Shown: positions 1-45,453 of the stretch, piece by piece
How the letters are laid out: each line of letters opens with the position of its first letter
How positions within the stretch are numbered: the first letter of the stretch is position 1
Sequence record: OR911938.1
Direction: 5' to 3' (one strand)
Length of the DNA stretch: 45,453 bases
Origin: Escherichia phage vB_EcoS_SD276
Position numbers and translations under genes: made by a program
Notes under the pieces: model-generated
The model's input: the letters and a program-made list of their open reading frames with translations, nothing else
Database searches by the model: none
What the model was told of the DNA's origin: nothing

Positions 1-76
1 TATAATCCCCCTTAGATGGCAGGGCCGTCTCCTATGTTGCCGATGGTCGGCGCATATGAACAAAAGGGCTTATATC

Positions 77-628
77 ATGGCAGAAATCAAAGTTAAGGGC
101 CGACGCGCCAAACTGGACGGACGAGTAGCAGTAACCCCGCGCCGTAAACCAGGCGAGCAAACCGAGCATACCAATCTCGGACCGGAAATCGAATACGGAA
201 AGCGCCGTAAAGGCGGCAAATGTGGACGCCCTACTGACTACCGTTCCGTTTACTGCGACCAGCTTCGCCGCTATTTTGCCGACGCCGACGCCTGGCAGGT
301 CAACTACTCCGATAAAGGCGCTGCGCAAGTAATCCCTCGCAACAAAATGCCAACCTTCGGACGATTTGCCGCGGAAATCGGCGTGGGCGTAGCCTGCCTG
401 TATCGCTGGGCGCGTGCACATGAGGAGTTTGCCGAGGCGATGGCGGACGCAATGGAGTTACAAAAAACCTTCCTGATGGAAGCTGGCGGTGTGACCATCG
501 CGGCGGGCTTCGCTACATTCCTGCTTAAAGCAAACCACGGCGTCCGCGACGATGTACCGCTGGATGACGACGAAGATGATAACGGCGACGTCGTTGTCGA
601 ACCTTCCGGCAAAGGCCAGGGTGAATAA
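77..628 (+). CDS. terS: terminase small subunit (alternative upstream ATG at 56)
   Basis: ORF immediately upstream of and overlapping (TAATG) the large terminase; HTH-like segment GRFAAEIGVGVACLYRWARAHEEF; acidic C-terminus; AAAGGG RBS 8 nt before ATG 77. Confidence 0.6.
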   Translation: MAEIKVKGRRAKLDGRVAVTPRRKPGEQTEHTNLGPEIEYGKRRKGGKCGRPTDYRSVYCDQLRRYFADADAWQVNYSDKGAAQVIPRNKMPTFGRFAAEIGVGVACLYRWARAHEEFAEAMADAMELQKTFLMEAGGVTIAAGFATFLLKANHGVRDDVPLDDDEDDNGDVVVEPSGKGQGE

Positions 629-2013
629 TGCGTAACTATGCGGCAGAACACCGCGCACTGGAACGCGCGATCGCAAAGCGCAACCGACCACCACGCCCTA
701 CACGCGTTGCGCAGGCTGTCCGCCTTTACCAGCCGGATTGCTTGCCGCACCAGGTTGAACTATTGCGCGACACGAAGACTAAAATCCTCGGCCTGTGTTC
801 CGGCTTCGGCGGTGGCAAGTCATGGGTTGCCGCACGTAAGGTCATCCAGCTTCTGACACTTAACCCTGGTTATGACGGCATCGTGACCGAACCGACTATT
901 CCACTCCTGGTTAAAATCATGTACCCGGAACTGGAGAAGGCATTCGACGAGGCTGGCTTCCGGTGGAAGTTCAATAAGCAGGACAAGATCTACAATGTGC
1001 TGGTGAAAGGCAAATGGACTCGCGTTATCTGTGAGTCAATGGAGAACTATACCCGCCTGATCGGTATCAACGCCGCGTGGATTGTTGCCGACGAGTTCGA
1101 CACCACGAAACAAGACGTTGCTATGGCGGCATACCACAAACTTCTCGGTCGTCTGCGTGCAGGCGTAGTCCGCCAGTTTGTTATAGTGTCCACGCCGGAA
1201 GGCTTCCGGGCGATGTACCAAATATTCGAGGTGGAGAAAGACAATCAGAAACGCTTGATCCGGGCGAAGACCACGGACAACCACCATTTACCGGCAGACT
1301 TTATCGACACGCTGCGTAGTCAATACCCAGCTAACCTGATCGACGCGTACCTGAACGGCCTGTTTGTTAACCTTACGTCGGGCGCGGTGTACAAGATGTT
1401 CAACCGCGAGGAGAACGCAAGCACCGAAGAAGTGCAGCCGGAAGACACGCTGATTATCGGTATGGACTTTAACGTCACGAAAATGGCGGCGGTCGTGTAC
1501 GTCAGACGGCAGCGAGTCACTGAGAACAAGGAGTTCCGCGACGAGATTCACGCGGTGGATGAATTTGTGGACCTGTTTGACACCCCGGCGATGATTGAGG
1601 CGATCGAGGAGCGCTACCCCGAACATTGTGCCGCCGGTCGTGTTGTCGTCTACCCGGACAGCAGTGGCAAGTCACGCAAGACTGTTAACGCTTCGTCGTC
1701 CGATATCGCACAACTGGAAGACGCGGGCTTCGATGTGGAATATGACAGCGTTAACCCGCCTGTTAAAGACCGATTGATCGCGATGAATACGATGATGTGC
1801 AACTCGAAGGGCGTGCGCCAGTATTTTGTCAACCTGGATAAATGCCCTACACTAGCGAAATGTCTGGAACAGCAGGTGTATGACCTGAAGAAAGGCGAAC
1901 CGGATAAGACCGCCGGTGTGGACCACATGAACGACGCCGCGGGCTATCCTGTTGCGCACCTGTTCCCTGTGATTCGACCGATCGCCGTTGTTCCTACCGT
2001 AGACTTCTACTAA
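628..2013 (+). CDS. terL: terminase large subunit
   Basis: 461 aa; Walker A-like GLCSGFGGGKS, Walker B-like WIVADEFD, C-terminal nuclease-like acidic residues; position between terS and portal. Confidence 0.85.
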   Translation: MRNYAAEHRALERAIAKRNRPPRPTRVAQAVRLYQPDCLPHQVELLRDTKTKILGLCSGFGGGKSWVAARKVIQLLTLNPGYDGIVTEPTIPLLVKIMYPELEKAFDEAGFRWKFNKQDKIYNVLVKGKWTRVICESMENYTRLIGINAAWIVADEFDTTKQDVAMAAYHKLLGRLRAGVVRQFVIVSTPEGFRAMYQIFEVEKDNQKRLIRAKTTDNHHLPADFIDTLRSQYPANLIDAYLNGLFVNLTSGAVYKMFNREENASTEEVQPEDTLIIGMDFNVTKMAAVVYVRRQRVTENKEFRDEIHAVDEFVDLFDTPAMIEAIEERYPEHCAAGRVVVYPDSSGKSRKTVNASSSDIAQLEDAGFDVEYDSVNPPVKDRLIAMNTMMCNSKGVRQYFVNLDKCPTLAKCLEQQVYDLKKGEPDKTAGVDHMNDAAGYPVAHLFPVIRPIAVVPTVDFY

Positions 2014-2024
2014 GGAAACCGACC

Positions 2025-3545
2025 ATGACCGTTAACGTTGACAACCAGCACCCGCTCTATGCGCGCATCGCGCCAGAGTGGAAAATGATCCGTGACTGCG
2101 TAGCAGGGGAGCGCGCCGTGAAGGCGTGCGGCCCATTATACCTGCCACACCCAGCAAGCGGCGACACCACCGACCCGAAATCACGGGCACGGTATAAGGC
2201 GTATAAGCAACGTGCTGTCTTCCTGAACGCCACCGCCCGCACACTGAATGCATTGTTAGGCGTTGCCTTCGCCAAGCCGGTGAGTATAGACCTTACTGGG
2301 GCAATGGCGGACCTGATTGATGACGTAGACGGCAGCGGTATGCCTCTGGCGCAACTCCTGCGCGGCGCTATGTCGGAAGTGCTGCAATCAGGCCGTGCCG
2401 GTTTTATGGTGGACTACGACCGCCAGGCTAACTTTGATGAACTTGGTAACGTAGTGCCGCAGACAGCCGCTGAGATGGCGGCACACCGCCCGCTTATCCG
2501 CCTGTATACGGCAGAGCAGATCATCAACTGGCGGCAGACCCACGGTGTCGACACGCTAATCGTGCTGAAGGAAACGGACGAAATCAGCACCGAAGACCCG
2601 GACGACTTCGCAAACCACGAGGTAACCATCTGGACCGAGCTTCGCATGATTGACGGCAAGGCACATGGTCGACGCTGGTTTTACAACGCGGACACGTCAG
2701 ACGTGCAGATGGACTTGCCGCGCGGCTTCACCCGCACCGACTTAGTGCCGCTGGTGGATGCCTCCGGTAATGCGCTTACTCAACTGCCATTTTGCTGGTG
2801 TGGTGCTGTGGACAACAACGCGACGCCGGACGCCGCACCGCTGGCGGATATTGCATCCATCAACATTAAGCACTACAACGCCGAAGCAGACGTCGCCGAG
2901 ATTGCGCACATTGTGGGCCAACCTACACTCATTGCGACCGGTCTGACCCAATCATGGGCCGATAAAAACCTGAAGGGCGGCATCGCACTAGGCGCGACTA
3001 AGGGCGTTATCCTGGGGCAGAACATGGACGCTAAACTTCTTCAGGCGGAGGAGCGCAACTTGTCTGTTGCCCTGTGTGAGCGTCGAGAATTGCAAATGGC
3101 TAAACTGGGCGCTGCCCTGGTTGAGAAAGGGACTGCACCTAAGACGGCAACCGAAGCGGCCTACGATGCGCAGACCGATAACAGTATCCTGTCGCTTATT
3201 GCCGGTAATGTTGAGAAGGCTTTCAACCGTGCGCTGCAAATCGTCCAGCTATTCACGGGAGACACCGCAACCCAGCAAGTCACGTTGAATAAGTTTTACA
3301 CCGAGATCACGGTAGACGCACAGCTTATGACCGCGATGATGGCAGGTGTGCAGACCGGTACTGTCCGACTGGCTGACTTTATCAAGTGGATGATGGCCCA
3401 GGGCGTCATTGATGACTCGCAAACCGTTGAGCAGGTGGAAGACGAATTGCGAAATCAGAATCCATTGCCTCAAATGTCCCCGGATGCGGTAGAATCTACC
3501 GAAGAAGACCCGGACAAGGTAGCGGACAATGGCGAAGACAATTAA
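2025..3545 (+). CDS. portal protein
   Basis: 506 aa ORF directly after terL, acidic C-terminal tail; size and synteny typical of portal. Confidence 0.75.
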   Translation: MTVNVDNQHPLYARIAPEWKMIRDCVAGERAVKACGPLYLPHPASGDTTDPKSRARYKAYKQRAVFLNATARTLNALLGVAFAKPVSIDLTGAMADLIDDVDGSGMPLAQLLRGAMSEVLQSGRAGFMVDYDRQANFDELGNVVPQTAAEMAAHRPLIRLYTAEQIINWRQTHGVDTLIVLKETDEISTEDPDDFANHEVTIWTELRMIDGKAHGRRWFYNADTSDVQMDLPRGFTRTDLVPLVDASGNALTQLPFCWCGAVDNNATPDAAPLADIASINIKHYNAEADVAEIAHIVGQPTLIATGLTQSWADKNLKGGIALGATKGVILGQNMDAKLLQAEERNLSVALCERRELQMAKLGAALVEKGTAPKTATEAAYDAQTDNSILSLIAGNVEKAFNRALQIVQLFTGDTATQQVTLNKFYTEITVDAQLMTAMMAGVQTGTVRLADFIKWMMAQGVIDDSQTVEQVEDELRNQNPLPQMSPDAVESTEEDPDKVADNGEDN

Positions 3546-4632
3546 TCAATATATGGCGGATCGAATGATCCGCCGGCACATCTTCACCCAGCGCCTGAGC
3601 AATGGCCAGGCGCGAAGGGTGCTGGCTATGTGGGAGAAATTCCGGCCTACATTACTGGGGAAGCTGACCGAGTTGCTTGATGGCAAAAAGTCCATGAATA
3701 ATAAGGCACTTTCCACGCTGTTAACGCAACTCGACAAGACCGTTAAAGCAGAATTGCGCACCGAGTTTAAGGTGTTGGCTGAAAGCCTTCAGGAGTTTGC
3801 CGACACGGAGGCTGATTATCTCGCCGACACATTAACGGCAGCGATCCAGCCGGTGGTCGCCGTACCTGCGGTCGAGGTGGTTGGCGTAGTGACCGGTGCG
3901 CAGATCGCAGCGACGGCTATGAAAAACCCGTTCCAGGGAAATACCATGATGCAATGGCCTGATTCATTGTCTGAGTGGGCCAGGACGCAGATCAGGAATC
4001 AGGTGCGCGCTGGATTCATCCAGGGCAAGCCAACTATGGAAATTATAGCGGACGTGAGGCGCGCGCTCGGCGGTCGTAGTGCGCAAGCCATCTCGAGCGT
4101 TGTTAAGTCCGCAGTCAACCACTATGCGGCGACAGCCCGCGAACTAATGGTAAAAGCAAATGACGATATTCTCGAAGGTCGCCAATGGTTATCTACATTG
4201 GACACGCATACTTCTCCCATGTGCCAGCTACGCGATCGCCTGTTTTATCCGGTTGATGTTACTCCCGACACCAAAGGAAAGCGCGGCGGGAAAGTGGTGG
4301 CTGGGTCACAATATGGCGCTGGTCCGGGCAAGTTGCATTACTGTTGCCGGTCGACGGAGACGTGGAAGGTTAAAGGCATGGAAGATTGGCCCAGTGGTAA
4401 GCGTCCGGCACTGAAGGCTGACGCGGGTCGATTGCTGAGTGAGCAGGTCGACGCGCAGACTGATTTCTTCTCATGGGTGCAGCGCCAGCCGCGCCATATC
4501 CTGGAAGAATTATACGGAGTGCAACGCGCCGACCAGATTATGCGCGGCGTGAAAGTGCCAAAGATGTTCACCGATTCCGGCGAACTGATGACTATTGCAC
4601 AGCTTAAAAACCGGGGGTTGTGGCGTGATTAA
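3529..4632 (+). CDS. minor head / head morphogenesis protein (Mu F / SPP1 gp7-like)
   Basis: 367 aa after portal; C-terminal motif LSTLDTHTSPMCQLRDRLFYPVD resembles the Mu F-family domain. Confidence 0.6.
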   Translation: MAKTINQYMADRMIRRHIFTQRLSNGQARRVLAMWEKFRPTLLGKLTELLDGKKSMNNKALSTLLTQLDKTVKAELRTEFKVLAESLQEFADTEADYLADTLTAAIQPVVAVPAVEVVGVVTGAQIAATAMKNPFQGNTMMQWPDSLSEWARTQIRNQVRAGFIQGKPTMEIIADVRRALGGRSAQAISSVVKSAVNHYAATARELMVKANDDILEGRQWLSTLDTHTSPMCQLRDRLFYPVDVTPDTKGKRGGKVVAGSQYGAGPGKLHYCCRSTETWKVKGMEDWPSGKRPALKADAGRLLSEQVDAQTDFFSWVQRQPRHILEELYGVQRADQIMRGVKVPKMFTDSGELMTIAQLKNRGLWRD

Positions 4633-4954
4633 ATATGCAGCGATTGGACTGGTTATCGGTCTGGCGGTAGGATTCTGGCTAGGCGACTCCTATCGCGCTG
4701 GCGTAGTGGCGGGGGCGGCGCAAGAAGCGCAAGCCCAAGCCCAACGGCAGCAAACTAAAGTTGTTGAGCGCTCCGTGCAGGCCGAACAAGCCCGCGACGT
4801 AGAATACCGGACTATCACGAAAGAGGTTGTTAAATATGTTACGCGCCCTAACCGCCCTGATTGTAGTTTTGATGCTGAGCGCGTGCGGATCAAGCAACGC
4901 GCCGTTGATGCCGCTAACGGAGTCGGCACTGCGACCGCCGTGCAAGTTCGATAG
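4595..4954 (+). CDS. i-spanin (Rz-like); start may be GTG at 4625
   Basis: N-terminal transmembrane helix IKYAAIGLVIGLAVGFWLG followed by Q/A-rich coiled-coil segment; contains an out-of-frame lipoprotein ORF. Confidence 0.5.
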   Translation: MHSLKTGGCGVIKYAAIGLVIGLAVGFWLGDSYRAGVVAGAAQEAQAQAQRQQTKVVERSVQAEQARDVEYRTITKEVVKYVTRPNRPDCSFDAERVRIKQRAVDAANGVGTATAVQVR

Positions 4955-5066
4955 ACCGTCCGCAGACCCCGACGAAGATTTGATGATTGACGTGAAAAAT
5001 ATGGAATGCGGGGCGAAGCTAAGGGCGCAGGTGCTGGAGTTGCAGCAAATAATTAAGGGGCCATAA
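4827..5066 (+). CDS. o-spanin (Rz1-like outer-membrane lipoprotein), overlapping the Rz-like gene in another frame
   Basis: Signal peptide with lipobox LSAC-G, short Pro-containing mature part, embedded in and extending past the i-spanin ORF. Confidence 0.5.
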   Translation: MLNMLRALTALIVVLMLSACGSSNAPLMPLTESALRPPCKFDRPSADPDEDLMIDVKNMECGAKLRAQVLELQQIIKGP

Positions 5067-5079
5067 TGGCCCCTTTTTC
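5057..5079. terminator. bidirectional intrinsic terminator (GGGGCC-ATAAT-GGCCCC + T5)
   Basis: Perfect 6-bp GC stem with T-run; sits between convergent genes. Confidence 0.65.
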
Positions 5080-5080
5080 G

Positions 5081-5845
5081 TTAGCGCGGAATGCCGCAAA
5101 TCTCGTTGAGTGTTTTCACATCCAGCGCCACCGCCGTGGATTTTGGCTTGTCCGGGTATGGGATGAATTGCTCAACTTCAGGCCATGCCTTAATCAGCTT
5201 CTTGTCAGTGTTGTGCAGGTCCAGCACACCGGTAACGGTGAGTTTGAACGCATCATACTTCGCGCGCAACTCGCGACGGGCCTTGTCGTTGCGGTCCAGG
5301 CGCTTACAGAAGTCATGGTCCGCCGGGTAATCAACGCGACCGCGTGGGAGATATATCGGCAGCGCTTTCCCATCCTCGTCCACTTCGCACACTGACGCGA
5401 GCATAACTGTCTCGAACCCCGGAACGATATCGCCGAGATCAGGCGCGAGCTTATTCATATATTTCTCTTCCCAGTATCCGCGATGTACGCGGTATTGGCG
5501 ACCGTCACCGCTCAAGGACAAGGTGCGAACATTTCCGCCTGCGTTGATTTCGAAAGTGGCGTCGTAAACGCTGCCGATACCTTTCGGGCGGTCGGTGTTA
5601 TAACTATACGTCGCCTTGTTGGTGTATACGCTGACGCCGTACATCTGCGACTGGTCATCGCGGATTGACAGGATATGCTCGCGTAGCGAGGCGAATGTGC
5701 GAATGCCGTCCGGCATACAGTCCAGCGTGATTGCGTACGCCAGGTCGCGAGAGTCCATCATGATTGTTTTGGCTACGGTAGCGATTTCGTGGTCGCGCAG
5801 GATGTTAGCCAGGATCTGATTTTTAATGTCTTTTGTCAGTCTCAT
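5081..5845 (-). CDS. hypothetical protein (254 aa), antisense cassette gene 2
   Basis: Long ORF on opposite strand to flanking late genes, RBS GAGGACACAAAA-ATG, ends at bidirectional terminator 5057-5079. Confidence 0.6.
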   Translation of the reverse strand: MRLTKDIKNQILANILRDHEIATVAKTIMMDSRDLAYAITLDCMPDGIRTFASLREHILSIRDDQSQMYGVSVYTNKATYSYNTDRPKGIGSVYDATFEINAGGNVRTLSLSGDGRQYRVHRGYWEEKYMNKLAPDLGDIVPGFETVMLASVCEVDEDGKALPIYLPRGRVDYPADHDFCKRLDRNDKARRELRAKYDAFKLTVTGVLDLHNTDKKLIKAWPEVEQFIPYPDKPKSTAVALDVKTLNEICGIPR

Positions 5846-5884
5846 TTTTGTGTCCTCATTATTGGGGCTTTCGCCCCGATTGGT

Positions 5885-6199
5885 TTAGTTGAATTTGATG
5901 TTGCCACCGGTGGAAGTTAAGCGGGCACATACAGCTTCAACGGCATCGACGCACATGAAATCGTTAAAGGCTTCGACCAGGGAGTTTATGAAAGATGCCG
6001 GAACCAGGCCGCAAGCCGGATTATCGAATATCGCGGAGTTGATCGCCGCTTTTGCCGCTTCAGAAGCATTCATGCTCTGGCACAGATTCAGCGCTTCAGC
6101 GTTACGCATTGCGTGAAAGGTAAAGGTATTCGCTACGGTAGCTTTATTGAAACGGGCCATTGCGGCGTCTACTGGAGTTGCTACGGTCATGTTAGTCAT
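5885..6199 (-). CDS. hypothetical protein (~105 aa), antisense cassette gene 1
   Basis: ORF with RBS AAGGAAGACAAA-ATG downstream of a sigma70-like promoter (6235-6264, minus). Confidence 0.5.
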   Translation of the reverse strand: MTNMTVATPVDAAMARFNKATVANTFTFHAMRNAEALNLCQSMNASEAAKAAINSAIFDNPACGLVPASFINSLVEAFNDFMCVDAVEAVCARLTSTGGNIKFN

Positions 6200-6234
6200 T
6201 TTGTCTTCCTTCATATCTCTGTTGGTGTGCAACC

Positions 6235-6264
6235 AATATACCGCAACCAACATTCGCAATGCAA
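6235..6264 (-). promoter_or_regulatory. sigma70-like promoter for antisense cassette (TTGCAT-N18-TATATT)
   Basis: Hexamers read on minus strand; followed by GGTTGCACACCAAC and RBS. Confidence 0.5.
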
Positions 6265-6271
6265 GCGAATT

Positions 6272-6299
6272 TTGCGATTATTTTTATCGCTGATAATAT
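6272..6299 (+). promoter_or_regulatory. possible promoter upstream of scaffold gene (TTGCGA-N16-TAATAT)
   Basis: Hexamer match by eye, divergent from the antisense cassette promoter. Confidence 0.3.
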
Positions 6300-6353
6300 T
6301 AAGGCGTGAAGTCAAGCGGGTGGCCCGCTTTGCCACAATCCCAGGGGGATAGC

Positions 6354-7058
6354 ATGAAACTTACTAAAGCAGAATATGACGCGTTGCCAGAAGGCATGAA
6401 GGCTTTATTTGTTGCCGATGGCGATGGGTATAAATCCACGTTCATGACCGCCGAAGAAGTACAGGCGGAGATCAAGGGTCTGAAAGACAACAACGCGAAG
6501 CTGGTTAGCGAGAAGAAAGCAGAAGCCGAACGTCGCGCCGAAGCCGAGCGCCTTGCGAAAGAGAAAGAGGAAGCCGCCGCGCGCAAAAATGGCGACCTCG
6601 AAGCGATCGATAAGTCCTGGAAAGATAAGTTCGCAAAACATGAAGCGGACACATCTGGGAAGATCGAAGCCTACCGCAAGCAGATCCACGACCTAACCAT
6701 CGGCAGCGCTGCCAAAGATTTGGCCTCGAAGCTGTTCGGTAAGAATGCAGGCATCATGCAACGCCACGTTATGGACCGCCTCACGCTGGAAGACGGCGAA
6801 GACGGCAGCCTGAAGGTGCGGGTACTGAAGGACGGCAAACCATCCGCGCTGACTATGGAAGAACTGGAGAAAGAATTCCGTAGTAACGCCGATTTTGCAT
6901 CCGTCCTGGCGGGCACGCCAGCCGGCGGTGCGCCGAGCAAACCGACGCAGGTCGTAGAAGATGTGAAGTCGAAAATCACTATGGGCCACAGCTTCGGTAT
7001 CGCTGACTTGACGAAACAGGCAGGGGATATCATCGCTAAAATGGGCGACGACGAGTAA
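6354..7058 (+). CDS. head scaffolding protein
   Basis: Charged coiled-coil-like protein (KKAEAERRAEAERLAKEKEEAAARK) immediately upstream of major capsid gene; RBS AGGGGGA. Confidence 0.6.
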   Translation: MKLTKAEYDALPEGMKALFVADGDGYKSTFMTAEEVQAEIKGLKDNNAKLVSEKKAEAERRAEAERLAKEKEEAAARKNGDLEAIDKSWKDKFAKHEADTSGKIEAYRKQIHDLTIGSAAKDLASKLFGKNAGIMQRHVMDRLTLEDGEDGSLKVRVLKDGKPSALTMEELEKEFRSNADFASVLAGTPAGGAPSKPTQVVEDVKSKITMGHSFGIADLTKQAGDIIAKMGDDE

Positions 7059-7062
7059 GCAG

Positions 7063-7087
7063 ATCGCCCGCGAAAGCGGGCGATTTT
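7063..7087 (+). terminator. intrinsic terminator/attenuator after scaffold gene
   Basis: ATCGCCCGC-GAAA-GCGGGCGAT followed by TTTTG. Confidence 0.5.
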
Positions 7088-7155
7088 GCGAGCGCGTAAA
7101 TCTAAGGTAACATTAACGACACTGAGCGAATGCTCACAACTCAAAGGATTCTAAT

Positions 7156-8256
7156 ATGTCTTTAACAGTGTTCCAGCGTAAACTCGTCACCGCGGTTACG
7201 CAAATGATTCCCGATAACCTGAACGTGTTCAACGCTGCCGCTAACGGCGCTGTTGTTCTCGGCACGGGTGAAGTGCTGAAGGACGTTGTAGAAAAAATGT
7301 CCGTAGGCTTGATCGCCAACCTCGTTACCGACCGTAACGCCTACGCCCCTGTCGGTACTCCGGCGACCGCAAAAGTTCTGGCGCGTATGCTGACCAACTC
7401 GGTTAACCTTTCCGCGAAAGTGGGTCCGGTAGCAATCACTAAGGCCATGATGGCTAAGATTGAAACCAACGTTAACAGCGTTGCGGCTGAGATTGCGGCA
7501 CAGGCTACTCAAGCGATTATGCTGCATTACCTGAAGGCCGGTATTGGCGCGAGTAAAGCAGCGATCGAAAGCAACGAAGCGGCAAAATACACCCAACCGG
7601 CGCGCGTTGACGGCGTTGGTGGTCGTACCTTCCCGACCCTGGCAGACTTCCCGCTGGCGGCTTCCAAGTTCGGCGATCAGGCGTCTTTGATTAAATCCTG
7701 GTTTATGGACGGCGTTACCTGGGCAAACTTCATCGCTTACCAGGCGCTTCCATCTGCCGAGCAGGTATTCGCGATCGGCGATCTGCAGGTAATGGGCGAT
7801 GGCCTGGGCCGCCGTTTCATTATCTCCGATGCCGCTGCCGATGCAATGGGTGCGGGTAAAATGCTGGGTCTGGTCCCTGGCGCGGTTGCAGTTACCACCA
7901 ACGGCCTTGATATGCTGGCGCAGGAAAAAGGCGGTAACGAGAACATTGAGCGCTGGTGGCAGGGTGAGTTCGACTTCAACGTGGCTGTTAAAGGCTATCG
8001 TCTGAAGGCGTCCGCTCGCACTCCGATCGAAGGTGTGCGCTCGTTCAAACTGGGCGATATCACCACTTCCGCTAACTGGGAACTGGACCAGGGCCAGGTA
8101 GACAACGCACCGGCAACCGTTCAGGATGTTGGCGCTGTTGGTGACGGCGATACTAAAGGCCGTCGTAAGACCCAGGCTGCGCAGGAAGTGCCGACCCGTC
8201 ACATCAAGGAAACGGCGGGCGTACTGGTTACGCTGACCCCGACCAAAGCGTCCTGA
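7156..8256 (+). CDS. major capsid protein
   Basis: 366 aa ORF after scaffold with strong RBS AAAGGA and followed by a strong terminator; position and size. Confidence 0.7.
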   Translation: MSLTVFQRKLVTAVTQMIPDNLNVFNAAANGAVVLGTGEVLKDVVEKMSVGLIANLVTDRNAYAPVGTPATAKVLARMLTNSVNLSAKVGPVAITKAMMAKIETNVNSVAAEIAAQATQAIMLHYLKAGIGASKAAIESNEAAKYTQPARVDGVGGRTFPTLADFPLAASKFGDQASLIKSWFMDGVTWANFIAYQALPSAEQVFAIGDLQVMGDGLGRRFIISDAAADAMGAGKMLGLVPGAVAVTTNGLDMLAQEKGGNENIERWWQGEFDFNVAVKGYRLKASARTPIEGVRSFKLGDITTSANWELDQGQVDNAPATVQDVGAVGDGDTKGRRKTQAAQEVPTRHIKETAGVLVTLTPTKAS

Positions 8257-8274
8257 TCTACGCACATCCCAAAT

Positions 8275-8299
8275 GGGCGGGCTTATGCCCGCCTTTTTT
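8275..8299 (+). terminator. intrinsic terminator after major capsid gene
   Basis: GGGCGGGC-TTAT-GCCCGCC followed by TTTTTT. Confidence 0.7.
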
Positions 8300-8314
8300 A
8301 TAGGAGTGAATACA

Positions 8315-8815
8315 ATGTATGGCGACCCGCAAACCTTTGTTGATTATGCCGCAACGCGAGGCGTTGAAGTCACGCTGAGCGATGCAACGCGACACCTCAC
8401 CGTCGTTAATGACTTCCTTAACGGCATCAACTGGATCGGCGAACCCGCAGACCAGACCGGCATCGACGCATGGCCCCGCCTTAATTACCAGTCGGACGGT
8501 AAGCCGGTGCGCGACACGCTCACTGAAGTTTTGGCAGTAGTGCCTGCAGGGCAAATCGTAGACTTCGCATCAATCCCCGTTGCCGTTGAGCAAGCCGTTT
8601 ACAGGTTGGCGATGTTAGTGGCGGACGAGGTCGATATTTCTCCGGTTGGCAGTGGTAAGGAGACTATCCGCGAAACTGTTGGCCCGATCACGATGGAATA
8701 TGACCCTGCGACGATTGGTAGCGGTGTTTCGTTCCCGTGGTGGGATGGCTTGCTGGGGCACTGGATTGACGCAGACGGCAACGCAGCGGGTAATTTTGAC
8801 GTATTCCGGGGGTGA
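8315..8815 (+). CDS. head-tail connector / adaptor protein (putative)
   Basis: Position after capsid gene; RBS GGAG; track ORF start at 8273 lies inside the upstream terminator hairpin so start moved to ATG 8315. Confidence 0.4.
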   Translation: MYGDPQTFVDYAATRGVEVTLSDATRHLTVVNDFLNGINWIGEPADQTGIDAWPRLNYQSDGKPVRDTLTEVLAVVPAGQIVDFASIPVAVEQAVYRLAMLVADEVDISPVGSGKETIRETVGPITMEYDPATIGSGVSFPWWDGLLGHWIDADGNAAGNFDVFRG

Positions 8816-8816
8816 T

Positions 8817-8933
8817 ATGAATCCTGCATTACTGGCGGCTATTATCGCCGCAAATACTAAACGCCAACCAGAACCGGAACCAGCGCCAGAACCGGAACCA
8901 CCGGTACAGGAGGATGATAATGGCGGGCTTTAA
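8817..8933 (+). CDS. small hypothetical protein (38 aa, Pro/Glu-rich)
   Basis: Short ORF MNPALLAAIIAANTKRQPEPEPAPEPEPP between connector genes; no other support. Confidence 0.25.
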   Translation: MNPALLAAIIAANTKRQPEPEPAPEPEPPVQEDDNGGL

Positions 8934-9273
8934 TTACGCTGGCTTGAAGCGGAAAGTCAATCCGCTGATTAAAAAGTTCGGAATGACGGCTACGGTGACG
9001 CGTCCTGGTACAGTCGACCGCGTAGACGGCGACGAAGTTGTCATCCCTCCGACCTCGTTTGACGTCATCGGACTTCGCGAGGAGTACAAGCCAAGCGAGA
9101 TCGACGGGACGCGTATCGTTGCCGGGGATGTGAAGTTTTTGTGCCAGGCAGTAAAGCCGGTGCAGGTCGGGGATTTGGTTAGCCTGAACAATACAGACTA
9201 CAGGGTCATCAATCCAAACCCACTGCAACCGGCTGGAACAACCATGCTGTTTCAACTACAGCTAAGGGGTTAA
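8920..9273 (+). CDS. head-tail joining / head closure protein (putative)
   Basis: ATG 8920 is 6 nt after AGGAGG; small protein in neck-gene position. Confidence 0.45.
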   Translation: MAGFNYAGLKRKVNPLIKKFGMTATVTRPGTVDRVDGDEVVIPPTSFDVIGLREEYKPSEIDGTRIVAGDVKFLCQAVKPVQVGDLVSLNNTDYRVINPNPLQPAGTTMLFQLQLRG

Positions 9274-9274
9274 C

Positions 9275-9868
9275 GTGGCTGAGGTCTACTCATTCGCCGC
9301 CACTATTGCAACGTGGGTGGATAAGACGAAGGAGAACAACGACAAGGCGGTGCGTGCGTACGGTATGCAAATACTTGGACGCCTGATCGAGATCTCCCCG
9401 GTGGGCGACCCCCGCCGGTGGAAAATTAACAGGGCTTACGCGCTGGCCCGCCAGCACGCGAACAAGGTGAACGCCGCACAGCGTCGCAAGAATGGTGGCA
9501 AACTGAAGCGCGGGCAGAAGAAGCACGCCAGCGTGCTGGTATCATTCAAGACTAAAAACGGCAACGTCACGTTCCGCCAGCGTGGCTGGGCCGCGAAGAA
9601 TTACACCGGCGGACGCTTCCGTGGAAACTGGCAGGTGACGTTCGACCGCCCGGCTGTCGGAGCTATTGATCGCGTGGATAAGGCAGGAACGGCAACATTA
9701 GCAGCGGGGCGTGAAGTGCTGGCGCACTACGATTCGAGTGAATACGGGTCTATCTGGTTTACTAACAACGTGCCGTACGCGCAGCGCCTGGAGTATGGCT
9801 GGAGTAAACAAGCGCCCGCTGGGATTGTTCGCGTAGTAGCGGCAGAAATTAATTCGAAGGTGAAATAA
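9275..9868 (+). CDS. neck / tail completion protein (putative)
   Basis: GTG start preceded by AAGGGG; synteny between head closure and tail genes. Confidence 0.4.
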   Translation: MAEVYSFAATIATWVDKTKENNDKAVRAYGMQILGRLIEISPVGDPRRWKINRAYALARQHANKVNAAQRRKNGGKLKRGQKKHASVLVSFKTKNGNVTFRQRGWAAKNYTGGRFRGNWQVTFDRPAVGAIDRVDKAGTATLAAGREVLAHYDSSEYGSIWFTNNVPYAQRLEYGWSKQAPAGIVRVVAAEINSKVK

Positions 9869-10290
9869 TGAGCAATACTCTAATACGCAAGGCGCTTAAC
9901 CGCGTGGTGGAAGATTTATCAGTAAGCCTGAGCACCAGCCAGCGACCGATCCTTGTTAACTGGGAGAACGTGCAAGGGGGCCACGCAAACGGTAGTGGTG
10001 TCTACCTAGAGCCGTACCTACTACCGGCACCGACCCAGTTTGTGGGCTTCCAGCAAAAGGGGCGAATCTATGCTGGCGTTTATCAGGTTGCCGTGGTGTT
10101 CCCCGCGGGTACGGGCACACAGTACGCGAGCGAACTGGCGGACGCCATCGCTACGTCGGATAAGTGGCTGGCGGTAAAGATTTCCGGCGCTGCATTCCAG
10201 CTTCAGGACGCGCCATACACCAGTTCAGTGGTTGAGGACGTTGACCGCGCCCGCATCGTGGTTACAGTCCCCTACACATGTTGCGCCTGA
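9868..10290 (+). CDS. tail terminator / tail completion protein (putative)
   Basis: Overlapping start (TAATG) with previous gene, directly upstream of major tail protein. Confidence 0.4.
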   Translation: MSNTLIRKALNRVVEDLSVSLSTSQRPILVNWENVQGGHANGSGVYLEPYLLPAPTQFVGFQQKGRIYAGVYQVAVVFPAGTGTQYASELADAIATSDKWLAVKISGAAFQLQDAPYTSSVVEDVDRARIVVTVPYTCCA

Positions 10291-10351
10291 TTTGGCGCTA
10301 TTCTGCGCGTGCTGTATCATTGAACCGTATATCTAAACAGGAGCGTTCATT

Positions 10352-11077
10352 ATGGGTTATCAACTTCCTAACGGGTCTAGCGTCCAGATTGGGTCCGTAC
10401 TGGGCAACGGTATCGCTGTTACGGCAGCTACCAACGCCGCCGCGTCGATCTCTGATCTTACGAAAGGGTGCGTTATCACCTGCGCGGCTTCTCATGGCTT
10501 GAGAGTTGGTGACGTGGTTATGTTCACTAAAACCCCATGGGTCCGTGCGCTGAACCGCGCGTTCATCGTTGGTAAAGTGGCGACTAACGACGTTACGCTG
10601 GCGCGCTTCGACACCTCGGACGTCACCAAATATCCTGCCGGTGCTTTTGGGGCGGGAACCCCAGGCGAAGTGGTGAAAGTGTCGAATTTTATCGACTTCC
10701 CGTATATCACTAACGTTGCCGTGTCGGGTGGCGACCAGCAGACCACCACCTTCCAGCCGTTGCAGGTGAATACCGCGATCAGTCTGAACACCACGAAAAA
10801 CCCGTTGGTCCAGACCTACACTTTCACCCACGACGAAGAAGACCCGATCCGCCCGATTCTGGAAGACCTGGACGACACACAGAAAACCACTGTGATTAAG
10901 TTCACCAACCCGGCAGCGGCAAGCGGCAAAGGTGAGATCCGCATTTACCCGGCTAAGGTGTCTTTCCAGAAGATTCCATCGGCTGAAGTAAACAACGTGG
11001 AGACGGTGGAGTCCACCCTCACTATGCAGTCCGATATGGTTATTTACCGTAAGGACCTGGTTGAAGCGCTGTCGTAA
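10352..11077 (+). CDS. major tail (tube) protein
   Basis: 241 aa; position directly upstream of G/GT chaperone and tape measure; followed by strong terminator. Confidence 0.65.
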   Translation: MGYQLPNGSSVQIGSVLGNGIAVTAATNAAASISDLTKGCVITCAASHGLRVGDVVMFTKTPWVRALNRAFIVGKVATNDVTLARFDTSDVTKYPAGAFGAGTPGEVVKVSNFIDFPYITNVAVSGGDQQTTTFQPLQVNTAISLNTTKNPLVQTYTFTHDEEDPIRPILEDLDDTQKTTVIKFTNPAAASGKGEIRIYPAKVSFQKIPSAEVNNVETVESTLTMQSDMVIYRKDLVEALS

Positions 11078-11107
11078 TTTGGTCGCTTAAATAGCGGGTG
11101 ATAATAT

Positions 11108-11131
11108 GGGGCCAGTACGGCCCCTTTTTTT
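11108..11131 (+). terminator. intrinsic terminator after major tail gene
   Basis: GGGGCC-AGTAC-GGCCCC followed by TTTTTTT. Confidence 0.7.
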
Positions 11132-11147
11132 ATTGGAGAATACGACA

Positions 11148-11510
11148 ATGGCTAAAGCACCACTCTTTACACTCGACCCTAAGCCGACTTTTAAGCTGCC
11201 GATTGAAATCCCGCGCCCCGGCGAAAACGAACCGGGCAAAATGACGTTTACCGTGCGCCACCGCCCTATAGACGAATTTTCGCAGACCATGCAGGATACG
11301 GAGCGCAAGTTGTCGGAATATGACGACAATGATCCTGACGGCTTTAACGTTATGGTCGAGGCCATCATGCACGTCGCAGAAGGCTGGAATCTGCCGGACG
11401 AATTTAACGCGGAGAACGTCCGCCGCCTGGTGGTCAACTATCCGCGCGCGTTCGGCGTGTTCCACACTTCGTACTATCTCGAACTGATGGGATTGCGTGA
11501 AAAAAACTAA
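11148..11510 (+). CDS. tail assembly chaperone (G-like)
   Basis: Small acidic protein upstream of tape measure, ends LREKN* on slippery A_AAA_AAC; track start 11106 lies in terminator hairpin. Confidence 0.65.
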   Translation: MAKAPLFTLDPKPTFKLPIEIPRPGENEPGKMTFTVRHRPIDEFSQTMQDTERKLSEYDDNDPDGFNVMVEAIMHVAEGWNLPDEFNAENVRRLVVNYPRAFGVFHTSYYLELMGLREKN

Positions 11511-11824
11511 TTGAGGCGGCGCGACGCTTTTATGGCCCGCCGCCACCCTCCGAAGATTTAGCCGCGAGTTTATGGGGGGCGGCCCCGGAAGACGTTTGCC
11601 CTCCTGTTGCACTATGGCCCGACAACGCGAAGGTAGTCGCCGTCTTTACAGATTGCTCCACGCAATGGCGCACCGGATTCGGTGGCGCATACGGCATCGA
11701 CTACGGCGTACTGGAATGGCTTTTTAAGATGCACGGCATCGAAAACGCGCAGCGTGCGTTTAAAGATATCAAGCTAATGGAACGCGTTGCGCTGGATGAA
11801 ATGGCGCGGCAGAACCCAGCATAA
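11148..11824 (+). CDS. tail assembly chaperone GT-like fusion via programmed -1 frameshift at A_AAA_AAC (11501-11507)
   Basis: -1 frame is open for 105 codons (LIEAARRFYGPPPPSEDL...MARQNPA*) from the slip site to TAA at 11822-11824 without any in-frame ATG ORF call. Confidence 0.5.
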
Positions 11825-11828
11825 CGGA

Positions 11829-12142
11829 GCGGGACAAGCGGGACGTCCCGCTTGTCCCGCACCTCTAAAAACTGCATATTTACCCGCCAACATTGCATAA
11901 ATTAAAAGCGGGACAGGGTGCTGTCCCGATCTGTCCCGCCCACAAAATGTGAATATCTATTCAGTTTTCGTGCATAAAACAAACGGGACAAAAAGCGGGA
12001 CAGAATGGGGTGGGACAGATCGGGACAGCACCCTGTCCCCGCCAGTGCTGCCGCGGGTTTTAGCCGATCGGGACAGGCGGGACAAAGCCCAGTCTTTCAG
12101 ACTAGACGGGGGTCATTGGCCCCCCTCGTCTGAGACTGAATA
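11829..12142. repeat. GGGACA-rich non-coding element, copy A (32-bp perfect palindrome + repeat array + 53-bp hairpin module)
   Basis: At least 12 GGGACA/TGTCCC hexamers; palindrome GCGGGACAAGCGGGAC|GTCCCGCTTGTCCCGC at 11829-11860; module 12090-12142 identical to 40286-40338. Confidence 0.7.
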
Positions 12143-12206
12143 AGGTTTGTTTTAAATTCGCTGATACAATTAACGACGGCAACTGCATAAAAAGGGGGAC
12201 TGCATA

Positions 12207-14849
12207 ATGGCAGATCAGGCAGCGGGCATCACGCTAAAGGCGGACGTCGCGCAAATTAAAACGGCTAATACTGTGCTGGACACATTTGCGCAGAAATCCG
12301 AGAACACAGAACAGAAAGTAAAGAAATTAAACGACACCCTCGGCAAGTCGAAAAAGGTTACTGGCGACGCCGCGGGCGGAATGGAAAAGTTAGCGACTGA
12401 ATCGCAGCGTGCCGCCGATGGCATGACGAAACAGGAGCGACTCGCCAGCCGATTAGGCATGTCGACCAAAAACCTGGGATTCGCATCGCGGAACGCCGCA
12501 TTCCAGTTACAGGATATTGCGGTGACGCTTGAGATGGGTATGCCGGTGCACCGCGTTATGCTTCAGCAGTTACCGCAGCTTACTGGGGCGTTTGGCGGAC
12601 TGGGTAACACGCTGCGATATGTTGCGGGCTTTCTCGGCCCAGTGGGGATCGGCCTTTCGGCATTAACGGCGACGTTAGGCGTAGGGGTGGCAATTACGAC
12701 CCGCGCAGAGAACCAAGTGGCGGCGCTTAATAAGACGCTGGCGCTGTCCGGTAATATTTCAGGCCTCACAGCTAACCAGATCCTTGTGCTGTCCGAGAAC
12801 GCCGAGCGCATGGGCGGGTCATTTCGCAAGACGCGTGACACAATCCAGGCGCTGGCGGCGGCGGGGGTGAAAGCGGGTGGTGACTTCGGCGCATTGGCTA
12901 AGGTAGTTAATGACTTTGCGAAGGTGTCCAGCCAGCCGATCGAGGATGTGGTAGCGGCGGTAGCGAAGCTGTCAACCGACCCCGTTGGCGGACTGCGTGC
13001 GCTGGCGGATAAGTATCACGTCGTAAACGAAGCGCAGATCCAGCAGGTACAGTCGCTCGTTGATGCGGGTCGTGAGACAGACGCAGTTGCGTTGGCTAAC
13101 AAAACAGCCGCTGCGTCGTTCACCAGCATGACCAATGAGATCAAGGCGAACATGGGTACGCTTGAGCGATCTATGAACGTCGTCACATCGGCAGCCAAAT
13201 CAATGTGGGACGCCATCCTGGATGTGGGCCGCGCGCAGTCCTCCAATGAGTCCGAGATGAAAGCGCGCGAATCACTACAGCGCATGACCACGGCTTACTA
13301 TGCCGAGATGAAAGCGGTAAACGCTGCCGGTGGGGTAATGACTGAAGCGCAGAAAGCACGTATTAACATGCTTTACAGCGAACTGGTCGCCCAGGAAAAG
13401 GTAGTGGCGTCGCTCACCCTGCGTAACCGTGCCGAGCGAGACAACGCCCGCGCCGCAGACGAATCCGCAAAGGCGAACGAGGAGGCCAACCGCACCGCCC
13501 GCGACCGTGCCGCGTTTGAAAAGGAGTACGCAACTAACGCTAAGAAGCGCGCCGACGAGATCGCCCGCCTCAATTTGCTGAATAAGCGCGGCGTTATTGA
13601 TGAGAAAGAGCTTGCCGAGGCGGTGAAGCAGGTAAACGAGCGTTACAAAGACCCCGCACCGAAGAAGGCCGCCGCGGTACGAGTCGATGCCGGTATGAAA
13701 ATGCTGGAAGTCGCACGGAGCGAACTGGCCCAGCTTCGAGAATCCAGCAAGCAGATCGAAGCCAACGCATCTACGCAGACCCGCACGCAACGCGCTCAAG
13801 CGGCCTTAAACAAGCTGATCGCCGACAATGAGCAGTTAATCGCTGCGAGCAAAGAAAGAGCGCTAACGGCAGCAGAAAAGCAGCAGATGGTCGAATTCGG
13901 ACGCGTGAAGGAAGTGCGCGAGCAGATCGTCGAAGAAGCCAAATTGCTGGACGCGAAAGAGAAGCAGGTTAAGGCGCACGCGCAGATCGAGGCCTTCGTT
14001 AAGAACCAGAACGCCGAACTAAAAGCCACAGCCGCTGGCTATGCGCTTTCCACTCGCGAAGCGGCAAACCTGCGCGAAGAATTGCAGCTAATCGATCGTC
14101 TGAAGCGGGTTGGCGCTAACGATACCGATATTGGCAAGGCGGTGTCTAAGCTGCGGGAAGTGCAGGAGGCGCAGACCGGCGCTAACGCCTCGCTATGGGA
14201 TGGATTCAGTCGCGGGCTTAAGGATAGCGTGGATGAAATGGGTAACGGATATACGCAGATGGCGTCGCTCACGAAATTCACATTCAGCGCTATGCAAGAC
14301 ACGATGAACGAGTTTTTCGAGACTGGCAAGCTGAACGCAAAGGATATGGTTAAATCCATCCTAAGCGAGTTAATCAAGCTGGCTACCTCGCAGGCGTTCA
14401 AGTCGATCGTTAGCGCTTTCGGTGGTGACGGCGGCAAAAACGGATTGTTCGGCGCTATCTTCTCCGGCCTCACTAAGAATGCGGACGGCGGAGCGTACGC
14501 AGGAGGCAATCTCGCGGCCTATTCCGGTCAGGTAGTAAGCCAGCCCACCTTTTTCAGTTATGGCGTCCAGGCGTTCGCTAAGGGCGCAGGATTGATGGGT
14601 GAGGCTGGCCCCGAGGCCATCATGCCTCTGAAGCGCGGGCCGGACGGGAAACTGGGCGTTGCCGCTTCTGGCGCAGGCGGGGGTATGATCGTGACGACTA
14701 ACGTTTACACTGGGACCGGTAAAACAGACACCAGTGTGAGCGGCCCAGACCCACGCACCGCGCAGGCGTTCGGCAAGCAAATCACCGAGGCGGTGAAGGC
14801 CGAGATCGTGAAAGCGACGAAACCGGGTGGTGTACTTTACAAACGATGA
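12207..14849 (+). CDS. tail tape measure protein
   Basis: 880 aa, long Ala/Gln/Lys/Glu-rich helical protein with hydrophobic glycine-rich segments, downstream of G/GT. Confidence 0.85.
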   Translation: MADQAAGITLKADVAQIKTANTVLDTFAQKSENTEQKVKKLNDTLGKSKKVTGDAAGGMEKLATESQRAADGMTKQERLASRLGMSTKNLGFASRNAAFQLQDIAVTLEMGMPVHRVMLQQLPQLTGAFGGLGNTLRYVAGFLGPVGIGLSALTATLGVGVAITTRAENQVAALNKTLALSGNISGLTANQILVLSENAERMGGSFRKTRDTIQALAAAGVKAGGDFGALAKVVNDFAKVSSQPIEDVVAAVAKLSTDPVGGLRALADKYHVVNEAQIQQVQSLVDAGRETDAVALANKTAAASFTSMTNEIKANMGTLERSMNVVTSAAKSMWDAILDVGRAQSSNESEMKARESLQRMTTAYYAEMKAVNAAGGVMTEAQKARINMLYSELVAQEKVVASLTLRNRAERDNARAADESAKANEEANRTARDRAAFEKEYATNAKKRADEIARLNLLNKRGVIDEKELAEAVKQVNERYKDPAPKKAAAVRVDAGMKMLEVARSELAQLRESSKQIEANASTQTRTQRAQAALNKLIADNEQLIAASKERALTAAEKQQMVEFGRVKEVREQIVEEAKLLDAKEKQVKAHAQIEAFVKNQNAELKATAAGYALSTREAANLREELQLIDRLKRVGANDTDIGKAVSKLREVQEAQTGANASLWDGFSRGLKDSVDEMGNGYTQMASLTKFTFSAMQDTMNEFFETGKLNAKDMVKSILSELIKLATSQAFKSIVSAFGGDGGKNGLFGAIFSGLTKNADGGAYAGGNLAAYSGQVVSQPTFFSYGVQAFAKGAGLMGEAGPEAIMPLKRGPDGKLGVAASGAGGGMIVTTNVYTGTGKTDTSVSGPDPRTAQAFGKQITEAVKAEIVKATKPGGVLYKR

Positions 14850-14856
14850 TAAAATG

Positions 14857-14885
14857 GCCCTCACATTCATCGTGGGGGCTTTTTT
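14857..14885 (+). terminator. terminator-like hairpin after tape measure gene, abutting next start codon
   Basis: GCCCTCAC-loop-GTGGGGGC followed by TTTTTT then ATG. Confidence 0.5.
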
Positions 14886-15485
14886 ATGTCACAAGGTACG
14901 ATCACATTAACTAAGGGTAGTAAGACCGTTACAGGCGCGGGGACGGCGTTCCTTAGCGAGATCGGGAAGGTACTCGTATTCGCCCGCATCGACGGCAACG
15001 ACTACACCGGCAAAATTGCGGCGTTCAACTCGAACACGGTCATTACACTGAAAGATAACTGGGCCGGTCCAACGAAATCCGGGGCGGTATATGAGCTAAT
15101 CGAAGCGCACGACCCTCGATCAAACGAATGGCCCTATTACTGGCACATGCAATTGCAAGGCGGTGGAGACGTGCAGTTGGCTTTCCGGTCGGAGGAATTG
15201 CAATTCGGTAACGGTTACGGTCAGAACATCGCGGACGGCCCGAACGCCGAAACGAAACAATTTCCCGTGCAATTCGTCGGACTGACTACCGACAAGTGGT
15301 GTAATCCTAAACTGGTTTACAACTTCCTTCGCGGTCACTTCGTAAAACCGTTTGTCGTCACAGCACCGGATGGCGAAACAGGTTTATTCGTTGTCGAGCG
15401 TTCGAGCTTGTCGTACACGGACAACGGGCACTACACGGCAACGGTATCAGCCACCCTTAAAACAGCTATTGGATTCGTGAGATGA
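14886..15485 (+). CDS. minor tail protein (lambda M-like) with N-terminal fibre-like domain
   Basis: C-terminal half shows the FGxGYxQ pattern of M-type proteins; N-terminal ~50 aa resembles N-terminus of the lateral fibre ORF. Confidence 0.55.
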   Translation: MSQGTITLTKGSKTVTGAGTAFLSEIGKVLVFARIDGNDYTGKIAAFNSNTVITLKDNWAGPTKSGAVYELIEAHDPRSNEWPYYWHMQLQGGGDVQLAFRSEELQFGNGYGQNIADGPNAETKQFPVQFVGLTTDKWCNPKLVYNFLRGHFVKPFVVTAPDGETGLFVVERSSLSYTDNGHYTATVSATLKTAIGFVR

Positions 15486-16270
15486 ATAAACTATATCGTG
15501 AGGCGACGCGCTTTGACCCATCGGGTCGCGTTCGCCTGATTCACATTGACGCGCAGGACGTGGAACCAGGCGACGGTGCGATCGGCGCGGGCCATCACTA
15601 TTTCCACTATTGCTTTATTCCGCACACTGCCGAGGATATTGCTGCCGCTGGGGGTGACGAGGATAAGCTGAAGCCAAAATCCATCTTCTTCGACGGGCAG
15701 GAGTTCGAATTCTGGCCCTTCGAGCTGTCCGGCCTTAACTTCTCCACATCGACGGCAGCAGAACCGCAACTAACAATCGTCGATATTGGCGGCATAATAA
15801 CCCGGCTGTCGCTGAACCACGACCAGCTACTGGGCGCGAAGGTTGAGATCATTGATACGTTCGCGAAGTTCCTGGACAACGGGACAGATCCAGACCCGAC
15901 GCAGAAACGAGTTCAGGAGTATTACATCGACTCGCAGGTCGGGCGCAATCCGGGCAAGCAAATCACCTTCGCACTATCCTCACCTGCGGATATGGAAGGG
16001 CAGGTCGTCCCCCGTCGCCAAATCATGAATATGTGCGAATGGGCGCTCAACGGGAAGTACGCCAGCGGGGACGGGTGTACGTGGAACCTTGCGAAGCCTG
16101 GGATCAAGTATTACGACGAGCGTGGTAATGAAGTCATTGCGATGAATATGGACCGATGCGGCGGCTGTTTGTCCGACTGCTATCTTCGTTTTGGGCAAGG
16201 GCTTGCGGATCCTAAAGCTGCGGTGTTGGACTTCGGTGGTTTTCCTGGATCCAAATTGATTAAGGGGTAG
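15482..16270 (+). CDS. minor tail protein L-like
   Basis: Synteny M-L-K-I-J; Cys cluster DRCGGCLSDC near C-terminus as in L-type Fe-S tail tip proteins. Confidence 0.65.
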   Translation: MNKLYREATRFDPSGRVRLIHIDAQDVEPGDGAIGAGHHYFHYCFIPHTAEDIAAAGGDEDKLKPKSIFFDGQEFEFWPFELSGLNFSTSTAAEPQLTIVDIGGIITRLSLNHDQLLGAKVEIIDTFAKFLDNGTDPDPTQKRVQEYYIDSQVGRNPGKQITFALSSPADMEGQVVPRRQIMNMCEWALNGKYASGDGCTWNLAKPGIKYYDERGNEVIAMNMDRCGGCLSDCYLRFGQGLADPKAAVLDFGGFPGSKLIKG

Positions 16271-16272
16271 CC

Positions 16273-17013
16273 ATGTTAACGAAAAAGGTTAAAAGCGATA
16301 TCGCCGCACACGTTGCGGCGTGTCTGCCGGAAGAAGCCTGCGGGTTGGTCGTCATGGTTGGTCGTAAGCAAGTATTCGTCCCATGTCTGAACGTATTCGA
16401 AGATCCGACCGGCGTGCGCTCGCGTAAAGACGCGTTTACTATTAGTGATATGGCCTGGATGGATGCCGAGGATATGGGCGACGTCGTGCGCGTAGTCCAC
16501 TCGCATCCGGGCCAGCGAGAGCTTACCCCCTCACTGGGCGACGTTAACGGATGCAACGGCAGCGGCGTAGTCTGGACCATCACTAACGAATATGGCGACT
16601 TTATCGAGATCGACCCTGAAGACCCTCCGCTGGTGGGGCGTCGATTTGTTCTCGGAATTACGGATTGTTACGGCCTAGTCATGGACTGGCACAAAAAGCA
16701 GGGTGTAAACCTGCCAGACTTCCGCGTGCCGTATAACTGGTGGGAGACAGGCGAAAATCTGTATATGGATAATTGGTACGGCGCGGGCTTCAGGGAGTGT
16801 GAGGAAAATACGCCGGGGGCAATGGTCATCATGCAGATTAGCGCGCCAGTGCCTAACCACGCTGGGATATTCCTTCCGGGCAACCAACTACTACACCATA
16901 TCTACGGCAGTCTGTCGAGCGTAGTCCCCTTCCGGGCAGGATTTTTCCGCGACAATGTGGTTAAATGGGTCCGTCATAAAGACCTACCGGGGAATATCAC
17001 AGAATGGCAATGA
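16273..17013 (+). CDS. tail tip assembly protein K-like (MPN/JAB + NlpC/P60-type)
   Basis: Metalloprotease-like motif VVHSHPG...S.GD and downstream Cys/His region; synteny. Confidence 0.65.
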   Translation: MLTKKVKSDIAAHVAACLPEEACGLVVMVGRKQVFVPCLNVFEDPTGVRSRKDAFTISDMAWMDAEDMGDVVRVVHSHPGQRELTPSLGDVNGCNGSGVVWTITNEYGDFIEIDPEDPPLVGRRFVLGITDCYGLVMDWHKKQGVNLPDFRVPYNWWETGENLYMDNWYGAGFRECEENTPGAMVIMQISAPVPNHAGIFLPGNQLLHHIYGSLSSVVPFRAGFFRDNVVKWVRHKDLPGNITEWQ

Positions 17014-17621
17014 CAACGTTTAAATTGTACGGCGTTTTAGGGCGTCGATTCGGTAAAGTGCATAAGCTGGACTGCTTCACACCGGGCGAAGGAATCACCG
17101 GCTTGTGTGTGAAGTTGCCAGGGTTACAAGACTTTTTAATGTCGGCCCACCTGGACAACATGATGTTCAAGGTGCGCAAAGGCGACCACATAATGACCGG
17201 TTATGATGAGCTTGGCGAGTTCCACGGCAACCGCGTCGTCACCATCGCGCCGGTTATGACTGGCGCAAAAAGAGGATTGGGCCAATTGCTGGCGGGTGTC
17301 GCGATCGTAGTGGCGTCGTTCTATACGGGCGGACTTGCTACTGCCGCTTTCGGGGCTTCGGCGGCAACCGCTGCCGCTATCGGTACGGCTACGTTTTCGT
17401 TCGGCGTGTCGATGGCGCTGGGTGGCGTTATGCAATTGCTGTCGCCTCAACCGAAAGGATTGCAGACACGGCAGGACGTGGATAACAAGGCTTCGTATGC
17501 GTTCGGGGGGCCGGTAAACACGACCGCGCAAGGGACCGCACTTGGTGTATTATGGGGCGAGCGTGAGATCGGCGGCGCTATTATTTCAGCCGGAATCGTA
17601 ACCGAGGATTTGAACGAATGA
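17004..17621 (+). CDS. tail assembly protein I-like
   Basis: 205 aa, hydrophobic Gly/Ala-rich C-terminal half; between K-like and J-like genes. Confidence 0.6.
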   Translation: MAMTTFKLYGVLGRRFGKVHKLDCFTPGEGITGLCVKLPGLQDFLMSAHLDNMMFKVRKGDHIMTGYDELGEFHGNRVVTIAPVMTGAKRGLGQLLAGVAIVVASFYTGGLATAAFGASAATAAAIGTATFSFGVSMALGGVMQLLSPQPKGLQTRQDVDNKASYAFGGPVNTTAQGTALGVLWGEREIGGAIISAGIVTEDLNE

Positions 17622-20600
17622 CGATTATTTACGACGTCACGGGCCATAAAGGCGGCGGCGGCAAACAGCACACCCCACAGGAGACGCCAGATAGCCTGCA
17701 TTCGCTGGCTAAAATCCGCATCTTGCTTGCGCTGGGAGAAGGTGAGTTCGAAGGTATTCCAGACCCTAACGAATTACGGCGGCGCGTATATCTGGACGGA
17801 ACACCGATCCAGAACGCAGACCTGTCAGAAAACTTCCCCGGAGCGCGTGTGGAGTTCCGCCCAGGCACACAGCACCAGGATGTGATCCACGGATTTTCAG
17901 CGGTGGAAAGTGAGCAATCTGTCGGCGTAAAACTGGAAAACGGCACGCCGTGGGTGCGCCAGATTAACGATACCAGTCTGGACGCCGTTCGCATTCGCAT
18001 CGGCATTCCGGCCCTGTACACTAACGAAGATAATGGCGACCTGGTGGGCGGGCGCATCGACTATAAGATCGTTGTGTATACGGATAACGCCGACCCGCGT
18101 GAGTTCAGATTCGCCGCCGTTGGTAAAACAATGTCGCTATATGAGCGCGACCACCGCATCGAATTACCGCCGAACGTGAATACCGGCTGGCGAGTGGAGG
18201 TGCACCGCATAACGGCAGACTCCACATCTGCGAAAGTGGTTAATGATATCCGTGTGCAATCCATCACGGAGATTATCGACGCCCGCCTGCGTTACCCGCT
18301 AACCGCGCTGTTGTTTGTGGAGTTCGACGCTAAAGCGTTCCAGAACATCCCGCGCGTATCCATTAAGTGCAAAGGTCGCAAGGTGTTGATCCCGAACAAC
18401 TACGACCCGATTAATCATACCTATTCCGGTGACTGGGACGGCACGTTTAAACGCGCATGGACGGATAACCCTGCGTGGCACTGGTATGATATTTGTATTA
18501 CTGAGCGCTTCGGCCTCGGTCGGCGTATCAAACCGCAAATGCTAAACCGATACGCGCTCTACCAGATTGCGCAGCGCTGCGATCAGTTGGTCAGCGACGG
18601 CAACGGTGGTCGAGAAATCCGCTTTAAGAATGATATGTACATTCAGTCACAGACGGATGCCTGGACCGTGCTTAAGGATTTAGCCGCCATCTTCGCCGGA
18701 ATGACCTGGTGGGGCAACCAGATGTTGAATATCGTCAGTGACCAACCGGTCGCAGCAGTGTCGCACACTATCACCAACGCATCTGTTATTGATGGGCGAT
18801 TCGACTACGCATCTGGCAGCCAGAAAACTCGCTATTCCACATTCGCGGTAGCATACGGCAATCCGAAAAACCACTACGATGACGCCATCGCAACGGGCCA
18901 GCGCGTCGAACTGGTGCGCCGCCATAAGATTAACCGTCTTGATATTACGGCGATCGGCTGTACGCGCGAGTCAGAAGCGCAACGCCGGGGGCACTGGGCG
19001 CTAATCTCAAACCAGCTTGACCAGCAAGTTAGTTTTAAGGTTGGCATGGAGGGGTTATTCTTTATCCCAGGTAGCGTAGTCGCGATCGCAGATACAAACA
19101 TTTCTGGCGGATTCGAGACTCGCGGCGGTCGGCTGTTGTCGGACCCTGGAACGCGTACCGTGCTGAACACGGACAGCGAAATCACGTTCCGCCCTGGCGA
19201 TAAGTTCCTGGTGCGCACCGATAGCGGTAATGTGGAGACTCGCGAAATCGCCAGCGTCAACGGCAACAAGGTCACTCTAAAAACCGCACTGGATGCCGAC
19301 CCGATTCCAGACCAACCGTTTTGCGTTGATGGCGACGATATCCAGTTGCAGAAATTCCGCATCACCGATCTGGAGTATGACGACTCTACGAGCACTTTCT
19401 CGGTGCGCGGGATTGAGTACAACGATAGCAAGTATGATGCCGTTGATAATGGCGCGCGCCTTGACCCAGGCATCTTTACGCAAGTACCAGACGGGGTAAT
19501 GAAGGGGCCGGAATCCGTGACCATCACCCCGTCGCAGATTTCATCGCAAGGACAGCTAATCACCAACGTGGATATTGTTTTCCCGCCGGTGAAGGACGCC
19601 GTGGTGTATGAAATCCAGTGGAGGCGTACTAGCCTGCAGAATATGGAGATCCAGTGGGGTAACGACTGGGTGAATATCCCTCGCACGGCGTCGAATGGGG
19701 CGCACATCCCTAACGTGTTCTCCGGTAACTATCAGGCACGCGTCCGCGCAATTGGTATGGGCGAAATCTCGTCCCCGTGGGTGTCTTCCGAGATCACGCC
19801 GGTGGAAGGTCGCCTCGGTGGGCTTAACGCACCAATCATCACCAACGCGATTTCGGGTCTGCACCAAATTTTGTGGAAGTGGAACCACAACAACGCCGCG
19901 ACGGATATCTCTTACACCGAGCTTGAAGTGCGCAAGACGGGTGCGGAGGAATGGAAGTTCCTAACCAACGTCCCATACCCGGGGGCGGAGTATGCGCAAA
20001 CGTCACTGGAGTTCGGGATCTATCAGCAGTTGCGCGCCCGTGTAGCGGATAAAATTGGCAACCTGTCGGACTGGTCGGCCCCGTTTGAAGGGCAGGTGAG
20101 CGACAAAGTTGACGAGTACATGAAGGGGCTTGATAACGAGTTCTTGACTTCCGAGGATGGTAAACACTTCCAGGAAGCTATTAACACGATCCCGCAAGGT
20201 ATCTATGAGTCTATGCTTACGGACGCCCAGCAGCTATTCAATGCCCGCGCCGAGTATAAAGGGATTTACGCGGAAATCACGGTGGCGTATAACGTGGCGG
20301 CGGACGCGCATAAAGCAGTAGCGCAACTGGAAACGTTGATCGGCACGCGCCTGGATGACGCCGAAGCATCAATCCACACGTTGCAGACTGCGCAAAGCAC
20401 ACATGAACAAGCGTTCGCCCAGTACCAGCAAACTGTTGCCGCTAAGTTTTCGGAACAGGAAGCAGCCATCCAGCAGGTACAAACGGCAACGGCGGACGTG
20501 GCTGGCGCGCTGGCGGAGTATAAGACCCAGGTCGCGGCGCAGTTCGGTCAGCAGTCCGCCGCGATCGAGCAGAAGATGACGTCTTCGTTTAACCATGCGG

Positions 20601-21064
20601 GTGGCAGCGCCACGTACAGTCTTAAGGCTGGCGTGACGTATAACGGGACTTACTATGACGCCGGTATGCAGCTTTCAGTTGTGACGTCTGGCAACGCAGT
20701 TAAATCGCGTATTGCGTTCAAAGCAGACCAGTTCTATATCATGCACCCATCTAATGGGTCGCTTTCGTCCGCGTTTATCGTTGACGGCGGGCAGGTGTAC
20801 ATCGACACGGCACGCATCAAGGATGCGTCAATCAACTTTGCACAGATCACGGACACGCTTCAATCAAATAACTTCGCTTCCGGGTCACGCGGCTGGCGTA
20901 TCCAGAAAGGCGGCGCTGCGGAGTTTAACGAGGTAACGGTCCGCGGCAACCTGTACGCCACATCCGGTAACTTCGGATTCTCTGGTGGGACCGTGACGAT
21001 TGACAAGACAGGAGTAAACGTGCCGTTACCTGGCGGGGGAAGGGTGAAAGTCGGGACGTGGTAA
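17618..21064 (+). CDS. central tail fibre / host specificity protein J-like
   Basis: 1148 aa, largest tail tip ORF after I-like gene; followed by terminator hairpin. Confidence 0.8.
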   Translation: MTIIYDVTGHKGGGGKQHTPQETPDSLHSLAKIRILLALGEGEFEGIPDPNELRRRVYLDGTPIQNADLSENFPGARVEFRPGTQHQDVIHGFSAVESEQSVGVKLENGTPWVRQINDTSLDAVRIRIGIPALYTNEDNGDLVGGRIDYKIVVYTDNADPREFRFAAVGKTMSLYERDHRIELPPNVNTGWRVEVHRITADSTSAKVVNDIRVQSITEIIDARLRYPLTALLFVEFDAKAFQNIPRVSIKCKGRKVLIPNNYDPINHTYSGDWDGTFKRAWTDNPAWHWYDICITERFGLGRRIKPQMLNRYALYQIAQRCDQLVSDGNGGREIRFKNDMYIQSQTDAWTVLKDLAAIFAGMTWWGNQMLNIVSDQPVAAVSHTITNASVIDGRFDYASGSQKTRYSTFAVAYGNPKNHYDDAIATGQRVELVRRHKINRLDITAIGCTRESEAQRRGHWALISNQLDQQVSFKVGMEGLFFIPGSVVAIADTNISGGFETRGGRLLSDPGTRTVLNTDSEITFRPGDKFLVRTDSGNVETREIASVNGNKVTLKTALDADPIPDQPFCVDGDDIQLQKFRITDLEYDDSTSTFSVRGIEYNDSKYDAVDNGARLDPGIFTQVPDGVMKGPESVTITPSQISSQGQLITNVDIVFPPVKDAVVYEIQWRRTSLQNMEIQWGNDWVNIPRTASNGAHIPNVFSGNYQARVRAIGMGEISSPWVSSEITPVEGRLGGLNAPIITNAISGLHQILWKWNHNNAATDISYTELEVRKTGAEEWKFLTNVPYPGAEYAQTSLEFGIYQQLRARVADKIGNLSDWSAPFEGQVSDKVDEYMKGLDNEFLTSEDGKHFQEAINTIPQGIYESMLTDAQQLFNARAEYKGIYAEITVAYNVAADAHKAVAQLETLIGTRLDDAEASIHTLQTAQSTHEQAFAQYQQTVAAKFSEQEAAIQQVQTATADVAGALAEYKTQVAAQFGQQSAAIEQKMTSSFNHAGGSATYSLKAGVTYNGTYYDAGMQLSVVTSGNAVKSRIAFKADQFYIMHPSNGSLSSAFIVDGGQVYIDTARIKDASINFAQITDTLQSNNFASGSRGWRIQKGGAAEFNEVTVRGNLYATSGNFGFSGGTVTIDKTGVNVPLPGGGRVKVGTW

Positions 21065-21069
21065 ATGCG

Positions 21070-21093
21070 ATGGGGCCATCTGGCCCCATTTTC
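21070..21093. terminator. terminator hairpin between convergent J-like and antisense genes
   Basis: ATGGGGCC-ATCT-GGCCCCAT followed by TTTTC. Confidence 0.55.
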
Positions 21094-22057
21094 AATACAT
21101 ATTCGGGATGACGAGTAGCGGTGTTGGTACTGCAATATTTTTACCTGGCATCTGGAATTGCTGCCGCGAGTAGTTGCCGATGACGCGGTTTTTAGCGACG
21201 CGCACATTATTACCCGCCATGCGTATGCCGTTCATGCGGACGTGGTTATAGCCACCGTTGTTCTGAATCAGTGCTCCGGTGTATGAAAGCTGGATCAGGC
21301 GGTTTCCAATATTCTGGTCGCCCGTTCCGATGTTAATAGTGCGGTCATATACGAACGGCTTGTTCACCGTCGAGAACGTGACCTGATTCTGGTTATTCGT
21401 CATGGTGATCCCTGCCCCTGGCGTGGGTGGTGTGTTGTTGAATATCACCAAATCCATGTCCACCGAAGCCGCCACATCGTCGATGCCACCGTAGGACGCG
21501 TTGCGGACGATAATACTGCCGCCATCGAAGCCTACTGATACGTTGCCATCATCCCATCGGGCGAACGGAACACCGCCAACCGGCAAGGCCATACTACCGT
21601 TGACGCGCACGCGCTGTGCGTATCGGCAGGTCATTAGCTTAGACACGTTGGATATGGCGGTGAAGTCCGTCGAGTTGGCCACCAGTAAACCTGCGTTGCG
21701 CGACCCAACCGGCAGCACTTCCATTATGACGCCAGCCCATTGTGGTAAACCGGAGTACGCGCCATACGCATCCTCCCCGCGCAGGGTGATACCACTATTA
21801 CCGTTGCGAGTAACCGACGTAACGTAAAACGGGTCGGGAATTACCAGGGTCTGGTCAAACACCTCAATCACCTCTACCGGGCGAGTTAGCGCTACGATTA
21901 CCCGCGACCCATCCGTAAGCGGGGTGTTAATGGTTAGCGTCTTGTTGGACTGTGCCCGCTGGTTAAAGCTGGTGCAGAATGACGGCGCGCGGAGTCCAGC
22001 GGTTATCTCCATTACCGGCCTGCCATCGTTATAGTCGATAAGTATTCCAGCGCCCAT
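21092..22057 (-). CDS. hypothetical beta-rich protein, candidate receptor-binding protein (start could be GTG 22066)
   Basis: Antisense ORF downstream of J-like gene, translationally coupled to an upstream lipoprotein gene (TAATAATG overlap); Asn/Gly/Thr/Val-rich. Confidence 0.45.
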   Translation of the reverse strand: MGAGILIDYNDGRPVMEITAGLRAPSFCTSFNQRAQSNKTLTINTPLTDGSRVIVALTRPVEVIEVFDQTLVIPDPFYVTSVTRNGNSGITLRGEDAYGAYSGLPQWAGVIMEVLPVGSRNAGLLVANSTDFTAISNVSKLMTCRYAQRVRVNGSMALPVGGVPFARWDDGNVSVGFDGGSIIVRNASYGGIDDVAASVDMDLVIFNNTPPTPGAGITMTNNQNQVTFSTVNKPFVYDRTINIGTGDQNIGNRLIQLSYTGALIQNNGGYNHVRMNGIRMAGNNVRVAKNRVIGNYSRQQFQMPGKNIAVPTPLLVIPNMY

Positions 22058-22059
22058 TA

Positions 22060-22281
22060 TTACCACTCCCGTGATTTAACTGATACTGTGCCTGAGAAGT
22101 TGCCGTCGCTATCGGAGGACAGCCCAGTGAATCGCATGTCTACATCTCCTGCCGGTACTTTTTGCCCGTCAACGTAGCGCAACATGCAGCTACCGTAAGC
22201 AACCGTAACGCAATCTCCGTTGTTGCGTTCTACGGCGCAACCGGACAAAAGGACCGCACAAATCATAATTAAAGTTTTCAT
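22060..22281 (-). CDS. small lipoprotein, candidate superinfection-exclusion (Cor/Llp-like) protein
   Basis: 73 aa; signal peptide MKTLIMICAVLLSGC with lipobox; own promoter-like element upstream; located next to tail fibre genes. Confidence 0.55.
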   Translation of the reverse strand: MKTLIMICAVLLSGCAVERNNGDCVTVAYGSCMLRYVDGQKVPAGDVDMRFTGLSSDSDGNFSGTVSVKSREW

Positions 22282-22312
22282 GGTATCATCTCCTATATTT
22301 GGTTGAGTTTTA

Positions 22313-22340
22313 GTATTACACCGCTCAACCAGGATTGCAA
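22313..22340 (-). promoter_or_regulatory. promoter-like element upstream of lipoprotein gene (TTGCAA-N16-TAATAC)
   Basis: Hexamers on minus strand with TTGGTTGCAA motif. Confidence 0.35.
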
Positions 22341-22360
22341 CCAATTAAGAGGATTTAGCT

Positions 22361-24787
22361 ATGGCAGCGGGTACGCTATCCGTAACGAACAACAGCAAGG
22401 CGGTAGTAGGGGTTGGCACAACGTTTACCGCGTTTAAAGCAGGCGACTTTTTAACGCTGGTGGTAGGACAAGTCCCCTACACCGTAGCGATCGCGTCCAT
22501 TGAAAGCGCAACCGCGCTCACGCTGGTGTTACCGTTCGACGGCCCAACGGCAACCGGCCTTGCGTGGGACGGCGTTAAACGCGATACCATGTCACTGGCA
22601 ACGATGGGCGTTACCGTACAGGCACAGAAAGCGTTGCGATTGATGATCGCAGATGAAAACAACTGGCGCGCTATCTTCGGCGAAGAAGAAGAAATCTCGG
22701 TCACGCTACCGAACGGTCAAGTGGTGCAGGGTATGTCGTGGGGCTACCTGTCAAAACTGCTTAAAGACGTAGATCCTGTTGAATTGCAGGCTATCGCGGA
22801 CCGGACCATCACGGCTAAAAACCAGGCGCAAGGATTCCGTAACGAGGCGGAAGGCTTCAAGAACACCGCGAATACCGCGAAAGATGCCGCAGTAGCTGCG
22901 AAGACCGCGGCTGAAACGGCGCAGGGTAAAGCCGAGACAGCTAAAACGGCAGCAGAGTCCGCGAAGACTGCCGCCGAAACAGCTAAATCGCAGGCCGTAA
23001 CCGCTAAAGACCAGGCCAAAGGATTTCGCGACGAGGCTGAAGGCTTCGCAAACAGCGCGGACGCGTCAAAGAAAGTGCCGTATGCTGGCGTGGATATTGG
23101 AACGCCTGCTGGCATTAGGGATATGCTCAAGACGCTACGTGATACGGTCAAAGGTGGCTTTTGGCGGGTAACGAACTCGACGCAGTTCCCGGCTGGCGAA
23201 CTGACCCCCGGTAGCTATGGGCCTGGTGTGTGTGGTGGGGCGGGCGATACTTTCTTTGCAATCAACGTTGACTATCAAACCTCTCGCGTCAAAGTTTACG
23301 CTGGAAACAATGCCGCGATTAACGGCTCTTCGGGGAATGTGAGCGCCGTCGAACTAGCAAGGCTGGGTGCTAACGGGGACGTGGCGTTAGCGGACGGCGG
23401 GACCGGTGCATCGAACGACCAGGACGCGAGAAAAAACCTTCAGGCAATGCACGAGCGACAGGCATCGTTGGGTACTGAAGATCTTAACGAATTGAAAGGG
23501 GATAAGGCTGGATTTTACTTTCAGTCCATGTCGGCGAACGCCACCCCTGAGCGTAACTATCCAGTCGCCACGGCTGGTTGCTTGCTGGTGCAGCGTACTG
23601 GTGCTAACGTCGCGACAAGCTGCGTGCAGACTTTCACATCATACTTAGACGGGCGTCGGTGGATGCGCTGGATTAGCAACGGGGCAACTGGCACCTGGTC
23701 GCAGTGGTACGAACTGTATAACGCGGGGTCGTCGCCGACTTTTTCTGGGGTGGTCGCTGGCTCTTCGGTGGAGGCTAGAGGGAACGAAAAGCGCGCAGTT
23801 CTTCGCACCTGGCCTAATGATGTATCTGTTTCCAACTCGGCATCTAATAAATTCTTGCAATTAAGGGACAATGGTGAGCTTGCATATGACAACAAGCTGA
23901 TCGCGTATAATGGCCTTGTAGCAAGCGGCTCATTTTATATGCAAGTTCCGAGCATTAAGGTTAATACCGCTAATGGTGGCTTCCGTATCGACGGAACAAC
24001 GGCAACAAACGACCAACCACTGCACGTAACAGGCTACAACTCCGCAGGTACGCGTCTTTGGTTTTTAGGGAAGGACACTGGGGCGAACGCGCTATTCCTG
24101 AACGATGTTACATCGTCTAAGGTTGATCTGATCACAGACGGCGTTGTGCTTGGTACAAAGAATTTTGCGGGCAAGGCATACGTCCAGGCCGCAAGTTTGG
24201 AGATCGACCGTCCGAGCGGAAAGTATTTCAAAATGATGAACAACGGCGACTCGTCGCACCCCGCAACCTTCAAATTGTGGGGTAACGGGTCAGATCGCCC
24301 GGCGGTTATTGAGTTTGGGTTTGACGATGGTCCGGGGTGGCTTTTTTACGCCCAGTATAATAGCAACGGCACGCGTCAGATGAACGTTAACGGAACGGTA
24401 AACTGTACGACGGTAAACCAGTCTTCTGACCGCGAGTTGAAGGATAACATCAAGCCGATCGAGAACGCCCGCGCGGGCCTTGCTAAGATGGGTGGTTATA
24501 CCTACACCCTGAAAAAAGACGGTATGCCGTACGCCGGGGTGATTGCACAGGAAGTAATGGACGTTGTGCCGGAAGCCGTGAGCACGTTTGAGGACTACGA
24601 ATACCTTGCGGGGCCAACGCAAGACGGCGAGGAACTGGTAGGGCGTCAGCGCTTCTTCCAGGTGGATTATGGTGCTATTGCTGCATACGCGGTGCAAGTG
24701 TGTAAAGAGCAGGAAGAGGAACTGGTGTCTTTGCGTAGCGAACTGGAGGAATTGAAAGCTGCCGTAGCGGCACTGACTAAAGCATAA
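22361..24787 (+). CDS. lateral (L-shaped-type) tail fibre with C-terminal intramolecular chaperone (peptidase S74-like) domain
   Basis: 808 aa; internal Ala/Lys/Thr repeats (AKTAAETAK...); C-terminal region with conserved S...K motif and terminal coiled coil EEELVSLRSELEELKAAVAAL typical of autoproteolytic chaperone domains. Confidence 0.7.
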   Translation: MAAGTLSVTNNSKAVVGVGTTFTAFKAGDFLTLVVGQVPYTVAIASIESATALTLVLPFDGPTATGLAWDGVKRDTMSLATMGVTVQAQKALRLMIADENNWRAIFGEEEEISVTLPNGQVVQGMSWGYLSKLLKDVDPVELQAIADRTITAKNQAQGFRNEAEGFKNTANTAKDAAVAAKTAAETAQGKAETAKTAAESAKTAAETAKSQAVTAKDQAKGFRDEAEGFANSADASKKVPYAGVDIGTPAGIRDMLKTLRDTVKGGFWRVTNSTQFPAGELTPGSYGPGVCGGAGDTFFAINVDYQTSRVKVYAGNNAAINGSSGNVSAVELARLGANGDVALADGGTGASNDQDARKNLQAMHERQASLGTEDLNELKGDKAGFYFQSMSANATPERNYPVATAGCLLVQRTGANVATSCVQTFTSYLDGRRWMRWISNGATGTWSQWYELYNAGSSPTFSGVVAGSSVEARGNEKRAVLRTWPNDVSVSNSASNKFLQLRDNGELAYDNKLIAYNGLVASGSFYMQVPSIKVNTANGGFRIDGTTATNDQPLHVTGYNSAGTRLWFLGKDTGANALFLNDVTSSKVDLITDGVVLGTKNFAGKAYVQAASLEIDRPSGKYFKMMNNGDSSHPATFKLWGNGSDRPAVIEFGFDDGPGWLFYAQYNSNGTRQMNVNGTVNCTTVNQSSDRELKDNIKPIENARAGLAKMGGYTYTLKKDGMPYAGVIAQEVMDVVPEAVSTFEDYEYLAGPTQDGEELVGRQRFFQVDYGAIAAYAVQVCKEQEEELVSLRSELEELKAAVAALTKA

Positions 24788-24793
24788 CGAAAA

Positions 24794-24815
24794 GGGGCCG
24801 TATGGCCCCTTTTTT
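24794..24815. terminator. bidirectional intrinsic terminator between lateral fibre and leftward operon
   Basis: GGGGCC-GTAT-GGCCCC flanked by A-run and T-run. Confidence 0.7.
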
Positions 24816-25390
24816 CAGTTTGCGTTTTCCCAGTCCATTTTGCGCCTCACCAGCGGGCTTTCGTAGTATTCCTTACCTTCGACTTCCACTAAAGGCCAAT
24901 CGTTCACGATCACGTATGGCTCTGCTATATCCTCAATCACACCGTGCGCGCTATGCTGCCCGAACGACACACCGACCAGAATAACACCGGCAACGCGACG
25001 GGTCAGATACTCGCGAGCGCAACGGGCCTCTACCAGTCCGCGACGTATGCCGCTGGTGGCTTTAACCTCGTATGTCCATACGGCATCGATCGTATGTTCG
25101 CGGAAGTCAGGGCCGGACTTAACCTTGCGCTTGCCTACCATGATAATATCGCCGCGGTCAATGGTATTAGCGCTAAACAGGCCGGTACGCATTAGCAAAC
25201 CTTGCGGGATACAGCTACGCCCGCCCGCCTGCCCTTCGAGGTACATGCCTGCAAACATTTCGCCCAGCACACCGACGAGTCTGCTTTGCTTGCACGCGTC
25301 GGACTTTAAGCGCCACTGTTCAAACTCGATGCTTGCAATCATTGCCGCCAGGTGGAATTGTTTACCGGTTATTTCATATTCGCCGTACAT
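24815..25390 (-). CDS. hypothetical protein, possible PD-(D/E)xK-type nuclease fold
   Basis: 191 aa; motif D-x5-E-V-K (DAVWTYEVK); last gene of the leftward operon, ends at bidirectional terminator. Confidence 0.4.
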   Translation of the reverse strand: MYGEYEITGKQFHLAAMIASIEFEQWRLKSDACKQSRLVGVLGEMFAGMYLEGQAGGRSCIPQGLLMRTGLFSANTIDRGDIIMVGKRKVKSGPDFREHTIDAVWTYEVKATSGIRRGLVEARCAREYLTRRVAGVILVGVSFGQHSAHGVIEDIAEPYVIVNDWPLVEVEGKEYYESPLVRRKMDWENAN

Positions 25391-25432
25391 TATGAATCCC
25401 TCATTGATGCGGGCCGAAGCCCGCGATTAGAA

Positions 25433-25987
25433 TTATTTCAGTGCACCAGTCACCAGTGTTTTTTCCATGTTACGGAAATCTTCCTGCGTCATGCAGATTT
25501 TCGATCCGTCTTCGCCGGTGAGCACGACCATAGGCTGGACGTCCTGGGCTACAACTCCAAAATTGGCGGCCCTAACAGTCTTGCCGAACGAGGCCACCGT
25601 GTCCTCTGCAACGCGAATTGCGCTGTTATACGCATTAATCTCGCCGTCCAGGCGCACTGACAGGCCTTTGAGGCTATCGTATTGCGCTGCCGTTGTATCG
25701 ATCTGAATCTCGTCATGCACGGTCATGTAAGACTCGCCCAGCAGGGCGGCATACGCCACCAGATCCACGATGTTATCTTCCTGGTGCTTACGGTGCTGGC
25801 GCACCAGCTTCAGGCAGATCAGGAAAGTCCAGGCTTCTTGCTCGGTAAGGTCGCGCCCGGTAAGCGCGTTAAACACGGCGGCGACCTGTTTAGCGCTGCG
25901 TTCTTCTTTCGCGTTGTCATAGCCGTTTTCTTTTCCGCGCTGTTCCATAGTGGTGGCGGCGTTTTTGCAGTATTCGTATGCTTTCAC
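25433..25987 (-). CDS. hypothetical protein (184 aa; GTG start)
   Basis: ORF preceded by sigma70-like promoter (26034-26063) and leader hairpin. Confidence 0.5.
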   Translation of the reverse strand: MKAYEYCKNAATTMEQRGKENGYDNAKEERSAKQVAAVFNALTGRDLTEQEAWTFLICLKLVRQHRKHQEDNIVDLVAYAALLGESYMTVHDEIQIDTTAAQYDSLKGLSVRLDGEINAYNSAIRVAEDTVASFGKTVRAANFGVVAQDVQPMVVLTGEDGSKICMTQEDFRNMEKTLVTGALK

Positions 25988-26033
25988 AGTATTACCCTTT
26001 TAGCGAGGGGGCGGTATTGCCCCCGACACGTTT

Positions 26034-26063
26034 ACTATAGTGCAACCAACCTATTGGTTGCAA
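26034..26063 (-). promoter_or_regulatory. sigma70-like promoter (TTGCAA-N18-TATAGT)
   Basis: Hexamers on minus strand, GGTTGC boxes in spacer, followed by leader hairpin. Confidence 0.5.
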
Positions 26064-26521
26064 GTGAATTTTGCAACGTTTATTGCGTAAATTTTCGGGA
26101 CCAAATCACCACACGCCCGACGAATCGCCGCGATGTTCTTCTCGCAATCTTCAATGATGACCAGTTCCGATACGTCCGCGTAACAGACCATTTTGAACAC
26201 GGCGCACGCCTTAAACTCAGGCGGCGGGGTGTCGTCCAGCATGTGGCGCATAAACAACCGGCCTACTGGGAAGACCTCCAATTGCTCCGCGGTGGTGTCC
26301 CAACATTCTCGCTGCCGGTTGGTCAGATACGCGATCTCGAAGCCTTGCTCTTTATACATGCGCAACAACGGCAGCATATCCATGTTCAGGTCTTCGCGGA
26401 CGTGTGCTTTGTGCCACTTCGCCCAAAAGGTGGATTTAGTTTTTATGCCCGGCACCAGATCGGCACGCGCATCGCTTGAACCGTTAATAACGCCATCCAA
26501 ATCGCAAATCAATAATTTCAT
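26051..26521 (-). CDS. HAD-superfamily hydrolase (phosphatase-like)
   Basis: N-terminal HAD motif I LICDLDGVI and downstream acidic motif IIEDC. Confidence 0.55.
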   Translation of the reverse strand: MKLLICDLDGVINGSSDARADLVPGIKTKSTFWAKWHKAHVREDLNMDMLPLLRMYKEQGFEIAYLTNRQRECWDTTAEQLEVFPVGRLFMRHMLDDTPPPEFKACAVFKMVCYADVSELVIIEDCEKNIAAIRRACGDLVPKIYAINVAKFTCNQ

Positions 26522-26742
26522 TTTAAACTCTCAATAAGGGTGTAACGGGCGCTTCGCGCAGTAAAGGAGTTGCACACGAAATGGCAACGCTGAGTCATGA
26601 CAAGCCAACCGGTGAGGTCAAGGCCCATGATGTATTCGTGGCGAGACGCGCGCACCACACGATTGCGTCGCGGGTCAATACCGTAGTCTTTTTGCATTTG
26701 GTCTACTACCGCGGGGTCGCGGTCAACGATTAAGATATTCAA
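26518..26742 (-). CDS. hypothetical protein (74 aa)
   Basis: Overlapping start/stop with flanking genes in operon. Confidence 0.35.
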   Translation of the reverse strand: MNILIVDRDPAVVDQMQKDYGIDPRRNRVVRASRHEYIMGLDLTGWLVMTQRCHFVCNSFTARSARYTLIESLK

Positions 26743-27208
26743 GGAGTTCTCCTTCGCTCATTATTTCAATTTGTGCGCCGCCGAAGGGTGGCGCTTCGTC
26801 GAAGATTATCAATTGCTGGCACTTGTTATTGCTAGGCCCGACTTCGCCGGTGACGGCGTGTATAAATCTAATCCGCCAGTCCAGAAGAATTATCAGGTTT
26901 GCAGTCTTCCTGGCCAGCTTCGCCCACTTCGTCGACGTGTCCTGATTCAGTAGCATGACCGTCCGGCGTCCGTGCGCTGCGCACTTTACCCACGGCAGCG
27001 GATCGGAGTACGGCGGATTGCACCACTTCCACCCTTTCAACTCGGACCAGTCCACATCAAGCGCGCTGTGTTCTGCAGTGAAGTAACGCGGTAGCAGGTG
27101 GTTTGCATCGCTTGCCGCCATATCGTAACGGAATCGGTACTTCCGGCGAAGCGGTTTAAATAAAGCTGGTGGCGTGCGCCAGCTATCTTTTTGCTCACTC
27201 TTCAGCAT
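26723..27208 (-). CDS. DNA N6-adenine (or N4-cytosine) methyltransferase, phage Dam-like
   Basis: Catalytic tetrapeptide NPPY within WCNPPYSD; small size typical of phage Dam-family enzymes. Confidence 0.65.
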   Translation of the reverse strand: MLKSEQKDSWRTPPALFKPLRRKYRFRYDMAASDANHLLPRYFTAEHSALDVDWSELKGWKWCNPPYSDPLPWVKCAAHGRRTVMLLNQDTSTKWAKLARKTANLIILLDWRIRFIHAVTGEVGPSNNKCQQLIIFDEAPPFGGAQIEIMSEGELLEYLNR

Positions 27209-27659
27209 GGTCGGGATCTATCGCATACAGGGCAATCTTGTCACCTTTTTTCAGGATTCGCTGCAATCGCTGCGTCTCCGACACACCTAAAGGGCGCGCG
27301 TCCGGGTAGAAGTTGCCGTTTGTGGGGTTGCGCCACGCCATAAGCACCAGATCTTTCCGGTCGATCTTAGACTGGCGGCCCTTCGGTCGCACGTACTCCT
27401 CGGCCCGTTTGCAATGCTCGCGCAGACCTTCGGCGGTGACGCGGTTTAGTGCAACGCTGGTGGTGTATCCGGTGCGCTGCATAATCCCCATCAGTTCGAA
27501 AAGCAGTTCGAAGCGCTCCTCTAACTCTATGCGACGCTTTTCTTCCGTTTCATAGCTTAACAGGTAGGTATCCGCCAGCGCGTTCGCACGTTCGGCCTGT
27601 TCGCGGGCTTCGAGGCATTGCGCGGCCCAGTAATTTTTCTCTTCTTGTAAAATTTTCAT
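27195..27659 (-). CDS. hypothetical protein (154 aa)
   Basis: ORF downstream of promoter 27706-27734 (minus) and leader hairpin; start chosen at MKILQEE. Confidence 0.45.
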   Translation of the reverse strand: MKILQEEKNYWAAQCLEAREQAERANALADTYLLSYETEEKRRIELEERFELLFELMGIMQRTGYTTSVALNRVTAEGLREHCKRAEEYVRPKGRQSKIDRKDLVLMAWRNPTNGNFYPDARPLGVSETQRLQRILKKGDKIALYAIDPDHAEE

Positions 27660-27705
27660 CGTGTTGTCTCCAGGTATTAAAAAGGGCGTCCAACCGGACA
27701 CCCTA

Positions 27706-27734
27706 AATATAATGCAACCAATATGATTATGCAA
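27706..27734 (-). promoter_or_regulatory. sigma70-like promoter (TTGCAT-N17-TATATT)
   Basis: Hexamers on minus strand, TTGGTTGCAT repeated twice. Confidence 0.55.
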
Positions 27735-27739
27735 CCAAT

Positions 27740-28063
27740 TTACGCATAAAAGTTAGGATCGCGCGCTACGTCTACCAGATACAGGTTACTAATGCGGTTG
27801 CCGTAATGGCCTGGCGTGCGCTGACGGCACACAACGGCGAAGCCTGGGGGGATTGTATTGCCGGTCGCGATAATCCACGCCACGCGTGCGCCAGACAGCG
27901 TCTTGCCGTTGCATTCGATACGAGTACCGCCATCGGCAGTATTGAGGTTGCCAATCTTGCAGCCTGTTGACTTAAGGCGGATAACGCCGGTCTTGCTGTC
28001 GTAGGAAAAAAGCTGATTGGTCATTGCCACTGAAAAGTCGATGGCGTCGAATGCAGTATTCAT
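27740..28063 (-). CDS. HNH-like homing endonuclease-like protein (degenerate)
   Basis: 107 aa; overall pattern of small phage HNH/NUMOD4-like proteins (Gly-rich beta hairpin region, C-terminal H/N residues) but catalytic motif not clean. Confidence 0.35.
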   Translation of the reverse strand: MNTAFDAIDFSVAMTNQLFSYDSKTGVIRLKSTGCKIGNLNTADGGTRIECNGKTLSGARVAWIIATGNTIPPGFAVVCRQRTPGHYGNRISNLYLVDVARDPNFYA

Positions 28064-28755
28064 TTTAAATTTTCCTCGTTAACCGCTATCGCGAAGCCGC
28101 GCGGGGTGAGCGACCTGATTAATTTGGTGCGGGCAGATTTGCCTCCGAGGCGACTATACTGCTTCGAGTAACCTTTTTCAACGAAAACAGGTTTCTTCTC
28201 TGGCATACGGAAGCCGTTGCCGGTCCATAAGCAGGTCAACTTCGGATATGAATCGCGGGCGTTGATGTATTCAGGGAATAACGGGTGTACGTCATCCTCT
28301 GGCAAATAGCCTCCATACTCCCACGGGTCAAACGAGTGGTCCGGTTTACGCCATTGAGTGGAAAGCACACTGCGCGGATTCTCAATCATATACGGCACTT
28401 CGAAGAAATCACCCAGGTAAGCGGCGATCTTCGCGGTGCGCACCGCCTTAAGCTGGAAGGCAGGGTCTTTTGCACGCTTACGCGGGAACGCTGGCGCACC
28501 ACTAACCGCCAGATCCGTACACGGCGGGAATGCATAGATGATATCCGGCGTGCCGAAATCACCATTCATCGCGCGGTCCACGAAGTCCAGATCGATAAAC
28601 TCATTACGATATCGGATACCGCGCCCATAGATCCGGTAGTCCAGGTACGACCCGTGATCGGCTTCGGAGTAGTTGAAGCAATAACACTTATGCCCCATCT
28701 CGGCAGCACGCTCAATCATCAAGCCGCTGCCGTCAAACAATGACCAAATTATCAT
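28060..28755 (-). CDS. compact DNA cytosine-C5 methyltransferase-like protein
   Basis: Motif I SLFDGSG (FxGxG), motif IV FPPC (PC), motif VI ENP (ENV-like), QWRK after it; only 231 aa so variable/target-recognition region is very short. Confidence 0.5.
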   Translation of the reverse strand: MIIWSLFDGSGLMIERAAEMGHKCYCFNYSEADHGSYLDYRIYGRGIRYRNEFIDLDFVDRAMNGDFGTPDIIYAFPPCTDLAVSGAPAFPRKRAKDPAFQLKAVRTAKIAAYLGDFFEVPYMIENPRSVLSTQWRKPDHSFDPWEYGGYLPEDDVHPLFPEYINARDSYPKLTCLWTGNGFRMPEKKPVFVEKGYSKQYSRLGGKSARTKLIRSLTPRGFAIAVNEENLK

Positions 28756-30176
28756 TTGCGCGCCTTTTTAGCTTTCATGTATTCCATCAAGTCGTCCTGG
28801 ATATCGCGCTTACTGTCGCGACGCTCGGCGACCAGTTCATCCAGTGTGCCGCGCGCCTGGATAATGTAGACGAATACCGGACGAGGGTGTCCGGCTTGCA
28901 TCTGGCGGACAGGCCCGATACGCTCCACGATCTGCGCAAAGTGCTCATAGTTCCAGGTGTCTGAGAAGATAGCAAGGTGGTGCCCGCCATCCTGCAAGTT
29001 AAGGCCGTGACCCGCCGATGCCGGGTGTGCGAACATGATGGGGATCTCGCCCCTGTTCCACGCTTCCATATCCTTATTGCCTTGCTTACCCTTACCCATA
29101 GCGACGCCGTGTGGGAATTTCTTCTTAAGACGTGCCAGATCATGCTTGTACTGGTATGCGACGAGCAACGGTGCTCCGTTCAACTCCTCCACGATACTTT
29201 CCAGCGCGTCCAGTTTAGCGTCGTGAATTTTCACCCATTCGTCGGTGCGCTCGCCGTCTTCGTCGACTTTATATACGGCCCCGGAAGCAAGCTGAAGGCA
29301 CTTAATAGTCTTCGACGCGGCGTTAGCCGCCTCCACTGTTCCGCTTTCCAGTTCCGCAAATAGCTCCGCTTCGAACTGGTCATAAATCTTGCGGGCTTTC
29401 TTCGGCAGGTCCACAACAACCGGCGTATAGATTGGCTTGTCACATCCGAAGTATTCAGCCGCGTCAACGGTGAGCGATACGTCAGACAGGCGTTGTTGTA
29501 TTTCTTTCTCGGAGTTCTTTAGCGGGGCGTGCTGCATAGTGAAGCTGCCAGGCTTAACAGGCTTGCTAATAAACCAGCGGTCTGTGAATGCCTTATAACT
29601 ACTGCCGAGGCGTTCGCCACCGTCGACAAACCACGTCTGACCCCATAGGTCTTTCAGTCCGTTTGGTGCGGGTGTGCCGGTAAGGTTAATCCAGCGCTTG
29701 ACGCGCTTATGTGCGATCGCCGCCAGGGCGCGGGCGCGCTTACTTCCCTGCTTGCTGCGGTAGCCTTTCAGCTTAGTGGATTCATCGGCAACAACGACCG
29801 TAAAGGGCCACTCGTCGCCGCAATAGTCAACCAGCCACTCAACCACATCATAGTTAACACAAACCACGTTAGCGTCGCTCTCAAGCGCGGCGATGCGGTC
29901 CTTCTCTGACCCGGTGCCGTCTACTACCAGCAGGGCGGGGAAGCGCCATTTTTCTTGTTCCGGGGGCCATGTGCCCGATGCAACGCGCAGCGGGGCAAGC
30001 ACCAGTACGCGGTCCTCCTGGTTTGACAGGATGCCGGTCTGGAACATTTTATTCAGCGCCCACATGGTCGCGCCGGTTTTACCCGACCCCATTGTCGCCC
30101 AAATATTGCAGCGCTTATGCTTGAGGATGAACGCGGTTATCAACTTCTGATATTCGCGACGTCGGAAACGTGCCAT
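28752..30176 (-). CDS. ATP-dependent helicase (SF2, DEAD/SNF2-like)
   Basis: Walker A ATMGSGKTG, motif II VVADESTKLK, C-terminal helicase domain; start taken at MARF with SD AGGCGGA. Confidence 0.75.
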   Translation of the reverse strand: MARFRRREYQKLITAFILKHKRCNIWATMGSGKTGATMWALNKMFQTGILSNQEDRVLVLAPLRVASGTWPPEQEKWRFPALLVVDGTGSEKDRIAALESDANVVCVNYDVVEWLVDYCGDEWPFTVVVADESTKLKGYRSKQGSKRARALAAIAHKRVKRWINLTGTPAPNGLKDLWGQTWFVDGGERLGSSYKAFTDRWFISKPVKPGSFTMQHAPLKNSEKEIQQRLSDVSLTVDAAEYFGCDKPIYTPVVVDLPKKARKIYDQFEAELFAELESGTVEAANAASKTIKCLQLASGAVYKVDEDGERTDEWVKIHDAKLDALESIVEELNGAPLLVAYQYKHDLARLKKKFPHGVAMGKGKQGNKDMEAWNRGEIPIMFAHPASAGHGLNLQDGGHHLAIFSDTWNYEHFAQIVERIGPVRQMQAGHPRPVFVYIIQARGTLDELVAERRDSKRDIQDDLMEYMKAKKARK

Positions 30177-30180
30177 ATCT

Positions 30181-30405
30181 TTATTCCGCCTTTTTCCAGA
30201 CTTCGGTTTCACTGTTCCAGTTCCTTTTTGTGGCGTCGTAGTTGGTGCGGTGCCCGATGTGCACACCCGTCGCCCGGAAGCGCTTAAATTTTTGCCAGCA
30301 TACCGTCAACGGCAGCGGGTCATTTATGCCCGCAATAAACCATACGCGATCGCCTGGTTTGCATTCGCCCAGCTTGGTGAGTCGGTAATGTTCTTTCATC
30401 GTCAT
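30181..30405 (-). CDS. hypothetical protein (74 aa)
   Basis: ORF between helicase and zinc-ribbon genes. Confidence 0.35.
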   Translation of the reverse strand: MTMKEHYRLTKLGECKPGDRVWFIAGINDPLPLTVCWQKFKRFRATGVHIGHRTNYDATKRNWNSETEVWKKAE

Positions 30406-30441
30406 GCCCCCAAAAATGGCGGGGCAAGCCCGCCGTATTAA

Positions 30442-30615
30442 TTATTTTTGCTCTGCGCGGTAGCGGCGCTGCCGTTCGCGCTCTTTTTTATTGCGGCACG
30501 ATTTGCACTCTGCCCGATACCCGTCCGGGCTTCGCGCAGTCTTACCGGTGTATTTATGGAACTGGGATAGCGGTTTAACGCAGCCGCAATTACTGCAACG
30601 TTTTTCTTCAATCAT
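30442..30615 (-). CDS. small zinc-ribbon protein
   Basis: CSNCGC...CKSC four-Cys pattern, basic C-terminus; downstream of promoter 30647-30675 (minus). Confidence 0.4.
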   Translation of the reverse strand: MIEEKRCSNCGCVKPLSQFHKYTGKTARSPDGYRAECKSCRNKKERERQRRYRAEQK

Positions 30616-30646
30616 CTCTAAAACCCTCGATATGGCTAACCGGCAC

Positions 30647-30675
30647 ACTATACCGCTATGCGACCAATTCAGCAA
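30647..30675 (-). promoter_or_regulatory. sigma70-like promoter (TTGCTG-N17-TATAGT)
   Basis: Hexamers on minus strand upstream of zinc-ribbon gene. Confidence 0.45.
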
Positions 30676-30934
30676 CCAATAAATCACAGTCGGCAATGTT
30701 GTCTATAACGCGAACGTCAGCGCCGCGGCGGGCCATCCGCTCGTGTTCTCGTACCTGGTGCGGCTTAGGTTTGCCGCCTGGGCGCTTCACTTCGACGAAC
30801 ACTATTTTGCCGTTGATGATGATAATCAGATCGGGCGCACCCGAGCGCCCCTCCCATGCCACTTTGCGGCAGAATCCGCCGACGGCTTTCACCCGTCCCA
30901 TCAAGTGACTTTGAATCTTGCCTTCTGGTGTCAT
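30656..30934 (-). CDS. VRR-NUC domain nuclease
   Basis: Motif PDLIIIINGKIVFVEVKRPGGKPKPHQ (D...E-V-K...Q) typical of VRR-NUC; overlaps polymerase stop. Confidence 0.55.
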   Translation of the reverse strand: MTPEGKIQSHLMGRVKAVGGFCRKVAWEGRSGAPDLIIIINGKIVFVEVKRPGGKPKPHQVREHERMARRGADVRVIDNIADCDLLVAELVA

Positions 30935-33225
30935 TATTTCCTGTACCTGTACATAATGTCGCCTTCCGCTGCAAGCGGGAAGCCTTTCGCCCAAACCGGC
31001 AGGTCGCACATCAGCGCGCACAACTCCTCGGTTGTGTAGTCGTCGGTATCCGGCACTTCGGTTATCAGTTCATCGTGTACGGACAGTACGATCTCATACC
31101 CCGCAGCTTCAACGCCCGGCATGGACCATGCGAGGATATCGCGGCACAGCGCCTGCACGATGTTTTCCGTCAGTTTACCGCCGTAGGTGTACTGGAATCC
31201 CCACTGGCGCGTCGTCTGATTCTCACCCTGATATTTAATGCGGGTGCTGGTGCGCTTCTTGCCGGTGTCTTCGTCGATCTCGGTCGTGACAGACAGCGCG
31301 ATGCCGGGGTAGCTCATGATGCGCCCCGACGGTAACTCAATTTTCAACCACCACCCCGCGGCGTTCGGGTCGTCGCGCTCCTCGTCGAAGGTTGGGTCGT
31401 GCTTCGCCTTCGTGCGGACTATCTTGAGCGCTTTCCTACCATCCGGGCGAACGTTCGCGCCAGCCCAGTACGCTTTGCCAGGATTGCGGATCGCGCAGAG
31501 CACCGCGTCTTCCAGTTCAGCCCAAAATGCTACCGTCTTCGGGTGCGACTCACGCCACATACGTTTGATCGCATCACACGTCAGCCATACGTTTTTCGGC
31601 AGTATATAAGTTGGGCGCTCGTCTTTCTTGCCAGGCTTCGGCGGGCGCTTAGCTTCGTTAATGCGGGCGTATTCATATCCACGTTTCGCCGCTGCCCAAA
31701 TGTGATCGGGGAATGTGCCCTTCATGACGTCCGCCATCGCGTAAAGGTCGAGGCCCAGGTTTTTAGCGAACTGCAAGAACGCGGCAACGCCACCTCCATA
31801 GCCCAACCCCAATTCGCACGCCTTACCAATCTGGCGCAAGTCTTTGCGGTTGGCTTTAATGTATTCCGGGTCGAGGCCGAACATTTTACCGGCAGTCTCA
31901 CAATAAATATCGCGACCGGCCCTAAATACCATTAGCGCGGTTTTCTCGCCAGCGATCCAGGCGAGGCCACGCCCTTCCACGTTGGAGTAGTCCGCTACGA
32001 CAAACTTCTTGCCCTTCGCCGGAATAATGCACCCGCGAACGGTAGAGGCCGTTAGCTTCGATATGTCATATGCCCAGTGCGCTGTCCCGCGTAACAGGGA
32101 GTTGATGCCGTTGGTGAGCATGTGCGACCGCACCCAAAAGGATATATCGCTCTCGCCTTCACGGCGTTTAATCTTCCCTTCGTGGTCGTCGCTATACTCG
32201 CCGCGTGCCAGGTTTTGAGGCTGGAATCCTTTACCGGCCCAACGCAGTGTGCGCTTTGCCCCGCCATACTGGAGACACCCACGGCGGCGACCATCTGCGG
32301 ATAGGCCATTAACGAGCGGATTGTACTTAGTCGACGCCGTGGATGACGCACCGAGGCGCATCTCAATAAGAACTTTGCCTTCGTCGGGGAAGTCTGGATC
32401 TTCCAGCAGGTCGTTAAGCGTGGATTTCTGCGCGTTGTGGATTGTGAACGCAGGAGCGAGGTCGCGCAGCGCTGGCAGGAAGTCATTGCCTGTCAGCTTA
32501 CCGCCGAAGCGCTCCCAGGCTTCTTCCTTCAACTCTTCTTTATGCGCCTGTACCGCCTTGATCGCAGCGCGCGCCAGGTCAACGTCCACATAGAAGCCGC
32601 GGTCATTGATCAACTGGTCAATAAGCAGGATTTCGTCTTCCTTCGGCGTATTACCCCAGTCCGGTATGCGCCAATAGACTTCCCTCATCGCGATGATATC
32701 CAGCGCGGCATAGCGCAGGAATTTAGCCCATTCTTCAGGGTGAGTCTCGCGGGTGTAGCGGCGGATTTTGTAGGTCTTAGGGGTAGGCTTACAGAATCGT
32801 TTGATCAGCGCCTTGCCCGCCTTATCCTTCGCGTGATCTGCGTCAACTCCCAGCACCTGGCACTGCATATCGAGGCTACCAGGCAGCGCGTGCCGAAAGG
32901 CCATAATCATGGTATCTTCGATCTGACCTACCGGCAGGTCAATACCCCACTTCTCGCGAATAACCAGGCGGTCAAACAGGAGGCCGTTAGCCATCACGAT
33001 TTTTGCTTTCTTGCGCGATACCCGGCGGAGCGCCTTGCGCAGTTCACGCGGCATTGTGGGGGACTCGGTGCAATCCCATGTCTGCACGCGGCCCTCGTCG
33101 ATGGCGTATGTGCAAATCATAATCTCGGTAGTTGGGTGTTCCGCGTAGGCGTATGCGCCCACTTTCTTCAGATCCACCCCGCTAAATGTCTCGGTATCGA
33201 GAAACAGGCGTTCGAAGTCTTTCAT
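30934..33225 (-). CDS. DNA polymerase I-type (family A) with N-terminal 3'-5' exonuclease
   Basis: 763 aa; Exo I motif FLDTETF, polymerase motifs (R...GK...LG.GYGG motif A/B region, YGG, VHDE motif C). Confidence 0.9.
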   Translation of the reverse strand: MKDFERLFLDTETFSGVDLKKVGAYAYAEHPTTEIMICTYAIDEGRVQTWDCTESPTMPRELRKALRRVSRKKAKIVMANGLLFDRLVIREKWGIDLPVGQIEDTMIMAFRHALPGSLDMQCQVLGVDADHAKDKAGKALIKRFCKPTPKTYKIRRYTRETHPEEWAKFLRYAALDIIAMREVYWRIPDWGNTPKEDEILLIDQLINDRGFYVDVDLARAAIKAVQAHKEELKEEAWERFGGKLTGNDFLPALRDLAPAFTIHNAQKSTLNDLLEDPDFPDEGKVLIEMRLGASSTASTKYNPLVNGLSADGRRRGCLQYGGAKRTLRWAGKGFQPQNLARGEYSDDHEGKIKRREGESDISFWVRSHMLTNGINSLLRGTAHWAYDISKLTASTVRGCIIPAKGKKFVVADYSNVEGRGLAWIAGEKTALMVFRAGRDIYCETAGKMFGLDPEYIKANRKDLRQIGKACELGLGYGGGVAAFLQFAKNLGLDLYAMADVMKGTFPDHIWAAAKRGYEYARINEAKRPPKPGKKDERPTYILPKNVWLTCDAIKRMWRESHPKTVAFWAELEDAVLCAIRNPGKAYWAGANVRPDGRKALKIVRTKAKHDPTFDEERDDPNAAGWWLKIELPSGRIMSYPGIALSVTTEIDEDTGKKRTSTRIKYQGENQTTRQWGFQYTYGGKLTENIVQALCRDILAWSMPGVEAAGYEIVLSVHDELITEVPDTDDYTTEELCALMCDLPVWAKGFPLAAEGDIMYRYRK

Positions 33226-33398
33226 TGCTTAATCCTCACTACGGCGTCGGCGCTGCCGATCATGGAGAAGATACCATCGGAAAGGGTAATCTCCTCGCCG
33301 TTGTTGCGAATCTCGGCAACTGTGAAATATTCGCCCAGCATTTTGGACCATACTTGCATTCCGACTTTTACTTCGCTGGCTTTAATACGCATTTTCAT
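33222..33398 (-). CDS. small hypothetical protein (58 aa)
   Basis: RBS AGGACA before ATG, stop overlaps polymerase start (ATGA); below 60 aa so absent from track. Confidence 0.35.
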   Translation of the reverse strand: MKMRIKASEVKVGMQVWSKMLGEYFTVAEIRNNGEEITLSDGIFSMIGSADAVVRIKQ

Positions 33399-33403
33399 TG
33401 TCC

Positions 33404-33431
33404 TATTAAAAAGCCCGCATTAAGCGGGCTT
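33404..33431 (-). terminator. terminator-like hairpin (minus strand) after SSB-like gene
   Basis: AAGCCCGC-TTAAT-GCGGGCTT followed by TTTAAT on minus strand. Confidence 0.45.
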
Positions 33432-33449
33432 GAATAGTGGGCTTTGCCC

Positions 33450-34229
33450 TTAACGGCGGCGACGTTTACGTGGTGCTTCGTCTTCGTCGTCTTCGTCCTC
33501 ATCTTCATCGTCGCGCGGCTTACGACGTTTACGAGGTTTCTCATCTTCGTCGTCTTCGTCGTCATCGCGGCGCTTGGACTTTTTGGACTTGCGCGGCTTG
33601 TCGTCTTCGTCATCACGACGTTTTGACTTTTTGGACTTGCGCGGGCTTTCATCTTCGTCATCGTTGTCCAGGTCTTCGTCGGAGCAAGAAGACCCGCCAC
33701 CGCCGAAGGCTTCGCCGTCATCACGGAAGCGCAGACCTAAAAGACCAGCACCGAGTCCCTTGCCGTTGGTATTGTTCCACGCCCAAATATCCAGGGACAC
33801 GTTGCAATAACAACCGGAGTAGATCTCCTGGCCTTCGATCTCGTCGCCTTCTACGGTCAGACCTTGTTCAGTCTGCTTCTCGCCGAGTGACGTTTGAATG
33901 ATCGGCTGTTTGAACGATTTGGCGTTGATGTACAACATGCCTTCGAATTCTTCGGTTACTTCGTCGCGCTCGTCACCGTCGCGAACTGCGCATTCCTTAG
34001 AATCCTGTGCGTAGTGGCGGTCCATCCACTTATCGGCGTTCTTCTCGGATTTCAGCTTGTCGGTGAGCACTGCGCGCGCTGCCGCTTCCACTTTGTCCAC
34101 CTGCGGATCTTCTTTATCCAGAAGAATCACGGCACGGTATGCCGGTTTTTGTCCATCCTGTTTAGGGGTATCACGTTCCCAAATTTTCAGGAAACATACG
34201 CGCACATTTTTCAGGTTGACTTTAGCCAT
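33450..34229 (-). CDS. ssDNA-binding-like protein (gp2.5/DUF2815-like) with repetitive charged C-terminal tail
   Basis: N-terminus MAKVNLKNVRV and segment YSGCYCNVSLDIWAWNNTNGKGLGAGLLGLRF resemble phage SSB-like proteins; C-terminal PRKSKKSKRRDDEDD repeats. Confidence 0.5.
   Translation of the reverse strand: MAKVNLKNVRVCFLKIWERDTPKQDGQKPAYRAVILLDKEDPQVDKVEAAARAVLTDKLKSEKNADKWMDRHYAQDSKECAVRDGDERDEVTEEFEGMLYINAKSFKQPIIQTSLGEKQTEQGLTVEGDEIEGQEIYSGCYCNVSLDIWAWNNTNGKGLGAGLLGLRFRDDGEAFGGGGSSCSDEDLDNDDEDESPRKSKKSKRRDDEDDKPRKSKKSKRRDDDEDDEDEKPRKRRKPRDDEDEDEDDEDEAPRKRRRR
33555..33655. repeat. ~48-bp tandem repeat (2 units) inside SSB-like gene
   Basis: Near-identical DNA units encoding (S/K)PRKSKKSKRRDDEDD. 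Confidence 0.6.
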
Positions 34230-34294
34230 TTTCCAATTCCTCATTTTCACATGTATCGGGGTTATTGTGAGCCACCCCGTTCGGCTTGGTTGCT

Positions 34295-34323
34295 AATCTA
34301 CTTGGTTGCGCCTAAGCGGTCAA
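34295..34323 (-). promoter_or_regulatory. sigma70-like promoter (TTGACC-N17-TAGATT)
   Basis: Hexamers on minus strand upstream of SSB-like gene, GCAACCAAG boxes. Confidence 0.5.
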
Positions 34324-34562
34324 GCACTTTCATTAAAAAGATTTCTGGTCACGTAGTTGGTAGCGTTCTCGATCCAGCTTAACGGCGGTCGGTCGATGTT
34401 CTTCTCCACCCAGTCGACGGCAGCGTCACTATATCCGTCATCCAGCCAGCGGGTCGGATGGCGAATCATCCACGCCACCATTAACACGCCTTGCACGCAA
34501 TGCAGGATAAAGCCCAGCGCGCCGAGCAAAAACATCAATAAGATCGCAAATACTTTATTCAT
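34320..34562 (-). CDS. small membrane protein
   Basis: N-terminal hydrophobic helices (FAILLMFLLGALGFIL, VLMVAWMI). Confidence 0.4.
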   Translation of the reverse strand: MNKVFAILLMFLLGALGFILHCVQGVLMVAWMIRHPTRWLDDGYSDAAVDWVEKNIDRPPLSWIENATNYVTRNLFNESA

Positions 34563-35985
34563 TGCTTAAGTCCTCGTCAGTGGCCTCCGACCACGCAGGG
34601 CGCGGGTCGTCGATTGGTGCTAACACCGGTTTAGCCGGTGCGCGCGTGATTTTATCACATAATTTCGCCCACACTTTCGGCTTCTCGTCCTTCAATACCT
34701 TCTCGGCATCCGTAGGACTGAGCAATGTTTCTTTGTACATCACATCGCGCTTGATCCGGGCCTTCGTGAAGATTTCAATCACTTCGCTCTCGTCCGCCCA
34801 CTTACGGATCCCTTCCTTACCGGCAACCATCTTGAGGCCTAGCGATTCGCCATCGCCCGCCATGACCGCCTTGAATACCGCGTACTCGATAGCCTTGATG
34901 TGCTGGCGCATCGCATCAAGGCCTTCATAAGCCTTGCGCAGTTCCGCCGCGCTCATAGCGCCGGGGGCCGCTTCTTTCTTGCCACGCTTCGCACGTCGTG
35001 CCGCCTTGCGGGCTTCGCGGGCCATATTGCGGTCGTGATTGGCGCATTCTTCCTCGGTCGCCACGCTCACGTCGTCGCCCAGGTCTTCGTCGGTTGCCGT
35101 TGGTGGTGTCATCGTGTCAATTGCGGCCTTAGCGCGGGCACTACACTGATCCGCAAATCGGCACCACTGGCACGCATCAACGCTGGGCCGGAAGTCAGCG
35201 CGGGTTAATCCCTTCTTGCCGCGGGCGTATGCCTCGAGCGCGGCGATAGCACGCTTGGACGCAAACTTCGCGAATATCTCCAGGGCTTCTACCGAAATAT
35301 CCCACTCTGACGCCCCGCCGCAATACGGCTGGAAGATGACCAGGCGCACGGTCGTAATGTCGTACATGGTTTGCAGCTTGCGCAGCAGGCCCAGTGCGTA
35401 CAACATAAGCTGTTTGTTTTCTTTCGCCTCGACCTTATGTCGCCCGGTCTTCAGGTCGCCGACGATCAGCATGTACGTGCCGTCGGTCTTCTTCATGACC
35501 ATGACCATATCGGCAGTACCGAACGTTTTAATCCTGTTGCCGTCGATCTCGAAGCCTGAGTGAAGGACGCGGGTCAGATCGGTGCGCATCTCAAGCTGGA
35601 CAAACTCCGCCACCTCAAGGAGCGGTCGCCAGTGGTCGATGTATGCATCGCACTGTTTCACCATATCGTCGTTGACCAGTACGCCGCCTTTCGGTGCTTT
35701 TGGGTGGGCCTTTACCGGTCCCTTGCCTTCGTTCTCGACGTAGCACCCTTTATACGTCTTAGCGGTTATTTTCTTCTCACCGGCGATAATGCGGTTTAGC
35801 ACCACCTCCGATACGGTGTGCATACTCGTACCGTTAATCGCCGCCTGACCGGATTCGTTCGGGATATCTTTTTCGACCACCAGGGCGGCGGGACACCCCA
35901 TCCATTTTTTGGCACCGGATGGGCCAAGTAATGAGTGTTCCGTATTACTACCGGATTGCGTTTTACGTTTTGGTTTAATCGCCAT
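34555..35985 (-). CDS. Cas4/RecB-like PD-(D/E)xK exonuclease with Fe-S-type Cys cluster
   Basis: N-terminal SLLGPSGAKKWMGCP plus C-x2-C-x5-C (CQWCRFADQC) arrangement characteristic of Cas4/AddB-type nucleases. Confidence 0.65.
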   Translation of the reverse strand: MAIKPKRKTQSGSNTEHSLLGPSGAKKWMGCPAALVVEKDIPNESGQAAINGTSMHTVSEVVLNRIIAGEKKITAKTYKGCYVENEGKGPVKAHPKAPKGGVLVNDDMVKQCDAYIDHWRPLLEVAEFVQLEMRTDLTRVLHSGFEIDGNRIKTFGTADMVMVMKKTDGTYMLIVGDLKTGRHKVEAKENKQLMLYALGLLRKLQTMYDITTVRLVIFQPYCGGASEWDISVEALEIFAKFASKRAIAALEAYARGKKGLTRADFRPSVDACQWCRFADQCSARAKAAIDTMTPPTATDEDLGDDVSVATEEECANHDRNMAREARKAARRAKRGKKEAAPGAMSAAELRKAYEGLDAMRQHIKAIEYAVFKAVMAGDGESLGLKMVAGKEGIRKWADESEVIEIFTKARIKRDVMYKETLLSPTDAEKVLKDEKPKVWAKLCDKITRAPAKPVLAPIDDPRPAWSEATDEDLSNE

Positions 35986-36173
35986 TATTCCACCCTTGAA
36001 AACTGAGCAATGTAATATTCATGTTTAACACCGGCCCGCTTCGCGGCTTCGTTCATGGTAGCCGCCAAACCTCGGGCTTGAGTCCAGCAGCAATTCCAGT
36101 TCTGATTCATAACAATTTCTGGTTGCTCATCGCCGGTAATACGGCAACGAAATAAAACAAAGAATATAGCCAT
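35985..36173 (-). CDS. hypothetical protein (62 aa)
   Basis: ORF tightly packed between neighbouring genes. Confidence 0.3.
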   Translation of the reverse strand: MAIFFVLFRCRITGDEQPEIVMNQNWNCCWTQARGLAATMNEAAKRAGVKHEYYIAQFSRVE

Positions 36174-36425
36174 TTATTTTGTCTCCCAGCGGTCAATTGT
36201 TTTTGCTTCGGATGCAACTGCGAAGCGAATATATTCCAGATTGGAATCCGCCCAAATATAAAAGTCGGGGTTAGTAAAAGTGGTGCGCTTAATTTGCGCG
36301 GGGGTGTTGCGGCGTTTATCAATTACAGCAACGCGTGACTGAAAGCTGCCGATGCGTTCGAATAGCCAATAATATGGGCGCTGGTCGCGGGAATCCACCG
36401 CCTCGATTAGCGTGAAGCGTGCCAT
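36174..36425 (-). CDS. hypothetical protein (83 aa)
   Basis: RBS GAGGACGAGACA-ATG after terminator-like hairpin. Confidence 0.4.
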   Translation of the reverse strand: MARFTLIEAVDSRDQRPYYWLFERIGSFQSRVAVIDKRRNTPAQIKRTTFTNPDFYIWADSNLEYIRFAVASEAKTIDRWETK

Positions 36426-36437
36426 TGTCTCGTCCTC

Positions 36438-36465
36438 TAAAAAGAGGCCCGCAGATTGGCGGGCC
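36438..36465 (-). terminator. terminator-like hairpin (minus strand) after charged early protein gene
   Basis: GGCCCGC-CAATCT-GCGGGCC followed by TCTTTTT on minus strand. Confidence 0.5.
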
Positions 36466-36473
36466 GGATAATA

Positions 36474-37013
36474 TTAGTCTTCCAGTTCGAAATAAGTTTC
36501 GACGATTTCTTTTAGCTCGGTGTGGAAGTCTTCGACGTCGTCATCTTCCAGCTTGGCGATTGATTTGATCTCGAACGATTCCAGCAGGTCGTCAAATTCG
36601 TCGTTCGCATCGTCATCATCACCGCCCGCGATAATCGCGGCATACTGTTTGATCTCGTCGCGCATCTCTGCCAGCGGATCGGCATCTTTCTTACCTTTGC
36701 CTTTCGCTGGTGCTTTTTTACCCTTCGCCGGTTTTTCGTCTTCGGCTTCATCCTCGTCGTCATCCTCTACGACTTCTTTTTTGGCCTTACCTTTAGACTT
36801 GGTTTCTTTTGCCGCGCCTTTTTTCGCTTTGGGCGTATCTTCGACTTCGTCCTGATCGTCGTCTTCGACTTCGTTCTCCGGCTTGGCCTTGCCTTTCTTA
36901 GCGGTGCCGTTTGTTTTTGGGTCTACGGCAGCGCCAACGGTTTCATAATGCTTAGCGATGATTTCCAGTGCTACTACGCCGCGAGTGATCAGGTTTACGA
37001 TTTGCTCAAACAT
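36474..37013 (-). CDS. highly charged low-complexity early protein (179 aa)
   Basis: First gene of leftward operon; RBS GGAGATATACC-ATG; alternating Lys-rich and Asp/Glu-rich blocks. Confidence 0.5.
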   Translation of the reverse strand: MFEQIVNLITRGVVALEIIAKHYETVGAAVDPKTNGTAKKGKAKPENEVEDDDQDEVEDTPKAKKGAAKETKSKGKAKKEVVEDDDEDEAEDEKPAKGKKAPAKGKGKKDADPLAEMRDEIKQYAAIIAGGDDDDANDEFDDLLESFEIKSIAKLEDDDVEDFHTELKEIVETYFELED

Positions 37014-37208
37014 GGTATATCTCCGATTGGTTAAGTTTAGGTGTCGACCATTAACTTCGTCGGTGGCCTTAACATAGTGCCCGGTTGCGCGTTCTCCCTT
37101 TCGGGTAGTGGACCGGGTTATATAATCACGGTTGGGAATCCTGACACTTCGATCCGGCCCCTGCGTTGCCCCTCTCCAGTTTGCTTCCTGCATCCTGTCG
37201 ACGAGGTG

Positions 37209-37237
37209 AATATTAGATTGGTTGCAGAAGGGAGTCA
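37209..37237 (-). promoter_or_regulatory. leftward early promoter (TTGACT-N17-TAATAT)
   Basis: Hexamers on minus strand in the divergent control region, GCAACCAATC box in spacer. Confidence 0.55.
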
Positions 37238-37352
37238 ACAACTAATTTAAAAAAAAGCGCCGAAGCAAAATGCGACGGCGCTAACCAATAAGAGACAATG
37301 AGACGGGAATTATTATTACACGCGTGCGCGCCCGTTTCAATATCCAAAGGAT

Positions 37353-37381
37353 TTGACACCGTGCAGTTTTGGGTGTAGTTT
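37353..37381 (+). promoter_or_regulatory. rightward early promoter (TTGACA-N17-TAGTTT)
   Basis: Hexamers on plus strand ~30 nt upstream of HTH gene RBS. Confidence 0.5.
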
Positions 37382-37412
37382 CGTTGGTCATTAGCCAACA
37401 GGAGACTGAATT

Positions 37413-37742
37413 ATGAATATCAAAGAAGCAATTGAAGTGTTATCTAATGCAATCCGCGGCGAAGCGGGTAAATCCTGGTATTACACAAATGCGGTGGATA
37501 CTCTGTTATTTGAAGTGTCCAGATTATCGCGTGCTGAGAAGGAGCTTACCGCGAAGCTGGAATTACTCAACGGCACGGCAGCAAGCAAGCTGCAAAAGCA
37601 CAATGAAGAAATGGAAGAATACAAAAAACAGGTTATCCGTTTGCGCGCCGAGGGCAAATCCTGGGCAATGATCGCTGAGTTGACAGGAATTAATCAGAGC
37701 ACCGTGCGCTCCTGGGTACGCAATAATAAAACTTCGAAGTAA
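37413..37742 (+). CDS. HTH DNA-binding protein, putative transcriptional regulator
   Basis: C-terminal helix-turn-helix-like segment GKSWAMIAELTGINQSTVRSWVRN; first gene after rightward promoter. Confidence 0.5.
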   Translation: MNIKEAIEVLSNAIRGEAGKSWYYTNAVDTLLFEVSRLSRAEKELTAKLELLNGTAASKLQKHNEEMEEYKKQVIRLRAEGKSWAMIAELTGINQSTVRSWVRNNKTSK

Positions 37743-37752
37743 GGCAACGGCA

Positions 37753-40017
37753 ATGAGCTTAATTAAATTCGCGGTAACACGACCCGCTAAAAAAGGCGAA
37801 AAAGCCAGGGCGGAAAACTTCCAGATGACCACCGATGAATTTTTCGAATTTATCAATGACGCGAAAGAAATCTCCTCGGTGCATATCAACAAGACGGAAG
37901 ATAAAGCCGAGTATGCGCGCCGCAAGCGTAAGGCCGATGGCATCGTGGCATATACCAGTGACGGCTTACGCCGCAAGACCAGTGCGGTGGACCGCTCGAT
38001 CCTGTTCTTCGATATTGACCGTACCGACACCCGCACCCTACGCCGCTGCCGTAAGGCTTTCATCGACGCGGGGCTGGAGCATGTATTCCACACAACCACC
38101 GGCGACCGCCACCCACTGAAAGGCGGAACGCGTTGCGCTCGCTTCCTGGTACTCACTGACAAGCCTGTCCCGGCTGAAGACCTGGGCCGTGTCCAGTATG
38201 CGCTATTACACCAACTTGGTCTGTCAGATGTGGACTTCGACGATTGTACGAAGGACACAAACCGTCTTATGTACCTGCCTCACCAGCAGTCTGTCATTAA
38301 GTGCCACCACGGCAAGCGCGCCAATGTGCGGCGTCTGCTCCGCCTGGCGGACAAGCTGGGGGTGGAGAAAGAGGAAGTACGCCGCGAGCTTACCCAGGGC
38401 GACGACGCAGTGGCGGACGGTATTCTGGACTGGTGCTTCCAGGCAGGATTCGAGGAGTTATCTTCCGGTCGCGGTTATGAAGTTCCGTGCCCGAACGAGC
38501 ATCTGCACAGCGGCGAAGGGTCGACGGCTATCATGGTTAAGGATGGCGAGATCCGTTTCAAATGTATGCACACCGGCAACGAGTGTTGCTCGGAGCTAAA
38601 TAGACACCAGCACCTTGCGCTACGTCTTATCGGGATACCGGACCACCTGAACGTCGAGCCGCACAACATGTCCCGTAAGCAAATCGCCGCCATCCTCCCA
38701 GGGCTGGACGACGAGGAAGTCGAATCCTTATATGAACATATTGTTGATGCGGTTGGCGACGGCGAAGAATACGGCGTGTGCACCGATGCGGATCTGGATA
38801 ACGAGCCGGTTGCGCTGTTCAGTAAGCACGACCCGATCATCGAGGGGTTGATTAACTTTAAATCGACCTGGTATATGGCGGGTGAGTCGAATATCGGCAA
38901 GTCCTTCTACGTGCTGGGGCAGATGGGCGCGGTTGCCGCGGGGATCCCGTTTGGTGGTGCGAAGGTAGTCCAGTCGCATTGCTTCTATTTTGATGCGGAA
39001 GGCGGCGAAGCCTCCAACCAGCGCAAAGAAGCATTGCAGATTAAATATGAGCACGACCTGGACAAGCTGCACATTATAGACCTGCAATCCCGCGGCTGGG
39101 ATATCACCAGCAAGTCCGGTTTGCGCGAAGTTATCAGCTTTATCAACCGCACTGCTAACGGCGAACCGGTTGGCCTGGTGGCGTTCGACTCACTCAACCA
39201 GACTGTTGCGCTGCGGTCCGCCGATGCTAAACCGTTTGACGAGAACAACGCCAGCGATATGGGTGAAGTGGTCAAAGCGCTGAAAGCCATTGCGGAAAAT
39301 ACAGGTGGCAGTGCGGGCGTCATCCACCACCCGGCGAAGGGTGCAAACGGCAGCAGATCTCCCCGTGGGTCCGGCGCACTGCATGGCGCTGTCGATTCTG
39401 CGTTCTTCCTGGAACAGCCGGACGACAACCAGCCGGGACAACTTAACCTGTACCACGAAAAATCACGTAACGGCATCAAGCAAGCGCCGCGTGGCTTCGT
39501 CCTGCTCAAGTGCAAGGTGGAGGTGGATCTCCGCAAGTCAGAAGCGTTCGCGTCGCACCAGTCCACCAGCACCGGGCCGGACTTCGGAGACGTCGTTGCC
39601 GGTTGGGACGTCAAACCAATTGCGTCCACCCCGCGCGATGAGACTCTATACCTCGTACCGGTCGCCCTGGAACCGTTCGCTATAGAACAGGCGAAGGCGG
39701 CGGGCAAAGCCGCAGTTAAGGAAGAAAACGCCGCCGGTCCGCGCAACGAAAAAGAGAAAGTGCTTTATGCGGCCCTGGAAAAACTGATGGAAGATAACCC
39801 GAACCATACCGGCTTCAGTAAATCGGCAATTGTCCGCCAGGCTGGACTCGCGAAGGGTGGTACTTCGACGAAGGCAATCGACGATATGGTCGAGCGCGGC
39901 GTGATTGGTTTCTATTCAGATCCGCACACCGGGGCCATCTATGGGTCGTCGAATTTAGTCATCAAATCGGATATCCCCATAACGCTTTCGGCGACCGATG
40001 ATGACCTGAACGATTAA
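37753..40017 (+). CDS. primase-polymerase (AEP-like) / helicase-ATPase fusion protein
   Basis: N-terminal DxD motif ILFFDIDRTD, central Cys/His zinc-binding region, C-terminal RecA-like ATPase with Walker A GESNIGKS and Walker B LVAFDSLNQ. Confidence 0.7.
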   Translation: MSLIKFAVTRPAKKGEKARAENFQMTTDEFFEFINDAKEISSVHINKTEDKAEYARRKRKADGIVAYTSDGLRRKTSAVDRSILFFDIDRTDTRTLRRCRKAFIDAGLEHVFHTTTGDRHPLKGGTRCARFLVLTDKPVPAEDLGRVQYALLHQLGLSDVDFDDCTKDTNRLMYLPHQQSVIKCHHGKRANVRRLLRLADKLGVEKEEVRRELTQGDDAVADGILDWCFQAGFEELSSGRGYEVPCPNEHLHSGEGSTAIMVKDGEIRFKCMHTGNECCSELNRHQHLALRLIGIPDHLNVEPHNMSRKQIAAILPGLDDEEVESLYEHIVDAVGDGEEYGVCTDADLDNEPVALFSKHDPIIEGLINFKSTWYMAGESNIGKSFYVLGQMGAVAAGIPFGGAKVVQSHCFYFDAEGGEASNQRKEALQIKYEHDLDKLHIIDLQSRGWDITSKSGLREVISFINRTANGEPVGLVAFDSLNQTVALRSADAKPFDENNASDMGEVVKALKAIAENTGGSAGVIHHPAKGANGSRSPRGSGALHGAVDSAFFLEQPDDNQPGQLNLYHEKSRNGIKQAPRGFVLLKCKVEVDLRKSEAFASHQSTSTGPDFGDVVAGWDVKPIASTPRDETLYLVPVALEPFAIEQAKAAGKAAVKEENAAGPRNEKEKVLYAALEKLMEDNPNHTGFSKSAIVRQAGLAKGGTSTKAIDDMVERGVIGFYSDPHTGAIYGSSNLVIKSDIPITLSATDDDLND

Positions 40018-40127
40018 AATTTGCGCGCATTGGTTGCCGATATGGGAATTCCCATATCGCTAAAAGACTAAAATTTGCGCGCATTGGTTGCCATTTTGAG
40101 TGTTTTTAGCTGGTCGCATTGGTTGCC
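40016..40127. repeat. GCATTGGTTGCC iteron-like direct repeats (3 copies) with inverted copy at 40398-40409
   Basis: AAAATTTGCGCGCATTGGTTGCC at 40016-40038 and 40070-40092, GCATTGGTTGCC at 40116-40127; flanks 20-bp perfect palindrome GATATGGGAATTCCCATATC (40039-40058). Confidence 0.6.
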
Positions 40128-40153
40128 GTGTAGTGTAAATATAATGAATAGTT

Positions 40154-40338
40154 ATGCAGTTTTATTGCATAAAGTAAGCGGGACAAAAAGAGGGACAGAC
40201 CAGGGGCGGGACAAAGCGGGACAGCACCCCCGTCCCGCCCCGGATGACGCGGCCTGGCGGGGAGCGGGACAGGCGGGACAAACCCCAGTCTTTCAGACTA
40301 GACGGGGGTCATTGGCCCCCCTCGTCTGAGACTGAATA
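40154..40338. repeat. GGGACA-rich non-coding element, copy B
   Basis: TTGCATAAA-N-GCGGGACA array ending in the same 53-bp module as copy A (identical by eye). Confidence 0.7.
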
Positions 40339-40493
40339 AAATCCGGGATTGCAAAATACACGGCAGCACATTGGAAATCGCGGTCGTCGACGAACTAGGC
40401 AACCAATGCGAGATGCGGAATGGTGGGTGGAAAATGCAGTTTGCATTTGCAACGGATAGCGATCGACTTTTTCATACGCGTGATTAATATTGG

Positions 40494-40522
40494 TTGCATT
40501 CGTGCCCGCACCCTGCTAGATT
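40494..40522 (+). promoter_or_regulatory. sigma70-like promoter (TTGCAT-N17-TAGATT)
   Basis: Followed by GGTTGCACACCAAC, the same motif that follows the -10 of promoter 6235-6264. Confidence 0.5.
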
Positions 40523-40550
40523 GGTTGCACACCAACATGAGGACCGAACA

Positions 40551-40877
40551 ATGAAAGCGATTATCTGGAATTACGCAATGGCGATGGCGAAGGCACAAGA
40601 AGCGGCGGAGTTCGCCGGTGAGGGGGCGGAAGCAGTAGAAAGACTATCGGCCGCGTGGGCTGTTGTGCGGGTAACGCAGCAGGCCATCGCCGTTATGCTT
40701 GAGCGCCGCTTCGACACGATGGATGAGATCCAGCCACTGGCGAACGCCATCCAGGACTACGCGCTAGCATTCTCCCGCGAGCGCCTGGCATATCGCTTCG
40801 GGATCGGTGAGACGGCAGCGACAAACATCGCCAGGATTAAAGCCCAGCGCGAACTATTCGCCCAGCTTGCGAAATAA
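40551..40877 (+). CDS. hypothetical protein (108 aa)
   Basis: ORF with promoter 40494-40522 and RBS GAGGA upstream. Confidence 0.45.
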   Translation: MKAIIWNYAMAMAKAQEAAEFAGEGAEAVERLSAAWAVVRVTQQAIAVMLERRFDTMDEIQPLANAIQDYALAFSRERLAYRFGIGETAATNIARIKAQRELFAQLAK

Positions 40878-40886
40878 GGGGCCAAA

Positions 40887-41156
40887 ATGGACCGCAGACG
40901 AGCTAAACAGCTTTCGTGGCATATTCCACTGCATTGCATACGAATATGGGCTAAGAATGCGATTGAGGGCGATTCTGTGTTCTGGAGCTATCGCGACGAT
41001 GTGAAGCCATTAACGCAGACTCGCTATCTGCACCAGTTCGCCAGGGAGCATGGGCTTGCCATAAAAACGTCCTTGCGACCAATTGGCATCCGTATTACAT
41101 TACGCCGGAAGCCCGCAGTCGAGCGGGTAGGCAAACACTGGAGACTGAGCAAATGA
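40887..41156 (+). CDS. hypothetical protein (89 aa)
   Basis: RBS AAGGGG before ATG. Confidence 0.4.
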   Translation: MDRRRAKQLSWHIPLHCIRIWAKNAIEGDSVFWSYRDDVKPLTQTRYLHQFAREHGLAIKTSLRPIGIRITLRRKPAVERVGKHWRLSK

Positions 41157-41296
41157 CACCGGCACTAATGGCAGGATTCTCGCAGAAGTTTATTTCTGTT
41201 GATGCCTGCATAGCAGATTATGAGATGGACGGCATCGCTACTGTGTGCGATGGCGACACGAAAACTGCCGATGAGATTGAGGAGACAGCGCAATGA
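41153..41296 (+). CDS. small hypothetical protein (47 aa)
   Basis: Start and stop overlap neighbours (ATGA junctions), suggesting translational coupling. Confidence 0.3.
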   Translation: MTPALMAGFSQKFISVDACIADYEMDGIATVCDGDTKTADEIEETAQ

Positions 41297-41823
41297 AATT
41301 ACTATTCCGCCGCAAATCAGACGGCAAAATCCTGAGGCCAATACAGACCCTTGAGGCACACGTCCGCTTGCATCACGCCGCGAGTGATCTGGTTTGGTGG
41401 GCGAATAAGGCTAAGCTGCCGGAGAAATACGAAATCCTCACGCATGATATCGAGCGCGGCGATGTGCTGCGTGATATTCGCGACGGTAGTATGTGGATCG
41501 TTGAATATGTCGGTCTTCATGGCCTGCGTATGCAGAACCGCAAGGATGGCGTGGCTGGTATGACTTACTTCGGCCTTGTCAACTACGAACGAGTGGGCCG
41601 CAACTACAGCCTACGCGACCGCAAGTCGCAGCCCGCCTACGCAACCTACGACTCCCACCAGGTGCAGGCGAAGATGGGCCGCGCCGTACACGAAATCATC
41701 AATCGCTTTGATGCCGTGACGAATGCACAGCGCCATGCGCAGGAATACGGCGTTGGATTCATCCAGGTGGAGCGAGACGGCAGCATGAAAGCCATCGACC
41801 CGCGCTCGGTGATTCTGAAATGA
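41293..41823 (+). CDS. hypothetical protein (176 aa)
   Basis: ORF in operon with overlapping junctions. Confidence 0.45.
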   Translation: MKLLFRRKSDGKILRPIQTLEAHVRLHHAASDLVWWANKAKLPEKYEILTHDIERGDVLRDIRDGSMWIVEYVGLHGLRMQNRKDGVAGMTYFGLVNYERVGRNYSLRDRKSQPAYATYDSHQVQAKMGRAVHEIINRFDAVTNAQRHAQEYGVGFIQVERDGSMKAIDPRSVILK

Positions 41824-41966
41824 GTGCGACGATCCGTGATATGCTTCAGTACAACCGCTTTGAGATAGGCGGTCGGGTATTTCGCAATTACTTCGTGGCG
41901 CGTGCATGGGCGCGCCATATTGGCAAACCTGAAGGGGCAATTCGATGCTATACGTCTTCGCGGTAG
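41820..41966 (+). CDS. small hypothetical protein (48 aa)
   Basis: ATGA-coupled ORF. Confidence 0.3.
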   Translation: MSATIRDMLQYNRFEIGGRVFRNYFVARAWARHIGKPEGAIRCYTSSR

Positions 41967-42042
41967 TATGTGGCGGTAGTCTGGCGGCCCTGGTGCTGTT
42001 GGCGTCGGTTATTAGTCTGGTTAAATACCTATGGGGCAGATT

Positions 42043-42330
42043 ATGATTCATGATGTGATTTATTGGTTTGGTTTGATCTGCGGGTTGTGCCTGCTTACCG
42101 CGGTGTTGTTGGGCGTCCTGATGTTCGTAGTCTGGCCCGCCGTGGAAGCCGCCAGCATTACCCGCATGACGTTCGAGGTATACAAGCGCCGTGGAATCAC
42201 GGAGCACCCGACCAGGTTGCGCATGTGGTGGCTGTGGTATCGGGATATGATAGGCGGGCGAACATTCGAGGCCGTCAGGTCGAGTGGATGGGAGTGGAAA
42301 GGCGTCGGCAAGTGGTCCATTTTCGATTAA
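42043..42330 (+). CDS. membrane protein (alternative start 42031)
   Basis: N-terminal hydrophobic helices WFGLICGLCLLTAVLLGVLMFVVW. Confidence 0.4.
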   Translation: MIHDVIYWFGLICGLCLLTAVLLGVLMFVVWPAVEAASITRMTFEVYKRRGITEHPTRLRMWWLWYRDMIGGRTFEAVRSSGWEWKGVGKWSIFD

Positions 42331-42347
42331 TTATGCAAGCGTGATAT

Positions 42348-42382
42348 AGTCCCAGTGAGCTAAAACTTACTGGGACTTTTTT
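42348..42382 (+). terminator. terminator-like hairpin immediately upstream of holin-like gene
   Basis: AGTCCCAGT-12 nt loop-ACTGGGACT followed by TTTTTT then ATG. Confidence 0.5.
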
Positions 42383-42673
42383 ATGGATAAGCTAAACGAG
42401 TGGCTATTCGCCCTGGCATGTCTGGCGGGTGGCTTCGTAGGCGCACGCATTCATGGCGAGGCCACGAAAGGGCCACTAAACTTCGTTTTGTATGTTGTAG
42501 TTGGCTTCCTGTGTGCCATATTTGGCGCACCGGCTATTGCCGAGTGGGCTGGTTTGTCGGGCGAGCGCACTGTCGCCGGTTTAGGCTTCGTAACCGCAAT
42601 CTTCTGGATGCCAATCGCCGACCGGATCCGGGAGACTATTGCGTCGTTCCGACTTCCGGGGGGTGCAAAATGA
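42383..42673 (+). CDS. holin-like membrane protein
   Basis: 96 aa with three predicted hydrophobic segments, immediately upstream of lysozyme gene. Confidence 0.5.
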   Translation: MDKLNEWLFALACLAGGFVGARIHGEATKGPLNFVLYVVVGFLCAIFGAPAIAEWAGLSGERTVAGLGFVTAIFWMPIADRIRETIASFRLPGGAK

Positions 42674-42915
42674 TTATCTCCGTCCTGTTGTTTGTTATCA
42701 TAGGGGCTTCGTCCCTGTTTAACGTGTATGCGCCGTCCGTCCAGGATGGCATTTTCGGTCGGGTGCTGTATCTGTTAACGGCAATGGTCTGTATTATCGG
42801 ATTGTTGCAAACAGGAGACGTATCTGATACCACCTGGACCGCGTTAATCTGGCTGTTTGCATTGCGCACACTGCGTAATGCTGTTTTGAATGGGGTAAAA
42901 CATGCGATTCAGTGA
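42670..42915 (+). CDS. second small membrane protein (holin/antiholin candidate)
   Basis: 81 aa, hydrophobic segments; overlaps both neighbours. Confidence 0.4.
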   Translation: MIISVLLFVIIGASSLFNVYAPSVQDGIFGRVLYLLTAMVCIIGLLQTGDVSDTTWTALIWLFALRTLRNAVLNGVKHAIQ

Positions 42916-43393
42916 CAACGGTCTACGATTTACGGCAGCATGGGAGGCTTTCAGCCCGGTGCCGTATTTCGCGACCAAGAAAGAGCAGGCCCGCGGCCTG
43001 TACACCTGGGGTTATGGTCATACCGGCACTAACCCGCCGCGAAGCATTACCCGAGCGGAAGCGCTGGATCTGCTTAAGCGCGATGTGGCGTACGCTGAGG
43101 ACTGGGTGAACAAATACGCACATCCGAGCATTAACCAGGCGCAATTCGACGCGCTGGTGGACCTGGTAATCAACGCCGGTCCTGGTCCGATCGTACCGGA
43201 TGACGTCGCGAATGATTTCGATGATGCGGTGCGACTGGGCGACTGGGCGAAGGTCCGGGCTATACTGCCGCAGTTCCGCAAGCAAGGCGGGTCGGTGCTC
43301 TTAGGTCTGGTACGTCGCGCAATCGGCAGACAGGCGCTATTCGATGGTAAGCAGTGGGACGTTGCCGAGAAAATCGGGCGTAACGCAGCATAA
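42902..43393 (+). CDS. endolysin, lysozyme-like (GH24-type)
   Basis: N-terminal catalytic region with WEAF...YTWGYGHTG resembling phage lysozymes. Confidence 0.65.
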   Translation: MRFSDNGLRFTAAWEAFSPVPYFATKKEQARGLYTWGYGHTGTNPPRSITRAEALDLLKRDVAYAEDWVNKYAHPSINQAQFDALVDLVINAGPGPIVPDDVANDFDDAVRLGDWAKVRAILPQFRKQGGSVLLGLVRRAIGRQALFDGKQWDVAEKIGRNAA

Positions 43394-43409
43394 TACGAGG
43401 TAACACAGT

Positions 43410-43823
43410 ATGTTAAAAAGCATTCTTGATCATAACGCTGACGCGCTCGCCGCGCTGGCTAAAACCGAAGACCCTGGCGCACGCGCTATCATCGCGGACA
43501 CTATCAGCCATGCAGGCGTCTTTGACGCGAAGCTGCCGAGTGTGCCGGAAAGTAAGCCGGTGGCAAGTGCGACCGTAACCATCACCCCAGTGTCAGCCGC
43601 AGTTGGTGCGAAGGCCGCCGCTTCAGTTGCCGTCCTGCCATCCGACGCAACTAACAAGGCTGGGTCGTGGGTGTCTGCAAACCCTGACTGCGCGGCAATC
43701 GATCAGGCTACCGGCGAAATCACAGCAAAATCGGAGGGTAGCGTCCACATCTTTTGGGTGGCGTCCGATGGAGGCGGGGCGCTGGCGTCCGCCATCTTCA
43801 CCGTAACGGGAGCCGCGGAATAA
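43410..43823 (+). CDS. hypothetical protein with bacterial Ig-like (Big_2-like) C-terminal domain
   Basis: Pattern VTITPVSAAV...AIDQATGEITAKSEGSVHIFW typical of Ig-like domains. Confidence 0.45.
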   Translation: MLKSILDHNADALAALAKTEDPGARAIIADTISHAGVFDAKLPSVPESKPVASATVTITPVSAAVGAKAAASVAVLPSDATNKAGSWVSANPDCAAIDQATGEITAKSEGSVHIFWVASDGGGALASAIFTVTGAAE

Positions 43824-43830
43824 AACCACA

Positions 43831-43857
43831 AGCCCGGAATCGACCGGGCTTTTTATT
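43831..43857 (+). terminator. intrinsic terminator after Ig-like protein gene
   Basis: AGCCCGG-AATCGA-CCGGGCT followed by TTTTTATT. Confidence 0.6.
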
Positions 43858-43859
43858 GC

Positions 43860-43889
43860 TTGACTTGCAACCAACATAGACGCCATACT
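43860..43889 (+). promoter_or_regulatory. possible promoter (TTGACT-N18-CATACT)
   Basis: Weak -10; lies after terminator 43831-43857 and before phosphoesterase gene. Confidence 0.3.
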
Positions 43890-44060
43890 GCGACCAACCA
43901 AGAAGAGGAGTAATCAAGATGGCACGTAAAGACGTTTGGGTATTGGCAATCTGGACCGCCGCGGCTTTTATCGGCATGGTTATTTGCGAATTGAGATAGC
44001 CCGCCGCCATATGGACCGTGGTATATTGTCCACGGTCCAATAATCAGGAAGTAATTAAAT

Positions 44061-45203
44061 ATGCACCCGCAAACCAAAATTACCGACGAGCAATTGATCG
44101 CAGAAATTCAGGCAGGGACTACGGTTAAAGAGATTGCGAAGAAATACGGCATTGCACTTCGTAACGTCTACATGCGCAAAGCCCGCCTGTCTAAAAAAGG
44201 GATTGGTCACGGCAATGATGCAGTGATCCGTAAGCGCGTTGCAGATGGGTTTGGAGTTAAGCGCGTGTCTGCCCTGGTGCGCGGCAATGGCGAAGAGGTC
44301 ATGTCGTGGGTCATCACTGAGCAGGACAAGGAGCGCCAACTCGAAGCCATGCGCGCTGTTGTCGAGGGTATGAACAGCGAAATCACACCGGCAGCGCCAG
44401 TAAACGCCCCGCCAGTACCGGTCCATGCGCTCGACTTGCTCAACCTGTACACCGTGTCAGACTTTCACCTGGGAATGCTGGCATGGGGTGAGGAGACTGG
44501 CGAAGACTGGGATATGGCGATTGCTGAAGACCTGTTCTACCGCTGGTTTGTCGAAGCCTTCGCCCGCGCACCGGACGCAGGAACTGCCGTTATCAATATC
44601 CTCGGGGATATGGCCCACTTTGACAGCCTTGATGCCGTCACACCAGCAAGCGGTCACGTACTGGACGCCGACACACGATACCAGAAACTTGTCCGCTATA
44701 TGATTCGCATGGTGCGCAACGTCGTCGAACTTGCCCTGCAAAAACACCACAAAGTCAAACTGCTAATCGTCCAGGGTAATCATGACGAGTCAGGCATGAT
44801 TTGGCTTGCTGAGATGTTCAACACGCTGTACGAGAACGAGCCGCGCGTCGATGTGGATACGTCCCCGGACGTCTACAAAATGGTGCAGCACGGTAAGACC
44901 ACGCTGTTTTTCCACCACGGGCACAAAGCGCGATTCGATGCTATCGAGCAGGTTATGATCGCCAAATTCAGACAGGCGTTCGGGTCGAGCGAATACAGCT
45001 ACGCGCACGTAGGCCATTTGCACCACCAGAAGATTGTTGAATCCCGCAACATGATTGTTGAACAGCACCGGACGCTCGCAGCGAAAGACGCCTACGCCAG
45101 TCGTGGCGGTTGGATGTCCGGTCGCAGCGCAAACGTCATCACCTATAGCGCCAACTACGGAGAAGTAGCGCGCTTAACCATTAGCCCGGAAATGTTGAAA
45201 TGA
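44061..45203 (+). CDS. calcineurin-like metallophosphoesterase with N-terminal HTH
   Basis: Phosphoesterase motifs DFHLG, GDMAHFD, GNHDE, HHGH, GHLHH; N-terminal TVKEIAKKYGIALRNVYMRKAR. Confidence 0.6.
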   Translation: MHPQTKITDEQLIAEIQAGTTVKEIAKKYGIALRNVYMRKARLSKKGIGHGNDAVIRKRVADGFGVKRVSALVRGNGEEVMSWVITEQDKERQLEAMRAVVEGMNSEITPAAPVNAPPVPVHALDLLNLYTVSDFHLGMLAWGEETGEDWDMAIAEDLFYRWFVEAFARAPDAGTAVINILGDMAHFDSLDAVTPASGHVLDADTRYQKLVRYMIRMVRNVVELALQKHHKVKLLIVQGNHDESGMIWLAEMFNTLYENEPRVDVDTSPDVYKMVQHGKTTLFFHHGHKARFDAIEQVMIAKFRQAFGSSEYSYAHVGHLHHQKIVESRNMIVEQHRTLAAKDAYASRGGWMSGRSANVITYSANYGEVARLTISPEMLK

Positions 45204-45412
45204 TCAGACAAGTATTCATGAGCACGCAGGCCACCCGCCTGAAAGAGCTACGCAAACAACTCGAAGGCTTGCGCCGATTCGAACGAACGGCAGCGGCAAT
45301 AGGCATGTCTATCAGCGAGCGGATCGAGATACTATCTCAAATACGCTACACAGAAGGCGCAATACGCGAAGTAGAAAGCATGTTAACCCGATACTACGGT
45401 CGCGCCGTTTAA
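45200..45412 (+). CDS. hypothetical protein (70 aa)
   Basis: Overlapping start with previous gene. Confidence 0.4.
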   Translation: MIRQVFMSTQATRLKELRKQLEGLRRFERTAAAIGMSISERIEILSQIRYTEGAIREVESMLTRYYGRAV

Positions 45413-45417
45413 CCCTC

Positions 45418-45447
45418 CCAGCCTGCCGATTTGGTGGGCTTTTTTGT
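45418..45447 (+). terminator. possible weak terminator at end of window
   Basis: Imperfect GC-rich stem followed by TTTTTTG. Confidence 0.3.
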
Positions 45448-45453
45448 GCCTGT

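Follow-up and report, generated by a model that had tools for sequence, protein, structure and literature searches.

Escherichia phage vB_EcoS_SD276 is very likely a complete, obligately lytic Dhillonvirus genome with joined record ends

Genome Organization

The window, that is, the whole 45,453-bp stretch of DNA that was analysed, encodes 58 called proteins, whose genes occupy 94% of its length and about 20 of which are small proteins without an assigned function. It opens on the forward strand with the gene for the small terminase subunit TerS (77-628, or from 56 with another in-frame start), which carries the terS annotation in PC2, SSL-2009a and HK578 and gives weak, below-cut-off Pfam matches to GP3_package (P22 gp3) and Sf6_terminase. 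The large subunit TerL follows (628-2013, forward), with the Pfam domains Terminase_6N (5e-14) and Terminase_6C and 97-99% amino acid identity to Dhillonvirus TerL, the next clade being Jerseyvirus/Kagunavirus at about 41%; a sequence search for a terminase homologue of solved structure found none. The forward-strand portal (2025-3545) and head-morphogenesis (3529-4632) genes are named as in SSL-2009a and HK578, and the stretch that they cover (2025-4632) matches DUF4055 in Pfam (3e-30). Next comes an overlapping i-spanin/o-spanin pair of the Rz/Rz1 kind (4625-5066, forward), which matches phrog_2536, phrog_5672 and phrog_1267, all labelled 'Rz-like spanin', the translated o-spanin having the lipobox LSAC. 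Two reverse-strand genes within the head module, for an Nmad5-domain protein (5081-5845; PF18757, 4.9e-58) and an unknown protein (5885-6259), match phrog_1965 and phrog_24635 as a pair. Forward transcription then resumes with the scaffold, major capsid, head-tail adaptor, head closure, neck, tail terminator and tail tube genes (6306-11077), recognized by phrog_477 and phrog_161 and by the SSL-2009a annotation; in particular, the major capsid protein (7156-8256) is Gp13-like in Pfam (1.5e-58), and the adaptor, head-closure, tail terminator and tail tube stretch (8273-11077) contains Phage_tail_terminator_5 and Phage_tail_3.

The tail assembly chaperone G and its -1 frameshift extension, G-T (11148-11824, forward; Phage_TAC_4, 8.7e-22), share a canonical slip site, A AAA AAC, at 11501-11507, and no stop interrupts the -1 frame from 11501 to 11824. 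Downstream, at 12207-21064 on the forward strand, lie the tape measure gene and those for gpM/L/K/I-like minor tail proteins and a J-like tip protein, with the Pfam domains TMP_2, Tape_meas_lam_C, Phage_min_tail, Phage_tail_L, Prok-JAB/NLPC_P60, FNIII-A_GpJ and Phage_Tail_Tip. A reverse-strand gene for a DUF6453 protein (21092-22066; PF20051, 1.3e-119; phrog_1265) occupies the variable locus that follows gpJ, at which receptor-binding or Cor-like genes are found in relatives and which is not shared with SSL-2009a; the concept of a receptor-binding-protein locus has been described for Dhillonvirus (PMC8594841). The lateral tail fibre (22361-24787, forward) ends in a C-terminal Peptidase_S74 intramolecular chaperone (PF13884, 2.2e-13).

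Pfam and PHROGs define a leftward DNA-metabolism and replication operon at 24815-37013 on the reverse strand, which encodes a polynucleotide kinase/HAD-like protein, a Dam methylase, an HNH endonuclease, a second methyltransferase-like protein, an SNF2 helicase, Lar-like and VRR-NUC proteins, a DNA polymerase A, a gp2.5/Enc34-like single-stranded DNA-binding protein (SSB), a DUF2800/PD-(D/E)XK exonuclease and small unknown proteins. An AT-rich divergent-promoter region (37014-37412), with promoter-like sites and a GC content down to 0.48, separates it from the rightward early operon. The latter includes g45 (37413-37742, forward), a 109-residue protein consisting of a helix-turn-helix (HTH) only, and a replicative helicase-primase (37753-40017, forward; AAA_25, 2.3e-19) also annotated in PC2 and SSL-2009a. 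Pol A, the helicase-primase, the SNF2 helicase, the SSB and the exonuclease give the phage a replication set of its own. Lysis genes follow on the forward strand, with two holins identified by PHROGs (42383-42673 and 42670-42915) and an endolysin (42902-43393; Phage_lysozyme, 6.6e-18 in Pfam), the three together (42383-43393) matching phrog_2359, phrog_2508 and phrog_7. The initial annotation had placed complete modules in syntenic order: Pfam and PHROGs confirm the modules themselves, but the lysis module is split, with the spanins inside the head module.

Affiliation and Completeness

In a nucleotide comparison of its two halves, the window aligned over 90-100% of its length, at 92-95% identity, with upwards of 120 complete genomes of Dhillonvirus. 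These are genomes of 43-47 kb from HK578/SSL-2009a/SO-1-like E. coli siphoviruses, and members 92-95% identical to the window include PC2, SSL-2009a, Gluttony, EK99P-1 and JL1, among others, so that the window exceeds the ICTV genus threshold of about 70% genome-wide nucleotide similarity. Its length falls inside the 43-46 kb given for the genus (PMC8594841), elsewhere described as having about 42-47 kb, about 54.5% GC and no tRNA genes (PMC10059673, PMC6563267, PMC8594841). GC content in 2-kb windows is 0.48-0.57, mostly 0.53-0.57, which matches this profile, and a search across the window returned no tRNA genes. The order of genes is also that of Dhillonvirus, running from terS-terL-portal through the tail genes, the leftward replication operon, the helicase-primase and the lysis genes to the phosphoesterase, and the window is collinear with PC2 and SSL-2009a, its module domains being confirmed by Pfam and PHROGs.

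PC2 (ON184124 / NC_073088) is 94.9% identical over the first 25 kb and shares the gene order, the DUF6453 gene, an 808-residue lateral fibre and the 70-residue gene upstream of terS. It differs in about 5-7% of nucleotides and has no counterpart of 43541-43829, where the protein after the endolysin has its Ig-like (Big_2) C-terminal part. SSL-2009a (NC_012223) and HK578 (JQ086375, the Dhillonvirus type species) have the same architecture and 93-94.5% identity where aligned, but differ in the receptor-binding locus downstream of gpJ and in the distal lateral fibre, 20874-22233 and 22877-24783 not being shared; SSL-2009a has a Cor-like gene and two plus-strand genes in place of the DUF6453 gene, and lacks the 70-residue gene (45200-45412). 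At a greater distance, the Guernseyvirinae (Jerseyvirus and Kagunavirus, e.g., fPoEco01) resemble the window in placing terS/terL first and a spanin in the head module, in the leftward Pol A/helicase/exonuclease operon, and in the helicase-primase, holin-holin-endolysin and metallophosphoesterase genes, with TerL about 41% identical, but show no nucleotide similarity to it. Lambda-like temperate siphoviruses share the C-terminal domain of the tape measure protein, the gpM/L/K/I/J domains and the G/G-T frameshift; unlike them, the window has no integrase/excisionase, CI/Cro region or Nu1/A-type cos terminase, and it encodes its own DNA polymerase.

The proposal that the window is a whole genome is borne out by its length within the genus range and by its reciprocal relation to PC2, a 45,201-bp circular genome that is 99.9% covered by the window and covers 99.4% of it. 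It is extremely improbable that the window was instead cut from a larger replicon, be it a prophage region, the genome of a larger phage or a misassembled concatemer, or that some of the genome is missing from it. Nothing specific speaks for it apart from the related 88.6-kb record P-GXEC-L2P5, whose two copies of the end junction indicate that dimer-like assemblies exist; against it stand the reciprocal coverage of more than 99% with a circular genome of 45.2 kb, a junction without gaps, window ends that are not duplicated internally, and the absence of host DNA, tRNA and any att-like feature. IMG/VR contigs carrying a genus-specific repeat all measure 42.5-45.2 kb, none being larger. As a lytic coliphage the window is of an ordinary and already well-described type; its tail gene set and the hosts of near-identical isolates point to siphovirus morphology and an E. 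coli/Shigella host.

The Record Ends and the Region Upstream of terS

The last genes of the window, both on the forward strand, encode a fusion of an N-terminal HTH with a calcineurin-like (Mre11/SbcD-type) phosphoesterase (44061-45203), which matches phrog_704, 'DNA repair exonuclease' (3.6e-161), and weakly, below cut-off, Metallophos and GerE in Pfam, and a 70-residue protein (45200-45412; phrog_20931). They are followed by a terminator-like element (45420-45445, forward) made of a hairpin (45420-45440), whose stem shows compensatory changes among relatives, and a T-run to 45445. The window had been said to end at a terminator, which holds for the element itself, but eight more bases lie beyond the T-run. 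At the other end, its supposed start 76 nt before terS is right for the ATG at 77, which has a good AAGGG Shine-Dalgarno sequence and serves as the start in the Oekolampad record, but the start is ambiguous, since an in-frame ATG at 56 is taken instead in HK578, PC2 and SSL-2009a.

The window begins and ends exactly where the records of SSL-2009a, EK99P-1 and four bov phages do, while other records open at the terS ATG (HK578), at window position 77 (Oekolampad) or within the DNA polymerase gene (PC2). When the last and first 500 nt were joined as a query, all 1000 nt matched in one piece in 48 records linearised elsewhere; alignment of the junction with PC2 extended over 1197 nt with 0 gaps, and metagenome contigs that were assembled independently likewise run through it without a break. 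No terminal repeat was found between the window ends. The suggestion that the two ends are adjacent in the real genome is thereby upheld, as is that of the cassette at 44061-45412 being the true upstream neighbour of terS: the junction is contiguous elsewhere, therefore the phosphoesterase cassette truly lies upstream of terS, and the same adjacency occurs in relatives, the phosphoesterase gene still adjoining terS in a further group of genomes without the 70-residue gene. The window ends are a database convention common to SSL-2009a and others, and do not themselves testify to physical ends. The record is opened conventionally 76 nt (or, for the earlier start, 55 nt) before the gene for the small terminase, and once the DNA is circular or concatemeric during replication, position 45453 joins straight onto position 1, which puts the HTH-phosphoesterase gene, the 70-residue gene and the terminator immediately upstream of terS.

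Reading across this junction, a TATAAT hexamer at 1-6 (forward) and the last three bases, TGT (45451-45453), form an extended -10 sequence, TGTTATAAT, which is split over both ends of the window; the junction sequence is conserved in PC2 and metagenome contigs, where it is uninterrupted. A consensus promoter scan did not call the site because its -35 matches only 3/6, and TGTTATAAT may be regarded as a candidate promoter element for terS.

Packaging of the Genome

The initial annotation had considered a circularly permuted or terminally redundant genome, a view supported by PhageTerm results on relatives. Indeed, headful or permuted packaging was scored in four independent studies, for Opt-212 (PMC9022532), four of five bov Dhillonviruses (PMC8407724), UDS3lw (PMC13348001) and BF9 (PMC10059673). 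To judge from these relatives, the terminase most likely packages concatemers by a headful (pac) mechanism, which would give terminally redundant, circularly permuted virion DNA and so a genome without unique ends.

Two relatives suggest a complete lytic genome with fixed ends, either cohesive or with short direct terminal repeats: bov25_1D, whose termini were scored 'fixed' (PMC8407724), and EE09, for which PhageTerm gave a 10-nt 5' cos end, ATCTTAAGGG (PMC10673088). The site would then be either the window's own ends upstream of terS, as in lambda, or the one reported for EE09. A record opening a few dozen nucleotides upstream of terS does resemble a cos genome, and cos and pac are indistinguishable from sequence alone. 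However, ATCTTAAGGG is absent from the window even when one mismatch is allowed, and the site homologous to that of EE09 (27701-27710, minus strand), which reads ATATTTAGGG, lies on a terminator hairpin amid the leftward operon. Moreover, SSL-2009a, with the same start as the window, was deposited as circular, failure to find any ends was the reason for deliberately orienting HK578 and the Doore-lab phages to terS, and the TerS, by its weak, below-cut-off matches, may resemble the P22/Sf6 type, as the Kagunavirus terS annotation also has it. With the four PhageTerm studies also on the other side, fixed ends appear unlikely.

Lifestyle

A lytic lifestyle had been proposed as probable from the lack of an integrase, an excisionase and a CI/Cro-type pair, and the searches agree with it. 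HMM scans of the 58 proteins and the 10 longest uncalled (shadow) ORFs with Pfam, of 38 proteins with PHROGs and of 10 with NCBIfam yielded no match to an integrase, recombinase, transposase catalytic domain, excisionase, S24 repressor, Par protein or protelomerase, and neither an attP nor a CI/Cro immunity region was met in the window. After revision of the ORFs, in which 11501-11824 was reassigned as coding, g44 was trimmed to 36474-37013 and g17 and g47 were treated as non-coding, the largest non-coding stretch is only about 530 bp (40018-40550), and no room is left for a hidden integrase. As negative evidence from genome collections, megablast found no related DNA in 5,426 complete genomes of E. 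coli, nor in 72,556 plasmids, as against 160-180 isolates of free phage, and among 185,579 species-representative bacterial genomes TerL homologues were only 37-49% identical, with none in Enterobacteriaceae. The literature likewise treats the cluster as virulent or lytic (PMC9022532, PMC13348001, PMC10059673). The phage would thus lack machinery for integration, immunity and plasmid maintenance.

The sole nominal match to a lysogeny function is g45, which matches HTH_28, HTH_23 and Sigma70_r4_2 as well as phrog_9366, which PHROGs names 'transposase' and files under integration and excision. A transposase assignment was rejected: in NCBIfam the HTH-only protein matches residues 3-35 of a 299-residue IS630 model, at 19 bits versus a cut-off of 100, together with region 4 of an ECF sigma factor, also far below cut-off. 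g45 is probably a transcription regulator. It lies at the divergent promoter region, as Cro does, and could with it (37.0-37.4 kb) form the switch of a temperate or carrier/pseudolysogenic phage using an unrecognised system; many small ORFs have no known function, and the authors describing EE09 speculated on lysogeny, PHACTS giving 0.514 temperate versus 0.99 virulent from PhaTYP (PMC10673088). Set against this, the divergent partner g44 is acidic, lysine-rich and without an HTH, no catalytic recombinase domain occurs anywhere, shadow ORFs included, and no copies in those E. coli genomes and plasmids accompany the many free isolates, so that we regard a temperate or carrier state as very improbable.

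Collectively, the window is very likely a complete Dhillonvirus genome, that of an obligately lytic E. coli siphovirus, conventionally opened, with its ends joined and headful packaging as the most likely mode.

Non-Coding Repeat Modules

Two non-coding regions carry repeats. The gap between gpT and the tape measure gene (11825-12206) is rich in GGGACA (12 copies) and contains an inverted repeat of 32 nt (11910-11941 / 12008-12039), and its terminal hairpin, at about 12090-12138, is conserved. The region after the helicase-primase gene (40018-40550) contains six copies of ATTGGTTGC and a second GGGACA-rich module (40145-40339), which is 84-85% identical to the first and has an identical terminal hairpin. 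The two conserved modules of about 195 nt (11950-12143 and 40145-40339) contain arrays of CGGGACA and end in a hairpin with an invariant stem and a variable loop. The 9-mer ATTGGTTGC occurs in 13 copies versus 0.46 expected, mostly in intergenic positions and oriented with transcription. Both GGGACA clusters and ATTGGTTGC are absent from Guernseyvirinae, and in Kagunavirus the coding sequence of the frameshifted tail chaperone runs right up to the tape measure gene, leaving no module between them.

We tentatively suggest, as a possibility that we hold to be rather less than even, that the modules and ATTGGTTGC make up an undescribed, genus-specific set of cis-acting elements. The two modules might serve as a bipartite origin of replication to which the neighbouring helicase-primase binds, as a pac site far from terS, or as structured small RNAs, and ATTGGTTGC could be an operator or a -35-like target of g45, the HTH protein resembling sigma region 4. 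If one of the modules were the pac site, the start of the packaging series in Dhillonvirus would also be settled.

Relatives and Identity of the Genome

Comparison of the two halves of the window with 50,697 phage records by megablast retrieved 168 and 182 records, nearly all of them Escherichia/Shigella phages of the genus Dhillonvirus with identities of 90-95%, and more than 120 records covered at least 80% of the first half. The nearest relative was phage PC2 (ON184124; 45,201 bp, a circular deposit), which is 94.9% identical over the first 25 kb. Coverage was reciprocal, as PC2 accounts for 99.4% of the window and the window for 99.9% of PC2, with 43541-43829 being the sole window-specific stretch in this comparison. 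In addition, the length of 45,453 bp, a GC content of about 0.54 and the absence of tRNA genes fit the published descriptions of the genus (PMC8594841; PMC10059673; PMC6563267), every testable feature of which was found here. Since identity to the best match in the collection stays just below 95%, vB_EcoS_SD276 would, judging from its sequence, represent no more than a new member of Dhillonvirus at the species or strain level. The finding is an ordinary one, and it supports the reading of the window as a whole phage genome proposed in the initial annotation. Coliphages of this genus are common and have been sampled well; more than 150 genomes are available, and the BASEL collection includes several members.

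Variation was apparent in the locus downstream of gpJ together with the distal lateral fibre (20874-24783), which includes a DUF6453 gene on the minus strand (21092-22066). PC2 has the same locus, whereas in SSL-2009a it is replaced by other genes, including a Cor-like one; such mosaicism related to host range is known from small siphoviruses. Two deposited records also call for comment. That of 'Acinetobacter phage NJ01' (OQ221563.1) shows 93% identity with the present coliphage genome, which casts doubt on its host label, and that of P-GXEC-L2P5 (PQ843332.1) is 88.6 kb long and contains the junction between the window's last and first bases twice, which suggests a dimeric assembly.

Junction of the Two Ends and Packaging Mode

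The two ends had been proposed to be adjacent in the real genome, and in relatives opened elsewhere the junction is indeed contiguous and free of gaps. A query joining the final 500 nt of the window to its initial 500 nt aligned in one piece, over all 1000 nt, in 48 such records, and against PC2 1,197 nt across the junction aligned without a gap. In a further group of records the alignment was broken in two solely because the 70-aa gene at 45200-45412 is missing there; in these genomes the phosphoesterase gene still abuts terS. The junction, ...TTTTTTGTGCCTGT|TATAATCCCC..., is also unbroken in metagenome-assembled IMG/VR contigs, which have no curated start, and no terminal repeat was found between the window ends. 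The ends of the SSL-2009a, EK99P-1 and bov phage records fall on exactly the first and last bases of the window, and the SSL-2009a deposit is circular; the ends are thus a deposit convention and not physical termini. In keeping with this, an extended -10 motif, TGTTATAAT, is split between the two ends, with TGT as the closing three bases of the window and TATAAT as its opening six. This candidate junction promoter element, read from the sequence, was not called by a consensus promoter scan because its -35 is weak.

A second record start is found within the genus, as UDS3lw, PTXU06 and Pandora71 have their first base in common (window about 40450) and the record of HH3 opens at 40340, directly after the second of two GGGACA-rich modules. 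A pac site called by PhageTerm was considered and rejected as the origin of these starts. The first CDS lies at nt 101-102 in all four records and the source paper of PTXU06 gives no termini analysis, and they are therefore attributed to another deposit convention.

As for packaging, PhageTerm analyses have indicated headful packaging or circular permutation in Opt-212 (PMC9022532), UDS3lw (PMC13348001), BF9 (PMC10059673) and four of five bov Dhillonviruses (PMC8407724). Fixed genome ends would instead be in line with the fifth bov phage, scored as 'fixed' in that study, and with EE09, for which a 10-nt 5' cos end, ATCTTAAGGG, has been reported (PMC10673088). The EE09 motif does not occur in the window, and the position homologous to it (27701-27710, minus strand) falls on a terminator hairpin inside an operon, between HNH and the gene that follows, a location that makes a cos site there unlikely; an EE09-type end was thus discarded as a likely end of this genome, and fixed ends in general appear improbable given the relatives found to be permuted. 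Further indications come from the terminase. TerS gives weak, below-cut-off matches to the P22 gp3 and Sf6 small terminases, and the next TerL clade, at about 41% identity, is that of Jerseyvirus/Kagunavirus, in which the terS of one Kagunavirus has been annotated as P22 gp3-like. Phages of the Jersey type are considered to package DNA by the headful mechanism. Comparison of TerL and TerS with solved structures gave no usable match for classifying the packaging type. On balance, these analyses make headful packaging the probable mode of this phage. Whichever mode applies, the window ends are adjacent in the replicating form, and the window can be used as one circular map in which end-proximal features are to be read across the junction.

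Gene Modules

Calling of 58 ORFs, covering 94% of the window, and scanning with Pfam and PHROGs recovered each of the packaging, head, tail, replication and lysis modules that had been described as complete. Packaging and head functions comprise terS, terL (Terminase_6N/6C), portal, a head-morphogenesis protein, scaffold and a Gp13-like major capsid protein, followed by adaptor, closure and terminator proteins, the tail tube and a Phage_TAC_4 chaperone. The chaperone gene contains a textbook -1 slip site, A AAA AAC (11501-11507), and the frame that it opens runs to 11824. Downstream tail genes encode the tape measure, gpM/L/K/I/J-like proteins and a lateral fibre with a Peptidase_S74 chaperone. 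The replication operon is leftward (minus strand) and encodes Dam, HNH, an SNF2 helicase, VRR-NUC, Pol A, a gp2.5/Enc34-type SSB and a DUF2800/PD-(D/E)XK exonuclease, while the helicase-primase gene is rightward (plus strand).

Some details of the initial annotation needed to be amended. Lysis genes are present, with two holins and an endolysin at 42383-43393, but they do not form a single-place module, as an Rz/Rz1-like spanin pair with the lipobox LSAC in its o-spanin lies in the head module (4625-5066), some 6.7 kb away from the endolysin when counted through the junction. Similarly, one Kagunavirus has a spanin in its head module. The start of terS 76 nt into the record is possible but ambiguous: ATG 77 has the better Shine-Dalgarno and is the start chosen in Oekolampad, whereas ATG 56 is chosen in HK578, PC2 and SSL-2009a. 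Lastly, the terminator said to end the sequence does exist (hairpin 45420-45440, with a T-run to 45445, and compensatory substitutions in the stem among relatives), but eight further bases follow it.

Three other proteins were noted. Within the head module, a minus-strand gene (5081-5845) encodes a protein with 'nucleotide modification associated' domain 5 (Nmad5; Pfam E = 4.9e-58); Dhillonviruses are not known to carry DNA modifications other than methylation. A 231-aa protein (28060-28755, minus strand) matches PHROG 757, 'DNA methyltransferase', and nothing in Pfam or NCBIfam, and its FPPC...ENP pattern is reminiscent of C5-cytosine methyltransferase motifs IV and VI. The gene at 44061-45203, adjoining terS, encodes an Mre11/SbcD-like calcineurin-type phosphoesterase with an N-terminal LuxR/GerE-type HTH (aa 14-46; a weak, below-cut-off match), whose homologue has been named a transcriptional regulator or HTH luxR-type protein by other annotators.

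Lifestyle

The genome had been considered probably virulent, with no integrase, excisionase or CI/Cro pair recognized, and HMM searches for such functions bear this out. Pfam was run on all 58 proteins (E up to 0.01) and on the ten longest uncalled ORFs, PHROGs on 38 non-obvious proteins and NCBIfam on ten unknowns; among the scanned proteins there was no match to models of integrase, serine recombinase, DDE transposase core, excisionase, Peptidase_S24 repressor, ParA/ParB or protelomerase. The single PHROG match in the 'integration and excision' category was g45, a 109-aa protein (37413-37742) assigned to phrog_9366, 'transposase'. The only recognizable part of g45 is a C-terminal HTH (HTH_28, HTH_23, Sigma70_r4_2); in NCBIfam, g45 matches positions 3-35 only of a 299-residue IS630 transposase model (19 bits against a cut-off of 100) and also region 4 of ECF sigma factors. 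Its 3' neighbour is the helicase-primase gene, and the divergent g44 encodes an acidic, lysine-rich protein without an HTH. A transposase or a CI/Cro partner was therefore rejected for g45, which is most likely an early transcription regulator.

At the level of genomes, megablast of both window halves against the 20,395 replicons of 5,426 complete E. coli genomes, and of the second half against 72,556 plasmids, gave no match, whereas with the same queries 160-180 records of free phages are retrieved. When TerL was searched for in 185,579 bacterial and archaeal species, each represented by a single genome, the relatives retrieved shared only 37-49% identity with it and belonged to Acinetobacter, Burkholderiales, Flavobacteriia and similar groups; Enterobacteriaceae yielded none. 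In parallel, IMG/VR contigs with a genus-specific repeat are all genome-sized (42.5-45.2 kb). The SO-1/HK578 cluster has been termed virulent (PMC9022532) and lysogeny genes have been reported as absent in relatives (PMC13348001; PMC10059673); one paper has speculated on lysogeny, on weak grounds (PMC10673088). Nothing in the window points to lysogeny, host DNA or an unusual replicon.

Repeated Non-Coding Elements

Two non-coding modules, each about 195 nt long (11950-12143 and 40145-40339), share 84-85% identity, agree fully in their last 57 nt, which form a 3' hairpin, and carry 18 of the 28 GGGACA hexamers of the window. The ORFs called there, g17 (11949-12143) and g47 (40075-40329), were discarded as genes, having no family match and reading through the DNA repeat. 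Module 1 lies in a 382-nt gap (11825-12206) between the G-T chaperone and tape measure genes, which abut without a gap in one Kagunavirus. Module 1 follows a perfect 14-bp hairpin (11828-11860) and takes part in a 32-nt inverted repeat (11910-11941/12008-12039). Across 23 IMG/VR Dhillonvirus loci both copies are kept at both loci, the CGGGACA repeats and terminal hairpin stem being invariant and the loop variable, whereas Kagunavirus fPoEco01 has neither module. A search of the whole window with Rfam gave no family at gathering thresholds; at relaxed thresholds, 11500-12210 gave only far-below-threshold miRNA hairpin matches, which are artefacts produced by the long inverted repeat. The modules are candidates for an origin with iterons beside the helicase-primase gene, for a pac signal or for structured RNAs.

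A second recurrent element is ATTGGTTGC, the second commonest 9-mer of the window. It is present in 13 copies, whereas 0.46 are expected and no more than 3 were obtained in any of 100 shuffles. Of the 13 copies, eleven are non-coding (6229, 22337, 27714, 27731, 37217, 40029, 40083, 40118, 40399, 40489 and 40520) and two are genic (26053 in g28, and 30672-30680 in the g36/g37 overlap). Most are oriented along local transcription, and several fit a -35-like TTGC(A/T)N followed, after a spacer of 16-17 nt, by a -10-like hexamer. The 9-mer is found 13 times in PC2, 14 times in SSL-2009a and not at all in Kagunavirus fPoEco01. The motif is possibly the target of the putative sigma-region-4-like HTH protein g45. 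In addition, the 18-mer ATTGGTTGCACACCAACA precedes the start codons of two genes, lying 17 nt before ATG 40551 and 22 nt before ATG 6198. Within 37248-37340, a leftward promoter-like site (TTGAAA-17-AATAAT with TG, 37340-37312) is followed just downstream, and upstream of the first leftward gene, by a minus-strand terminator-like hairpin (37256-37282) beside an A8 run (U8 on the minus strand); these signals possibly specify a short leftward RNA or an attenuator.

The searched literature contained no description of the GGGACA modules or of ATTGGTTGC, for which only unrelated primer matches emerged. All in all, one more Dhillonvirus genome at about 95% identity is no surprise, and the only parts with some research value are side observations such as the GGGACA modules and ATTGGTTGC, as candidate origin, pac or regulatory sites.

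Follow-up and report, generated by a model that had tools for sequence, protein, structure and literature searches.

A predicted two-component spanin at the end of the packaging and head gene block of Escherichia phage vB_EcoS_SD276

Escherichia phage vB_EcoS_SD276 (OR911938.1) carries, behind a head-morphogenesis gene, two overlapping open reading frames (ORFs) that resemble an inner-membrane and an outer-membrane spanin (i-spanin and o-spanin), and its holin-like and lysozyme genes are located elsewhere. This raises the question of whether the two frames really encode the spanin of this phage and whether a lysis gene set divided in this way is peculiar to its genome. The window, which is the whole stretch of 45,453 nucleotides analysed here, is by its sequence relationships a complete Dhillonvirus genome (that of an HK578/SSL-2009a-like coliphage), linearised just 5' of the small terminase gene, because Dhillonvirus phages (PEC14, SSL-2009a, YD-2008.s, B2, and others) share 95-97% nucleotide identity with the 3-kb stretch around the spanin pair and because the ORF order is co-linear with RefSeq NC_012223.2 (SSL-2009a) from terS onwards. 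The 3-kb query matched 157 records, and at least 80% of the query was covered in 137 of them. The + strand genes terS (56..628), terL (628..2013), portal (2025..3545), and head morphogenesis (3529..4632; SPP1 gp7-like, phrog_241, E 1.4e-117, and so annotated in RefSeq SSL-2009a) form a block, of which the spanin genes are the final members.

Two overlapping genes with spanin features

The first gene of the pair (4625..4954, + strand) is predicted to encode an i-spanin of 109 aa. The listed ORF is longer (119 aa, 4595..4954), with a TTG that is the mechanical start of the longest ORF. The start of the i-spanin is likely the GTG at 4625, because a GGGGG run sits 8-12 nt 5' of it, it overlaps the TAA stop of the head-morphogenesis gene (GTGATTAA), the RefSeq start of the SSL-2009a i-spanin is the same, and the N-termini of i-spanin homologues align there; TTG 4595 was rejected in its favour on the spacing of the ribosome-binding site, RefSeq, and these N-termini. 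The preliminary description had placed the pair directly after the head-morphogenesis gene, which the overlap of GTG 4625 with the stop of 3529..4632 bears out, and had delimited it as 4595-5079. The pair does lie there, but both limits need correction, as the first gene starts at 4625 and 5079 is 13 nt past the o-spanin stop at 5066, which falls inside a hairpin at 5055-5075.

A single N-terminal transmembrane helix was predicted at about residues 3-20 of the i-spanin, with the hydrophobic maximum at residues 1-20, and the N-terminal hydrophobic segments align throughout the i-spanin family. Beyond this helix, a helix-rich periplasmic domain is predicted, which is high in A, V, R, Q, and E and includes the only cysteine of the protein, Cys80, also predicted to be periplasmic. 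An AlphaFold model from the single sequence (low confidence, mean pLDDT 57), which was taken for secondary structure alone, consists of a helix at residues 3-72, a linker at 73-83, and a second helix at 84-97. One N-terminal transmembrane helix with a largely helical periplasmic C-terminal domain is the predicted layout expected for the i-spanin of a two-component spanin.

The second gene is contained in a listed ORF of 79 aa (4827..5066), in a different + strand frame from the i-spanin ORF. From the ATG at 4836 (4836..5066, + strand), which is preceded by AAGAGG at a spacing of 9 nt, it encodes a putative o-spanin with a precursor of 76 aa and a predicted mature form of 60 aa. The signal, MLRALTALIVVLMLSAC, contains the lipobox LSAC with Cys17, Gly at +2, and Ser at +3; judged from the sequence alone, the protein has the signal peptidase II signal and lipobox cysteine of an o-spanin, with no Asp at +2. 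Two further cysteines, Cys36 and Cys58, are predicted to be periplasmic. The o-spanin gene is in the +1 frame relative to the i-spanin gene, and the two overlap by 119 nt. Among the arrangements of adjacent spanin genes (embedded, overlapped, or separated), this overlap in different frames is the "overlapped" architecture, in contrast to the "embedded" one of lambda. In RefSeq, SSL-2009a gp05 and gp06 have exactly matching coordinates, and each is named "Rz-like spanin". A GC-rich, terminator-like hairpin with T-runs on both strands (5055..5075; 9-bp stem with six GC pairs in a terminator scan) contains the o-spanin stop TAA in its loop and sits between the o-spanin gene and a convergent minus-strand Nmad5 gene.

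For analysis of the codon positions, the window was aligned with 15 Dhillonvirus loci from IMG/VR, giving 16 genomes, and the variable sites were counted. In the segment that belongs to the i-spanin gene only, 23, 11, and 44 variable sites fall on codon positions 1, 2, and 3, which is a third-position excess; the corresponding counts in the o-spanin-only segment, read in the o-spanin frame, are 12, 5, and 22. In the overlap, they are 15/5/15 in the i-spanin frame and 5/15/15 in the o-spanin frame. This substitution pattern is that of dual coding, as expected if two frames constrain each other. All 16 genomes retain the lipobox cysteine (Cys17), Cys36, and Cys58 in the o-spanin and Cys80 in the i-spanin, and four relatives have an i-spanin of 102 aa with a shorter, variable C-terminus.

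A scan of all ORFs in six frames for lipoprotein signals returned four matches (alternative o-spanin starts counted once), of which two, the o-spanin and a Cor-like lipoprotein (22060..22281, minus strand), are credible. The matches at 32122..32304 and 33035..33148 (both + strand) are short ORFs that lie opposite long ORFs of the minus strand, and they were discounted by inspection. The lack of a lipoprotein signal would have told against the pair; instead, the lipobox is present and its cysteine constant. A recent recombinational insertion of the pair was also considered and was rejected on sliding-window identity to four relatives, which has no sharp mosaic boundary. Identity dips modestly at the pair (about 79-89% vs 89-95% in the flanks, in the relatives L013 and L015), and the truly variable segment starts 3' of the terminator hairpin, beyond the spanin genes.

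Family assignment and likeness to known spanins

In the PHROG families, the i-spanin was matched to phrog_2536 (E 2.6e-36), and two more "Rz-like spanin" families matched it more weakly; the o-spanin was matched to phrog_5672 (E 6.2e-26) and phrog_1267 (E 7e-12), and phrog_2536, phrog_5672, and phrog_1267 are all "Rz-like spanin" families. In Pfam, neither protein matched a spanin model (Rz, named Phage_lysis, or Rz1) even at E <= 0.1, so that both are outside the lambda Rz/Rz1 families at the gathering threshold, and in NCBIfam nothing matched either of them. The likeness to lambda is therefore one of architecture, and the pair is not filed under the Rz/Rz1 sequence families. The preliminary description of an overlapped Rz/Rz1-like pair stands in this sense, on the transmembrane protein and lipobox, the PHROG spanin families, and the 119-nt overlap.

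Rz and Rz1 of lambda are the prototype i-spanin and o-spanin. Like them, the pair combines a type II inner-membrane protein with an outer-membrane lipoprotein (both predicted here), encoded in different frames of shared DNA and having periplasmic cysteines, and the presumed role, the last step of Gram-negative lysis, is the same. Unlike Rz1, which is fully embedded, the o-spanin gene here runs past the i-spanin stop, and its predicted mature product (60 aa) is longer than that of lambda (about 40 aa). The spanin genes are also away from the holin and endolysin genes in this phage, which differs from lambda.

According to a survey of spanins (Kongari et al. 2018, PMC6139136), an overlapped "Jersey" family has 27 members, including Jersey, SETP3, and K1ind2, and lists both proteins of HK578, JL1, SSL-2009a, EP23, EK99P-1, and SO-1. 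In its shorter second subfamily, running from EP23 to SO-1, the i-spanin has two helices with a linker and a variable extreme C-terminus, and the o-spanin has two constant cysteines (PMC6139136). Both proteins of the present pair are similar to members of this family. They are 95-97% identical to those of SSL-2009a (i-spanin 96%, o-spanin 95%; locus L006, IMGVR_UViG_643677414, with the same gene coordinates), and tblastn matched them to SETP3 (E 1.9e-12 for the i-spanin and 1e-15 for the o-spanin) and K1ind2 (E 1.3e-11 and 1e-10, respectively). In alignments with the proteins of SETP3 and K1ind2, identity is 35-46%. The i-spanin motif EVVKYV..P.R..C.FD.ERV..K.RAVDAAN is common to SETP3, K1ind2, Klebsiella phage ZX4, and two metagenomic phages, and in the homologue alignment the o-spanin motifs PPCK and DEDLAIDV.N.EC are shared likewise. 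Cys36 and Cys58 align with cysteines in the o-spanins of SETP3, K1ind2, and the metagenomic contig L022; the o-spanin of L024, which is embedded and more distant, has no aligned counterparts.

The pair has the second-subfamily features, namely overlapped genes, two periplasmic o-spanin cysteines, and a helix-linker-helix i-spanin, the last according to the low-confidence model. It also has the same genomic position, 3' of the head-morphogenesis gene and 5' of the scaffold gene; nothing substantial sets it apart, with few substitutions relative to the closest relatives.

Homologues of these spanins, at 31-39% identity, are present elsewhere in intact holin-endolysin-spanin cassettes. L022, a lambdoid-like contig, encodes two holin-like proteins, an endolysin, an i-spanin, and an o-spanin, followed by the terminase, and in L024 the embedded pair adjoins a lysozyme and a holin-like gene. 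Klebsiella phage ZX4 has an endolysin, a holin, and an i-spanin together with an unannotated overlapped o-spanin (L004:6721-6966); the spanin match in Klebsiella phage 2 LV-2017 adjoins a lysozyme gene, and that in Vibrio phage pYD38-A adjoins a holin gene. Such homologues inside intact cassettes provide independent support for the spanin assignment.

Position relative to the holin and endolysin genes

The holin-like genes and lysozyme had been described at 42383-43393, and profile searches agree. Two membrane proteins are encoded on the + strand, the first being a holin or antiholin of 96 aa (42383..42673; phrog_2359 "holin", 8.5e-32) and the second a holin-like protein of 81 aa (42670..42915; phrog_2508 "holin", 2.1e-27). 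They are followed by an endolysin of the phage lysozyme family (42902..43393, + strand; PF00959, 4.5e-19; phrog_7, 1.1e-34). On inspection of the sequence, the N-terminus of the endolysin has no hydrophobic segment, and the enzyme is therefore read as soluble and holin-released.

On the circular map, 6684 nt separate the endolysin stop from the start of the i-spanin gene, with six or more genes in between: the Ig-domain gene, a 380-aa exonuclease, a 70-aa ORF, terS, terL, portal, and head morphogenesis. Hence, holin, endolysin, and spanin genes do not form a contiguous cassette, and the earlier statement that the terminase/portal block separates them even on a circular map was correct. The next gene after the endolysin encodes an Ig-domain (Big_2) structural protein by profile match (43410..43823, + strand), not the canonical spanin pair that would have undermined this reading, and the six-frame scan for lipoprotein signals revealed no other spanin near the endolysin, either as a two-component o-spanin or as a unimolecular one.

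The preliminary description had proposed comparing gene order in relatives. In all 15 Dhillonvirus loci, the i/o-spanin pair immediately follows the head-morphogenesis gene and precedes the scaffold and major capsid genes, and a variable slot is located 3' of the pair. The holin-holin-endolysin-Ig genes precede terS in each of the 11 loci whose DNA reaches that far upstream, and the exonuclease gene is also present in eight of these 11. Jerseyvirus SETP3 has the order terS, terL, portal, head morphogenesis, decoration protein, i/o-spanin (5969..6464), scaffold, and major head protein, and its holin-holin-endolysin genes are at 39683..40722, which is the same split as here. Kagunavirus K1ind2 has the same head-module order, the shared layout covering the spanin position, and its GenBank record GU196280 labels the pair "putative spanin ... 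overlapping gene". Between Dhillonvirus and the SETP3 and K1ind2 groups, identity is about 40% for terL and about 30% for portal; since the order is the same despite this distance, the split predates the divergence of these groups. Gene order and sequence comparison thus indicate that the split layout is ancestral to Dhillonvirus and Guernseyvirinae and no peculiarity of this genome. The unusualness that the preliminary description implied was overestimated, as the arrangement is fixed in the 15 Dhillonvirus relatives, common to Jerseyvirus SETP3, and on record in RefSeq and in print.

Proposed role, alternative explanations, and implications

On their sequence features and by analogy with lambda, the two ORFs very probably encode the two-component spanin of the phage, a member of the overlapped "Jersey" family, which would act by a lambda-type mechanism. 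The literature on Dhillonvirus or HK578 and spanins yielded annotation-level mentions and no experimental work on this spanin family; with no experimental test of the Jersey family found, the function assigned here rests on architecture, family assignment, and context. As in lambda Rz/Rz1, the N-terminal helix would anchor the i-spanin in the inner membrane, and the o-spanin would receive its lipid at Cys17 and, with no Asp at +2, be carried to the outer membrane. Contact between the C-terminal periplasmic parts of the two proteins would produce a periplasm-spanning complex, to which homotypic disulfides (Cys80 of the i-spanin; Cys36 and Cys58 of the o-spanin), linking homodimers, would probably add stability. 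The peptidoglycan meshwork would keep this complex inactive till the holin-released endolysin degrades the wall; fusion or disruption of the outer membrane by the complexes could then follow.

Because spanins build up harmlessly until the cell wall is removed, and the holin sets the timing, they need no co-regulation with the holin. Their genes can therefore close the terS-terL-portal-head-morphogenesis block, which places them 6.7 kb 3' of the holin-holin-endolysin genes. The spanin genes of T4 are unlinked to the holin gene t and the endolysin gene e (Kongari et al. 2018, Fig. 8 legend, PMC6139136), so linkage to the holin is not required. T4 pseT.3/pseT.2 resemble the present pair in this respect and in the size of the i-spanin (117 aa vs 109 aa here). 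They differ in having a separated gene architecture and belonging to another sequence family, and the holin and endolysin of T4 are unlinked to each other too.

It is highly improbable that the pair is instead some other envelope system, such as Cor/Llp-like superinfection exclusion or receptor masking with a small inner-membrane partner. Exclusion by small phage lipoproteins is known, and one lipoprotein of this genome, at 22060..22281 (minus strand), is Cor-like; such a system would also fit a pair that lies apart from the lysis cassette, that adjoins a hypervariable slot with accessory genes such as Nmad5, and that no spanin model of Pfam or NCBIfam matched. However, the homologues directly after holin and endolysin genes in several unrelated phages argue for a spanin, and a transmembrane protein with an overlapped lipoprotein and conserved periplasmic cysteines is the defining spanin pattern. 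Both PHROG and the curated spanin survey place the two proteins in spanin families, and the window holds no other spanin candidate, despite the Gram-negative host and the canonical holin and endolysin.

The split might also be only apparent, if one long late transcript began at about 42.3 kb, crossed the genome "ends", and stopped at 5.07 kb and the lysis and morphogenesis genes formed a stretched operon. All genes from 42383 through 5066 are indeed on the + strand, with no minus-strand gene between them, and a consensus scan gave no strong sigma-70 promoter before terS or before the spanin genes. This arrangement is possible but rather doubtful, as two terminator-like hairpins with T-runs are present on the + strand in the interval from the endolysin to terS (43830-43851 and 45420-45440) and another is found just before the first holin (42348-42377). 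A single transcript would in any case leave the gene order unchanged. The hairpins are consensus pattern matches, from which alone the transcription units were drawn, with read-through or antitermination possible; taken at face value, they put the spanin genes last in a unit that starts with terS and is separate from that of the holin and endolysin genes. For the two-component spanin read here, a selected rather than neutral position at the end of the packaging and head block seems unlikely, although the position is older than the divergence of Dhillonvirus and Guernseyvirinae and, in Dhillonvirus, the start of the pair overlaps the stop of the SPP1 gp7-like gene. Under such selection, spanin dosage or timing could be tied to the expression of capsid assembly genes, or the spanin genes could be kept apart from a separately exchanged lysis-timing module.

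The split spanin layout is already known from RefSeq, the 2018 spanin survey, and at least one genome announcement. RefSeq NC_012223.2 marks the same coordinates as spanins, and several GenBank records annotate spanins, including an i-spanin and an o-spanin in the BASEL phage Oekolampad. The genome note of the E. coli siphophage Schulenberg, which is Guernseyvirinae-like and belongs to another genus, describes the holin/antiholin and endolysin genes as "genetically separate" from the overlapping spanins, as is the case here (PMC6763661). In a 2025 paper on Dhillonvirus, the holins are genes 31 and 32, the endolysin gene 33, and the spanin gene 40, without comment (PMC12677095). As it has been recorded for the whole genus and a sister subfamily, the layout is ordinary.

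The result has little import beyond correct annotation, which gives this genome a full lysis set of two holins, an endolysin, and a predicted two-component spanin. In the engineering of Dhillonvirus phages, or in deletions of "non-structural" parts of the head block, loss of 4625..5066 would probably impair lysis. More generally, spanin searches that are confined to the surroundings of the endolysin miss real spanins.

Hairpins and genes flanking the holins and endolysin

A strong terminator-like hairpin (42348..42377, +), consisting of a 12-bp stem followed by TTTTTAT, is located 6 nt upstream of the start codon of the first holin gene (42383..42673, +), so holin expression would require read-through, antitermination, or an unrecognised promoter. 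Two more hairpins, 43830-43851 and 45420-45440, flank the stretch that lies between the endolysin gene and the small terminase gene. Just upstream of the two holin genes, the gene at 42031..42330 (+) encodes a 99-aa protein with a hydrophobic N-terminal segment (phrog_2531), which shares 63-99% identity with its counterparts in relatives and could be an additional lysis regulator. Directly downstream of the endolysin gene (42902..43393, +), and in a common hairpin-bounded unit with it, an Ig-domain (Big_2) protein, structural or decoration-like, is encoded at 43410..43823 (+); its C-terminal part is highly variable in relatives (56-100% identity, partial matches).

The slot between the spanin pair and the scaffold gene

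Two minus-strand genes, 5081..5845 and 5885..6259, occupy the interval between the terminator-like hairpin that follows the spanin genes (5055-5075) and the scaffold gene. The gene nearer the hairpin codes for an Nmad5 protein (PF18757, E 1.2e-58); the second is a short ORF (phrog_24635). The slot downstream of this hairpin is hypervariable across the Dhillonvirus relatives, and Nmad5 is missing or replaced in four of them (L008, L010, L015, and L016). A point mutation in Dhillonvirus nmad5 has been reported to allow phage escape from the Tmn defence system (2025; PMC11846954).

Constraint and divergence in the spanin genes

In Klebsiella phage ZX4 (NC_054654.1), RefSeq lists the i-spanin (gp12, annotated as 'Rz-like spanin') as the only spanin; we also identified downstream of it an unannotated, overlapped o-spanin of 81 aa with the lipobox ISGC (6721..6966, +).

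In the SD276 genome, the bases at 4821..4838 serve both spanins: they encode K-E-V-V-K-Y, the most conserved motif of the i-spanin, and also make up the ribosome-binding site (AAGAGG) and start codon of the o-spanin gene. This segment is therefore constrained in one frame by the i-spanin motif and in the other by the initiation of o-spanin translation. Nucleotide identity to three relatives (L013, L015, and L017) dips gradually across 4625..5066 compared with the flanks, without a sharp recombination edge. In the same relatives, the spanin proteins share 79-85% identity with those of SD276, whereas the flanking head-morphogenesis and scaffold proteins share 96-98%, indicating that the spanin pair evolves faster than its structural neighbours.

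Follow-up and report, generated by a model that had tools for sequence, protein, structure and literature searches.

An antisense unit between the late genes of a Dhillonvirus probably joins an exchangeable moron slot to the near-core gene nmad5

Two genes of Escherichia phage vB_EcoS_SD276 (OR911938.1) are read against the flow of the packaging and head genes, and an earlier note, made from the sequence alone, had proposed that they form an undescribed two-gene accessory system. This raises the question of what the locus contains and whether its two genes belong together. We analyzed the whole 45,453-nucleotide stretch, hereafter the window, whose source genome is that of a Dhillonvirus (an E. 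coli siphophage). The two antisense ORFs were found where the note had put them (Table 1), with the spanin genes on one side and the scaffold gene on the other. The flanking plus-strand late units run from the terminase to the spanins upstream and comprise the scaffold, capsid, and tail genes downstream; the locus is not inside a single late structural operon, as had been thought, but is bounded by a terminator on one side and a promoter region on the other. Because the minus-strand frames are under purifying selection, with a median dN/dS of 0.116 for nmad5 and 0.091 for the small ORF, both are real genes. Overlapping plus-strand ORFs (e.g., 5066-5395) were rejected as true genes, since the minus-strand frames show this selection together with a family match. 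The explanation that we consider probable overall is that the two genes, with their promoter and terminator, make up one autonomous transcription unit consisting of a variable moron plus nmad5. Read 5' to 3', the unit would comprise a conserved promoter and leader, a promoter-proximal cargo slot, a tetraloop hairpin, nmad5, and a bidirectional terminator. It would be of the host-RNA-polymerase type and lie antisense between two late plus-strand units.

Table 1. Features of the antisense unit (positions in the window; ORF coordinates include the stop codon)
Feature	Position	Strand	Remarks
Bidirectional intrinsic-terminator hairpin AAGGGGCCATAATGGCCCCTT	5055-5075	.	Common to the convergent o-spanin gene (+) and nmad5 (-)
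nmad5 ORF	5081-5845	-	254 aa
nmad5 Shine-Dalgarno GAGGA	5853-5857	-	7 nt before the ATG at 5845
Intercistronic GNRA-capped hairpin GGGGC-GAAA-GCCCC	5864-5877	-	Right-hand boundary of the cargo slot
Small ORF, true start ATG	5885-6199	-	104 aa
Small ORF, longest frame	5885-6259	-	124 aa from a TTG start
Small-ORF Shine-Dalgarno AGGAAG	6205-6210	-	5 nt before the ATG at 6199
Direct repeats, two copies of TTGGTTGC(A/G)	6228-6250	-	Bracket the -10 element
Sigma70-type promoter candidate	6264-6235	-	-35 TTGCAT 6264-6259, 18-nt spacer, -10 TATATT 6240-6235
A/T-rich tract ATCAGCGATAAAAATAATCGCAAAA	6271-6295	-	Directly upstream of the -35; near-invariant in all relatives

No family motif had been recognized in either protein at first sight. 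This did not hold for the 254-aa protein, which matched Pfam PF18757 (Nmad5) with E = 1.2e-58 and 199.1 bits (cutoff 27) over its full length, residues 1-253 aligning with profile positions 1-206 of 206, and which also corresponds to phrog_1965. The homolog in E. coli prophages carries the RefSeq name "Nmad5 family putative nucleotide modification protein." A conservation alignment of 16 diverse Nmad5 members, including YuA gp15 and HK542_033, showed that the termini are conserved and the central region is variable, ranging from ~20 to ~100 residues. Columns conserved in at least 80% of these members were R2, L3, T4, I11, L35, G138, R170, T213, L217, K219, W221, P222, E223, L246, and N247. The 254-aa protein carries the family signature, that is, an N-terminal R-L-T and a C-terminal T-x3-L-x3-W-P-E followed by L-N. 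It also has the wild-type residue K216, within TDKKLIKAWPEV, at a position that is basic (K or R) in 12 of the 16 members.

The profile and structure searches suggested earlier thus identified the Nmad5 family through Pfam but gave no solved-structure match. The AF2 model of Nmad5 (pLDDT 76, pTM 0.74) consists of long paired helices with a small beta insert; it matched none of the solved structures, and in the BFVD comparison, its only matches were other uncharacterized Nmad5-family proteins. No conserved catalytic constellation was seen in the 16 members or in the model. A profile search of PDB sequences with Nmad5 returned only noise (ribosomal L23, E about 0.5), and NCBIfam and PADLOC scans of both proteins found no family, the PADLOC library covering defense systems and not anti-defense proteins.

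The composition of nmad5 is typical of the genome (GC 54.2%, GC3 67%), and the gene is near-universal at this site in Dhillonviruses, with ~149 nmad5-bearing Dhillonvirus-like records in the phage collection (a count that contains GenBank/RefSeq duplicates). Because of this distribution and composition, nmad5 is not a recent moron, and the moron idea of the earlier note stands only for the small ORF, whose presence varies and whose GC content is lower. The nmad5 Shine-Dalgarno sequence was conserved as (C/T)GAGGACAC in all relatives, whether cargo was present or not. The dN of nmad5 was 13 times that of the neighboring scaffold gene. Natural deletion variants exist; in HK578, a clean deletion keeps the RBS and the codons for MRLTK and then jumps to the terminator. 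Loss or replacement among relatives, which the note had proposed to look for, was therefore seen for the small ORF, whereas nmad5 was lost only by deletion, as in HK578. A viable nmad5 deletion has also been published (Yamashita et al. 2025, Commun Biol, PMC11846954), and the accessory, nonstructural nature assumed for the locus is upheld by both deletions. We conclude that nmad5 is a resident near-core gene that is dispensable and evolves faster than the adjacent scaffold gene.

These observations also bear on the idea that both proteins are head-assembly or structural components, which is hardly credible. Their position among the head genes, flanked by portal/MuF and scaffold genes, speaks for it; however, the unit is antisense to these genes and has a promoter-like site and a terminator of its own, homologs elsewhere lie in early operons, and neither protein is conserved in all relatives, as nmad5 is missing from HK578 and the small ORF from many relatives. 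Since nmad5 deletions, including the published one (PMC11846954), are viable, this idea is in practice refuted.

The small ORF starts at the ATG at 6199 and not at the TTG of the longest frame, because a Shine-Dalgarno sequence precedes this ATG, its homologs begin at the corresponding ATG, and in relatives carrying the same leader before an unrelated ORF, the upstream ATG is out of frame. The encoded protein corresponds to phrog_24635, which has no assigned function in PHROG, and is mostly helical, with invariant H29, C63, C83, and C91 and a DNPACGLVP motif. Its AF2 model was unusable (pLDDT 51), and a profile search of PDB sequences gave nothing. An exhaustive profile search of 1.84 billion representatives recovered only four clusters. 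The ORF was present in 71 phage records, about 60 of them Dhillonvirus (about 40% of the Dhillonvirus records).

The small ORF shows two features of a moron, namely, a presence at a fixed site that varies among close relatives and a composition (GC 49.8%, GC3 54%) that deviates from that of the genome (54.6% GC) and of its neighbors (62-67% GC3). It uses the promoter-like site shared by the whole unit, and the hairpin at its 3' end has no U-tract. Homologs without Nmad5 were found in a PurZ-encoding phage, an ERF/SSB phage, an Ackermannviridae phage, and Pantoea phage AAM37. In one of these phages (L004), the homolog is preceded by a perfect TTGACA-17-TATAAT promoter consensus; the 184-aa gene beside it was considered as a diverged Nmad5 and rejected (hhalign probability 0.4%). 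In all four unrelated phages, a GC tetraloop hairpin of different sequence but similar shape lies 3' of the homolog. These comparisons indicate that the 104-aa gene travels between unrelated enterobacterial phages with a GC hairpin at its 3' end. Its product would most likely be a moron protein of the host-takeover or anti-defense type.

Across Dhillonviruses, the promoter-proximal slot was found in five states: it is either empty or occupied by one of four genes, namely, the 104-aa ORF, a 135-aa ORF, a 52-aa ORF, or a beta-clamp-like gene with a single domain. The starts of the scaffold gene and nmad5 are 148, 325, 508, ~605, or 742 bp apart in different Dhillonviruses, and unrelated ORFs lie between identical flanks, with exchange boundaries that coincide with the start and stop codons of the ORFs. 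In the phage collection, about 60 records carry the 104-aa cargo, 16 the clamp-like gene, 7 the 135-aa gene, and 4 the 52-aa gene (GenBank/RefSeq duplicates included). The unrelated 135-aa cargo in HK578 and two further loci (L015 and L019) is preceded by the same leader and Shine-Dalgarno sequence, and in EP23, a 3'-terminal remnant of the 104-aa ORF remains with the clamp-like cargo. The sequence comparison thus marks the promoter-proximal slot as a swap site.

This distribution speaks to whether the two genes form a functional pair, in which, for example, the 104-aa protein neutralizes or regulates a toxic Nmad5 or both act as a joint anti-defense system. In favor of a pair, the genes are direct neighbors in the same orientation, a common promoter serves both, only a nonterminating hairpin lies between them, and Nmad5 alone is toxic on cloning. 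However, nmad5 occurs without the small ORF in SM_S22 and at five other loci (L006, L017, and L020-L022), and the small ORF is missing from about 60% of the Dhillonvirus records with nmad5; the slot is filled by unrelated genes or by nothing in relatives; HK578 has a cargo gene without nmad5; and none of the small-ORF homologs in four other phage lineages has Nmad5 as a neighbor (4/4 unrelated contexts examined). A functional pair is strongly disfavored by these gene distributions and is very unlikely. Because nmad5 is often found without the small ORF and the small ORF elsewhere without Nmad5, the two do not constitute a coupled system; on the comparative evidence, they appear to be co-transcribed neighbors. 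The suggestion of an undescribed two-gene system was thus not confirmed, as the genes occur apart and the 254-aa protein is the known Nmad5, already described as the Tmn-escape locus of Dhillonviruses.

The sigma70-like promoter proposed earlier was found at its site, and its hexamers are kept: the -10 TATATT and the TTGC of the -35 were invariant across 14 Dhillonvirus sequences, with a spacing of 17-18 nt and a hypervariable 8-nt patch in the spacer. The match is nonetheless weak (8/12 to consensus), under the threshold of a generic promoter scan, which did not call it. We therefore regard it as a plausible candidate for the minus-strand promoter. The A/T-rich tract upstream resembles an UP element and may act as one; it also overlaps the plus-strand promoter-like site of the scaffold gene. 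An inverted repeat over the -35 (ATTCGC...GCGAAT) was considered as an operator and dropped, as it is not kept in relatives.

The conserved leader TTGGTTGCACACCAACA begins at the downstream copy of the TTGGTTGC(A/G) repeat. This motif occurs 25 times in the window, compared with 11.9 +/- 3.5 expected, a number reached in 0 of 100 shuffles, and several intergenic sites in the early region contain paired copies. The leader and RBS of the unit recur at 40521-40545. Because the TTGGTTGCA element and the leader match those of early-region promoters, and Nmad5 homologs elsewhere lie in early operons, the unit would be expressed early. Both this timing and the transcription start site are predictions from the sequence.

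At the other end, the bidirectional terminator was borne out. Its stem of 9 bp contains 6 GC pairs, it was called terminator-like on both strands, with folding energies of -21.8 kcal/mol (+ strand) and -19.6 kcal/mol (- strand), and it follows the nmad5 stop by 5 nt and overlaps the stop codon of the o-spanin gene. The tail is TTTCGTTAGC on the plus strand (TTTTT counting the last stem bases) and AATTATTTGC, the weaker of the two, on the minus strand. Terminators are annotated at the same place in the HK578 record. The intercistronic hairpin was likewise confirmed (-11.5 kcal/mol, z = -2.87). It was rejected as an intrinsic terminator of the small ORF, as no U-tract follows it on the minus strand, and read-through from the small ORF into nmad5 is therefore expected. 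In relatives, it accompanies the 104-aa, clamp-like, or 135-aa cargo, whereas empty slots and those with the 52-aa ORF lack it. An Rfam scan of 4800-6500 found no credible RNA family.

What Nmad5 does was approached through its genomic contexts. The Nmad domains were reportedly defined by Iyer et al. in 2013. In YuA/M6/SN1-type phages, Nmad5 lies inside a thymidine-hypermodification cluster (aGPT-Pplase, kinase, and dU hydroxymethylase genes), and at one further locus (L037), it is two genes away from an N6/N4 methyltransferase. In HK542, the homolog directly follows N in the PL operon, and in three further clades, Nmad5 is found in a replication operon with a DUF2800 exonuclease, SSB, and PolA. 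Base-modification genes were neither annotated nor detected near the full-length Nmad5 genes of these lambdoid PL and replication operons. The annotation of the collinear Dhillonvirus SSL-2009a contains no aGPT-Pplase, hydroxymethylase, or modification kinase; it has only methyltransferases, ~20 kb away.

The experimental work on Dhillonviruses SM_A8 and SM_S22 (PMC11846954) adopted the reading of Nmad5 as a "DNA modification enzyme." It showed that K216E in Nmad5 leads to escape from the Tmn defense, that deletion of nmad5, unlike this missense change, gives no escape, and that cloning of nmad5 is toxic. Accordingly, Nmad5 might be a base-modifying activity or an essential subunit of one, with Tmn sensing an Nmad5-dependent DNA modification (PMC11846954). 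The family and RefSeq product names point that way, the family having been named for an association with thymidine-hypermodification genes that is real in YuA/M6-type phages; the methyltransferase near the L037 gene and the toxicity on cloning are also in its favor. On the other side stand the Dhillonvirus annotation lacking hypermodification genes, the full-length homologs in operons lacking such enzymes, and the absence of a solved-structure match and of a conserved catalytic constellation; a deletion that does not escape is also hard to square with Tmn sensing a mark made by Nmad5. We consider this explanation unlikely. The label is doubtful because of the missing structure match and catalytic constellation and the early operons without base-modification genes, and the sequence and model evidence together appears to argue against it.

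We propose instead that Nmad5 would be a noncatalytic helical adaptor acting at the phage machinery for DNA replication, recombination, or modification and not a base-modifying enzyme. This reading draws on a model of medium confidence and on searches that found no match, and a new enzyme fold is conceivable. The conserved C-terminal helix T213-x-x-K216-L-x-x-x-W-P-E could then be a protein-contact surface, which would explain why the encounter with the Tmn membrane NTPase ends differently upon K216E but not upon nmad5 deletion. The published genetics, in which the missense change escapes and the deletion does not, fits several models. The window also encodes, at 27198-27659, an 80%-identical homolog of SM_S22 CDS0035, a presumed anti-Tmn protein.

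One such model is that wild-type Nmad5 is an anti-defense protein against some host system and that K216E gains specificity and inhibits Tmn too. It would account for the escape of the missense change alone, and the early promoter-proximal position, right after N in HK542, for example, is typical of anti-defense genes; the high dN relative to the scaffold gene and the variable center between conserved termini point in the same direction. However, we know of no defense phenotype of wild-type Nmad5. With K or R at position 216 in most members, charge reversal looks more like a contact lost than gained, the overall dN/dS of 0.12 indicates purifying selection, and there was no PADLOC match, although that library holds defense systems. 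This model, too, seems improbable. Returning to the adaptor reading, we advance only tentatively, and regard as doubtful in its entirety, the joint claim that Nmad5 is a widespread noncatalytic early phage protein whose K216 surface sets whether membrane NTPase defenses such as Tmn fire and whose terminal motifs dock the replication/recombination machinery or a host factor, that the slot serves specifically for the exchange of host-takeover or anti-defense morons, and that the 104-aa Cys/His protein is an undescribed effector of that kind.

These results matter since the only experimental paper on Nmad5 (PMC11846954) describes the protein as a DNA modification enzyme. With the evidence against this label, the Tmn-escape genetics would have to be read as a protein surface and not as a DNA mark, which also bears on phage engineering for therapy. 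The swap slot, in turn, provides a short, defined list of candidate accessory genes that may bear on defense systems, namely, the 104-aa orphan and the beta-clamp-like, 135-aa, and 52-aa ORFs. Apart from these points, the locus represents fairly ordinary phage mosaicism.

Among known systems, the closest is nmad5 of SM_S22, an ortholog at the same antisense site between spanin and scaffold genes whose product shares 87% identity, the 254-aa length, and K216 with the present protein; synteny and orthology link the gene to SM_A8 CDS7 and SM_S22 CDS6. The SM_S22 record has an 80-aa N-terminal extension overlapping the scaffold gene, so its K296 is K216 here. Unlike SM_S22, in which the cargo slot is empty, the present phage has the 104-aa ORF there. 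The Nmad5 proteins of YuA (gp15; E = 4e-56 to PF18757), M6, and SN1 belong to the same family, and Pseudomonas-phage members share the N-terminal RLT and the C-terminal TTxK(K/R)LIExWPE...LN motifs; however, they are about 186 aa long and lack a beta-rich insert of roughly 100 residues, and their genes adjoin aGPT-Pplase, kinase, and hydroxymethylase genes, none of which is annotated in the collinear Dhillonvirus. The lambdoid homolog (HK542_033, Stx1/Stx2 prophages), present in 211 of 5426 complete E. coli genomes, matches PF18757 over its full length (E = 3e-72) and is likewise a small promoter-near accessory gene. In contrast to Dhillonvirus nmad5, it heads the PL early operon after N in temperate phages that have Erf/Abc2-type recombination and no PolA.

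RIIB of T2 is a direct trigger of Tmn and activates it alone, and rIIB nonsense mutations lead to Tmn escape (bioRxiv 2026, PMC13001434). RIIB is an early protein, as Nmad5 would be, and in both, a single substitution can determine whether an infection is stopped by Tmn (PMC13001434). Unlike the loss of RIIB, nmad5 deletion gives no escape, and Nmad5 is therefore not a simple Tmn trigger.

An example of a moron in the present genome is cor, in its tail region. The 104-aa ORF resembles phage morons in the sense of Hendrix and Juhala as an extra gene of lower GC content that lies between conserved neighbors in only some close relatives, in a unit flanked by a promoter-like site and a hairpin/terminator. 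It differs from a classic moron in using a resident promoter common to nmad5 and in having a 3' hairpin without a U-tract, and the slot that it occupies exchanges at least four different genes.

The antisense feature between the spanin and scaffold genes is real, and the ORFs, hairpin, terminator, and candidate promoter described in the earlier note all stand. The region 4500-7200 matched 158 phage records at 80-99% nucleotide identity (at least 80% of the region covered in 134), nearly all of them from Escherichia phages in the genus Dhillonvirus (SSL-2009a, HK578-like phages, PEC14, and HH3 among them). The window is collinear with the SSL-2009a annotation, which runs terminase, portal, MuF-like head morphogenesis protein, embedded i-/o-spanin pair, two minus-strand hypothetical genes, scaffold, and major head protein. 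The spanin pair (4595-5066, plus strand) is embedded in this packaging/head region about 37 kb away from holin and endolysin, whose genes lie at around 42-43 kb; the o-spanin carries the lipobox LSAC, and its stop codon falls within the terminator stem.

Features of the antisense unit
Feature	Position	Strand	Description
Candidate promoter, TTGCAT-18 nt-TATATT	6264-6235	-	8/12 to consensus
Small ORF, longest frame	5885-6259	-	124 aa from a TTG start
Intercistronic hairpin, GGGGC-GAAA-GCCCC	5864-5877	-	-11.5 kcal/mol, z = -2.9
nmad5 ORF	5081-5845	-	254 aa
Terminator hairpin	5055-5075	both (terminator-like in the scan)	9 pairs, 6 GC; folds at -21.8 and -19.6 kcal/mol

Purifying selection acts on both frames: median dN/dS is 0.116 for nmad5 and 0.091 for the small ORF. 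The small ORF in fact begins with the ATG at 6199, preceded by AGGAAG, which gives 104 aa; every small-ORF homologue starts at this point, and the leader recurs in relatives ahead of an unrelated gene, where the upstream ATG is out of frame. On the minus strand, the intercistronic hairpin is followed by AAUAAUGAGGA, the nmad5 ribosome-binding site rather than a U-tract; therefore, read-through into nmad5 is expected.

The candidate promoter was not called by a generic promoter scan. Across 14 Dhillonvirus sequences, its -10 and the TTGC of its -35 were invariant at a spacing of 17-18 nt; an 8-nt spacer patch was hypervariable, and the surrounding intergenic region was almost invariant. Copies of the 9-mer TTGGTTGCA lie on either side of the -10 (6242-6250 and 6228-6236). 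With one mismatch allowed, this 9-mer matched 25 times in the window against 11.9 ± 3.5 expected, a count reached in 0 of 100 shuffles, with sites at 6228-6250, 22336, 26041-26062, 27713-27738, 30659-30679, 34286-34310, 37218, 40030-40127, 40490-40529, and 43866-43897. Copies often came in pairs between genes of the early region (26041/26054, 27713/27730, 30659/30671, 40490/40521, and 43866/43889), often adjoining -10-like elements. The copies at 27713 and 40521 lie within TTGCAT-17-TATATT and TTGCAT-17-TAGATT arrangements, and at 40521 the identical leader TTGGTTGCACACCAACA precedes a ribosome-binding site. Because the 9-mer copies, TTGCAT arrangements, and leader are common to early-region sites, we infer that the nmad5 unit belongs to an early promoter class. 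The 9-mer TTGGTTGCA may mark a family of promoters or be bound by a phage regulator. The intergenic region 6265-6353 also holds a plus-strand promoter-like TTGCGA-16-TAATAT, followed in the scaffold 5' UTR by the conserved hairpin AAGCGGGTGGCCCGCTT (about 6316-6332). This layout suggests back-to-back divergent promoters, with late transcription restarting there after the terminator.

The 254-aa protein, in which the earlier note recognised no family, is a full-length match to Pfam PF18757, "nucleotide modification associated domain 5" (E = 1.2e-58; 199 bits vs a cutoff of 27), and belongs to phrog_1965. A lambdoid homologue, named "Nmad5 family putative nucleotide modification protein" in RefSeq, is present in 211 of 5426 complete E. 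coli genomes. Exactly this Dhillonvirus gene, beside the scaffold gene, was studied by Yamashita et al. 2025 (PMC11846954). In that study, spontaneous mutants of two phages escaping Tmn, a bacterial membrane NTPase defence, carried Lys216Glu (Lys296Glu in SM_S22 numbering); reversion restored Tmn sensitivity, and engineering the substitution produced escape (PMC11846954). Deletion of nmad5 was viable and did not confer escape, and the cloned gene was toxic (PMC11846954). The two numberings arise because the nmad5 CDS of the SM_S22 record (locus L009, PP627283.1 5005-6009) starts 80 codons too far upstream and so runs into the scaffold gene in antisense; thus, K296 there is K216 of the 254-aa protein. 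The window protein has K216, within TDKKLIKAWPEV. A rival reading of the escape mutants is that Nmad5 is an anti-defence protein whose specificity is extended by K216E. For T2, the trigger of Tmn is the early protein RIIB, which the defence recognises directly (PMC13001434).

Two further observations concern related records. The window encodes at 27198-27659 (minus strand) a product 80% identical to SM_S22 CDS0035 (154 aa, annotated 'DNA ligase'), with a paired TTGGTTGCA promoter-like site immediately upstream (27713-27738); CDS0035 is probably the ORF35 anti-Tmn protein of PMC11846954, the two being equated by numbering. A 96%-identical nmad5 lies at 198-959 of MG065648.1, labelled 'Campylobacter phage A144', which is probably a mislabelled Dhillonvirus or a contaminated assembly.

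In the AF2 model of Nmad5 (pLDDT 76, pTM 0.74), helices at the N-terminus (5-42 and 51-62) lead into a small beta-rich middle; next come a long helix (178-209) and short helices near 214-227. The tail (232-254) has low confidence, although it is among the most conserved sequence of the family. The middle region spans about 20 residues in YuA gp15 and about 100 in the window protein. In an alignment of 16 diverse members, R2, L3, T4, I11, L35, G138, R170, T213, L217, K219, W221, P222, E223, L246, and N247 were at least 80% conserved, and position 216 was K or R in 12. No catalytic constellation was conserved among the 16 members, and a role as enzyme or cofactor is a rival reading of Nmad5. YuA, M6, and SN1 carry it inside a thymidine-hypermodification cluster. 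In HK542, a full-length homologue (E = 3e-72) directly follows N in the PL operon, ahead of erf and abc2, and in three other clades Nmad5 lies in an early replication operon with a DUF2800 exonuclease, an Enc34/gp2.5-type SSB, and PolA. The common denominator of these contexts is early DNA metabolism, not base modification. Dhillonviruses carry the same PolA/DUF2800/SSB module, with nmad5 apart from it in the antisense unit.

In the type species HK578 (locus L035, 700-790), the upstream gene, hairpin, nmad5 ribosome-binding site, and MRLTK codons are kept and are followed directly by the terminator hairpin; this is a clean nmad5 deletion leaving only the first five codons. Among metagenomic variants, protein P0055 joins the first 45 residues of the small ORF to roughly 42 residues from the C-terminal end of Nmad5, and P0041 and P0042 are C-terminally truncated Nmad5 proteins. 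Between Dhillonviruses, nmad5 exceeded the neighbouring scaffold gene about 13-fold in dN and 3.6-fold in dS (medians 0.053 and 0.49 vs 0.004 and 0.135; scaffold at 6354-7055). Because dS is far above that of the scaffold gene, recombinational exchange of old nmad5 alleles is suggested, together with looser constraint, though dN/dS is near 0.1.

The promoter-proximal place ahead of nmad5 is a slot whose flanks are constant (the promoter and leader ...TATATTGGTTGCACACCAACA before it, the nmad5 ribosome-binding site after it) and whose content, the cargo, varies. Distances from scaffold start to nmad5 start were discrete among Dhillonvirus loci (148, 325, 508, about 605, and 742 bp). Nothing fills the slot in SM_S22 and loci L017 and L020-L022; it holds the 104-aa ORF in this window and SSL-2009a (about 60 phage records), a 172-aa single-domain beta-clamp-like protein in EP23 (16 at 80% identity or more), a 135-aa ORF in HK578 and PTXU06 (7), or a 52-aa ORF in EK99P-1 and Dru_SM5 (4). 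In EP23, the clamp-like gene is followed by leftover last codons of the 104-aa ORF and the same hairpin, indicating that one cargo replaced another. The leader and SD are identical for the 104-aa and 135-aa cargos, which means that cargos are exchanged from start codon to stop codon. The GAAA hairpin accompanies three cargos and is missing from the empty slot. The clamp-like cargo, annotated "DNA polymerase III beta subunit", matched PF02767 weakly (E = 7e-4, below cutoff). Related genes occur in 285 phage records, for the most part from siphophages of Salmonella, Escherichia, and Klebsiella; besides EP23 (L012, 4400-4920), Kagunavirus fFiEco02 (L036, 1044-1565) carries one antisense at an analogous place in the head-gene region.

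The small ORF and nmad5 are not a pair. By tblastn against the phage collection, about 145 records had Nmad5 at an identity of 80% or above and four more had it at 60-80%, and about 60 had the small ORF at 90% or above; nmad5 abuts the promoter with the small ORF missing in SM_S22 and loci L006, L007, L017, and L020-L022. Four unrelated phages hold small-ORF homologues (57-74% identity), none beside Nmad5: a PurZ/HD-encoding phage (after DNA ligase), an ERF/SSB/primase phage (beside an Imm-like gene), an Ackermannviridae phage, and Pantoea phage AAM37. In all four, a GC-rich tetraloop hairpin of differing sequence lies within about 12 nt 3' of the homologue (GGGGCC-GAAA-GGCCCC, GCCCGG-ATTG-CCGGGC, GCCCC-TCCG-GGGGC, and GCCCGG-TGCG-CCGGGC), and in the PurZ phage a perfect TTGACA-17-TATAAT precedes it. 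The small ORF has a GC content of 49.8% (GC3 54%) compared with 54.6% for the genome, and nmad5 is genome-typical. Slot exchange, homologues with their own hairpins or promoter, and lower GC therefore make the small ORF a genuine moron and nmad5 a resident gene. The PurZ phage (locus L004, 1344-3287 and 6001-6309, on a 47-kb contig) has the closest non-Dhillonvirus homologue (74% identity); its adenylosuccinate-synthase-like (PurZ-type) and HD-domain proteins suggest a phage with 2-aminoadenine DNA.

The small protein matched only phrog_24635, a function-unassigned family, and just four clusters in an exhaustive profile search of 1.84 billion representative proteins. It is mildly acidic (pI 5.1), its AF2 model was unusable (pLDDT 51), and its invariant residues (H29, C63, C83, C91, and D59-N60-P61-A62-C63-G64-L65-V66-P67) make metal binding possible.

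The unit anatomy, nmad5 identity, independence of the two genes, slot polymorphism, and nmad5 dispensability are demonstrated. A specific mechanism can be offered only tentatively, with fairly low confidence: Nmad5 would work alongside the DNA-metabolism machinery of the phage as a non-catalytic adaptor, the contact surface would be its conserved helix bearing K216, and altering that surface would change what Tmn sees while the process sensed by Tmn remains. What is new and of use here is how the slot is built, the case against calling Nmad5 a "modification enzyme", and a few cargo genes that lend themselves to testing. The earlier headline of an undescribed two-gene system without a known family thus gives way to a member of a known family next to an orphan moron that occupies a swap slot, and the 104-aa protein can be classed only as a promoter-proximal moron of the kind carried by virulent enterobacterial phages.

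Follow-up and report, generated by a model that had tools for sequence, protein, structure and literature searches.

In this work, we are presenting the analysis of the tail chaperone locus of Escherichia phage vB_EcoS_SD276 (record OR911938.1), performed on the whole stretch of 45,453 nucleotides, which is further referred to as the window. Programmed -1 ribosomal frameshifting is very probably the best explanation for the organization of this locus, and it would provide two products from one translation start: a short chaperone G of 14 kDa and a minor G-T fusion of 225 aa (25.6 kDa). A frameshift making such a fusion had been proposed in the initial annotation of the sequence, and the proposal is supported by the anatomy of the locus, by selection acting on the -1 frame, by conservation and by annotated relatives. 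It is an unannotated case of the well-known G/GT frameshift, ordinary and unsurprising to specialists; both the mechanism and the role in tail assembly are textbook matters, and the practical value lies in the correction of annotation.

None of the eight Dhillonvirus records considered (HK578, phiEco273, NHEP3, ZCEC10, Opt212, Zar3M, welsh and Kenya-K19) contains a joined CDS. In these records the T segment is given as a 'hypothetical protein', as a truncated ORF or is missing, and G is in some of them named 'tail length tape measure protein'. A collection of 15 billion proteins contained none of the nine predicted Dhillonvirus fusions, nor the fusion of the window with K in place of N at the junction, and our literature search returned no published proteomic, reporter or tail-assembly data on G/GT for any Dhillonvirus. 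Tail assembly chaperones can trigger defence, and Dhillonviruses, SECphi4 for example, are used as model phages in studies of anti-phage defence (PMC13434031); work on escape mutants and proteomics would therefore benefit from a correct gene model.

Anatomy of the tail chaperone locus

The window represents a Dhillonvirus-like siphophage. In nucleotide comparison, 11080-12210 shares 93-95% identity with HK578 and SSL-2009a, and likewise with JL1, EP23 and StarDew, with 158 phage records matching in all. On the + strand the Phage_tail_3 tube gene is followed by the chaperone ORF G, then by the startless -1 ORF T and by the tape measure gene. G and T are thus the two ORFs located between the major tail protein gene and the tape measure gene, which is the arrangement of the G/GT class (Xu et al. 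2004). The following features are referred to in the text:

10352-11077, + strand: major tail (tube) protein gene, the upstream neighbour (Pfam Phage_tail_3, E 2.4e-33; phrog_584, major tail protein, E 7e-75)
11108-11131, + strand: terminator-like hairpin and T run, situated 3' of the tube gene and 5' of G (GGGGCCAGTACGGCCCC, then TTTTTTT), overlapping ATG 11106
11136-11140, + strand: Shine-Dalgarno-like GGAGA, 7 nt 5' of ATG 11148 (sequence reading)
11148-11510, + strand: G, a G-type tail assembly (tape measure) chaperone ORF of 120 aa, 13.96 kDa, ending in LREKN and a stop (Pfam Phage_TAC_4, E 1.4e-23)
11148-11824, + strand: predicted G-T fusion, join(11148..11507,11507..11824), 225 aa, 25.57 kDa, with the junction ...LREKN-LIEAARR... 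(reading frames)
11498-11500, + strand: -1-frame TGA, closing the -1 frame directly 5' of the slip site (sequence reading)
11501-11507, + strand: slippery heptamer A_AAA_AAC, in phase with the G frame and including its two final sense codons (Lys-Asn); invariant in 21/21 Dhillonvirus genomes
11507-11824, + strand: T segment in the -1 frame, 105 sense codons from CTA 11507 and then TAA 11822-11824 (DUF1799; phrog_680, E 7e-31)
11508-11510, + strand: zero-frame TAA directly 3' of the heptamer (sequence reading)
11515-11544, + strand: candidate stimulatory hairpin with a 7-bp GC stem, GGCGGCG (11515-11521) and CGCCGCC (11538-11544), beginning 7 nt after the heptamer (MFE -17.1 kcal/mol)
11826-11863, + strand: strong palindromic hairpin directly 3' of the T stop (-34.2 kcal/mol, z -7.3), with no U tract after it
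12207-14849, + strand: tape measure protein gene, 880 aa (TMP_2, E 1.7e-42; Tape_meas_lam_C, E 4.6e-14; phrog_24, E 6e-181)

As the start of G we have taken ATG 11148, which is preceded by GGAGA and is equivalent to the ATG at which gp15 of HK578 starts. ATG 11106, the start given in the mechanical list of open reading frames, was rejected because it sits inside the terminator-like hairpin. The protein obtained in this way matches Phage_TAC_4 (PF08748) along its entire length, with residues 1-120 placed on positions 1-124 of the 124 in the model and a score of 83.9 bits against the gathering cut-off of 21.1. Its AlphaFold model (pLDDT 93.3), compared with BFVD, matched annotated tape measure chaperones with TM values of 0.67-0.87, among them gp15 of Edwardsiella phage eiAU, the 129-aa and 236-aa proteins of Serratia phage Scapp and the 210-aa protein of Klebsiella phage Solomon. 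In the alignment of homologues residue R117, close to the C-terminus, is invariant and K119 nearly so. Within the set of 21 Dhillonvirus genomes, the variable sites of G are distributed over the three codon positions as 10/6/78 of 117 each.

The 3' end of the zero frame reads ...TTG CGT GAA AAA AAC TAA, in which the run of seven A occupies 11500-11506. The heptamer has the form X_XXY_YYZ in phase with the zero frame, as in the canonical bacterial -1 frameshift signal, so that the position and phase assigned to it in the initial annotation, at the LREKN end of the G-like ORF, are confirmed. The TGA at 11498-11500 closes the -1 frame and the TAA at 11508-11510 closes the zero frame, and for this reason the two frames can be joined only within the heptamer, that is within the 10-nt overlap extending from the first open -1 codon to the zero-frame stop. 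The -1 frame is open from 11501 to 11821; the 105 codons given for it earlier are correct when counted from CTA 11507. The statement that this frame contains no ATG-initiated ORF also holds, as its first ATG, GTG or TTG is encountered only at 11729, 74 codons in.

T is a real coding sequence, as indicated by its DUF1799 domain, the pattern of variation in its codons and its AlphaFold model. The match to DUF1799 (PF08809; E 3.3e-21, 75.7 bits at a cut-off of 26) places residues 23-99 on the complete model (positions 1-80 of 80). In the 21 Dhillonvirus genomes variable sites fall on the three -1-frame codon positions of T as 22/10/71 of 104 each; this pattern resembles that of G, and the shared signature argues for translation of T in the -1 frame, with purifying selection acting on it. 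The AlphaFold model of T, built with 46 homologues, has a pLDDT of 95.7 and includes a confident helix at residues 2-9, adjoining the slip site and far 5' of the first possible start codon. One family, phrog_17368 (213 positions), is matched by G at positions 1-107 and by T at 150-212; since it covers both parts, fused members of the family exist. The length of the open frame was rejected as an argument for significance, because stop-to-stop runs of at least 108 codons are common at 54.6% GC and make up 113 of the 3054 in the window. The -1 ORF stands above chance through its DUF1799 match, its codon-position pattern and the -1 arrangement found in 115 of the 117 loci described below.

The tape measure gene is not adjacent to T, its start at 12207 being located 382 nt downstream. 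A gap of this length is unusual for such an operon. Within it are found a palindromic hairpin, which is very strong, CGGGACA motifs arranged as an array, and an element of ~200 nt with a second copy near 40.1 kb. In the HK578 record the equivalent of the hairpin 11826-11863 is annotated as a terminator. Scans for sigma-70 promoters detected none in the gap between GT and the tape measure gene, nor in the 40-kb repeat region.

Conservation of the slip site and other routes to T

Conservation was followed in a set of 117 loci, comprising the window, 16 GenBank phage regions picked across the identity range and 99 IMG/VR loci. In 115 of them the DUF1799 ORF is shifted by -1 with respect to G, down to ~30% amino acid identity in G, and both the arrangement and the position of the slip are kept across Dhillonvirus, Drexlerviridae and phages of Ralstonia, Serratia and Dickeya. 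The two exceptions, L049 and L085, are IMG/VR contigs in which the A run is one base shorter; L049 has more frame breaks inside T and hence appears to be a poor assembly, and judging from these features both contigs look like products of homopolymer or assembly errors.

The heptamer A_AAA_AAC is found directly 5' of the G stop in at least 88 of the 117 loci, a count which covers the commonest tail sequences only, and in every A_AAA_AAC locus listed a stop codon follows AAC directly. Other motifs present before the G stop are GCA AAA GTY (A_AAA_G) in 13 loci, A_AAG in at least 6, including the 6 with GCA AAG GTC, and G_GGA_AAC, which is lambda-like, in one Ralstonia phage. A slippery sequence within the overlap is therefore kept in relatives, as described for the G/GT class. 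In all 21 Dhillonvirus genomes CGTGAAAAAAACTAA is identical. Loci L119 (58% identity) and L121 (37%) both have A_AAA_AAC followed by TGA, and the tube protein of L121 belongs to a different Pfam family.

Database searches gave a similar picture. With the predicted fusion as query, tblastn returned 1153 phage records, in 832 of which a single place covers at least 80% of the query; among the matches listed, such a place nearly always consists of two pieces, i.e. two reading frames. ZCEC10, which gave a single piece, was considered as an in-frame fusion and rejected upon inspection, which shows the normal -1 arrangement. When 1.84 billion cluster representatives were searched exhaustively with HMMER, 1176 matches were obtained at E up to 0.001, and the best 150 of these contain G only or T only, except for P0011, a 206-aa in-frame G-T fusion. 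T-only ORFs which gene callers have extended upstream read '...KKK-L[IV]EAARR...' or '...AGK-L...', and these are -1 readings of A_AAA_AAC and G_GGA_AAC, respectively. A word-indexed protein search with the fused query gave 3 matches and no fused proteins.

G and T could also be joined during transcription. RNA polymerase would then add one A within the A7 run, and a minority of mRNAs would encode both parts in one frame, with ...REKK-LIEAARR... at the junction. The site is indeed a run of seven A, homopolymer runs are a known substrate of polymerase slippage (review, PMC5009743), and the product would be of nearly the same size, so that sequence analysis alone cannot tell both mechanisms apart. 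Nevertheless, we consider this route improbable. Homologues having GCA_AAG_GTC, CAA_AAG, GAA_AAG_TCC or G_GGA_AAC at this position keep the -1 arrangement, although these motifs are far too short for the polymerase, and transcriptional slippage is therefore unlikely as the main route and at most a minor contributor. The run is, moreover, strictly phased as X_XXY_YYZ and ends in C, and such phasing is required by ribosomal but not by polymerase slippage. With seven A, the run is also close to the lower limit at which bacterial RNA polymerase slips efficiently.

Even less probable is independent initiation, by which T would be a separate protein starting at ATT 11510 or at the internal ATG 11729. 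In the HK578 record gp16 is given a CDS of its own, with the equivalent of ATT 11510 as first codon, and short ORFs inside T are called in many records. However, the bases preceding 11510, GAAAAAAACTA, contain no Shine-Dalgarno sequence, and the ATT is not conserved, Drexlerviridae having CTA AAA AGG there, while a start at ATG 11729 would lose about two thirds of DUF1799. The pattern L-x-x-A-x-x-x-[FY]-Y..PP, situated right after the slip site, is kept between families and modelled as a confident helix, and wherever the sequence is readable upstream, the slip site is the first point at which the T frame is open. Finally, a homopolymer sequencing error splitting one G-T gene, or a T which is a non-functional remnant, is the least credible reading: it could draw on the shortened A run and changed frame relation of L049 and L085 and on the in-frame P0011, but the A7 run and the frame relation are the same in 21/21 independent Dhillonvirus genomes, which excludes the sequencing error that the initial annotation had named as a possible refutation, the -1 relation extends to 115/117 loci, and purifying selection is acting on T in its -1 frame.

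Candidate stimulators and proposed mechanism of frameshifting

The canonical bacterial -1 frameshift signal includes a stimulatory RNA structure 5-9 nt downstream of the heptamer, and a search for a downstream stem-loop had been suggested at the outset. It led to the hairpin 11515-11544, which is suitably placed 7 nt after the heptamer; its z value is -1.56, with 14 of 200 shuffles folding equally well or better, and it is missing from the centroid structure once longer stretches are folded. Both arms are invariant in the 21 genomes despite five wobble positions, and there are no variable positions at all in 11496-11521. Variable wobble sites number 2 of 12 in 11509-11542 versus 69 of 93 in the rest of T (Fisher p = 1.8e-4, with the boundary set after seeing the data). 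All five wobble bases of the stem are G, the joint probability of which is ~0.02 under the codon usage of this phage.

A hairpin in the same register, GGGCGGTTT...AAACCGCCC, is present in many Drexlerviridae, and the pairing survives amino-acid-changing substitutions there, e.g. from GCG/CCG to GTT/AAG, by which a G-C pair becomes U-A (columns 29/46). In an alignment of 66 sequences 66.8% of cells are paired, and shifting the 3' partners by 1-3 columns lowers this to 35-50%; both phylogeny and the conservation of Ala and Pro codons confound the covariation signal. The hairpin is absent in several lineages with the same heptamer (e.g. L013, L017, L072-L082) and in the A_AAG lineages. On this sequence evidence we regard it as a plausible stimulator, with the chances about evenly divided.

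A second predicted hairpin, 11546-11579, was rejected for lack of conservation, its 5' arm having many variable sites. When 11480-11500 and the alignments were inspected by eye, no upstream Shine-Dalgarno-like stimulator (of GGAG, GAGG or AGGA type, 6-17 nt 5') was seen, and no Rfam family matches anywhere in the window. The zero-frame stop abutting the heptamer could make the ribosome pause additionally while its P site is occupied by the Asn tRNA, and the same protein would result. Lineages with the full A_AAA_AAC often have a GC hairpin at a spacing of 6-7 nt, and A_AAG (Rogunavirus-like) lineages are without one. It is conceivable, if rather unlikely, that the mode of slippage is tuned by the adjacent stop and by structure, and that motif strength is traded against the stimulator to hold a fixed G:GT ratio. 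If that were true, this large family (1176 representative clusters) would constitute a natural titration series for the setting of frameshift efficiency.

The course of events which we propose for programmed -1 frameshifting is as follows. Most ribosomes would translate 11148-11510, terminate at TAA 11508 and release G of 120 aa. A minority would move back by one base on A_AAA_AAC, in which step the Lys tRNA would exchange its AAA codon for the overlapping AAA and the Asn tRNA would leave AAC to pair with AAA. Translation would then go on from CTA 11507 to TAA 11822 and give the 225-aa G-T protein with N followed by LIEAARR at the junction. The slip would probably be aided by the GC hairpin 11515-11544 and possibly by the adjacent stop. 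By analogy to lambda, the tape measure protein would be coated by many copies of G and few of GT, the tube protein would be recruited by the T domain, and neither chaperone would stay in the virion. The slipping of the ribosome, its efficiency, its stimulation by the hairpin and the assembly roles of G and GT are what we infer from the organization described above.

Comparison with known frameshifting systems

In phage lambda, gpG and gpGT are produced by a programmed -1 frameshift (Levin 1993; Xu, Hendrix and Duda 2004, 2013, 2014; summarised in PMC5009743). The G:GT ratio is ~30:1; the tape measure protein is bound by G, alone or within GT, and the tube protein by T (PMC5009743). The locus described here is alike in having two overlapping ORFs between the major tail and tape measure genes, the downstream one startless and in the -1 frame, and a slippery heptamer near the end of the first ORF, from which a short chaperone is expected in abundance and a long fusion as a rare product. 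It differs in several respects. There is no detectable sequence similarity: hhalign gave 0.2% for gpG and 1.2% for gpT with profiles of 44 and 46 sequences, and the only Pfam matches of G and T are to Phage_TAC_4 and DUF1799. The heptamer is A_AAA_AAC and not G_GGA_AAG as in lambda, and the zero-frame stop directly abuts it. The lambda tape measure gene overlaps T, whereas here the two are separated by the repeat-rich gap of 382 nt. Foldseek comparison with solved structures (PDB) gave no match for either the G or the T model. The likeness to the conserved G/GT arrangement upstream of tape measure genes, pointed out in the initial annotation, holds for the arrangement, with the -1 relation found in 115/117 loci, but not for sequence similarity to lambda gpG/gpT, and given the lack of such similarity the pair is an analogue of lambda G/GT in arrangement and, by prediction, in mechanism.

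The slip site itself may be compared with the dnaX and IS signals (A_AAA_AAG or A_AAA_AAC; PMC4066793). In an IS element family of E. coli, A_AAA_AAC has been proven to direct -1 frameshifting (PMC4066793). Common features are an A-rich X_XXY_YYZ, decoding by the Lys tRNA and a downstream hairpin, here a candidate one, at ~6-7 nt. In contrast to dnaX, which has an upstream Shine-Dalgarno-like stimulator, none is seen here; the last codon of the heptamer is AAC (Asn) instead of AAG, and the frameshifted product is the longer one, not the shorter one as in dnaX.

A further system compared is the pair of T1-like phages (Drexlerviridae), whose proteins are homologous to G and T, belonging to the same Phage_TAC_4 and DUF1799 families at 30-45% identity; the chaperones of Scapp and Solomon share the fold of G with TM values of 0.67-0.83. 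Most T1-like phages have A_AAA_AAC directly before the stop, the sense of the junction is K-N followed by L, and many possess the hairpin in the same register. Differences include an insertion of ~15 residues in the Dhillonvirus G, the stem, which is GGCGGCG/CGCCGCC in Dhillonvirus versus GGGCGGTTT/AAACCGCCC in T1-like phages, and the gap between T and the tape measure gene, 382 nt here versus ~20-40 nt in Drexlerviridae. A conserved frameshift is mentioned in the paper on Citrobacter phage Stevie (PMC4319613), the record of Serratia phage Smarc4 contains a joined CDS named 'pre-tape measure frameshift protein', and UniProt holds long and short 'tape measure chaperone' entries for Scapp (129 aa and 236 aa) and Solomon (210 aa). 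Judged by their sequences, G and T are thus homologous to the "tape measure chaperone" pair of T1-like phages, in which the frameshift is already annotated.

The 5′ end of the chaperone gene and frame exceptions among relatives

A terminator-like structure lies between the gene of the major tail (tube) protein and that of the tail chaperone G.

11108-11131, terminator-like hairpin plus T7 run in the intergenic region upstream of G

This hairpin, which might reduce expression of the chaperone compared with that of the tube protein, also rules out the ATG at 11106, proposed by a mechanical ORF list, as the true start of G.

Departures from the -1 arrangement of G and the downstream segment T were found in a few related sequences. 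In two IMG/VR contigs, L049 and L085 (1480-1580 in each), the A run of the slip site is shorter by one base (GTAAAAACTAAAA), which shifts T to frame +1 with respect to G; L049 carries additional frame breaks within T. The short runs probably stem from assembly errors at the homopolymer. Among the best 150 of 1176 representative clusters the sole in-frame G-T fusion was P0011, a protein of 206 aa devoid of the usual C-terminal motif of G, ELxGxRxKN, and joined directly to LRAAVRAIY. It could be a natural fusion made without frameshifting, or else an assembly artefact.

Annotation of the locus in related phages

Comparison of the GenBank records of relatives L001-L006, L117 and L118 revealed inconsistent annotation of the chaperone/T locus. 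In the Dhillonvirus HK578, gp16 is annotated as starting from ATT, a codon overlapping the stop of G, while in the records of other relatives T is omitted or short spurious ORFs are called within it. In two records, phiEco273 and NHEP3, the chaperone is entered as 'tail length tape measure protein', the description that PHROG also gives for phrog_569, phrog_680 and phrog_17368.

A repeat-rich gap and a duplicated element near 40 kb

The end of T is separated from the tape measure gene by a non-coding region rich in repeated motifs, which comprise the following features.

11825-12206, non-coding gap of the tail operon, 382 nt from the T stop to the tape measure start
11826-11863, near-perfect palindrome (19+19 nt) built of two CGGGAC units, directly 3′ of the T stop
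11910-11941 and 12008-12039, arms of a 32-nt inverted repeat inside the gap, 97% complementary

The palindrome has a predicted folding energy of -34.2 kcal/mol (z -7.3). Its equivalent is annotated as a rho-independent terminator in the HK578 record, although no U tract follows the copy in the window. CGGGACA occurs 21 times in the whole window against 6.4 ± 2.6 expected, and 10 of these occurrences, counted on both strands, fall inside the gap. Variation within the locus is greatest in the gap, yet of 20 Dhillonvirus relatives 19 retain 8-12 GGGACA/TGTCCC copies there; L109, a locus which ends 109 nt into the gap, has three.

Part of the gap is duplicated in a distant region of the genome, next to further repeats.

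11950-12143 and 40140-40337, two copies of an element of about 200 nt in direct orientation
40020-40130 and about 40395-40500, iteron-like repeats, three direct copies of GCGCATTGGTTGCC

The aligned stretches containing the two element copies (11940-12210 and 40120-40400) share 83% overall identity, with no differences in the 3′-terminal ~70 nt of the element. Each copy combines a TGCATAAA box with a long hairpin and several CGGGACA motifs; the hairpin at 12090-12143 has a predicted folding energy of -30.8 kcal/mol (z -3.2), and across the relatives the hairpin stems are near-constant while the loop varies freely. A search of the window against Rfam gave no match for the element, and scans of the gap and the 40-kb repeat region detected no sigma-70-like promoter. 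The iteron-like repeats are located just upstream of a second CGGGACA cluster; beyond the direct copies lies at least one in inverted orientation (GGCAACCAATGCG), and this region could be an origin or operator. The CGGGACA-rich gap could be a protein-binding array or regulatory RNA. In T1-like relatives, by contrast with the 382 nt seen here, the equivalent gap spans only about 20-40 nt.

Follow-up and report, generated by a model that had tools for sequence, protein, structure and literature searches.

Two copies of a candidate iteron-type replication origin in Escherichia phage vB_EcoS_SD276

Two non-coding gaps in the genome of Escherichia phage vB_EcoS_SD276 probably each hold a copy of an iteron-type origin, to which the initiator of the phage replicon would bind, as judged by comparison of sequences. 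The window analyzed (OR911938.1, 45,453 nt) is the whole genome of a Dhillonvirus coliphage of the HK578/SO-1 type. Region A (11825-12206, + strand) is the entire gap from the GT tail chaperone stop to the tape measure ATG, and region B (40018-40493, + strand) is the gap 3' of the helicase-primase gene. Both contain a repeat cluster at roughly helical-turn spacing with an adjacent A+T-rich stretch, and two separated clusters of one repeat type are present in one genome throughout the genus. An initiator whose specificity is matched to these iterons is suggested by inference only, from the variation of one predicted domain of the helicase-primase with the type of repeat. Of the three options offered by the original prediction (a multi-site operator, a small structured RNA gene, or an iteron-type replication or partition site), the last fits the comparative evidence best, and the structured RNA was unsupported.

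Layout of the two gaps

The gap between the G/GT chaperone and the tape measure gene, predicted to be about 380 bp of non-coding DNA, measured 382 nt (GT-chaperone frame stop at 11824, tape measure ATG at 12207). At least 12 GGGACA/TGTCCC hexamers had been claimed for it, and 12 GGGACA were counted within 11831-12084. Another 6 were within 40180-40280, so that 18 of the 28 in the window fell in two gaps that make up less than 2% of the genome. When 1 mismatch or fewer was allowed, gap A had 14 CGGGACA sites (9 on the + strand and 5 on the - strand) and gap B had 7. These iterons were spaced 9-15 bp apart, direct and inverted, or roughly one per helical turn. The gaps share a core of approximately 195 nt in the same orientation with approximately 85% identity (11950-12143 and 40145-40339). 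The cores are 28,196 bp apart, or 17,257 bp going the other way round, and core B starts 128 nt past the helicase-primase stop.

Region A begins with the predicted 32-bp perfect palindrome, GCGGGACAAGCGGGACGTCCCGCTTGTCCCGC (11829-11860), which was confirmed as the longest perfect palindrome in the whole genome and is composed of four iterons (11830+, 11839+, 11844-, and 11853-). The homologous site in the HK578 record is annotated as a rho-independent terminator, and TTTT follows the first palindrome in most relatives but does not follow it in the SD276 window. Next is a TGCAT...TGCATAAA unit (11873-11901, + strand), a degenerate copy of the box unit with two TGCAT half-boxes 21 bp apart, which is conserved in relatives. 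Iterons at 11909+, 11922-, and 11932- (11909-11941) form the left arm of a 32-nt inverted repeat, the right arm of which (12008-12039) is 97% complementary. Between the arms is the AT-rich box unit (11950-11978), made of the perfect palindrome TGAATATCTATTCA (11950-11963) and the half-box TGCATAAA (11971-11978), which is 21 bp further on; GC content over the 40 nt at 11940-11979 was 0.30, compared to approximately 0.55 for the genome. The main iteron array (11984-12040, + strand) has four direct CGGGACA-type iterons at 11984, 11996, 12011, and 12021 (spacing 12/15/10) and one inverted iteron (12034-12040). A GC-rich spacer specific to copy A, CCAGTGCTGCCGCGGGTTTTAGCCGAT (12041-12068, + strand), is constant among A copies and different in B copies; a similar spacer is present in a distant lineage. 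A pair of direct iterons with 9-bp spacing (12069-12084, + strand) is located directly 5' of an imperfect hairpin module (12088-12143).

Copy B repeats this plan. Its equivalent AT-rich box unit (40145-40173) consists of TGAATAGTTATGCA (40145-40158) and TGCATAAA (40166-40173). It is followed by its iterons (40179-40280, + strand), with four direct at 40179, 40191, 40207, and 40217, one inverted at 40231-40237, a B-specific spacer, and two direct at 40265 and 40274, and then by the hairpin module (40284-40339). The hairpin had been described as a 53-bp duplicate (12090-12142 and 40286-40338); the copies are identical as described, and the identity extends to 56 bp (12088-12143 and 40284-40339). 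Three TGCATAAA-N5-6-CGGGACA units had also been described within 11829-12142. Two were found (11894 and 11971), and the third TGCATAAA (12184) is outside that interval and is followed by GGGGGACT. There are four TGCATAAA in the genome, all within the two gaps. As single-stranded DNA, the 56-bp hairpin had a dG of -13.4 kcal/mol (z -3.9).

Some of these features would also be expected of transcriptional control. The helicase-primase or a different phage protein could use the repeats as operators, with the palindromes and hairpin acting as terminators or attenuators, such that region B separates early from later genes and region A sets the level of the tape measure and distal tail genes. Both copies are indeed located at boundaries inside co-oriented operons. 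An extended -10 promoter-like sequence, TGATACAAT (12162-12170, + strand), is conserved 3' of the region A core, approximately 37 nt 5' of the tape measure ATG, in 15 of 15 relatives read, and its presumed function softens the premise that genes of the tail module are tightly packed. Promoter-like ATTGGTTGC motifs flank region B, a terminator-like hairpin with CTTTTAATTT is present on the minus strand at 11928-11909, and the HK578 annotation and the TTTT of the relatives point the same way. However, no U-tract follows the terminal hairpin in copy A (GAATAAGG), copy B (GAATAAAA), or the other lineages, and terminator-like sites were at background level and not enriched over shuffles. A simple promoter scan found no sigma-70 consensus promoter in either gap. 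Control alone also leaves unexplained why the repeat type tracks a primase-helicase domain and why the AT-rich box and hairpin keep a fixed order across lineages. We consider control unlikely as the explanation of the element, although regulation and origin function are compatible and not mutually exclusive.

Conservation and distribution of the element

Searches of both copies, which the original prediction had proposed, returned no Rfam family and showed both copies in all of approximately 158 sequenced relatives, at about two places per record. The claim that a second copy indicates a maintained element is strongly supported because both copies are found genus-wide. A 23-nt hairpin core was found in IMG/VR only in Dhillonvirus contigs, typically twice per genome. 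No match to the element was found in 5,426 E. coli genomes or 72,556 plasmids (PLSDB), and a host or plasmid source was rejected on these searches. In 30 aligned A and B copies, the hexamers and hairpin stem were invariant, and the inter-hexamer spacers, hairpin loop, and long spacer varied. This pattern is expected of protein-binding sites and structure, not of coding sequence. A conserved protein in relatives, which would have spoken against the original prediction, was also considered; a 64-aa ORF (11949-12143) had in-frame stops and frame shifts in relatives and no Pfam match.

The element is not newly noticed. The RefSeq record of Sodalis phage SO-1 (NC_013600) has repeat_region features named "region A" and "region B" at the same two loci, to which the SD276 regions are homologous, with the text [quoted passage not shown]. 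The element was flagged there without explanation. Our literature searches found no published analysis of the function, binding protein, or distribution of the SO-1 regions, nothing relevant on origins in Dhillonvirus or Guernseyvirinae, and no definition of the origins and initiator of Dhillonvirus.

The distribution bears on two further explanations. A selfish or passive repeat, either MITE-like or a duplication made by recombination and lacking a function of its own, could account for two copies with approximately 85% identity in one genome, and there was a weak signal of copy-to-copy homogenization of A and B within genomes (permutation P = 0.02). However, the copies occupy the same two positions in all relatives with purifying selection at the level of motifs, have no terminal inverted repeats or target duplications, and were not found in host genomes, plasmids, or other phage groups, making this explanation the least probable of those considered.

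Alternatively, the element could be a two-copy small structured non-coding RNA in which the GGGACA/GGA-rich repeats and hairpins act as RNA, for example as a protein sponge or an anti-defense RNA. The hairpin stems are invariant and the loops variable, other lineages have differing hairpin sequences at the same position, the core of approximately 200 nt folds better as RNA than shuffles do (z -2.7), and TATAAT is present just 5' of the region B core. Against this, Rfam 15 gave no match at gathering score for the whole window, and the sub-threshold matches, on both strands, were to generic long-hairpin miRNA models. No conserved promoter is shared by copies A and B or by the lineages, and there is no intrinsic terminator, the hairpin having no U-tract 3' of it. 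The repeats occur in both orientations at helical-turn spacing, as expected for sites in duplex DNA, and covariation with a winged-helix domain is not predicted by an RNA role. We regard an RNA gene as improbable, somewhat more so than transcriptional control.

The helicase-primase and the type of repeat

The proposed initiator is the 754-aa helicase-primase encoded at 37753-40017 (+ strand), which has an N-terminal AEP prim-pol fold, a Zn-type Cys/His motif, an AAA_25 (RepA-like) helicase core at residues 357-531, and a C-terminal winged helix. The predicted winged-helix domain (residues approximately 666-737; 39748-39963, + strand) is the proposed iteron reader. Its fold is generic, and its model was of moderate confidence (mean pLDDT 68 for the fragment and approximately 80 for the domain). 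Comparison of the helicase-primase sequence to the PDB gave insignificant matches only (RepA, E = 0.44; eS25 winged helix, E = 0.49), and these weak matches were followed up with structure prediction.

Relatives with helicase-primases that are 37-68% identical share the modular layout 3' of that gene, in the order of iterons, double palindromic box, iterons, inverted iteron, spacer, two iterons, and hairpin. The 14-mer TGAATAGTTATGCA, which is related to TGAATATCTATTCA, was near-identical across lineages in which the helicase-primase is 37-49% identical. The iteron itself differs by lineage, being CGGGACA in Dhillonvirus, GGGGAGA in Cornellvirus FSL SP-031, TCCGACA, CGGACAA, AGGGATA, or GGGGATR in others, and ACTCGCAA in another. 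Lineages with other iterons have different hairpins in the same place (z -2.2 to -3.6). Pairs that differ in iteron were found among L062, L054, and L063, and between L058 and L055-57. The primase and helicase parts of their helicase-primases are 86-99% identical, and residues 640-754 are only 50-64% identical.

Other candidate readers of the repeats were rejected. The original prediction had suggested a small HTH protein (37413-37742, + strand; HTH_23 or sigma-70 region 4-like) encoded upstream of the helicase-primase, but the HTH proteins of L056 and L064 are approximately 95% identical and their iterons differ; this protein is probably a regulator and not the iteron reader. FSL SP-031 and a phage with CGGACAA iterons have small terminases that are 95% identical. 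Likewise, L056 and L057 share iterons and have different downstream genes. In these comparisons, the repeats change type together with the C-terminal domain of the helicase-primase, a predicted winged helix, and independently of the HTH protein, the small terminase, and the downstream gene. The iterons and this domain are 300 bp or less apart, and the covariation could therefore be due in part to linkage in mosaic exchange rather than recognition. FSL SP-031 has one repeat cluster only, and relatives L045-L049 and L052, which have similar helicase-primases, showed no obvious iterons downstream.

The terminase comparison also bears on packaging, in which region B, and perhaps region A, would be a recognition array for terminase near a pac or cos site. 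Four independent GenBank records are linearized approximately 105 nt 3' of the region B hairpin, one record has Ns there, and one metagenomic contig begins inside the region A hairpin. Dhillonvirus packages by a headful mechanism (PMC9022532), and a pac site must therefore exist somewhere. However, the small terminase does not co-vary with the repeats, the terminase genes are 5 kb away, and in every lineage the architecture goes with the helicase-primase gene. The shared record ends may simply be due to authors having oriented genomes on one another. A packaging site is a very improbable reading of the element.

Proposed function and comparison with known systems

If regions A and B are origins, comparative evidence suggests that the C-terminal winged helix of the helicase-primase would read the CGGGACA repeats as double-stranded DNA, and that many subunits would gather beside the AT-rich box TGAATAnnTATkCA ... 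TGCATAAA. The DNA could unwind at that box, or a conserved accessory factor, possibly ArgR of the host, could be seated there. The RepA-like helicase ring may then be loaded onto the melted DNA, and the flanking imperfect hairpin, once extruded or exposed as single strands, may signal the N-terminal AEP primase to load or to prime, a role that would resemble that of the RSF1010 ssi hairpins or the stem-loop origins of pRN1 and BIP-1. Region B, beside the initiator gene, would be ancestral, and region A would be a Dhillonvirus-specific second copy inserted in the tail operon. Region A may itself be an origin. Alternatively, it may be bound by the initiator and either pair with region B or block forks that come from there, the role suggested for SPP1 oriR or P4 crr. 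The cumulative GC skew of SD276 follows gene orientation, with a minimum at approximately 36.5-37.3 kb and not at 40.2 or 12.0 kb; origin mapping by skew is uninformative here because skew follows the direction of transcription. The replisome is otherwise T7-like (Pol A and a gp2.5-like SSB). T7-like replisomes are not known to use iterons, a point that we count against the origin reading.

Bacillus phage SPP1 has two origins, oriL and oriR, that consist of direct repeats together with an AT-rich stretch, both bound by gp38 (G38P) (PMC6316719). As would be the case in SD276, one is located in the replication module and the other is intergenic, interrupting late virion-assembly genes (PMC6316719; PMC3485210); the two sites are separated on the circular map by approximately 13 kb in SPP1 and approximately 17 kb in SD276. 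The second SPP1 copy has been proposed to stall forks, triggering a switch to concatemer synthesis (PMC6316719; PMC3485210). However, gp38 is unrelated, SPP1 uses a separate loader, a DnaB-type helicase, and host primase and polymerases, its oriL is inside the initiator gene, and SPP1 is not described as having a terminal hairpin module or ARG-like box. The proposed SD276 initiator had no PDB, Pfam, or PHROG match to gp38 or P4 alpha, and the families differ (AEP, AAA_25, and winged helix in SD276).

Satellite phage P4 reportedly has two separated repeat clusters, ori and crr, both of which are needed in cis. The P4 iterons are TGTTCACC, which are unrelated to CGGGACA. In P4 alpha, one polypeptide carries a primase, a helicase, and, at the C-terminus, a winged-helix domain that binds the origin by reading short repeats (PMC4234260), but alpha has a Toprim-type primase and an SF3-type helicase, whereas the SD276 protein has an AEP fold and a RecA-type helicase of the AAA_25/RepA family. 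The P4 winged-helix domain was neither a sequence match nor a top structural match of the SD276 helicase-primase. RSF1010 has iterons and ssi hairpins at its origin (PMC4234260). In RSF1010/R1162 oriV, RepC, RepA, and RepB' are separate, the iterons are 20 bp, and two ssi hairpins are on opposite strands; in contrast, SD276 has one polypeptide, 7-bp iterons, and one imperfect palindromic hairpin, at which priming may take place. In pRN1 (ORF56/ORF904) and Bordetella phage BIP-1, a stem-loop origin is located directly 3' of a prim-pol/helicase/winged-helix gene that is preceded by a small repressor gene (PMC4234260). In pRN1 and BIP-1 the order is a small repressor, an AEP prim-pol/helicase/winged-helix protein, and then an origin with a required stem-loop (PMC4234260), and the gene order of SD276, with its candidate origin, matches. 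However, pRN1 has an SF3 helicase and no iterons, and its stem-loop of approximately 100 nt alone suffices.

The AT-rich box raises the question of a host factor. ArgR, which works as a hexamer, bends DNA and is able to link two sites. The core TGAAT-N4-ATTCA, which is the core of the 18-bp imperfect palindrome in the ARG-box consensus reported by Maas and Charlier, occurred at 11950 with 0 mismatches and at 40145 with 1 mismatch, and these were the only two in the genome. The quoted conserved ARG-box positions (G4, A6, T7, A12, and T13) agree with that consensus (PMC6640053), and an ArgR operator consists of two 18-bp ARG boxes with a 3-bp spacer, 39 bp in all (PMC6640053, PMC4381063). FSL SP-031-like (Guernseyvirinae-like) relatives have TGAATAGTTATGCAG-AAAAAG-TGAATAGTTATTCG, at the canonical 21-bp spacing and with 2-4 mismatches at 20 core positions, compared to 6-7 mismatches for the best double-ARG-box match in shuffled genomes. 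The second box of SD276 is a half-site only, and its total of 6 mismatches is at chance level. Unlike in ArgR operators, the central four bases here are not always A/T. At ColE1 cer, which has an accessory ARG box, ArgR has an architectural role on the DNA of a mobile element, but it did not bind a site near P1 loxP that matches the consensus at 16 of 18 positions (PMC2409434). The C at ARG-box position 10, as in the region A box, is unusual (PMC2409434). A preprint of a genome-wide screen did not mention argR or pepA. No dif-like XerCD core of a cer/dif-type Xer site was found within 3 mismatches anywhere in the window, and matches to a DnaA box or a sigma-54 promoter in the AT-rich unit, sought by eye, were incomplete and lacked conservation in relatives. 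The resemblance to an ARG box may have no meaning. It is nevertheless conceivable, if doubtful, that ArgR is recruited to a conserved ARG-operator-like box at the origins of a wide range of siphophages of enterobacteria (Dhillonvirus and Guernseyvirinae-like lineages), coupling initiation by a fused AEP-primase/RepA-helicase/winged-helix initiator to the arginine status of the host or to origin architecture. The tail-operon copy of Dhillonvirus would then pair with the other copy, or block its forks, and switch the mode of replication in the way suggested for SPP1 oriR.

Dhillonviruses belong to the coliphages that are isolated most often and include laboratory workhorses of anti-phage defense research (SECphi4, SECphi18, and BASEL Bas14-18). 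The comparative pattern offers a testable specificity code, in which at least 7 iteron types each go with their own C-terminal winged-helix module, exchangeable on a primase-helicase that is otherwise conserved, and a candidate minimal replicon made of the HTH protein, the helicase-primase, and a 200-bp element. For phage engineering, it could provide origin-compatible vectors and help to avoid lethal edits in "non-coding" gaps. It would also aid the reading of mosaic recombination and may bear on defense systems that sense replication proteins. If the box were a true ArgR site, it would be a new link between the amino-acid status of the host and lytic phage replication.

Anatomy and conservation of the two repeat regions

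The window is approximately a complete genome of Dhillonvirus (HK578/SSL-2009a/SO-1-like virulent coliphages), and a 600-nt query around the finding matched 158 phage records at 80-95% identity. The terminase gene lies at 56-2013, head and tail genes occupy the plus strand to ~24.8 kb, and a minus-strand block (24.8-37.2 kb) holds the family-A DNA polymerase, gp2.5-like SSB, exonuclease, and helicase genes. From 37.4 kb, a plus-strand block is led by a 109-aa HTH protein followed by a 754-aa "replicative helicase-primase." Inside minus-strand genes, runs of GTCTTCGTC-type direct repeats (33460-33650 and 36718-36890; families D1, D3, and D5) probably correspond to low-complexity tracts, acidic or basic, of a 255-aa protein and the SSB-like protein.

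Region A, the gap between the GT tail chaperone and tape measure genes, measured 382 nt from the stop of the chaperone frame (11824) to the tape measure ATG (12207), in agreement with the ~380 bp of the original prediction. It was also noncoding as predicted; ORFs overlapping the gap had zero Pfam matches and were not conserved, with in-frame stops and frame changes in relatives. Exact GGGACA hexamers, expected to number at least 12, occurred 12 times in this gap and 6 times in the second gap at 40180-40280 (region B, after the helicase-primase gene), out of 28 genome-wide. With one mismatch allowed, CGGGACA sites numbered 14 in gap A and 7 in gap B.

Region A opens with the predicted 32-bp perfect palindrome, which is composed of four repeats (11829-11860) and is the longest perfect palindrome of the genome. 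It continues with a TGCAT...TGCATAAA unit (11873-11901), one direct and two inverted repeats (11909-11938), an AT-rich unit in which the perfect palindrome TGAATATCTATTCA is followed 21 bp on by TGCATAAA (11950-11978), four direct repeats and one inverted repeat (11984-12040), the GC-rich spacer CAGTGCTGCCGCGGGTTTTAGCCGAT (12041-12068), two direct repeats (12069-12084), and a hairpin (12088-12143). After the hairpin come TGATACAAT, an extended -10 motif that is conserved (12162), and then the tape measure ribosome-binding site. The hairpin module recurs identically as proposed, but its length is 56 bp rather than 53 bp (12088-12143 = 40284-40339). Of three proposed TGCATAAA-N-CGGGACA units, two were found within the predicted element, whereas the third lacks a following CGGGACA; all 4 genomic copies of TGCATAAA lie within the two gaps. 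The core of region B (40145-40339) runs from the AT-rich unit through the hairpin as in region A, and the similarity between the regions spans ~195 nt at ~85% identity.

When 15 A and 16 B copies were aligned, no variation was seen in the repeats or the hairpin stem; the differences fell in the inter-repeat bases, the hairpin loop, and the long spacer, which was copy-specific. In the 3' module, copies within one genome resembled each other slightly more than copies did between genomes (permutation P = 0.02), which hints at occasional gene conversion. A 23-nt hairpin core was found in IMG/VR in Dhillonvirus contigs only, usually 2 per genome. The core had zero matches in 5,426 complete E. coli genomes and in PLSDB plasmids. 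Position 1 of a 44-kb metagenomic contig (IMGVR_UViG_3300045988_009799, L012) falls inside the region A hairpin loop, suggesting an assembly break at the A/B repeat.

The observation is thus confirmed, and it had already been flagged as annotation. In RefSeq NC_013600, the record of Sodalis phage SO-1 from the same genus, two repeat_region features are marked: "region A," lying between gp16 and the tape measure gene, and "region B," which follows the helicase-primase gene, with the note [quoted passage not shown]. A literature search found no paper analyzing these regions.

Possible transcriptional and packaging roles of the repeat regions

The regions may plausibly have an added role in transcription, whether they act as terminator, attenuator, or operator. 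Both copies are at operon-internal boundaries, TTTT follows the first palindrome in many relatives, and a promoter lies downstream of region A; in the HK578 record, the first palindrome is labeled a rho-independent terminator. Such a role alone, however, leaves the tie to the helicase-primase unexplained. A small structured RNA, also suggested originally, was not supported, as no Rfam family, conserved promoter, or terminator was found.

Upstream of the region B core are three copies of a differing motif, ATTGGTTGC, and a 22-bp perfect palindrome (CGATATGGGAATTCCCATATCG, 40038-40059) flanked by two AAAATTTGCGCGCATTGGTTGCC copies just past the helicase-primase stop. Two further ATTGGTTGC copies, ~150 nt past the core, overlap a sigma-70-like promoter. 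The window holds 13 exact copies and 26 with at most one mismatch, compared to 12.4 +/- 3.3 in shuffles, with sites at 6229-6251, 22337, 26042-26061, 27714-27739, 30660-30680, 34285-34309, 37217, 40029, 40083, 40118, 40399, 40489, and 40520. They often come in pairs where gene blocks meet, share the strand of the genes that follow, and overlap sigma-70-like -35 elements (for example, TTGCAT-17-TAGATT at ~40493). The equivalent positions in Guernseyvirinae-like relatives carry ATGTTGGCTGC/CACGGCAGCA. ATTGGTTGC is probably a phage early/middle promoter-operator motif, and the small HTH protein is a candidate to bind it.

A packaging signal at region B is suggested only by GenBank record ends. 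Four independent Dhillonvirus records (Zar3M, PTXU06, SP1, and BMA1) are linearized ~105 nt past the region B hairpin, at window ~40445-40448 (the ends of NC_073065, L065/L066), where Zar3M has Ns. These shared ends may reflect a pac site, or else a convention passed on from one record to the next. Headful packaging has been reported for the genus (PMC9022532), but the terminase does not co-vary with the repeats.

Repeat type and the helicase-primase across lineages

Helicase-primase homologues and their surrounding DNA were collected for comparison. The gap 3' of the gene kept its modular order even where the protein was only 37-68% identical: 1-2 repeats, a double palindromic box, 3-4 direct repeats, inverted repeat(s), a ~30-nt GC-rich spacer, 2 direct repeats, a long G-rich hairpin, TTATTCA, and a promoter. 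The repeat itself was CGGGACA in Dhillonvirus and one 68% relative, GGGGAGA in Cornellvirus FSL SP-031, TCCGACA, CGGACAA, AGGGATA, or GGGGATR in other lineages, and ACTCGCAA in another. Hairpin sequences also differed between lineages, and each folded more stably than shuffled controls as single-stranded DNA (z -2.2 to -3.9). Unlike the repeats and hairpins, the 14-mer TGAATAGTTATGCA was near-identical across lineages. In several lineages (L050, L056, and L023), the hairpin loop holds an inverted copy or near-copy of the lineage's own repeat, such as TCTGTCGGA where the repeat is TCCGACA and TCTGTCCGA where it is CGGACAA.

Because FSL SP-031 has only one cluster of its own repeat in the whole genome and relatives carry the layout downstream of the helicase-primase gene, region B appears ancestral and region A a Dhillonvirus-specific second copy. 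The region A spacer CAGTGCTGCCGCGGGTTTTAGCCGAT resembles that of a distant lineage (CAGTGCTGGCGCGGGCTGCCGAT, L058 ~3910-3935), unlike the region B spacer of the same genome, so this segment may be closer to its ancestral form in region A. No obvious repeats or box were present 3' of the gene in L045-L049 and L052, whose helicase-primases are similar, with C-termini 47-58% identical to those of iteron-bearing relatives. The origin of this sub-lineage may lie elsewhere or be of another type.

The helicase-primase genes are mosaic across lineages. Those of L062 (GGGGAGA), L063 (TCCGACA), and L053/54 (CGGACAA) showed 86-99% identity through the primase and helicase parts, falling to 50-64% over residues 640-754; likewise, L058 (TCCGACA) and L055-57 (CGGACAA) shared 98% identity up to the helicase and 51% after. 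These mosaics indicate that repeat type changes with the C-terminal domain, although domain and repeats are adjacent and may travel together by physical linkage. AlphaFold2 predicted a helix-strand-helix-helix-hairpin domain in the C-terminal fragment (residues ~666-737, pLDDT ~80). The center of the protein belongs to the AAA_25 (RepA) family, and its end is an acidic tail, D-[ED]-D-L, invariant in all lineages (window 39997-40014), which recalls the polymerase-contacting acidic C-termini of T7 gp4 and gp2.5.

Three other candidate readers did not track the repeats. The upstream HTH protein, nominated in the original prediction, was ~95% identical in L056 and L064, phages with different repeats. 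Two phages with the CGGACAA repeat have small terminases that are 95% and only 78% identical, respectively, to the FSL SP-031 protein, and L056 and L057 have identical repeats with different first downstream genes.

A candidate origin and its ARG-like box

The ARG box consensus core is TGAAT-N4-ATTCA. The E. coli ArgR operator has two 18-bp palindromic boxes 3 bp apart (PMC6640053, PMC4381063), and the conserved AT-rich unit resembles this double-box design. In FSL SP-031-like phages, the double box departs from the consensus at 2-4 of the 20 core positions; among shuffled 45-kb sequences, the best site had 6-7 mismatches, and 4 mismatches were reached once in 100 shuffles. The window has only two ARG-like cores, perfect at 11950 and with a single mismatch at 40145, each with only a half-box at the correct downstream distance. 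At ColE1 cer, ArgR is known to act on mobile DNA as an architectural accessory. However, it did not bind a sequence near P1 loxP that matches the consensus at 16/18 positions, and C at box position 10, as in the region A box, is unusual (PMC2409434). No Xer core site was present in the window. Binding of ArgR to the candidate box is a lead of fairly low probability; the box may instead be an unwinding element or a site for a conserved phage domain.

On balance, we favor a duplicated iteron-type origin or initiator-binding element, read by the predicted winged helix of a fused AEP-primase/RepA-helicase. The helicase-primase would be an initiator uniting three activities that are split in RSF1010 among RepC, RepA, and RepB', and RSF1010, with iterons and ssi hairpins, is a precedent for the repeats and hairpin here. 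The predicted winged helix would recognize the repeats and gather many subunits beside the AT-rich box. We infer the later steps from precedent systems: the helicase would open the DNA, and the hairpin might act as a single-strand loading or priming signal. The winged helix of the P4 alpha primase-helicase binds origin repeats, and pRN1/BIP-1 origins have stem-loops directly 3' of a prim-pol/helicase/winged-helix gene with a small repressor gene ahead (PMC4234260). The closest precedent for a second copy is SPP1, with oriL within the replication module and oriR in an intergenic segment interrupting late genes (PMC6316719). GC skew was uninformative on origin position. For this widely used group of phages, both the specificity code and the conserved ARG-like box offer new leads that can be tested.

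Follow-up and report, generated by a model that had tools for sequence, protein, structure and literature searches.

The way in which a side fibre is attached to the tail matters for fibre swaps in engineered phages and tailocins. Recently described modes of attachment include collars (lambda and T5), adaptors on the distal tail protein, or DTP (Sf11 and monocin), and docking on a shaft (F pyocins). The genome of Escherichia phage vB_EcoS_SD276 (OR911938.1; the whole stretch of 45,453 nucleotides analysed here, referred to as the window) raises the question of what it means for fibre attachment when a second tail protein begins like the fibre. The original prediction, drawn by eye from the sequence, held that the first ~50 residues of an M-like tail tip protein align with the N terminus of the 808-aa lateral fibre and that this shared anchoring module points either to a common docking site or to the M-like protein being a second, short fibre-like appendage. 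We asked what the M-like protein is, where its N-terminal domain comes from and whether the fibre depends on it.

The source phage is a Dhillonvirus, judging from nucleotide identity. In the tail region (10.8 kb; 14000-24800), it shares 95% identity with Dhillonvirus LF50P3, and more than 120 other Dhillonvirus coliphages are 90 to 95% identical over the same region; relatives in this range include PC2, Gluttony, Oekolampad, JL1, EK99P-1, and Sodalis phage SO-1. The M-like gene is placed as expected for gpM, straight after the tape measure protein (TMP) gene and ahead of the L, K, I, and J homologues (Table 1).

Table 1. Positions of the tail genes and of the protein segments discussed in the text (M-ND, N-terminal domain of the M-like protein)
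Feature	Position	Strand	Size	Basis or remark
Tape measure protein (TMP) gene	12207-14849		880 aa
M-like protein/distal tail protein (DTP) gene	14886-15485	+	199 aa	PF05939; 23gd_B match
M-ND, fibre-type putative small beta-barrel domain of the DTP, codons 1-73	14886-15104	+		Homology to fibre 1-73
Junction/linker from M-ND to gpM core, codons 74-81 (AHDPRSNE)	15105-15128	+
gpM-type tube-fold core of the DTP, codons 82-199	15129-15485	+		PF05939; T1 DTP match
L-like hub protein gene	15482-16270	+	262 aa	PF05100; matches 23gd_C 'Hub protein gp21'; next to the DTP in the tip
K homologue	16273-17013			ORF order
I homologue	17004-17621			ORF order
J-like central fibre/tail tip protein	17618-21064	+	1148 aa	FNIII-A_GpJ, Phage-tail_3, Phage_Tail_Tip (Pfam)
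Helical shaft region of J (about residues 830-990), inferred lateral-fibre docking site	20105-20587	+		Analogy only
Two genes between J and the fibre	21092-22344	-
Lateral tail fibre gene	22361-24787	+	808 aa	PHROG tail-fibre family matches
Fibre N-terminal domain, codons 1-73	22361-22579	+		Homologous to M-ND
Fibre 'stem' segment, codons about 74-130	22580-22750	+		No counterpart in M
Peptidase_S74 intramolecular chaperone domain, near the fibre C terminus	24425-24580	+		PF13884

Similarity between the N termini of the M-like protein and the fibre

The M-like ORF starts with MSQGTITLTKGSKTVTGAGTAF and the fibre ORF with MAAGTLSVTNNSKAVVGVGTTF. By BLASTP, residues 1 to 73 of M align with residues 1 to 73 of the fibre at 34% identity and 54% positives (E = 7e-7). 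The Smith-Waterman score of the M segment against the fibre N terminus was 96, compared with 26.1 ± 4.8 (maximum, 57) for shuffled versions of the segment (z = 14.6), and none of the 5,000 shuffles attained the observed score. Aligned to the entire fibre, the same segment gave a z of 12.4, and among all ORFs of the window, the fibre was its sole nonself match over background (96 versus ≤47). At the profile level, hhalign matched the Dhillonvirus M and fibre N termini over 73 columns with a probability of 97.5% (E = 6.6e-12). The M N terminus also matched the N termini of PHROG tail-fibre families (phrog_17834, 1.6e-16; phrog_28473, 2.2e-14; phrog_1980, 5e-13), and at least two of the PHROG tail-fibre families that it matches are also matched by the resident fibre. 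On the strength of these alignments, residues 1 to 73 of M and residues 1 to 73 of the fibre are homologous. The similarity seen by eye is thus real and significant in pairwise comparison, but it runs over ~73 rather than ~50 residues; on the plus strand, it begins at 14886, as had been proposed, and ends at 15104 rather than at 15060.

No comparable likeness was seen in the DNA of the two domains, whose codon alignment had 44% nucleotide identity and which gave no co-linear blastn hit. To place M-ND among its relatives, we compared it with fibre N termini from other phages and prophages. It scored 46 to 52 bits against those of ES18-like enterobacterial prophage fibres and 20 to 28 bits against those of Dhillonvirus fibres, which ranked about 110th to 150th. 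As M-ND is nearer to ES18-like fibres than to the fibre of its own phage, it was captured from another branch of the family and is not a recent copy of the resident fibre domain. A recent duplication or gene conversion was considered and is ruled out by the low nucleotide identity, the missing co-linear hit, and the ES18-like affinity.

That the resemblance should be a chance or compositional effect, or else a functionless recent duplication or gene conversion of the 5′ end of the fibre gene, has a negligible probability in our estimation. The short length of the match is the one point in its favour. Chance is excluded by the BLASTP, shuffle, profile, and hhalign statistics; recent duplication is countered by the 44% codon-aligned identity and by the closer match of M-ND to the fibres of other phages; and lack of function is at odds with the retention of the fusion in ~157 phage records and with a dN/dS of 0.10 at a dS of ~0.5 (described below).

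The domain belongs to a large family. A scan with full HMMER, using a profile built from both window domains (M-ND and the corresponding fibre domain, fibre-ND), gave 3,744 cluster representatives at an E value of ≤1e-3; at 1e-10, the number was 491. In most of the best 150 of the 3,744 representatives, the domain occupies residues 1 to 75 of proteins of 250 to 800 aa, whereas a minority of these 150 carry 3 to 13 tandem copies inside proteins of 600 to 2,900 aa, one of which is encoded in a phage tail module adjoining a tape measure gene. Fusion to gpM was found in 1 of the same best 150. Among solved structures, the domain was detected by sequence in two proteins only, the Oekolampad DTP and the F2-pyocin side fibre. 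Residues 2 to 80 of M match residues 5 to 81 of the latter (25ve_A) with an E value of 2.8e-5 as a single sequence, and the profile of M-ND and fibre-ND matches the same chain with an E value of 3.5e-8. These matches to fibre families and to the F2-pyocin side fibre bear out the proposal that the two proteins share an N-terminal module of a fibre-anchoring domain family.

[quoted passage not shown] This published structure suggests, by analogy, an OB-type fold for both window domains. Our own predictions are of low confidence. AlphaFold2 gave a pLDDT of 47 for M from a shallow 11-sequence alignment, with residues 1 to 122 below 50, and a pLDDT of 42 for fibre residues 1 to 150 from a shallow 7-sequence alignment, where five strands were placed, at low confidence, within residues 7 to 56. 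A word-indexed homologue search had returned 10 matches for the whole M, 6 for fibre residues 1 to 150, and 0 for the 82-aa domain alone; these small numbers explain the shallow alignments and, in turn, the low confidence of the models.

The M-like protein as distal tail protein

Beyond the N-terminal domain, the M-like protein resembles gpM. PF05939 (Phage_min_tail) matches its residues 86 to 187 with 44.3 bits (cutoff, 39; E = 2.5e-11), a match that spans profile positions 5 to 102 of 108, and the protein also matches phrog_9922 (E = 4.4e-141) and phrog_14 (E = 6.4e-16). The core matches the DTP of T1 (9l9p_H; E = 4.3e-12) and is 54 to 64% identical to the short M proteins P0005 to P0010. 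The alignment of M with short-M relatives of 122 to 125 aa begins at W82/P83, and M-ND (residues 1 to 73) is extra to the core that makes up short M homologues of 113 to 130 aa. Codons 74 to 82 contain no ATG, GTG, or TTG that might serve as an internal start for a short M.

Over its full length, M is ~96% identical to PDB chain 23gd_B, annotated as 'Distal tail protein gp20', which is likewise 199 aa long and agrees at every position (100% identity) with M of phage Oekolampad (Bas18). Entry 23gd contains two gp20 chains for one 'Hub protein gp21' and one 'J-like tail tip protein gp24', and this 2:1:1 ratio fits a 6:3:3 tip with three-fold symmetry. Our literature search found no paper describing 23gd, and the paper on Oekolampad RBP-LptDE makes no mention of gp20. 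Homologues of M in T1, lambda, and F pyocins form a hexameric DTP ring at which six-fold symmetry is converted to three-fold symmetry. By analogy, M would assemble as a ring of six that joins the last ring of the tail tube to the L/J hub.

As far as its sequence can tell, then, the M-like protein is the DTP of this phage, a subunit of the ring to which an N-terminal domain has been added. This identity does away with the proposed second, short fibre-like appendage: residues 82 to 199 are a gpM core, and the entire protein is nearly identical to a solved DTP.

Anchoring of the lateral fibre and the place of the DTP domain

Across Dhillonviruses, the fibre has a conserved N terminus and a variable distal part, with lengths of 538 to 893 aa; residues 1 to 73 are 80 to 100% identical among ~157 phage records. 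The following stem segment, residues 74 to 130, is conserved with ES18-like prophage fibres, and its helical tendency appears in the low-confidence fibre model alone. Near the C terminus, PF13884 matches residues 689 to 740 with 50.7 bits (cutoff, 22; E = 2.2e-13), and residues 667 to 807 match PDB 6f45, a long tail fibre distal subunit (E = 8.3e-8). M has no stem; its gpM core begins at residue 82, after the domain.

The candidate attachment site of the fibre comes from the F pyocins. In three independent cryo-EM structures of F pyocins, the side fibre is attached by its N-terminal domain (residues 2 to 76) and stem to the coiled coil of the central fibre. In the F2 pyocin, the stem helices that follow the OB domain pack into grooves of the central-fibre shaft, while two of the three OB domains of each trimer build a pseudo-six-fold ring and the third is left free (PMC13455828). 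J of the window matches 23gd_D at an E value of 0, and its closest solved homologue outside Dhillonvirus is the F2-pyocin central fibre (25vf_A; E = 3.6e-226), with J residues 892 to 1101 aligning to pyocin residues 977 to 1186. Only the distal part of the shaft can be aligned; the pyocin docking site (about residues 950 to 961, with the kink at 953 to 956) is upstream of it and so cannot be mapped onto J. An alignment of five J proteins revealed acidic clusters near residues 828 to 850. By analogy with the pyocins, the lateral fibre most likely docks on the helical shaft of J via its own N-terminal domain and stem.

Were the fibre anchored through M-ND, relatives that share the fibre anchor would be expected to have M-ND as well, and this is not the case. 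Every one of the 15 IMG/VR loci whose M is 199 aa long has both copies, as do ~157 GenBank phage records. Three Dhillonvirus metagenomic contigs, L001 to L003, encode instead an M of 123 aa with a core 66% identical to that of the window and no N-terminal domain. Their TMP, K, I, and J are 97 to 98% identical to those of the window, and their fibre is nearly identical over the first ~100 residues and 82% identical over residues 1 to 176. The L protein of these contigs is enlarged to 415 aa by a ~150-aa insertion, which is 37 to 42% identical to an insertion in the L proteins of Klebsiella phages. Taken alone, L001 to L003 are compatible with a docking role for M-ND, as the L insertion could substitute for it. 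A more distant IMG/VR contig, L019 (J, 72% identical), has an M of 125 aa and an ordinary L of 264 aa, and its fibre N-terminal module is 56% identical over residues 1 to 132. Short M proteins accompany related fibres further afield as well: Klebsiella phage KLB16 has an M of 130 aa and a fibre N-terminal module 60% identical to that of the window; phage ES18 has an M of 115 aa and a virion fibre, gp33, with a 40% identical module; a Citrobacter koseri prophage has an M of 115 aa and a fibre from the family most similar to M-ND; and in F pyocins, a plain 113-aa gpM homologue serves as the DTP beside a side fibre with a homologous N-terminal domain.

Judged by this distribution, the fusion is a derived trait that belongs to the core Dhillonvirus lineage. 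Since six lineages have the fibre N-terminal module together with a short M, the site at which the fibre attaches exists independently of the M domain, and fibre anchoring probably has no need of that domain. Furthermore, the replacement of M-ND by nothing in phages of the L019 type or by an L insertion in those of the L001 type supports an optional, modular decoration. The proposal that both proteins dock at the same site therefore finds no support: M is anchored by its gpM core and lacks the stem, six lineages do without the M domain, and the homologous fibre domain of F-type pyocins binds the central-fibre coiled coil and not the DTP.

Over 16 genomes (dS, ~0.5), dN/dS was 0.10 for M-ND and 0.03 for the M core, and in the fibre it was 0.067 for the domain and 0.026 for the stem, which is the most constrained segment of the fibre N-terminal module. 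This constraint on the stem agrees with what is seen in the pyocins, where the stem accounts for a major part of the interface. Variable positions numbered 25 of 78 in M-ND and 16 of 118 in the M core. Going by these substitution rates, M-ND is functional and under purifying selection that is looser than that on the ring core, as might be anticipated for a domain exposed at the periphery. M-ND and fibre-ND did not covary (Mantel r = 0.00; P = 0.45), in a comparison of 11 genomes that had low power.

In the main alternative, the domain family would have been put to use for fibre attachment, with six DTP N-terminal domains acting as a docking platform that holds the fibres by like-with-like packing in a mixed collar at the tube-tip junction. 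Such a collar would be comparable to the ring of pyocin OB domains about the shaft or to that of Stf N-terminal domains about gpM in Ur-lambda. Domains of the family do self-associate, as in the pseudo-six-fold ring of the F2 pyocin (PMC13455828); the side-fibre collar of Ur-lambda sits at the gpM periphery (PMC12617516); and DTP extensions act as fibre or spike adaptors in Sf11 and monocin. The concurrent loss of M-ND and gain of an L insertion in L001 to L003, a possible replacement, and the purifying selection on M-ND also fit a platform. We nonetheless regard it as unlikely: the fibre module occurs with neither M-ND nor an L insertion in L019, KLB16, ES18, the Citrobacter prophage, and the F pyocins; the part of that module under the strongest constraint, the stem, is absent from M; covariation between the two domains was not detected in the low-power comparison; and M-ND does not derive from the resident fibre. 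A specific form of this idea, in which fibre and DTP domains pack heterotypically so that the DTP provides a built-in second docking ring, instead of or besides attachment to the J shaft, seems to us a little less likely again. If it were true, the virion would show a copy of the fibre's own anchor domain serving as the receptor.

A different role for M-ND would be in adhesion, with the domain binding the host surface (a glycan or LPS) through six weak contacts unrelated to fibre assembly, much like the carbohydrate-binding insertions of 'evolved' Dit proteins. The faster evolution of M-ND (about three times that of the M core at the protein level, by the dN/dS values above) could be read in this way, as could the natural swap of M-ND with a different peripheral insertion in L. 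In addition, tandem arrays of the domain, with 13 copies at most, are found in very large phage tail proteins that also have PKD domains, a pattern typical of surface-exposed adhesive modules. On the other hand, our domain search detected in M-ND neither a ligand-binding motif nor a match to a ligand-binding family, the sole experimentally characterised member of the family binds a protein (a coiled coil) and not a glycan, and a dN/dS of 0.10 denotes constraint and not diversifying selection. We consider a dedicated adhesin to be rather improbable.

Our preferred explanation, which we hold to be reasonably likely, is that the captured fibre-type domain is an accessory decoration present in six copies at the periphery of the DTP ring and that the fibre is anchored elsewhere. 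In the core Dhillonvirus lineage, the DTP N terminus has gained a ~73-residue putative small beta-barrel domain from a family that normally stands at the virion-proximal end of side fibres. The globular domain alone was captured, leaving behind the fibre stem. Because the gpM core fixes M in the virion, the N-terminal domain of M needs no docking site of its own. The expected location of the domain follows from Ur-lambda, where K2 and W6 of gpM contact an external collar of side-fibre N-terminal domains around the gpV/gpM junction (PMC12617516). These contacts place the gpM N terminus on the outside of the ring, and six domains fused there would form a tethered collar at the tube-tip junction, a peripheral decoration linked covalently to the ring. 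The lateral fibre would mount on the J shaft by its own N-terminal domain and stem, with no reliance on M-ND, as in F-type pyocins. The role of M-ND may then be an accessory one, most likely either to strengthen or enlarge the junction or to provide weak multivalent contacts with surfaces. The comparisons above show the homology, the domain architecture, the DTP identity, the restriction of the fusion to one lineage, the survival of the fibre module where M has no such domain, and the purifying selection; the six-fold peripheral placement of M-ND, the docking of the fibre on the J shaft, and the accessory role are inferred.

Comparison with known tail tips

The nearest counterpart is gp20 of Oekolampad (23gd_B), which has the same length as M and, at ~96% identity, includes the N-terminal domain; the entry also contains L-like and J-like homologues. 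Searching the PDB with the window fibre found no Oekolampad fibre chain. The side fibres of F-type pyocins (PyoF13/PA0643/PA0646; 25ve and 25vj) are trimeric and have an N-terminal domain followed by a stem, like the fibre of the window. In these pyocins, however, the domain is on the fibre only, whereas the window has a second, stemless copy fused to the DTP.

The T5 DTP, pb9, follows the same principle, in that an OB-fold domain decorates the DTP, but its extra domain is not N-terminal. An M-ND profile of 155 sequences showed no sequence link to pb9 (hhalign probability, 0.6%; E = 0.097; 26 columns), and T5 anchors its fibres through a separate collar of p132. Lambda gpM belongs to the same core family as M (PF05939) and is a bare 109-aa core. 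The N-terminal domain of Stf in Ur-lambda consists of a six-strand beta sheet and a helix, assembles into a dodecamer, and has no fusion to gpM (PMC12617516), yet the position of its collar is the site expected for a domain fused to the M N terminus. By sequence, the window fibre N terminus matched no lambda chain among solved structures.

In Sf11 gp17, the monocin DTP, and the lactococcal 'evolved' Dit, a module is appended at the tip periphery, as in the DTP of the window. Those extensions are C-terminal or internal and have unrelated folds (a helical adaptor or a galectin-like domain), in contrast to the N-terminal fibre-anchor homologue described here. For fibre engineering, our results imply that the conserved ~130 N-terminal residues of the Dhillonvirus fibre, and especially the stem, may be usable as a transplantable anchor in tails without a DTP domain. 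What the window adds to these systems is a fibre anchor domain copied onto the DTP itself, and this in coliphages that form a large group and are much in use. It is a lineage-specific variant of the known theme of the decorated DTP, and thus a modest extension of that theme and not a new mechanism.

Upstream boundary of the M gene

In public annotations, the gene of M, the M-like distal tail protein, is given in-frame starts further upstream (window 14829-14885), which yield longer forms of 218 aa (JLBYU60, P0001) and 212 aa (P0002) that overlap a terminator-like hairpin as well as the 3′ end of the tape measure gene. The deposited structure has the 199-aa form, which begins with MSQGT and corresponds to the first ATG past the hairpin. 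The hairpin itself follows the tape measure stop codon and precedes the M start codon (14886), and the T-run on its 3′ side immediately adjoins the M ATG. A scan of the 300-nt region found two terminator-like sites, compared with 0.3 by chance. The hairpin may reduce read-through of transcripts from upstream into the genes of the tail tip.

Coordinates of the features, with sequence record and strand where given
Feature	Location	Strand	Description
Terminator-like hairpin and T-run	window 14856-14885		9-bp stem (6 G-C pairs), 7-nt loop: GGCCCTCACATTCATCGTGGGGGCT
Exchanged M-L cassette	L001:10001-11609		also in L002 and L003; compared with window 14886-16270
DUF6453 protein, 324 aa	window 21092-22066	-	PHROGs label "membrane protein / moron"
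Lipoprotein, 94 aa	window 22060-22344	-	PF24052, weak Cor match; adjoins the DUF6453 gene
Tandem-array protein P0011, 1557 aa	L023:8001-12674		other array proteins: P0012, P0013, P0021, P0036

Exchange of the M-L cassette and arrays of the N-domain family

In three metagenomic Dhillonvirus variants (contigs L001 to L003), the tape measure protein, K, I, and J are 97 to 98% identical to those of the window, and the M-L cassette between them is exchanged. Their M has 123 aa and lacks the N-domain, with a core only 66% identical to that of the window. Their L has 415 aa and carries an insertion of ∼150 aa (residues ∼55 to 215), which had no match in Pfam and is 37 to 42% identical to part of L in Klebsiella and two Enterobacter phages.

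The domain of ∼70 residues found at the N termini of M and the lateral fibre is also found repeated in tandem, up to 13 times, within very large PKD-bearing proteins. One of these, P0011, is encoded in a phage tail module on an 89-kb contig, with a tape measure gene a few genes upstream. The arrays gave weak, subthreshold matches to Phage_attach (lambda gpFII) and to an EF-P KOW-like domain.

Probable receptor-binding gene, its lipoprotein neighbor, and the variable fibre

The DUF6453 protein is homologous to a chain in PDB entries 9rpt, 9rpw, and 9rqi (E = 1.8e-205), of which 9rpw and 9rqi are listed as RBP-LptDE complexes of the related Dhillonvirus Oekolampad (PMC12685063). Because of this homology, LptD is probably the terminal receptor of vB_EcoS_SD276. 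The neighboring lipoprotein is likely the superinfection-exclusion partner.

Similarity among Dhillonvirus genomes is lost within the fibre gene (window 22750-24400), at approximately codons 115 to 170, at a point that differs by record. The fibres range from 538 to 893 aa in length, with the N-module conserved throughout. This pattern is typical of modular receptor-binding exchange and had been reported before for the BASEL Dhillonviruses.
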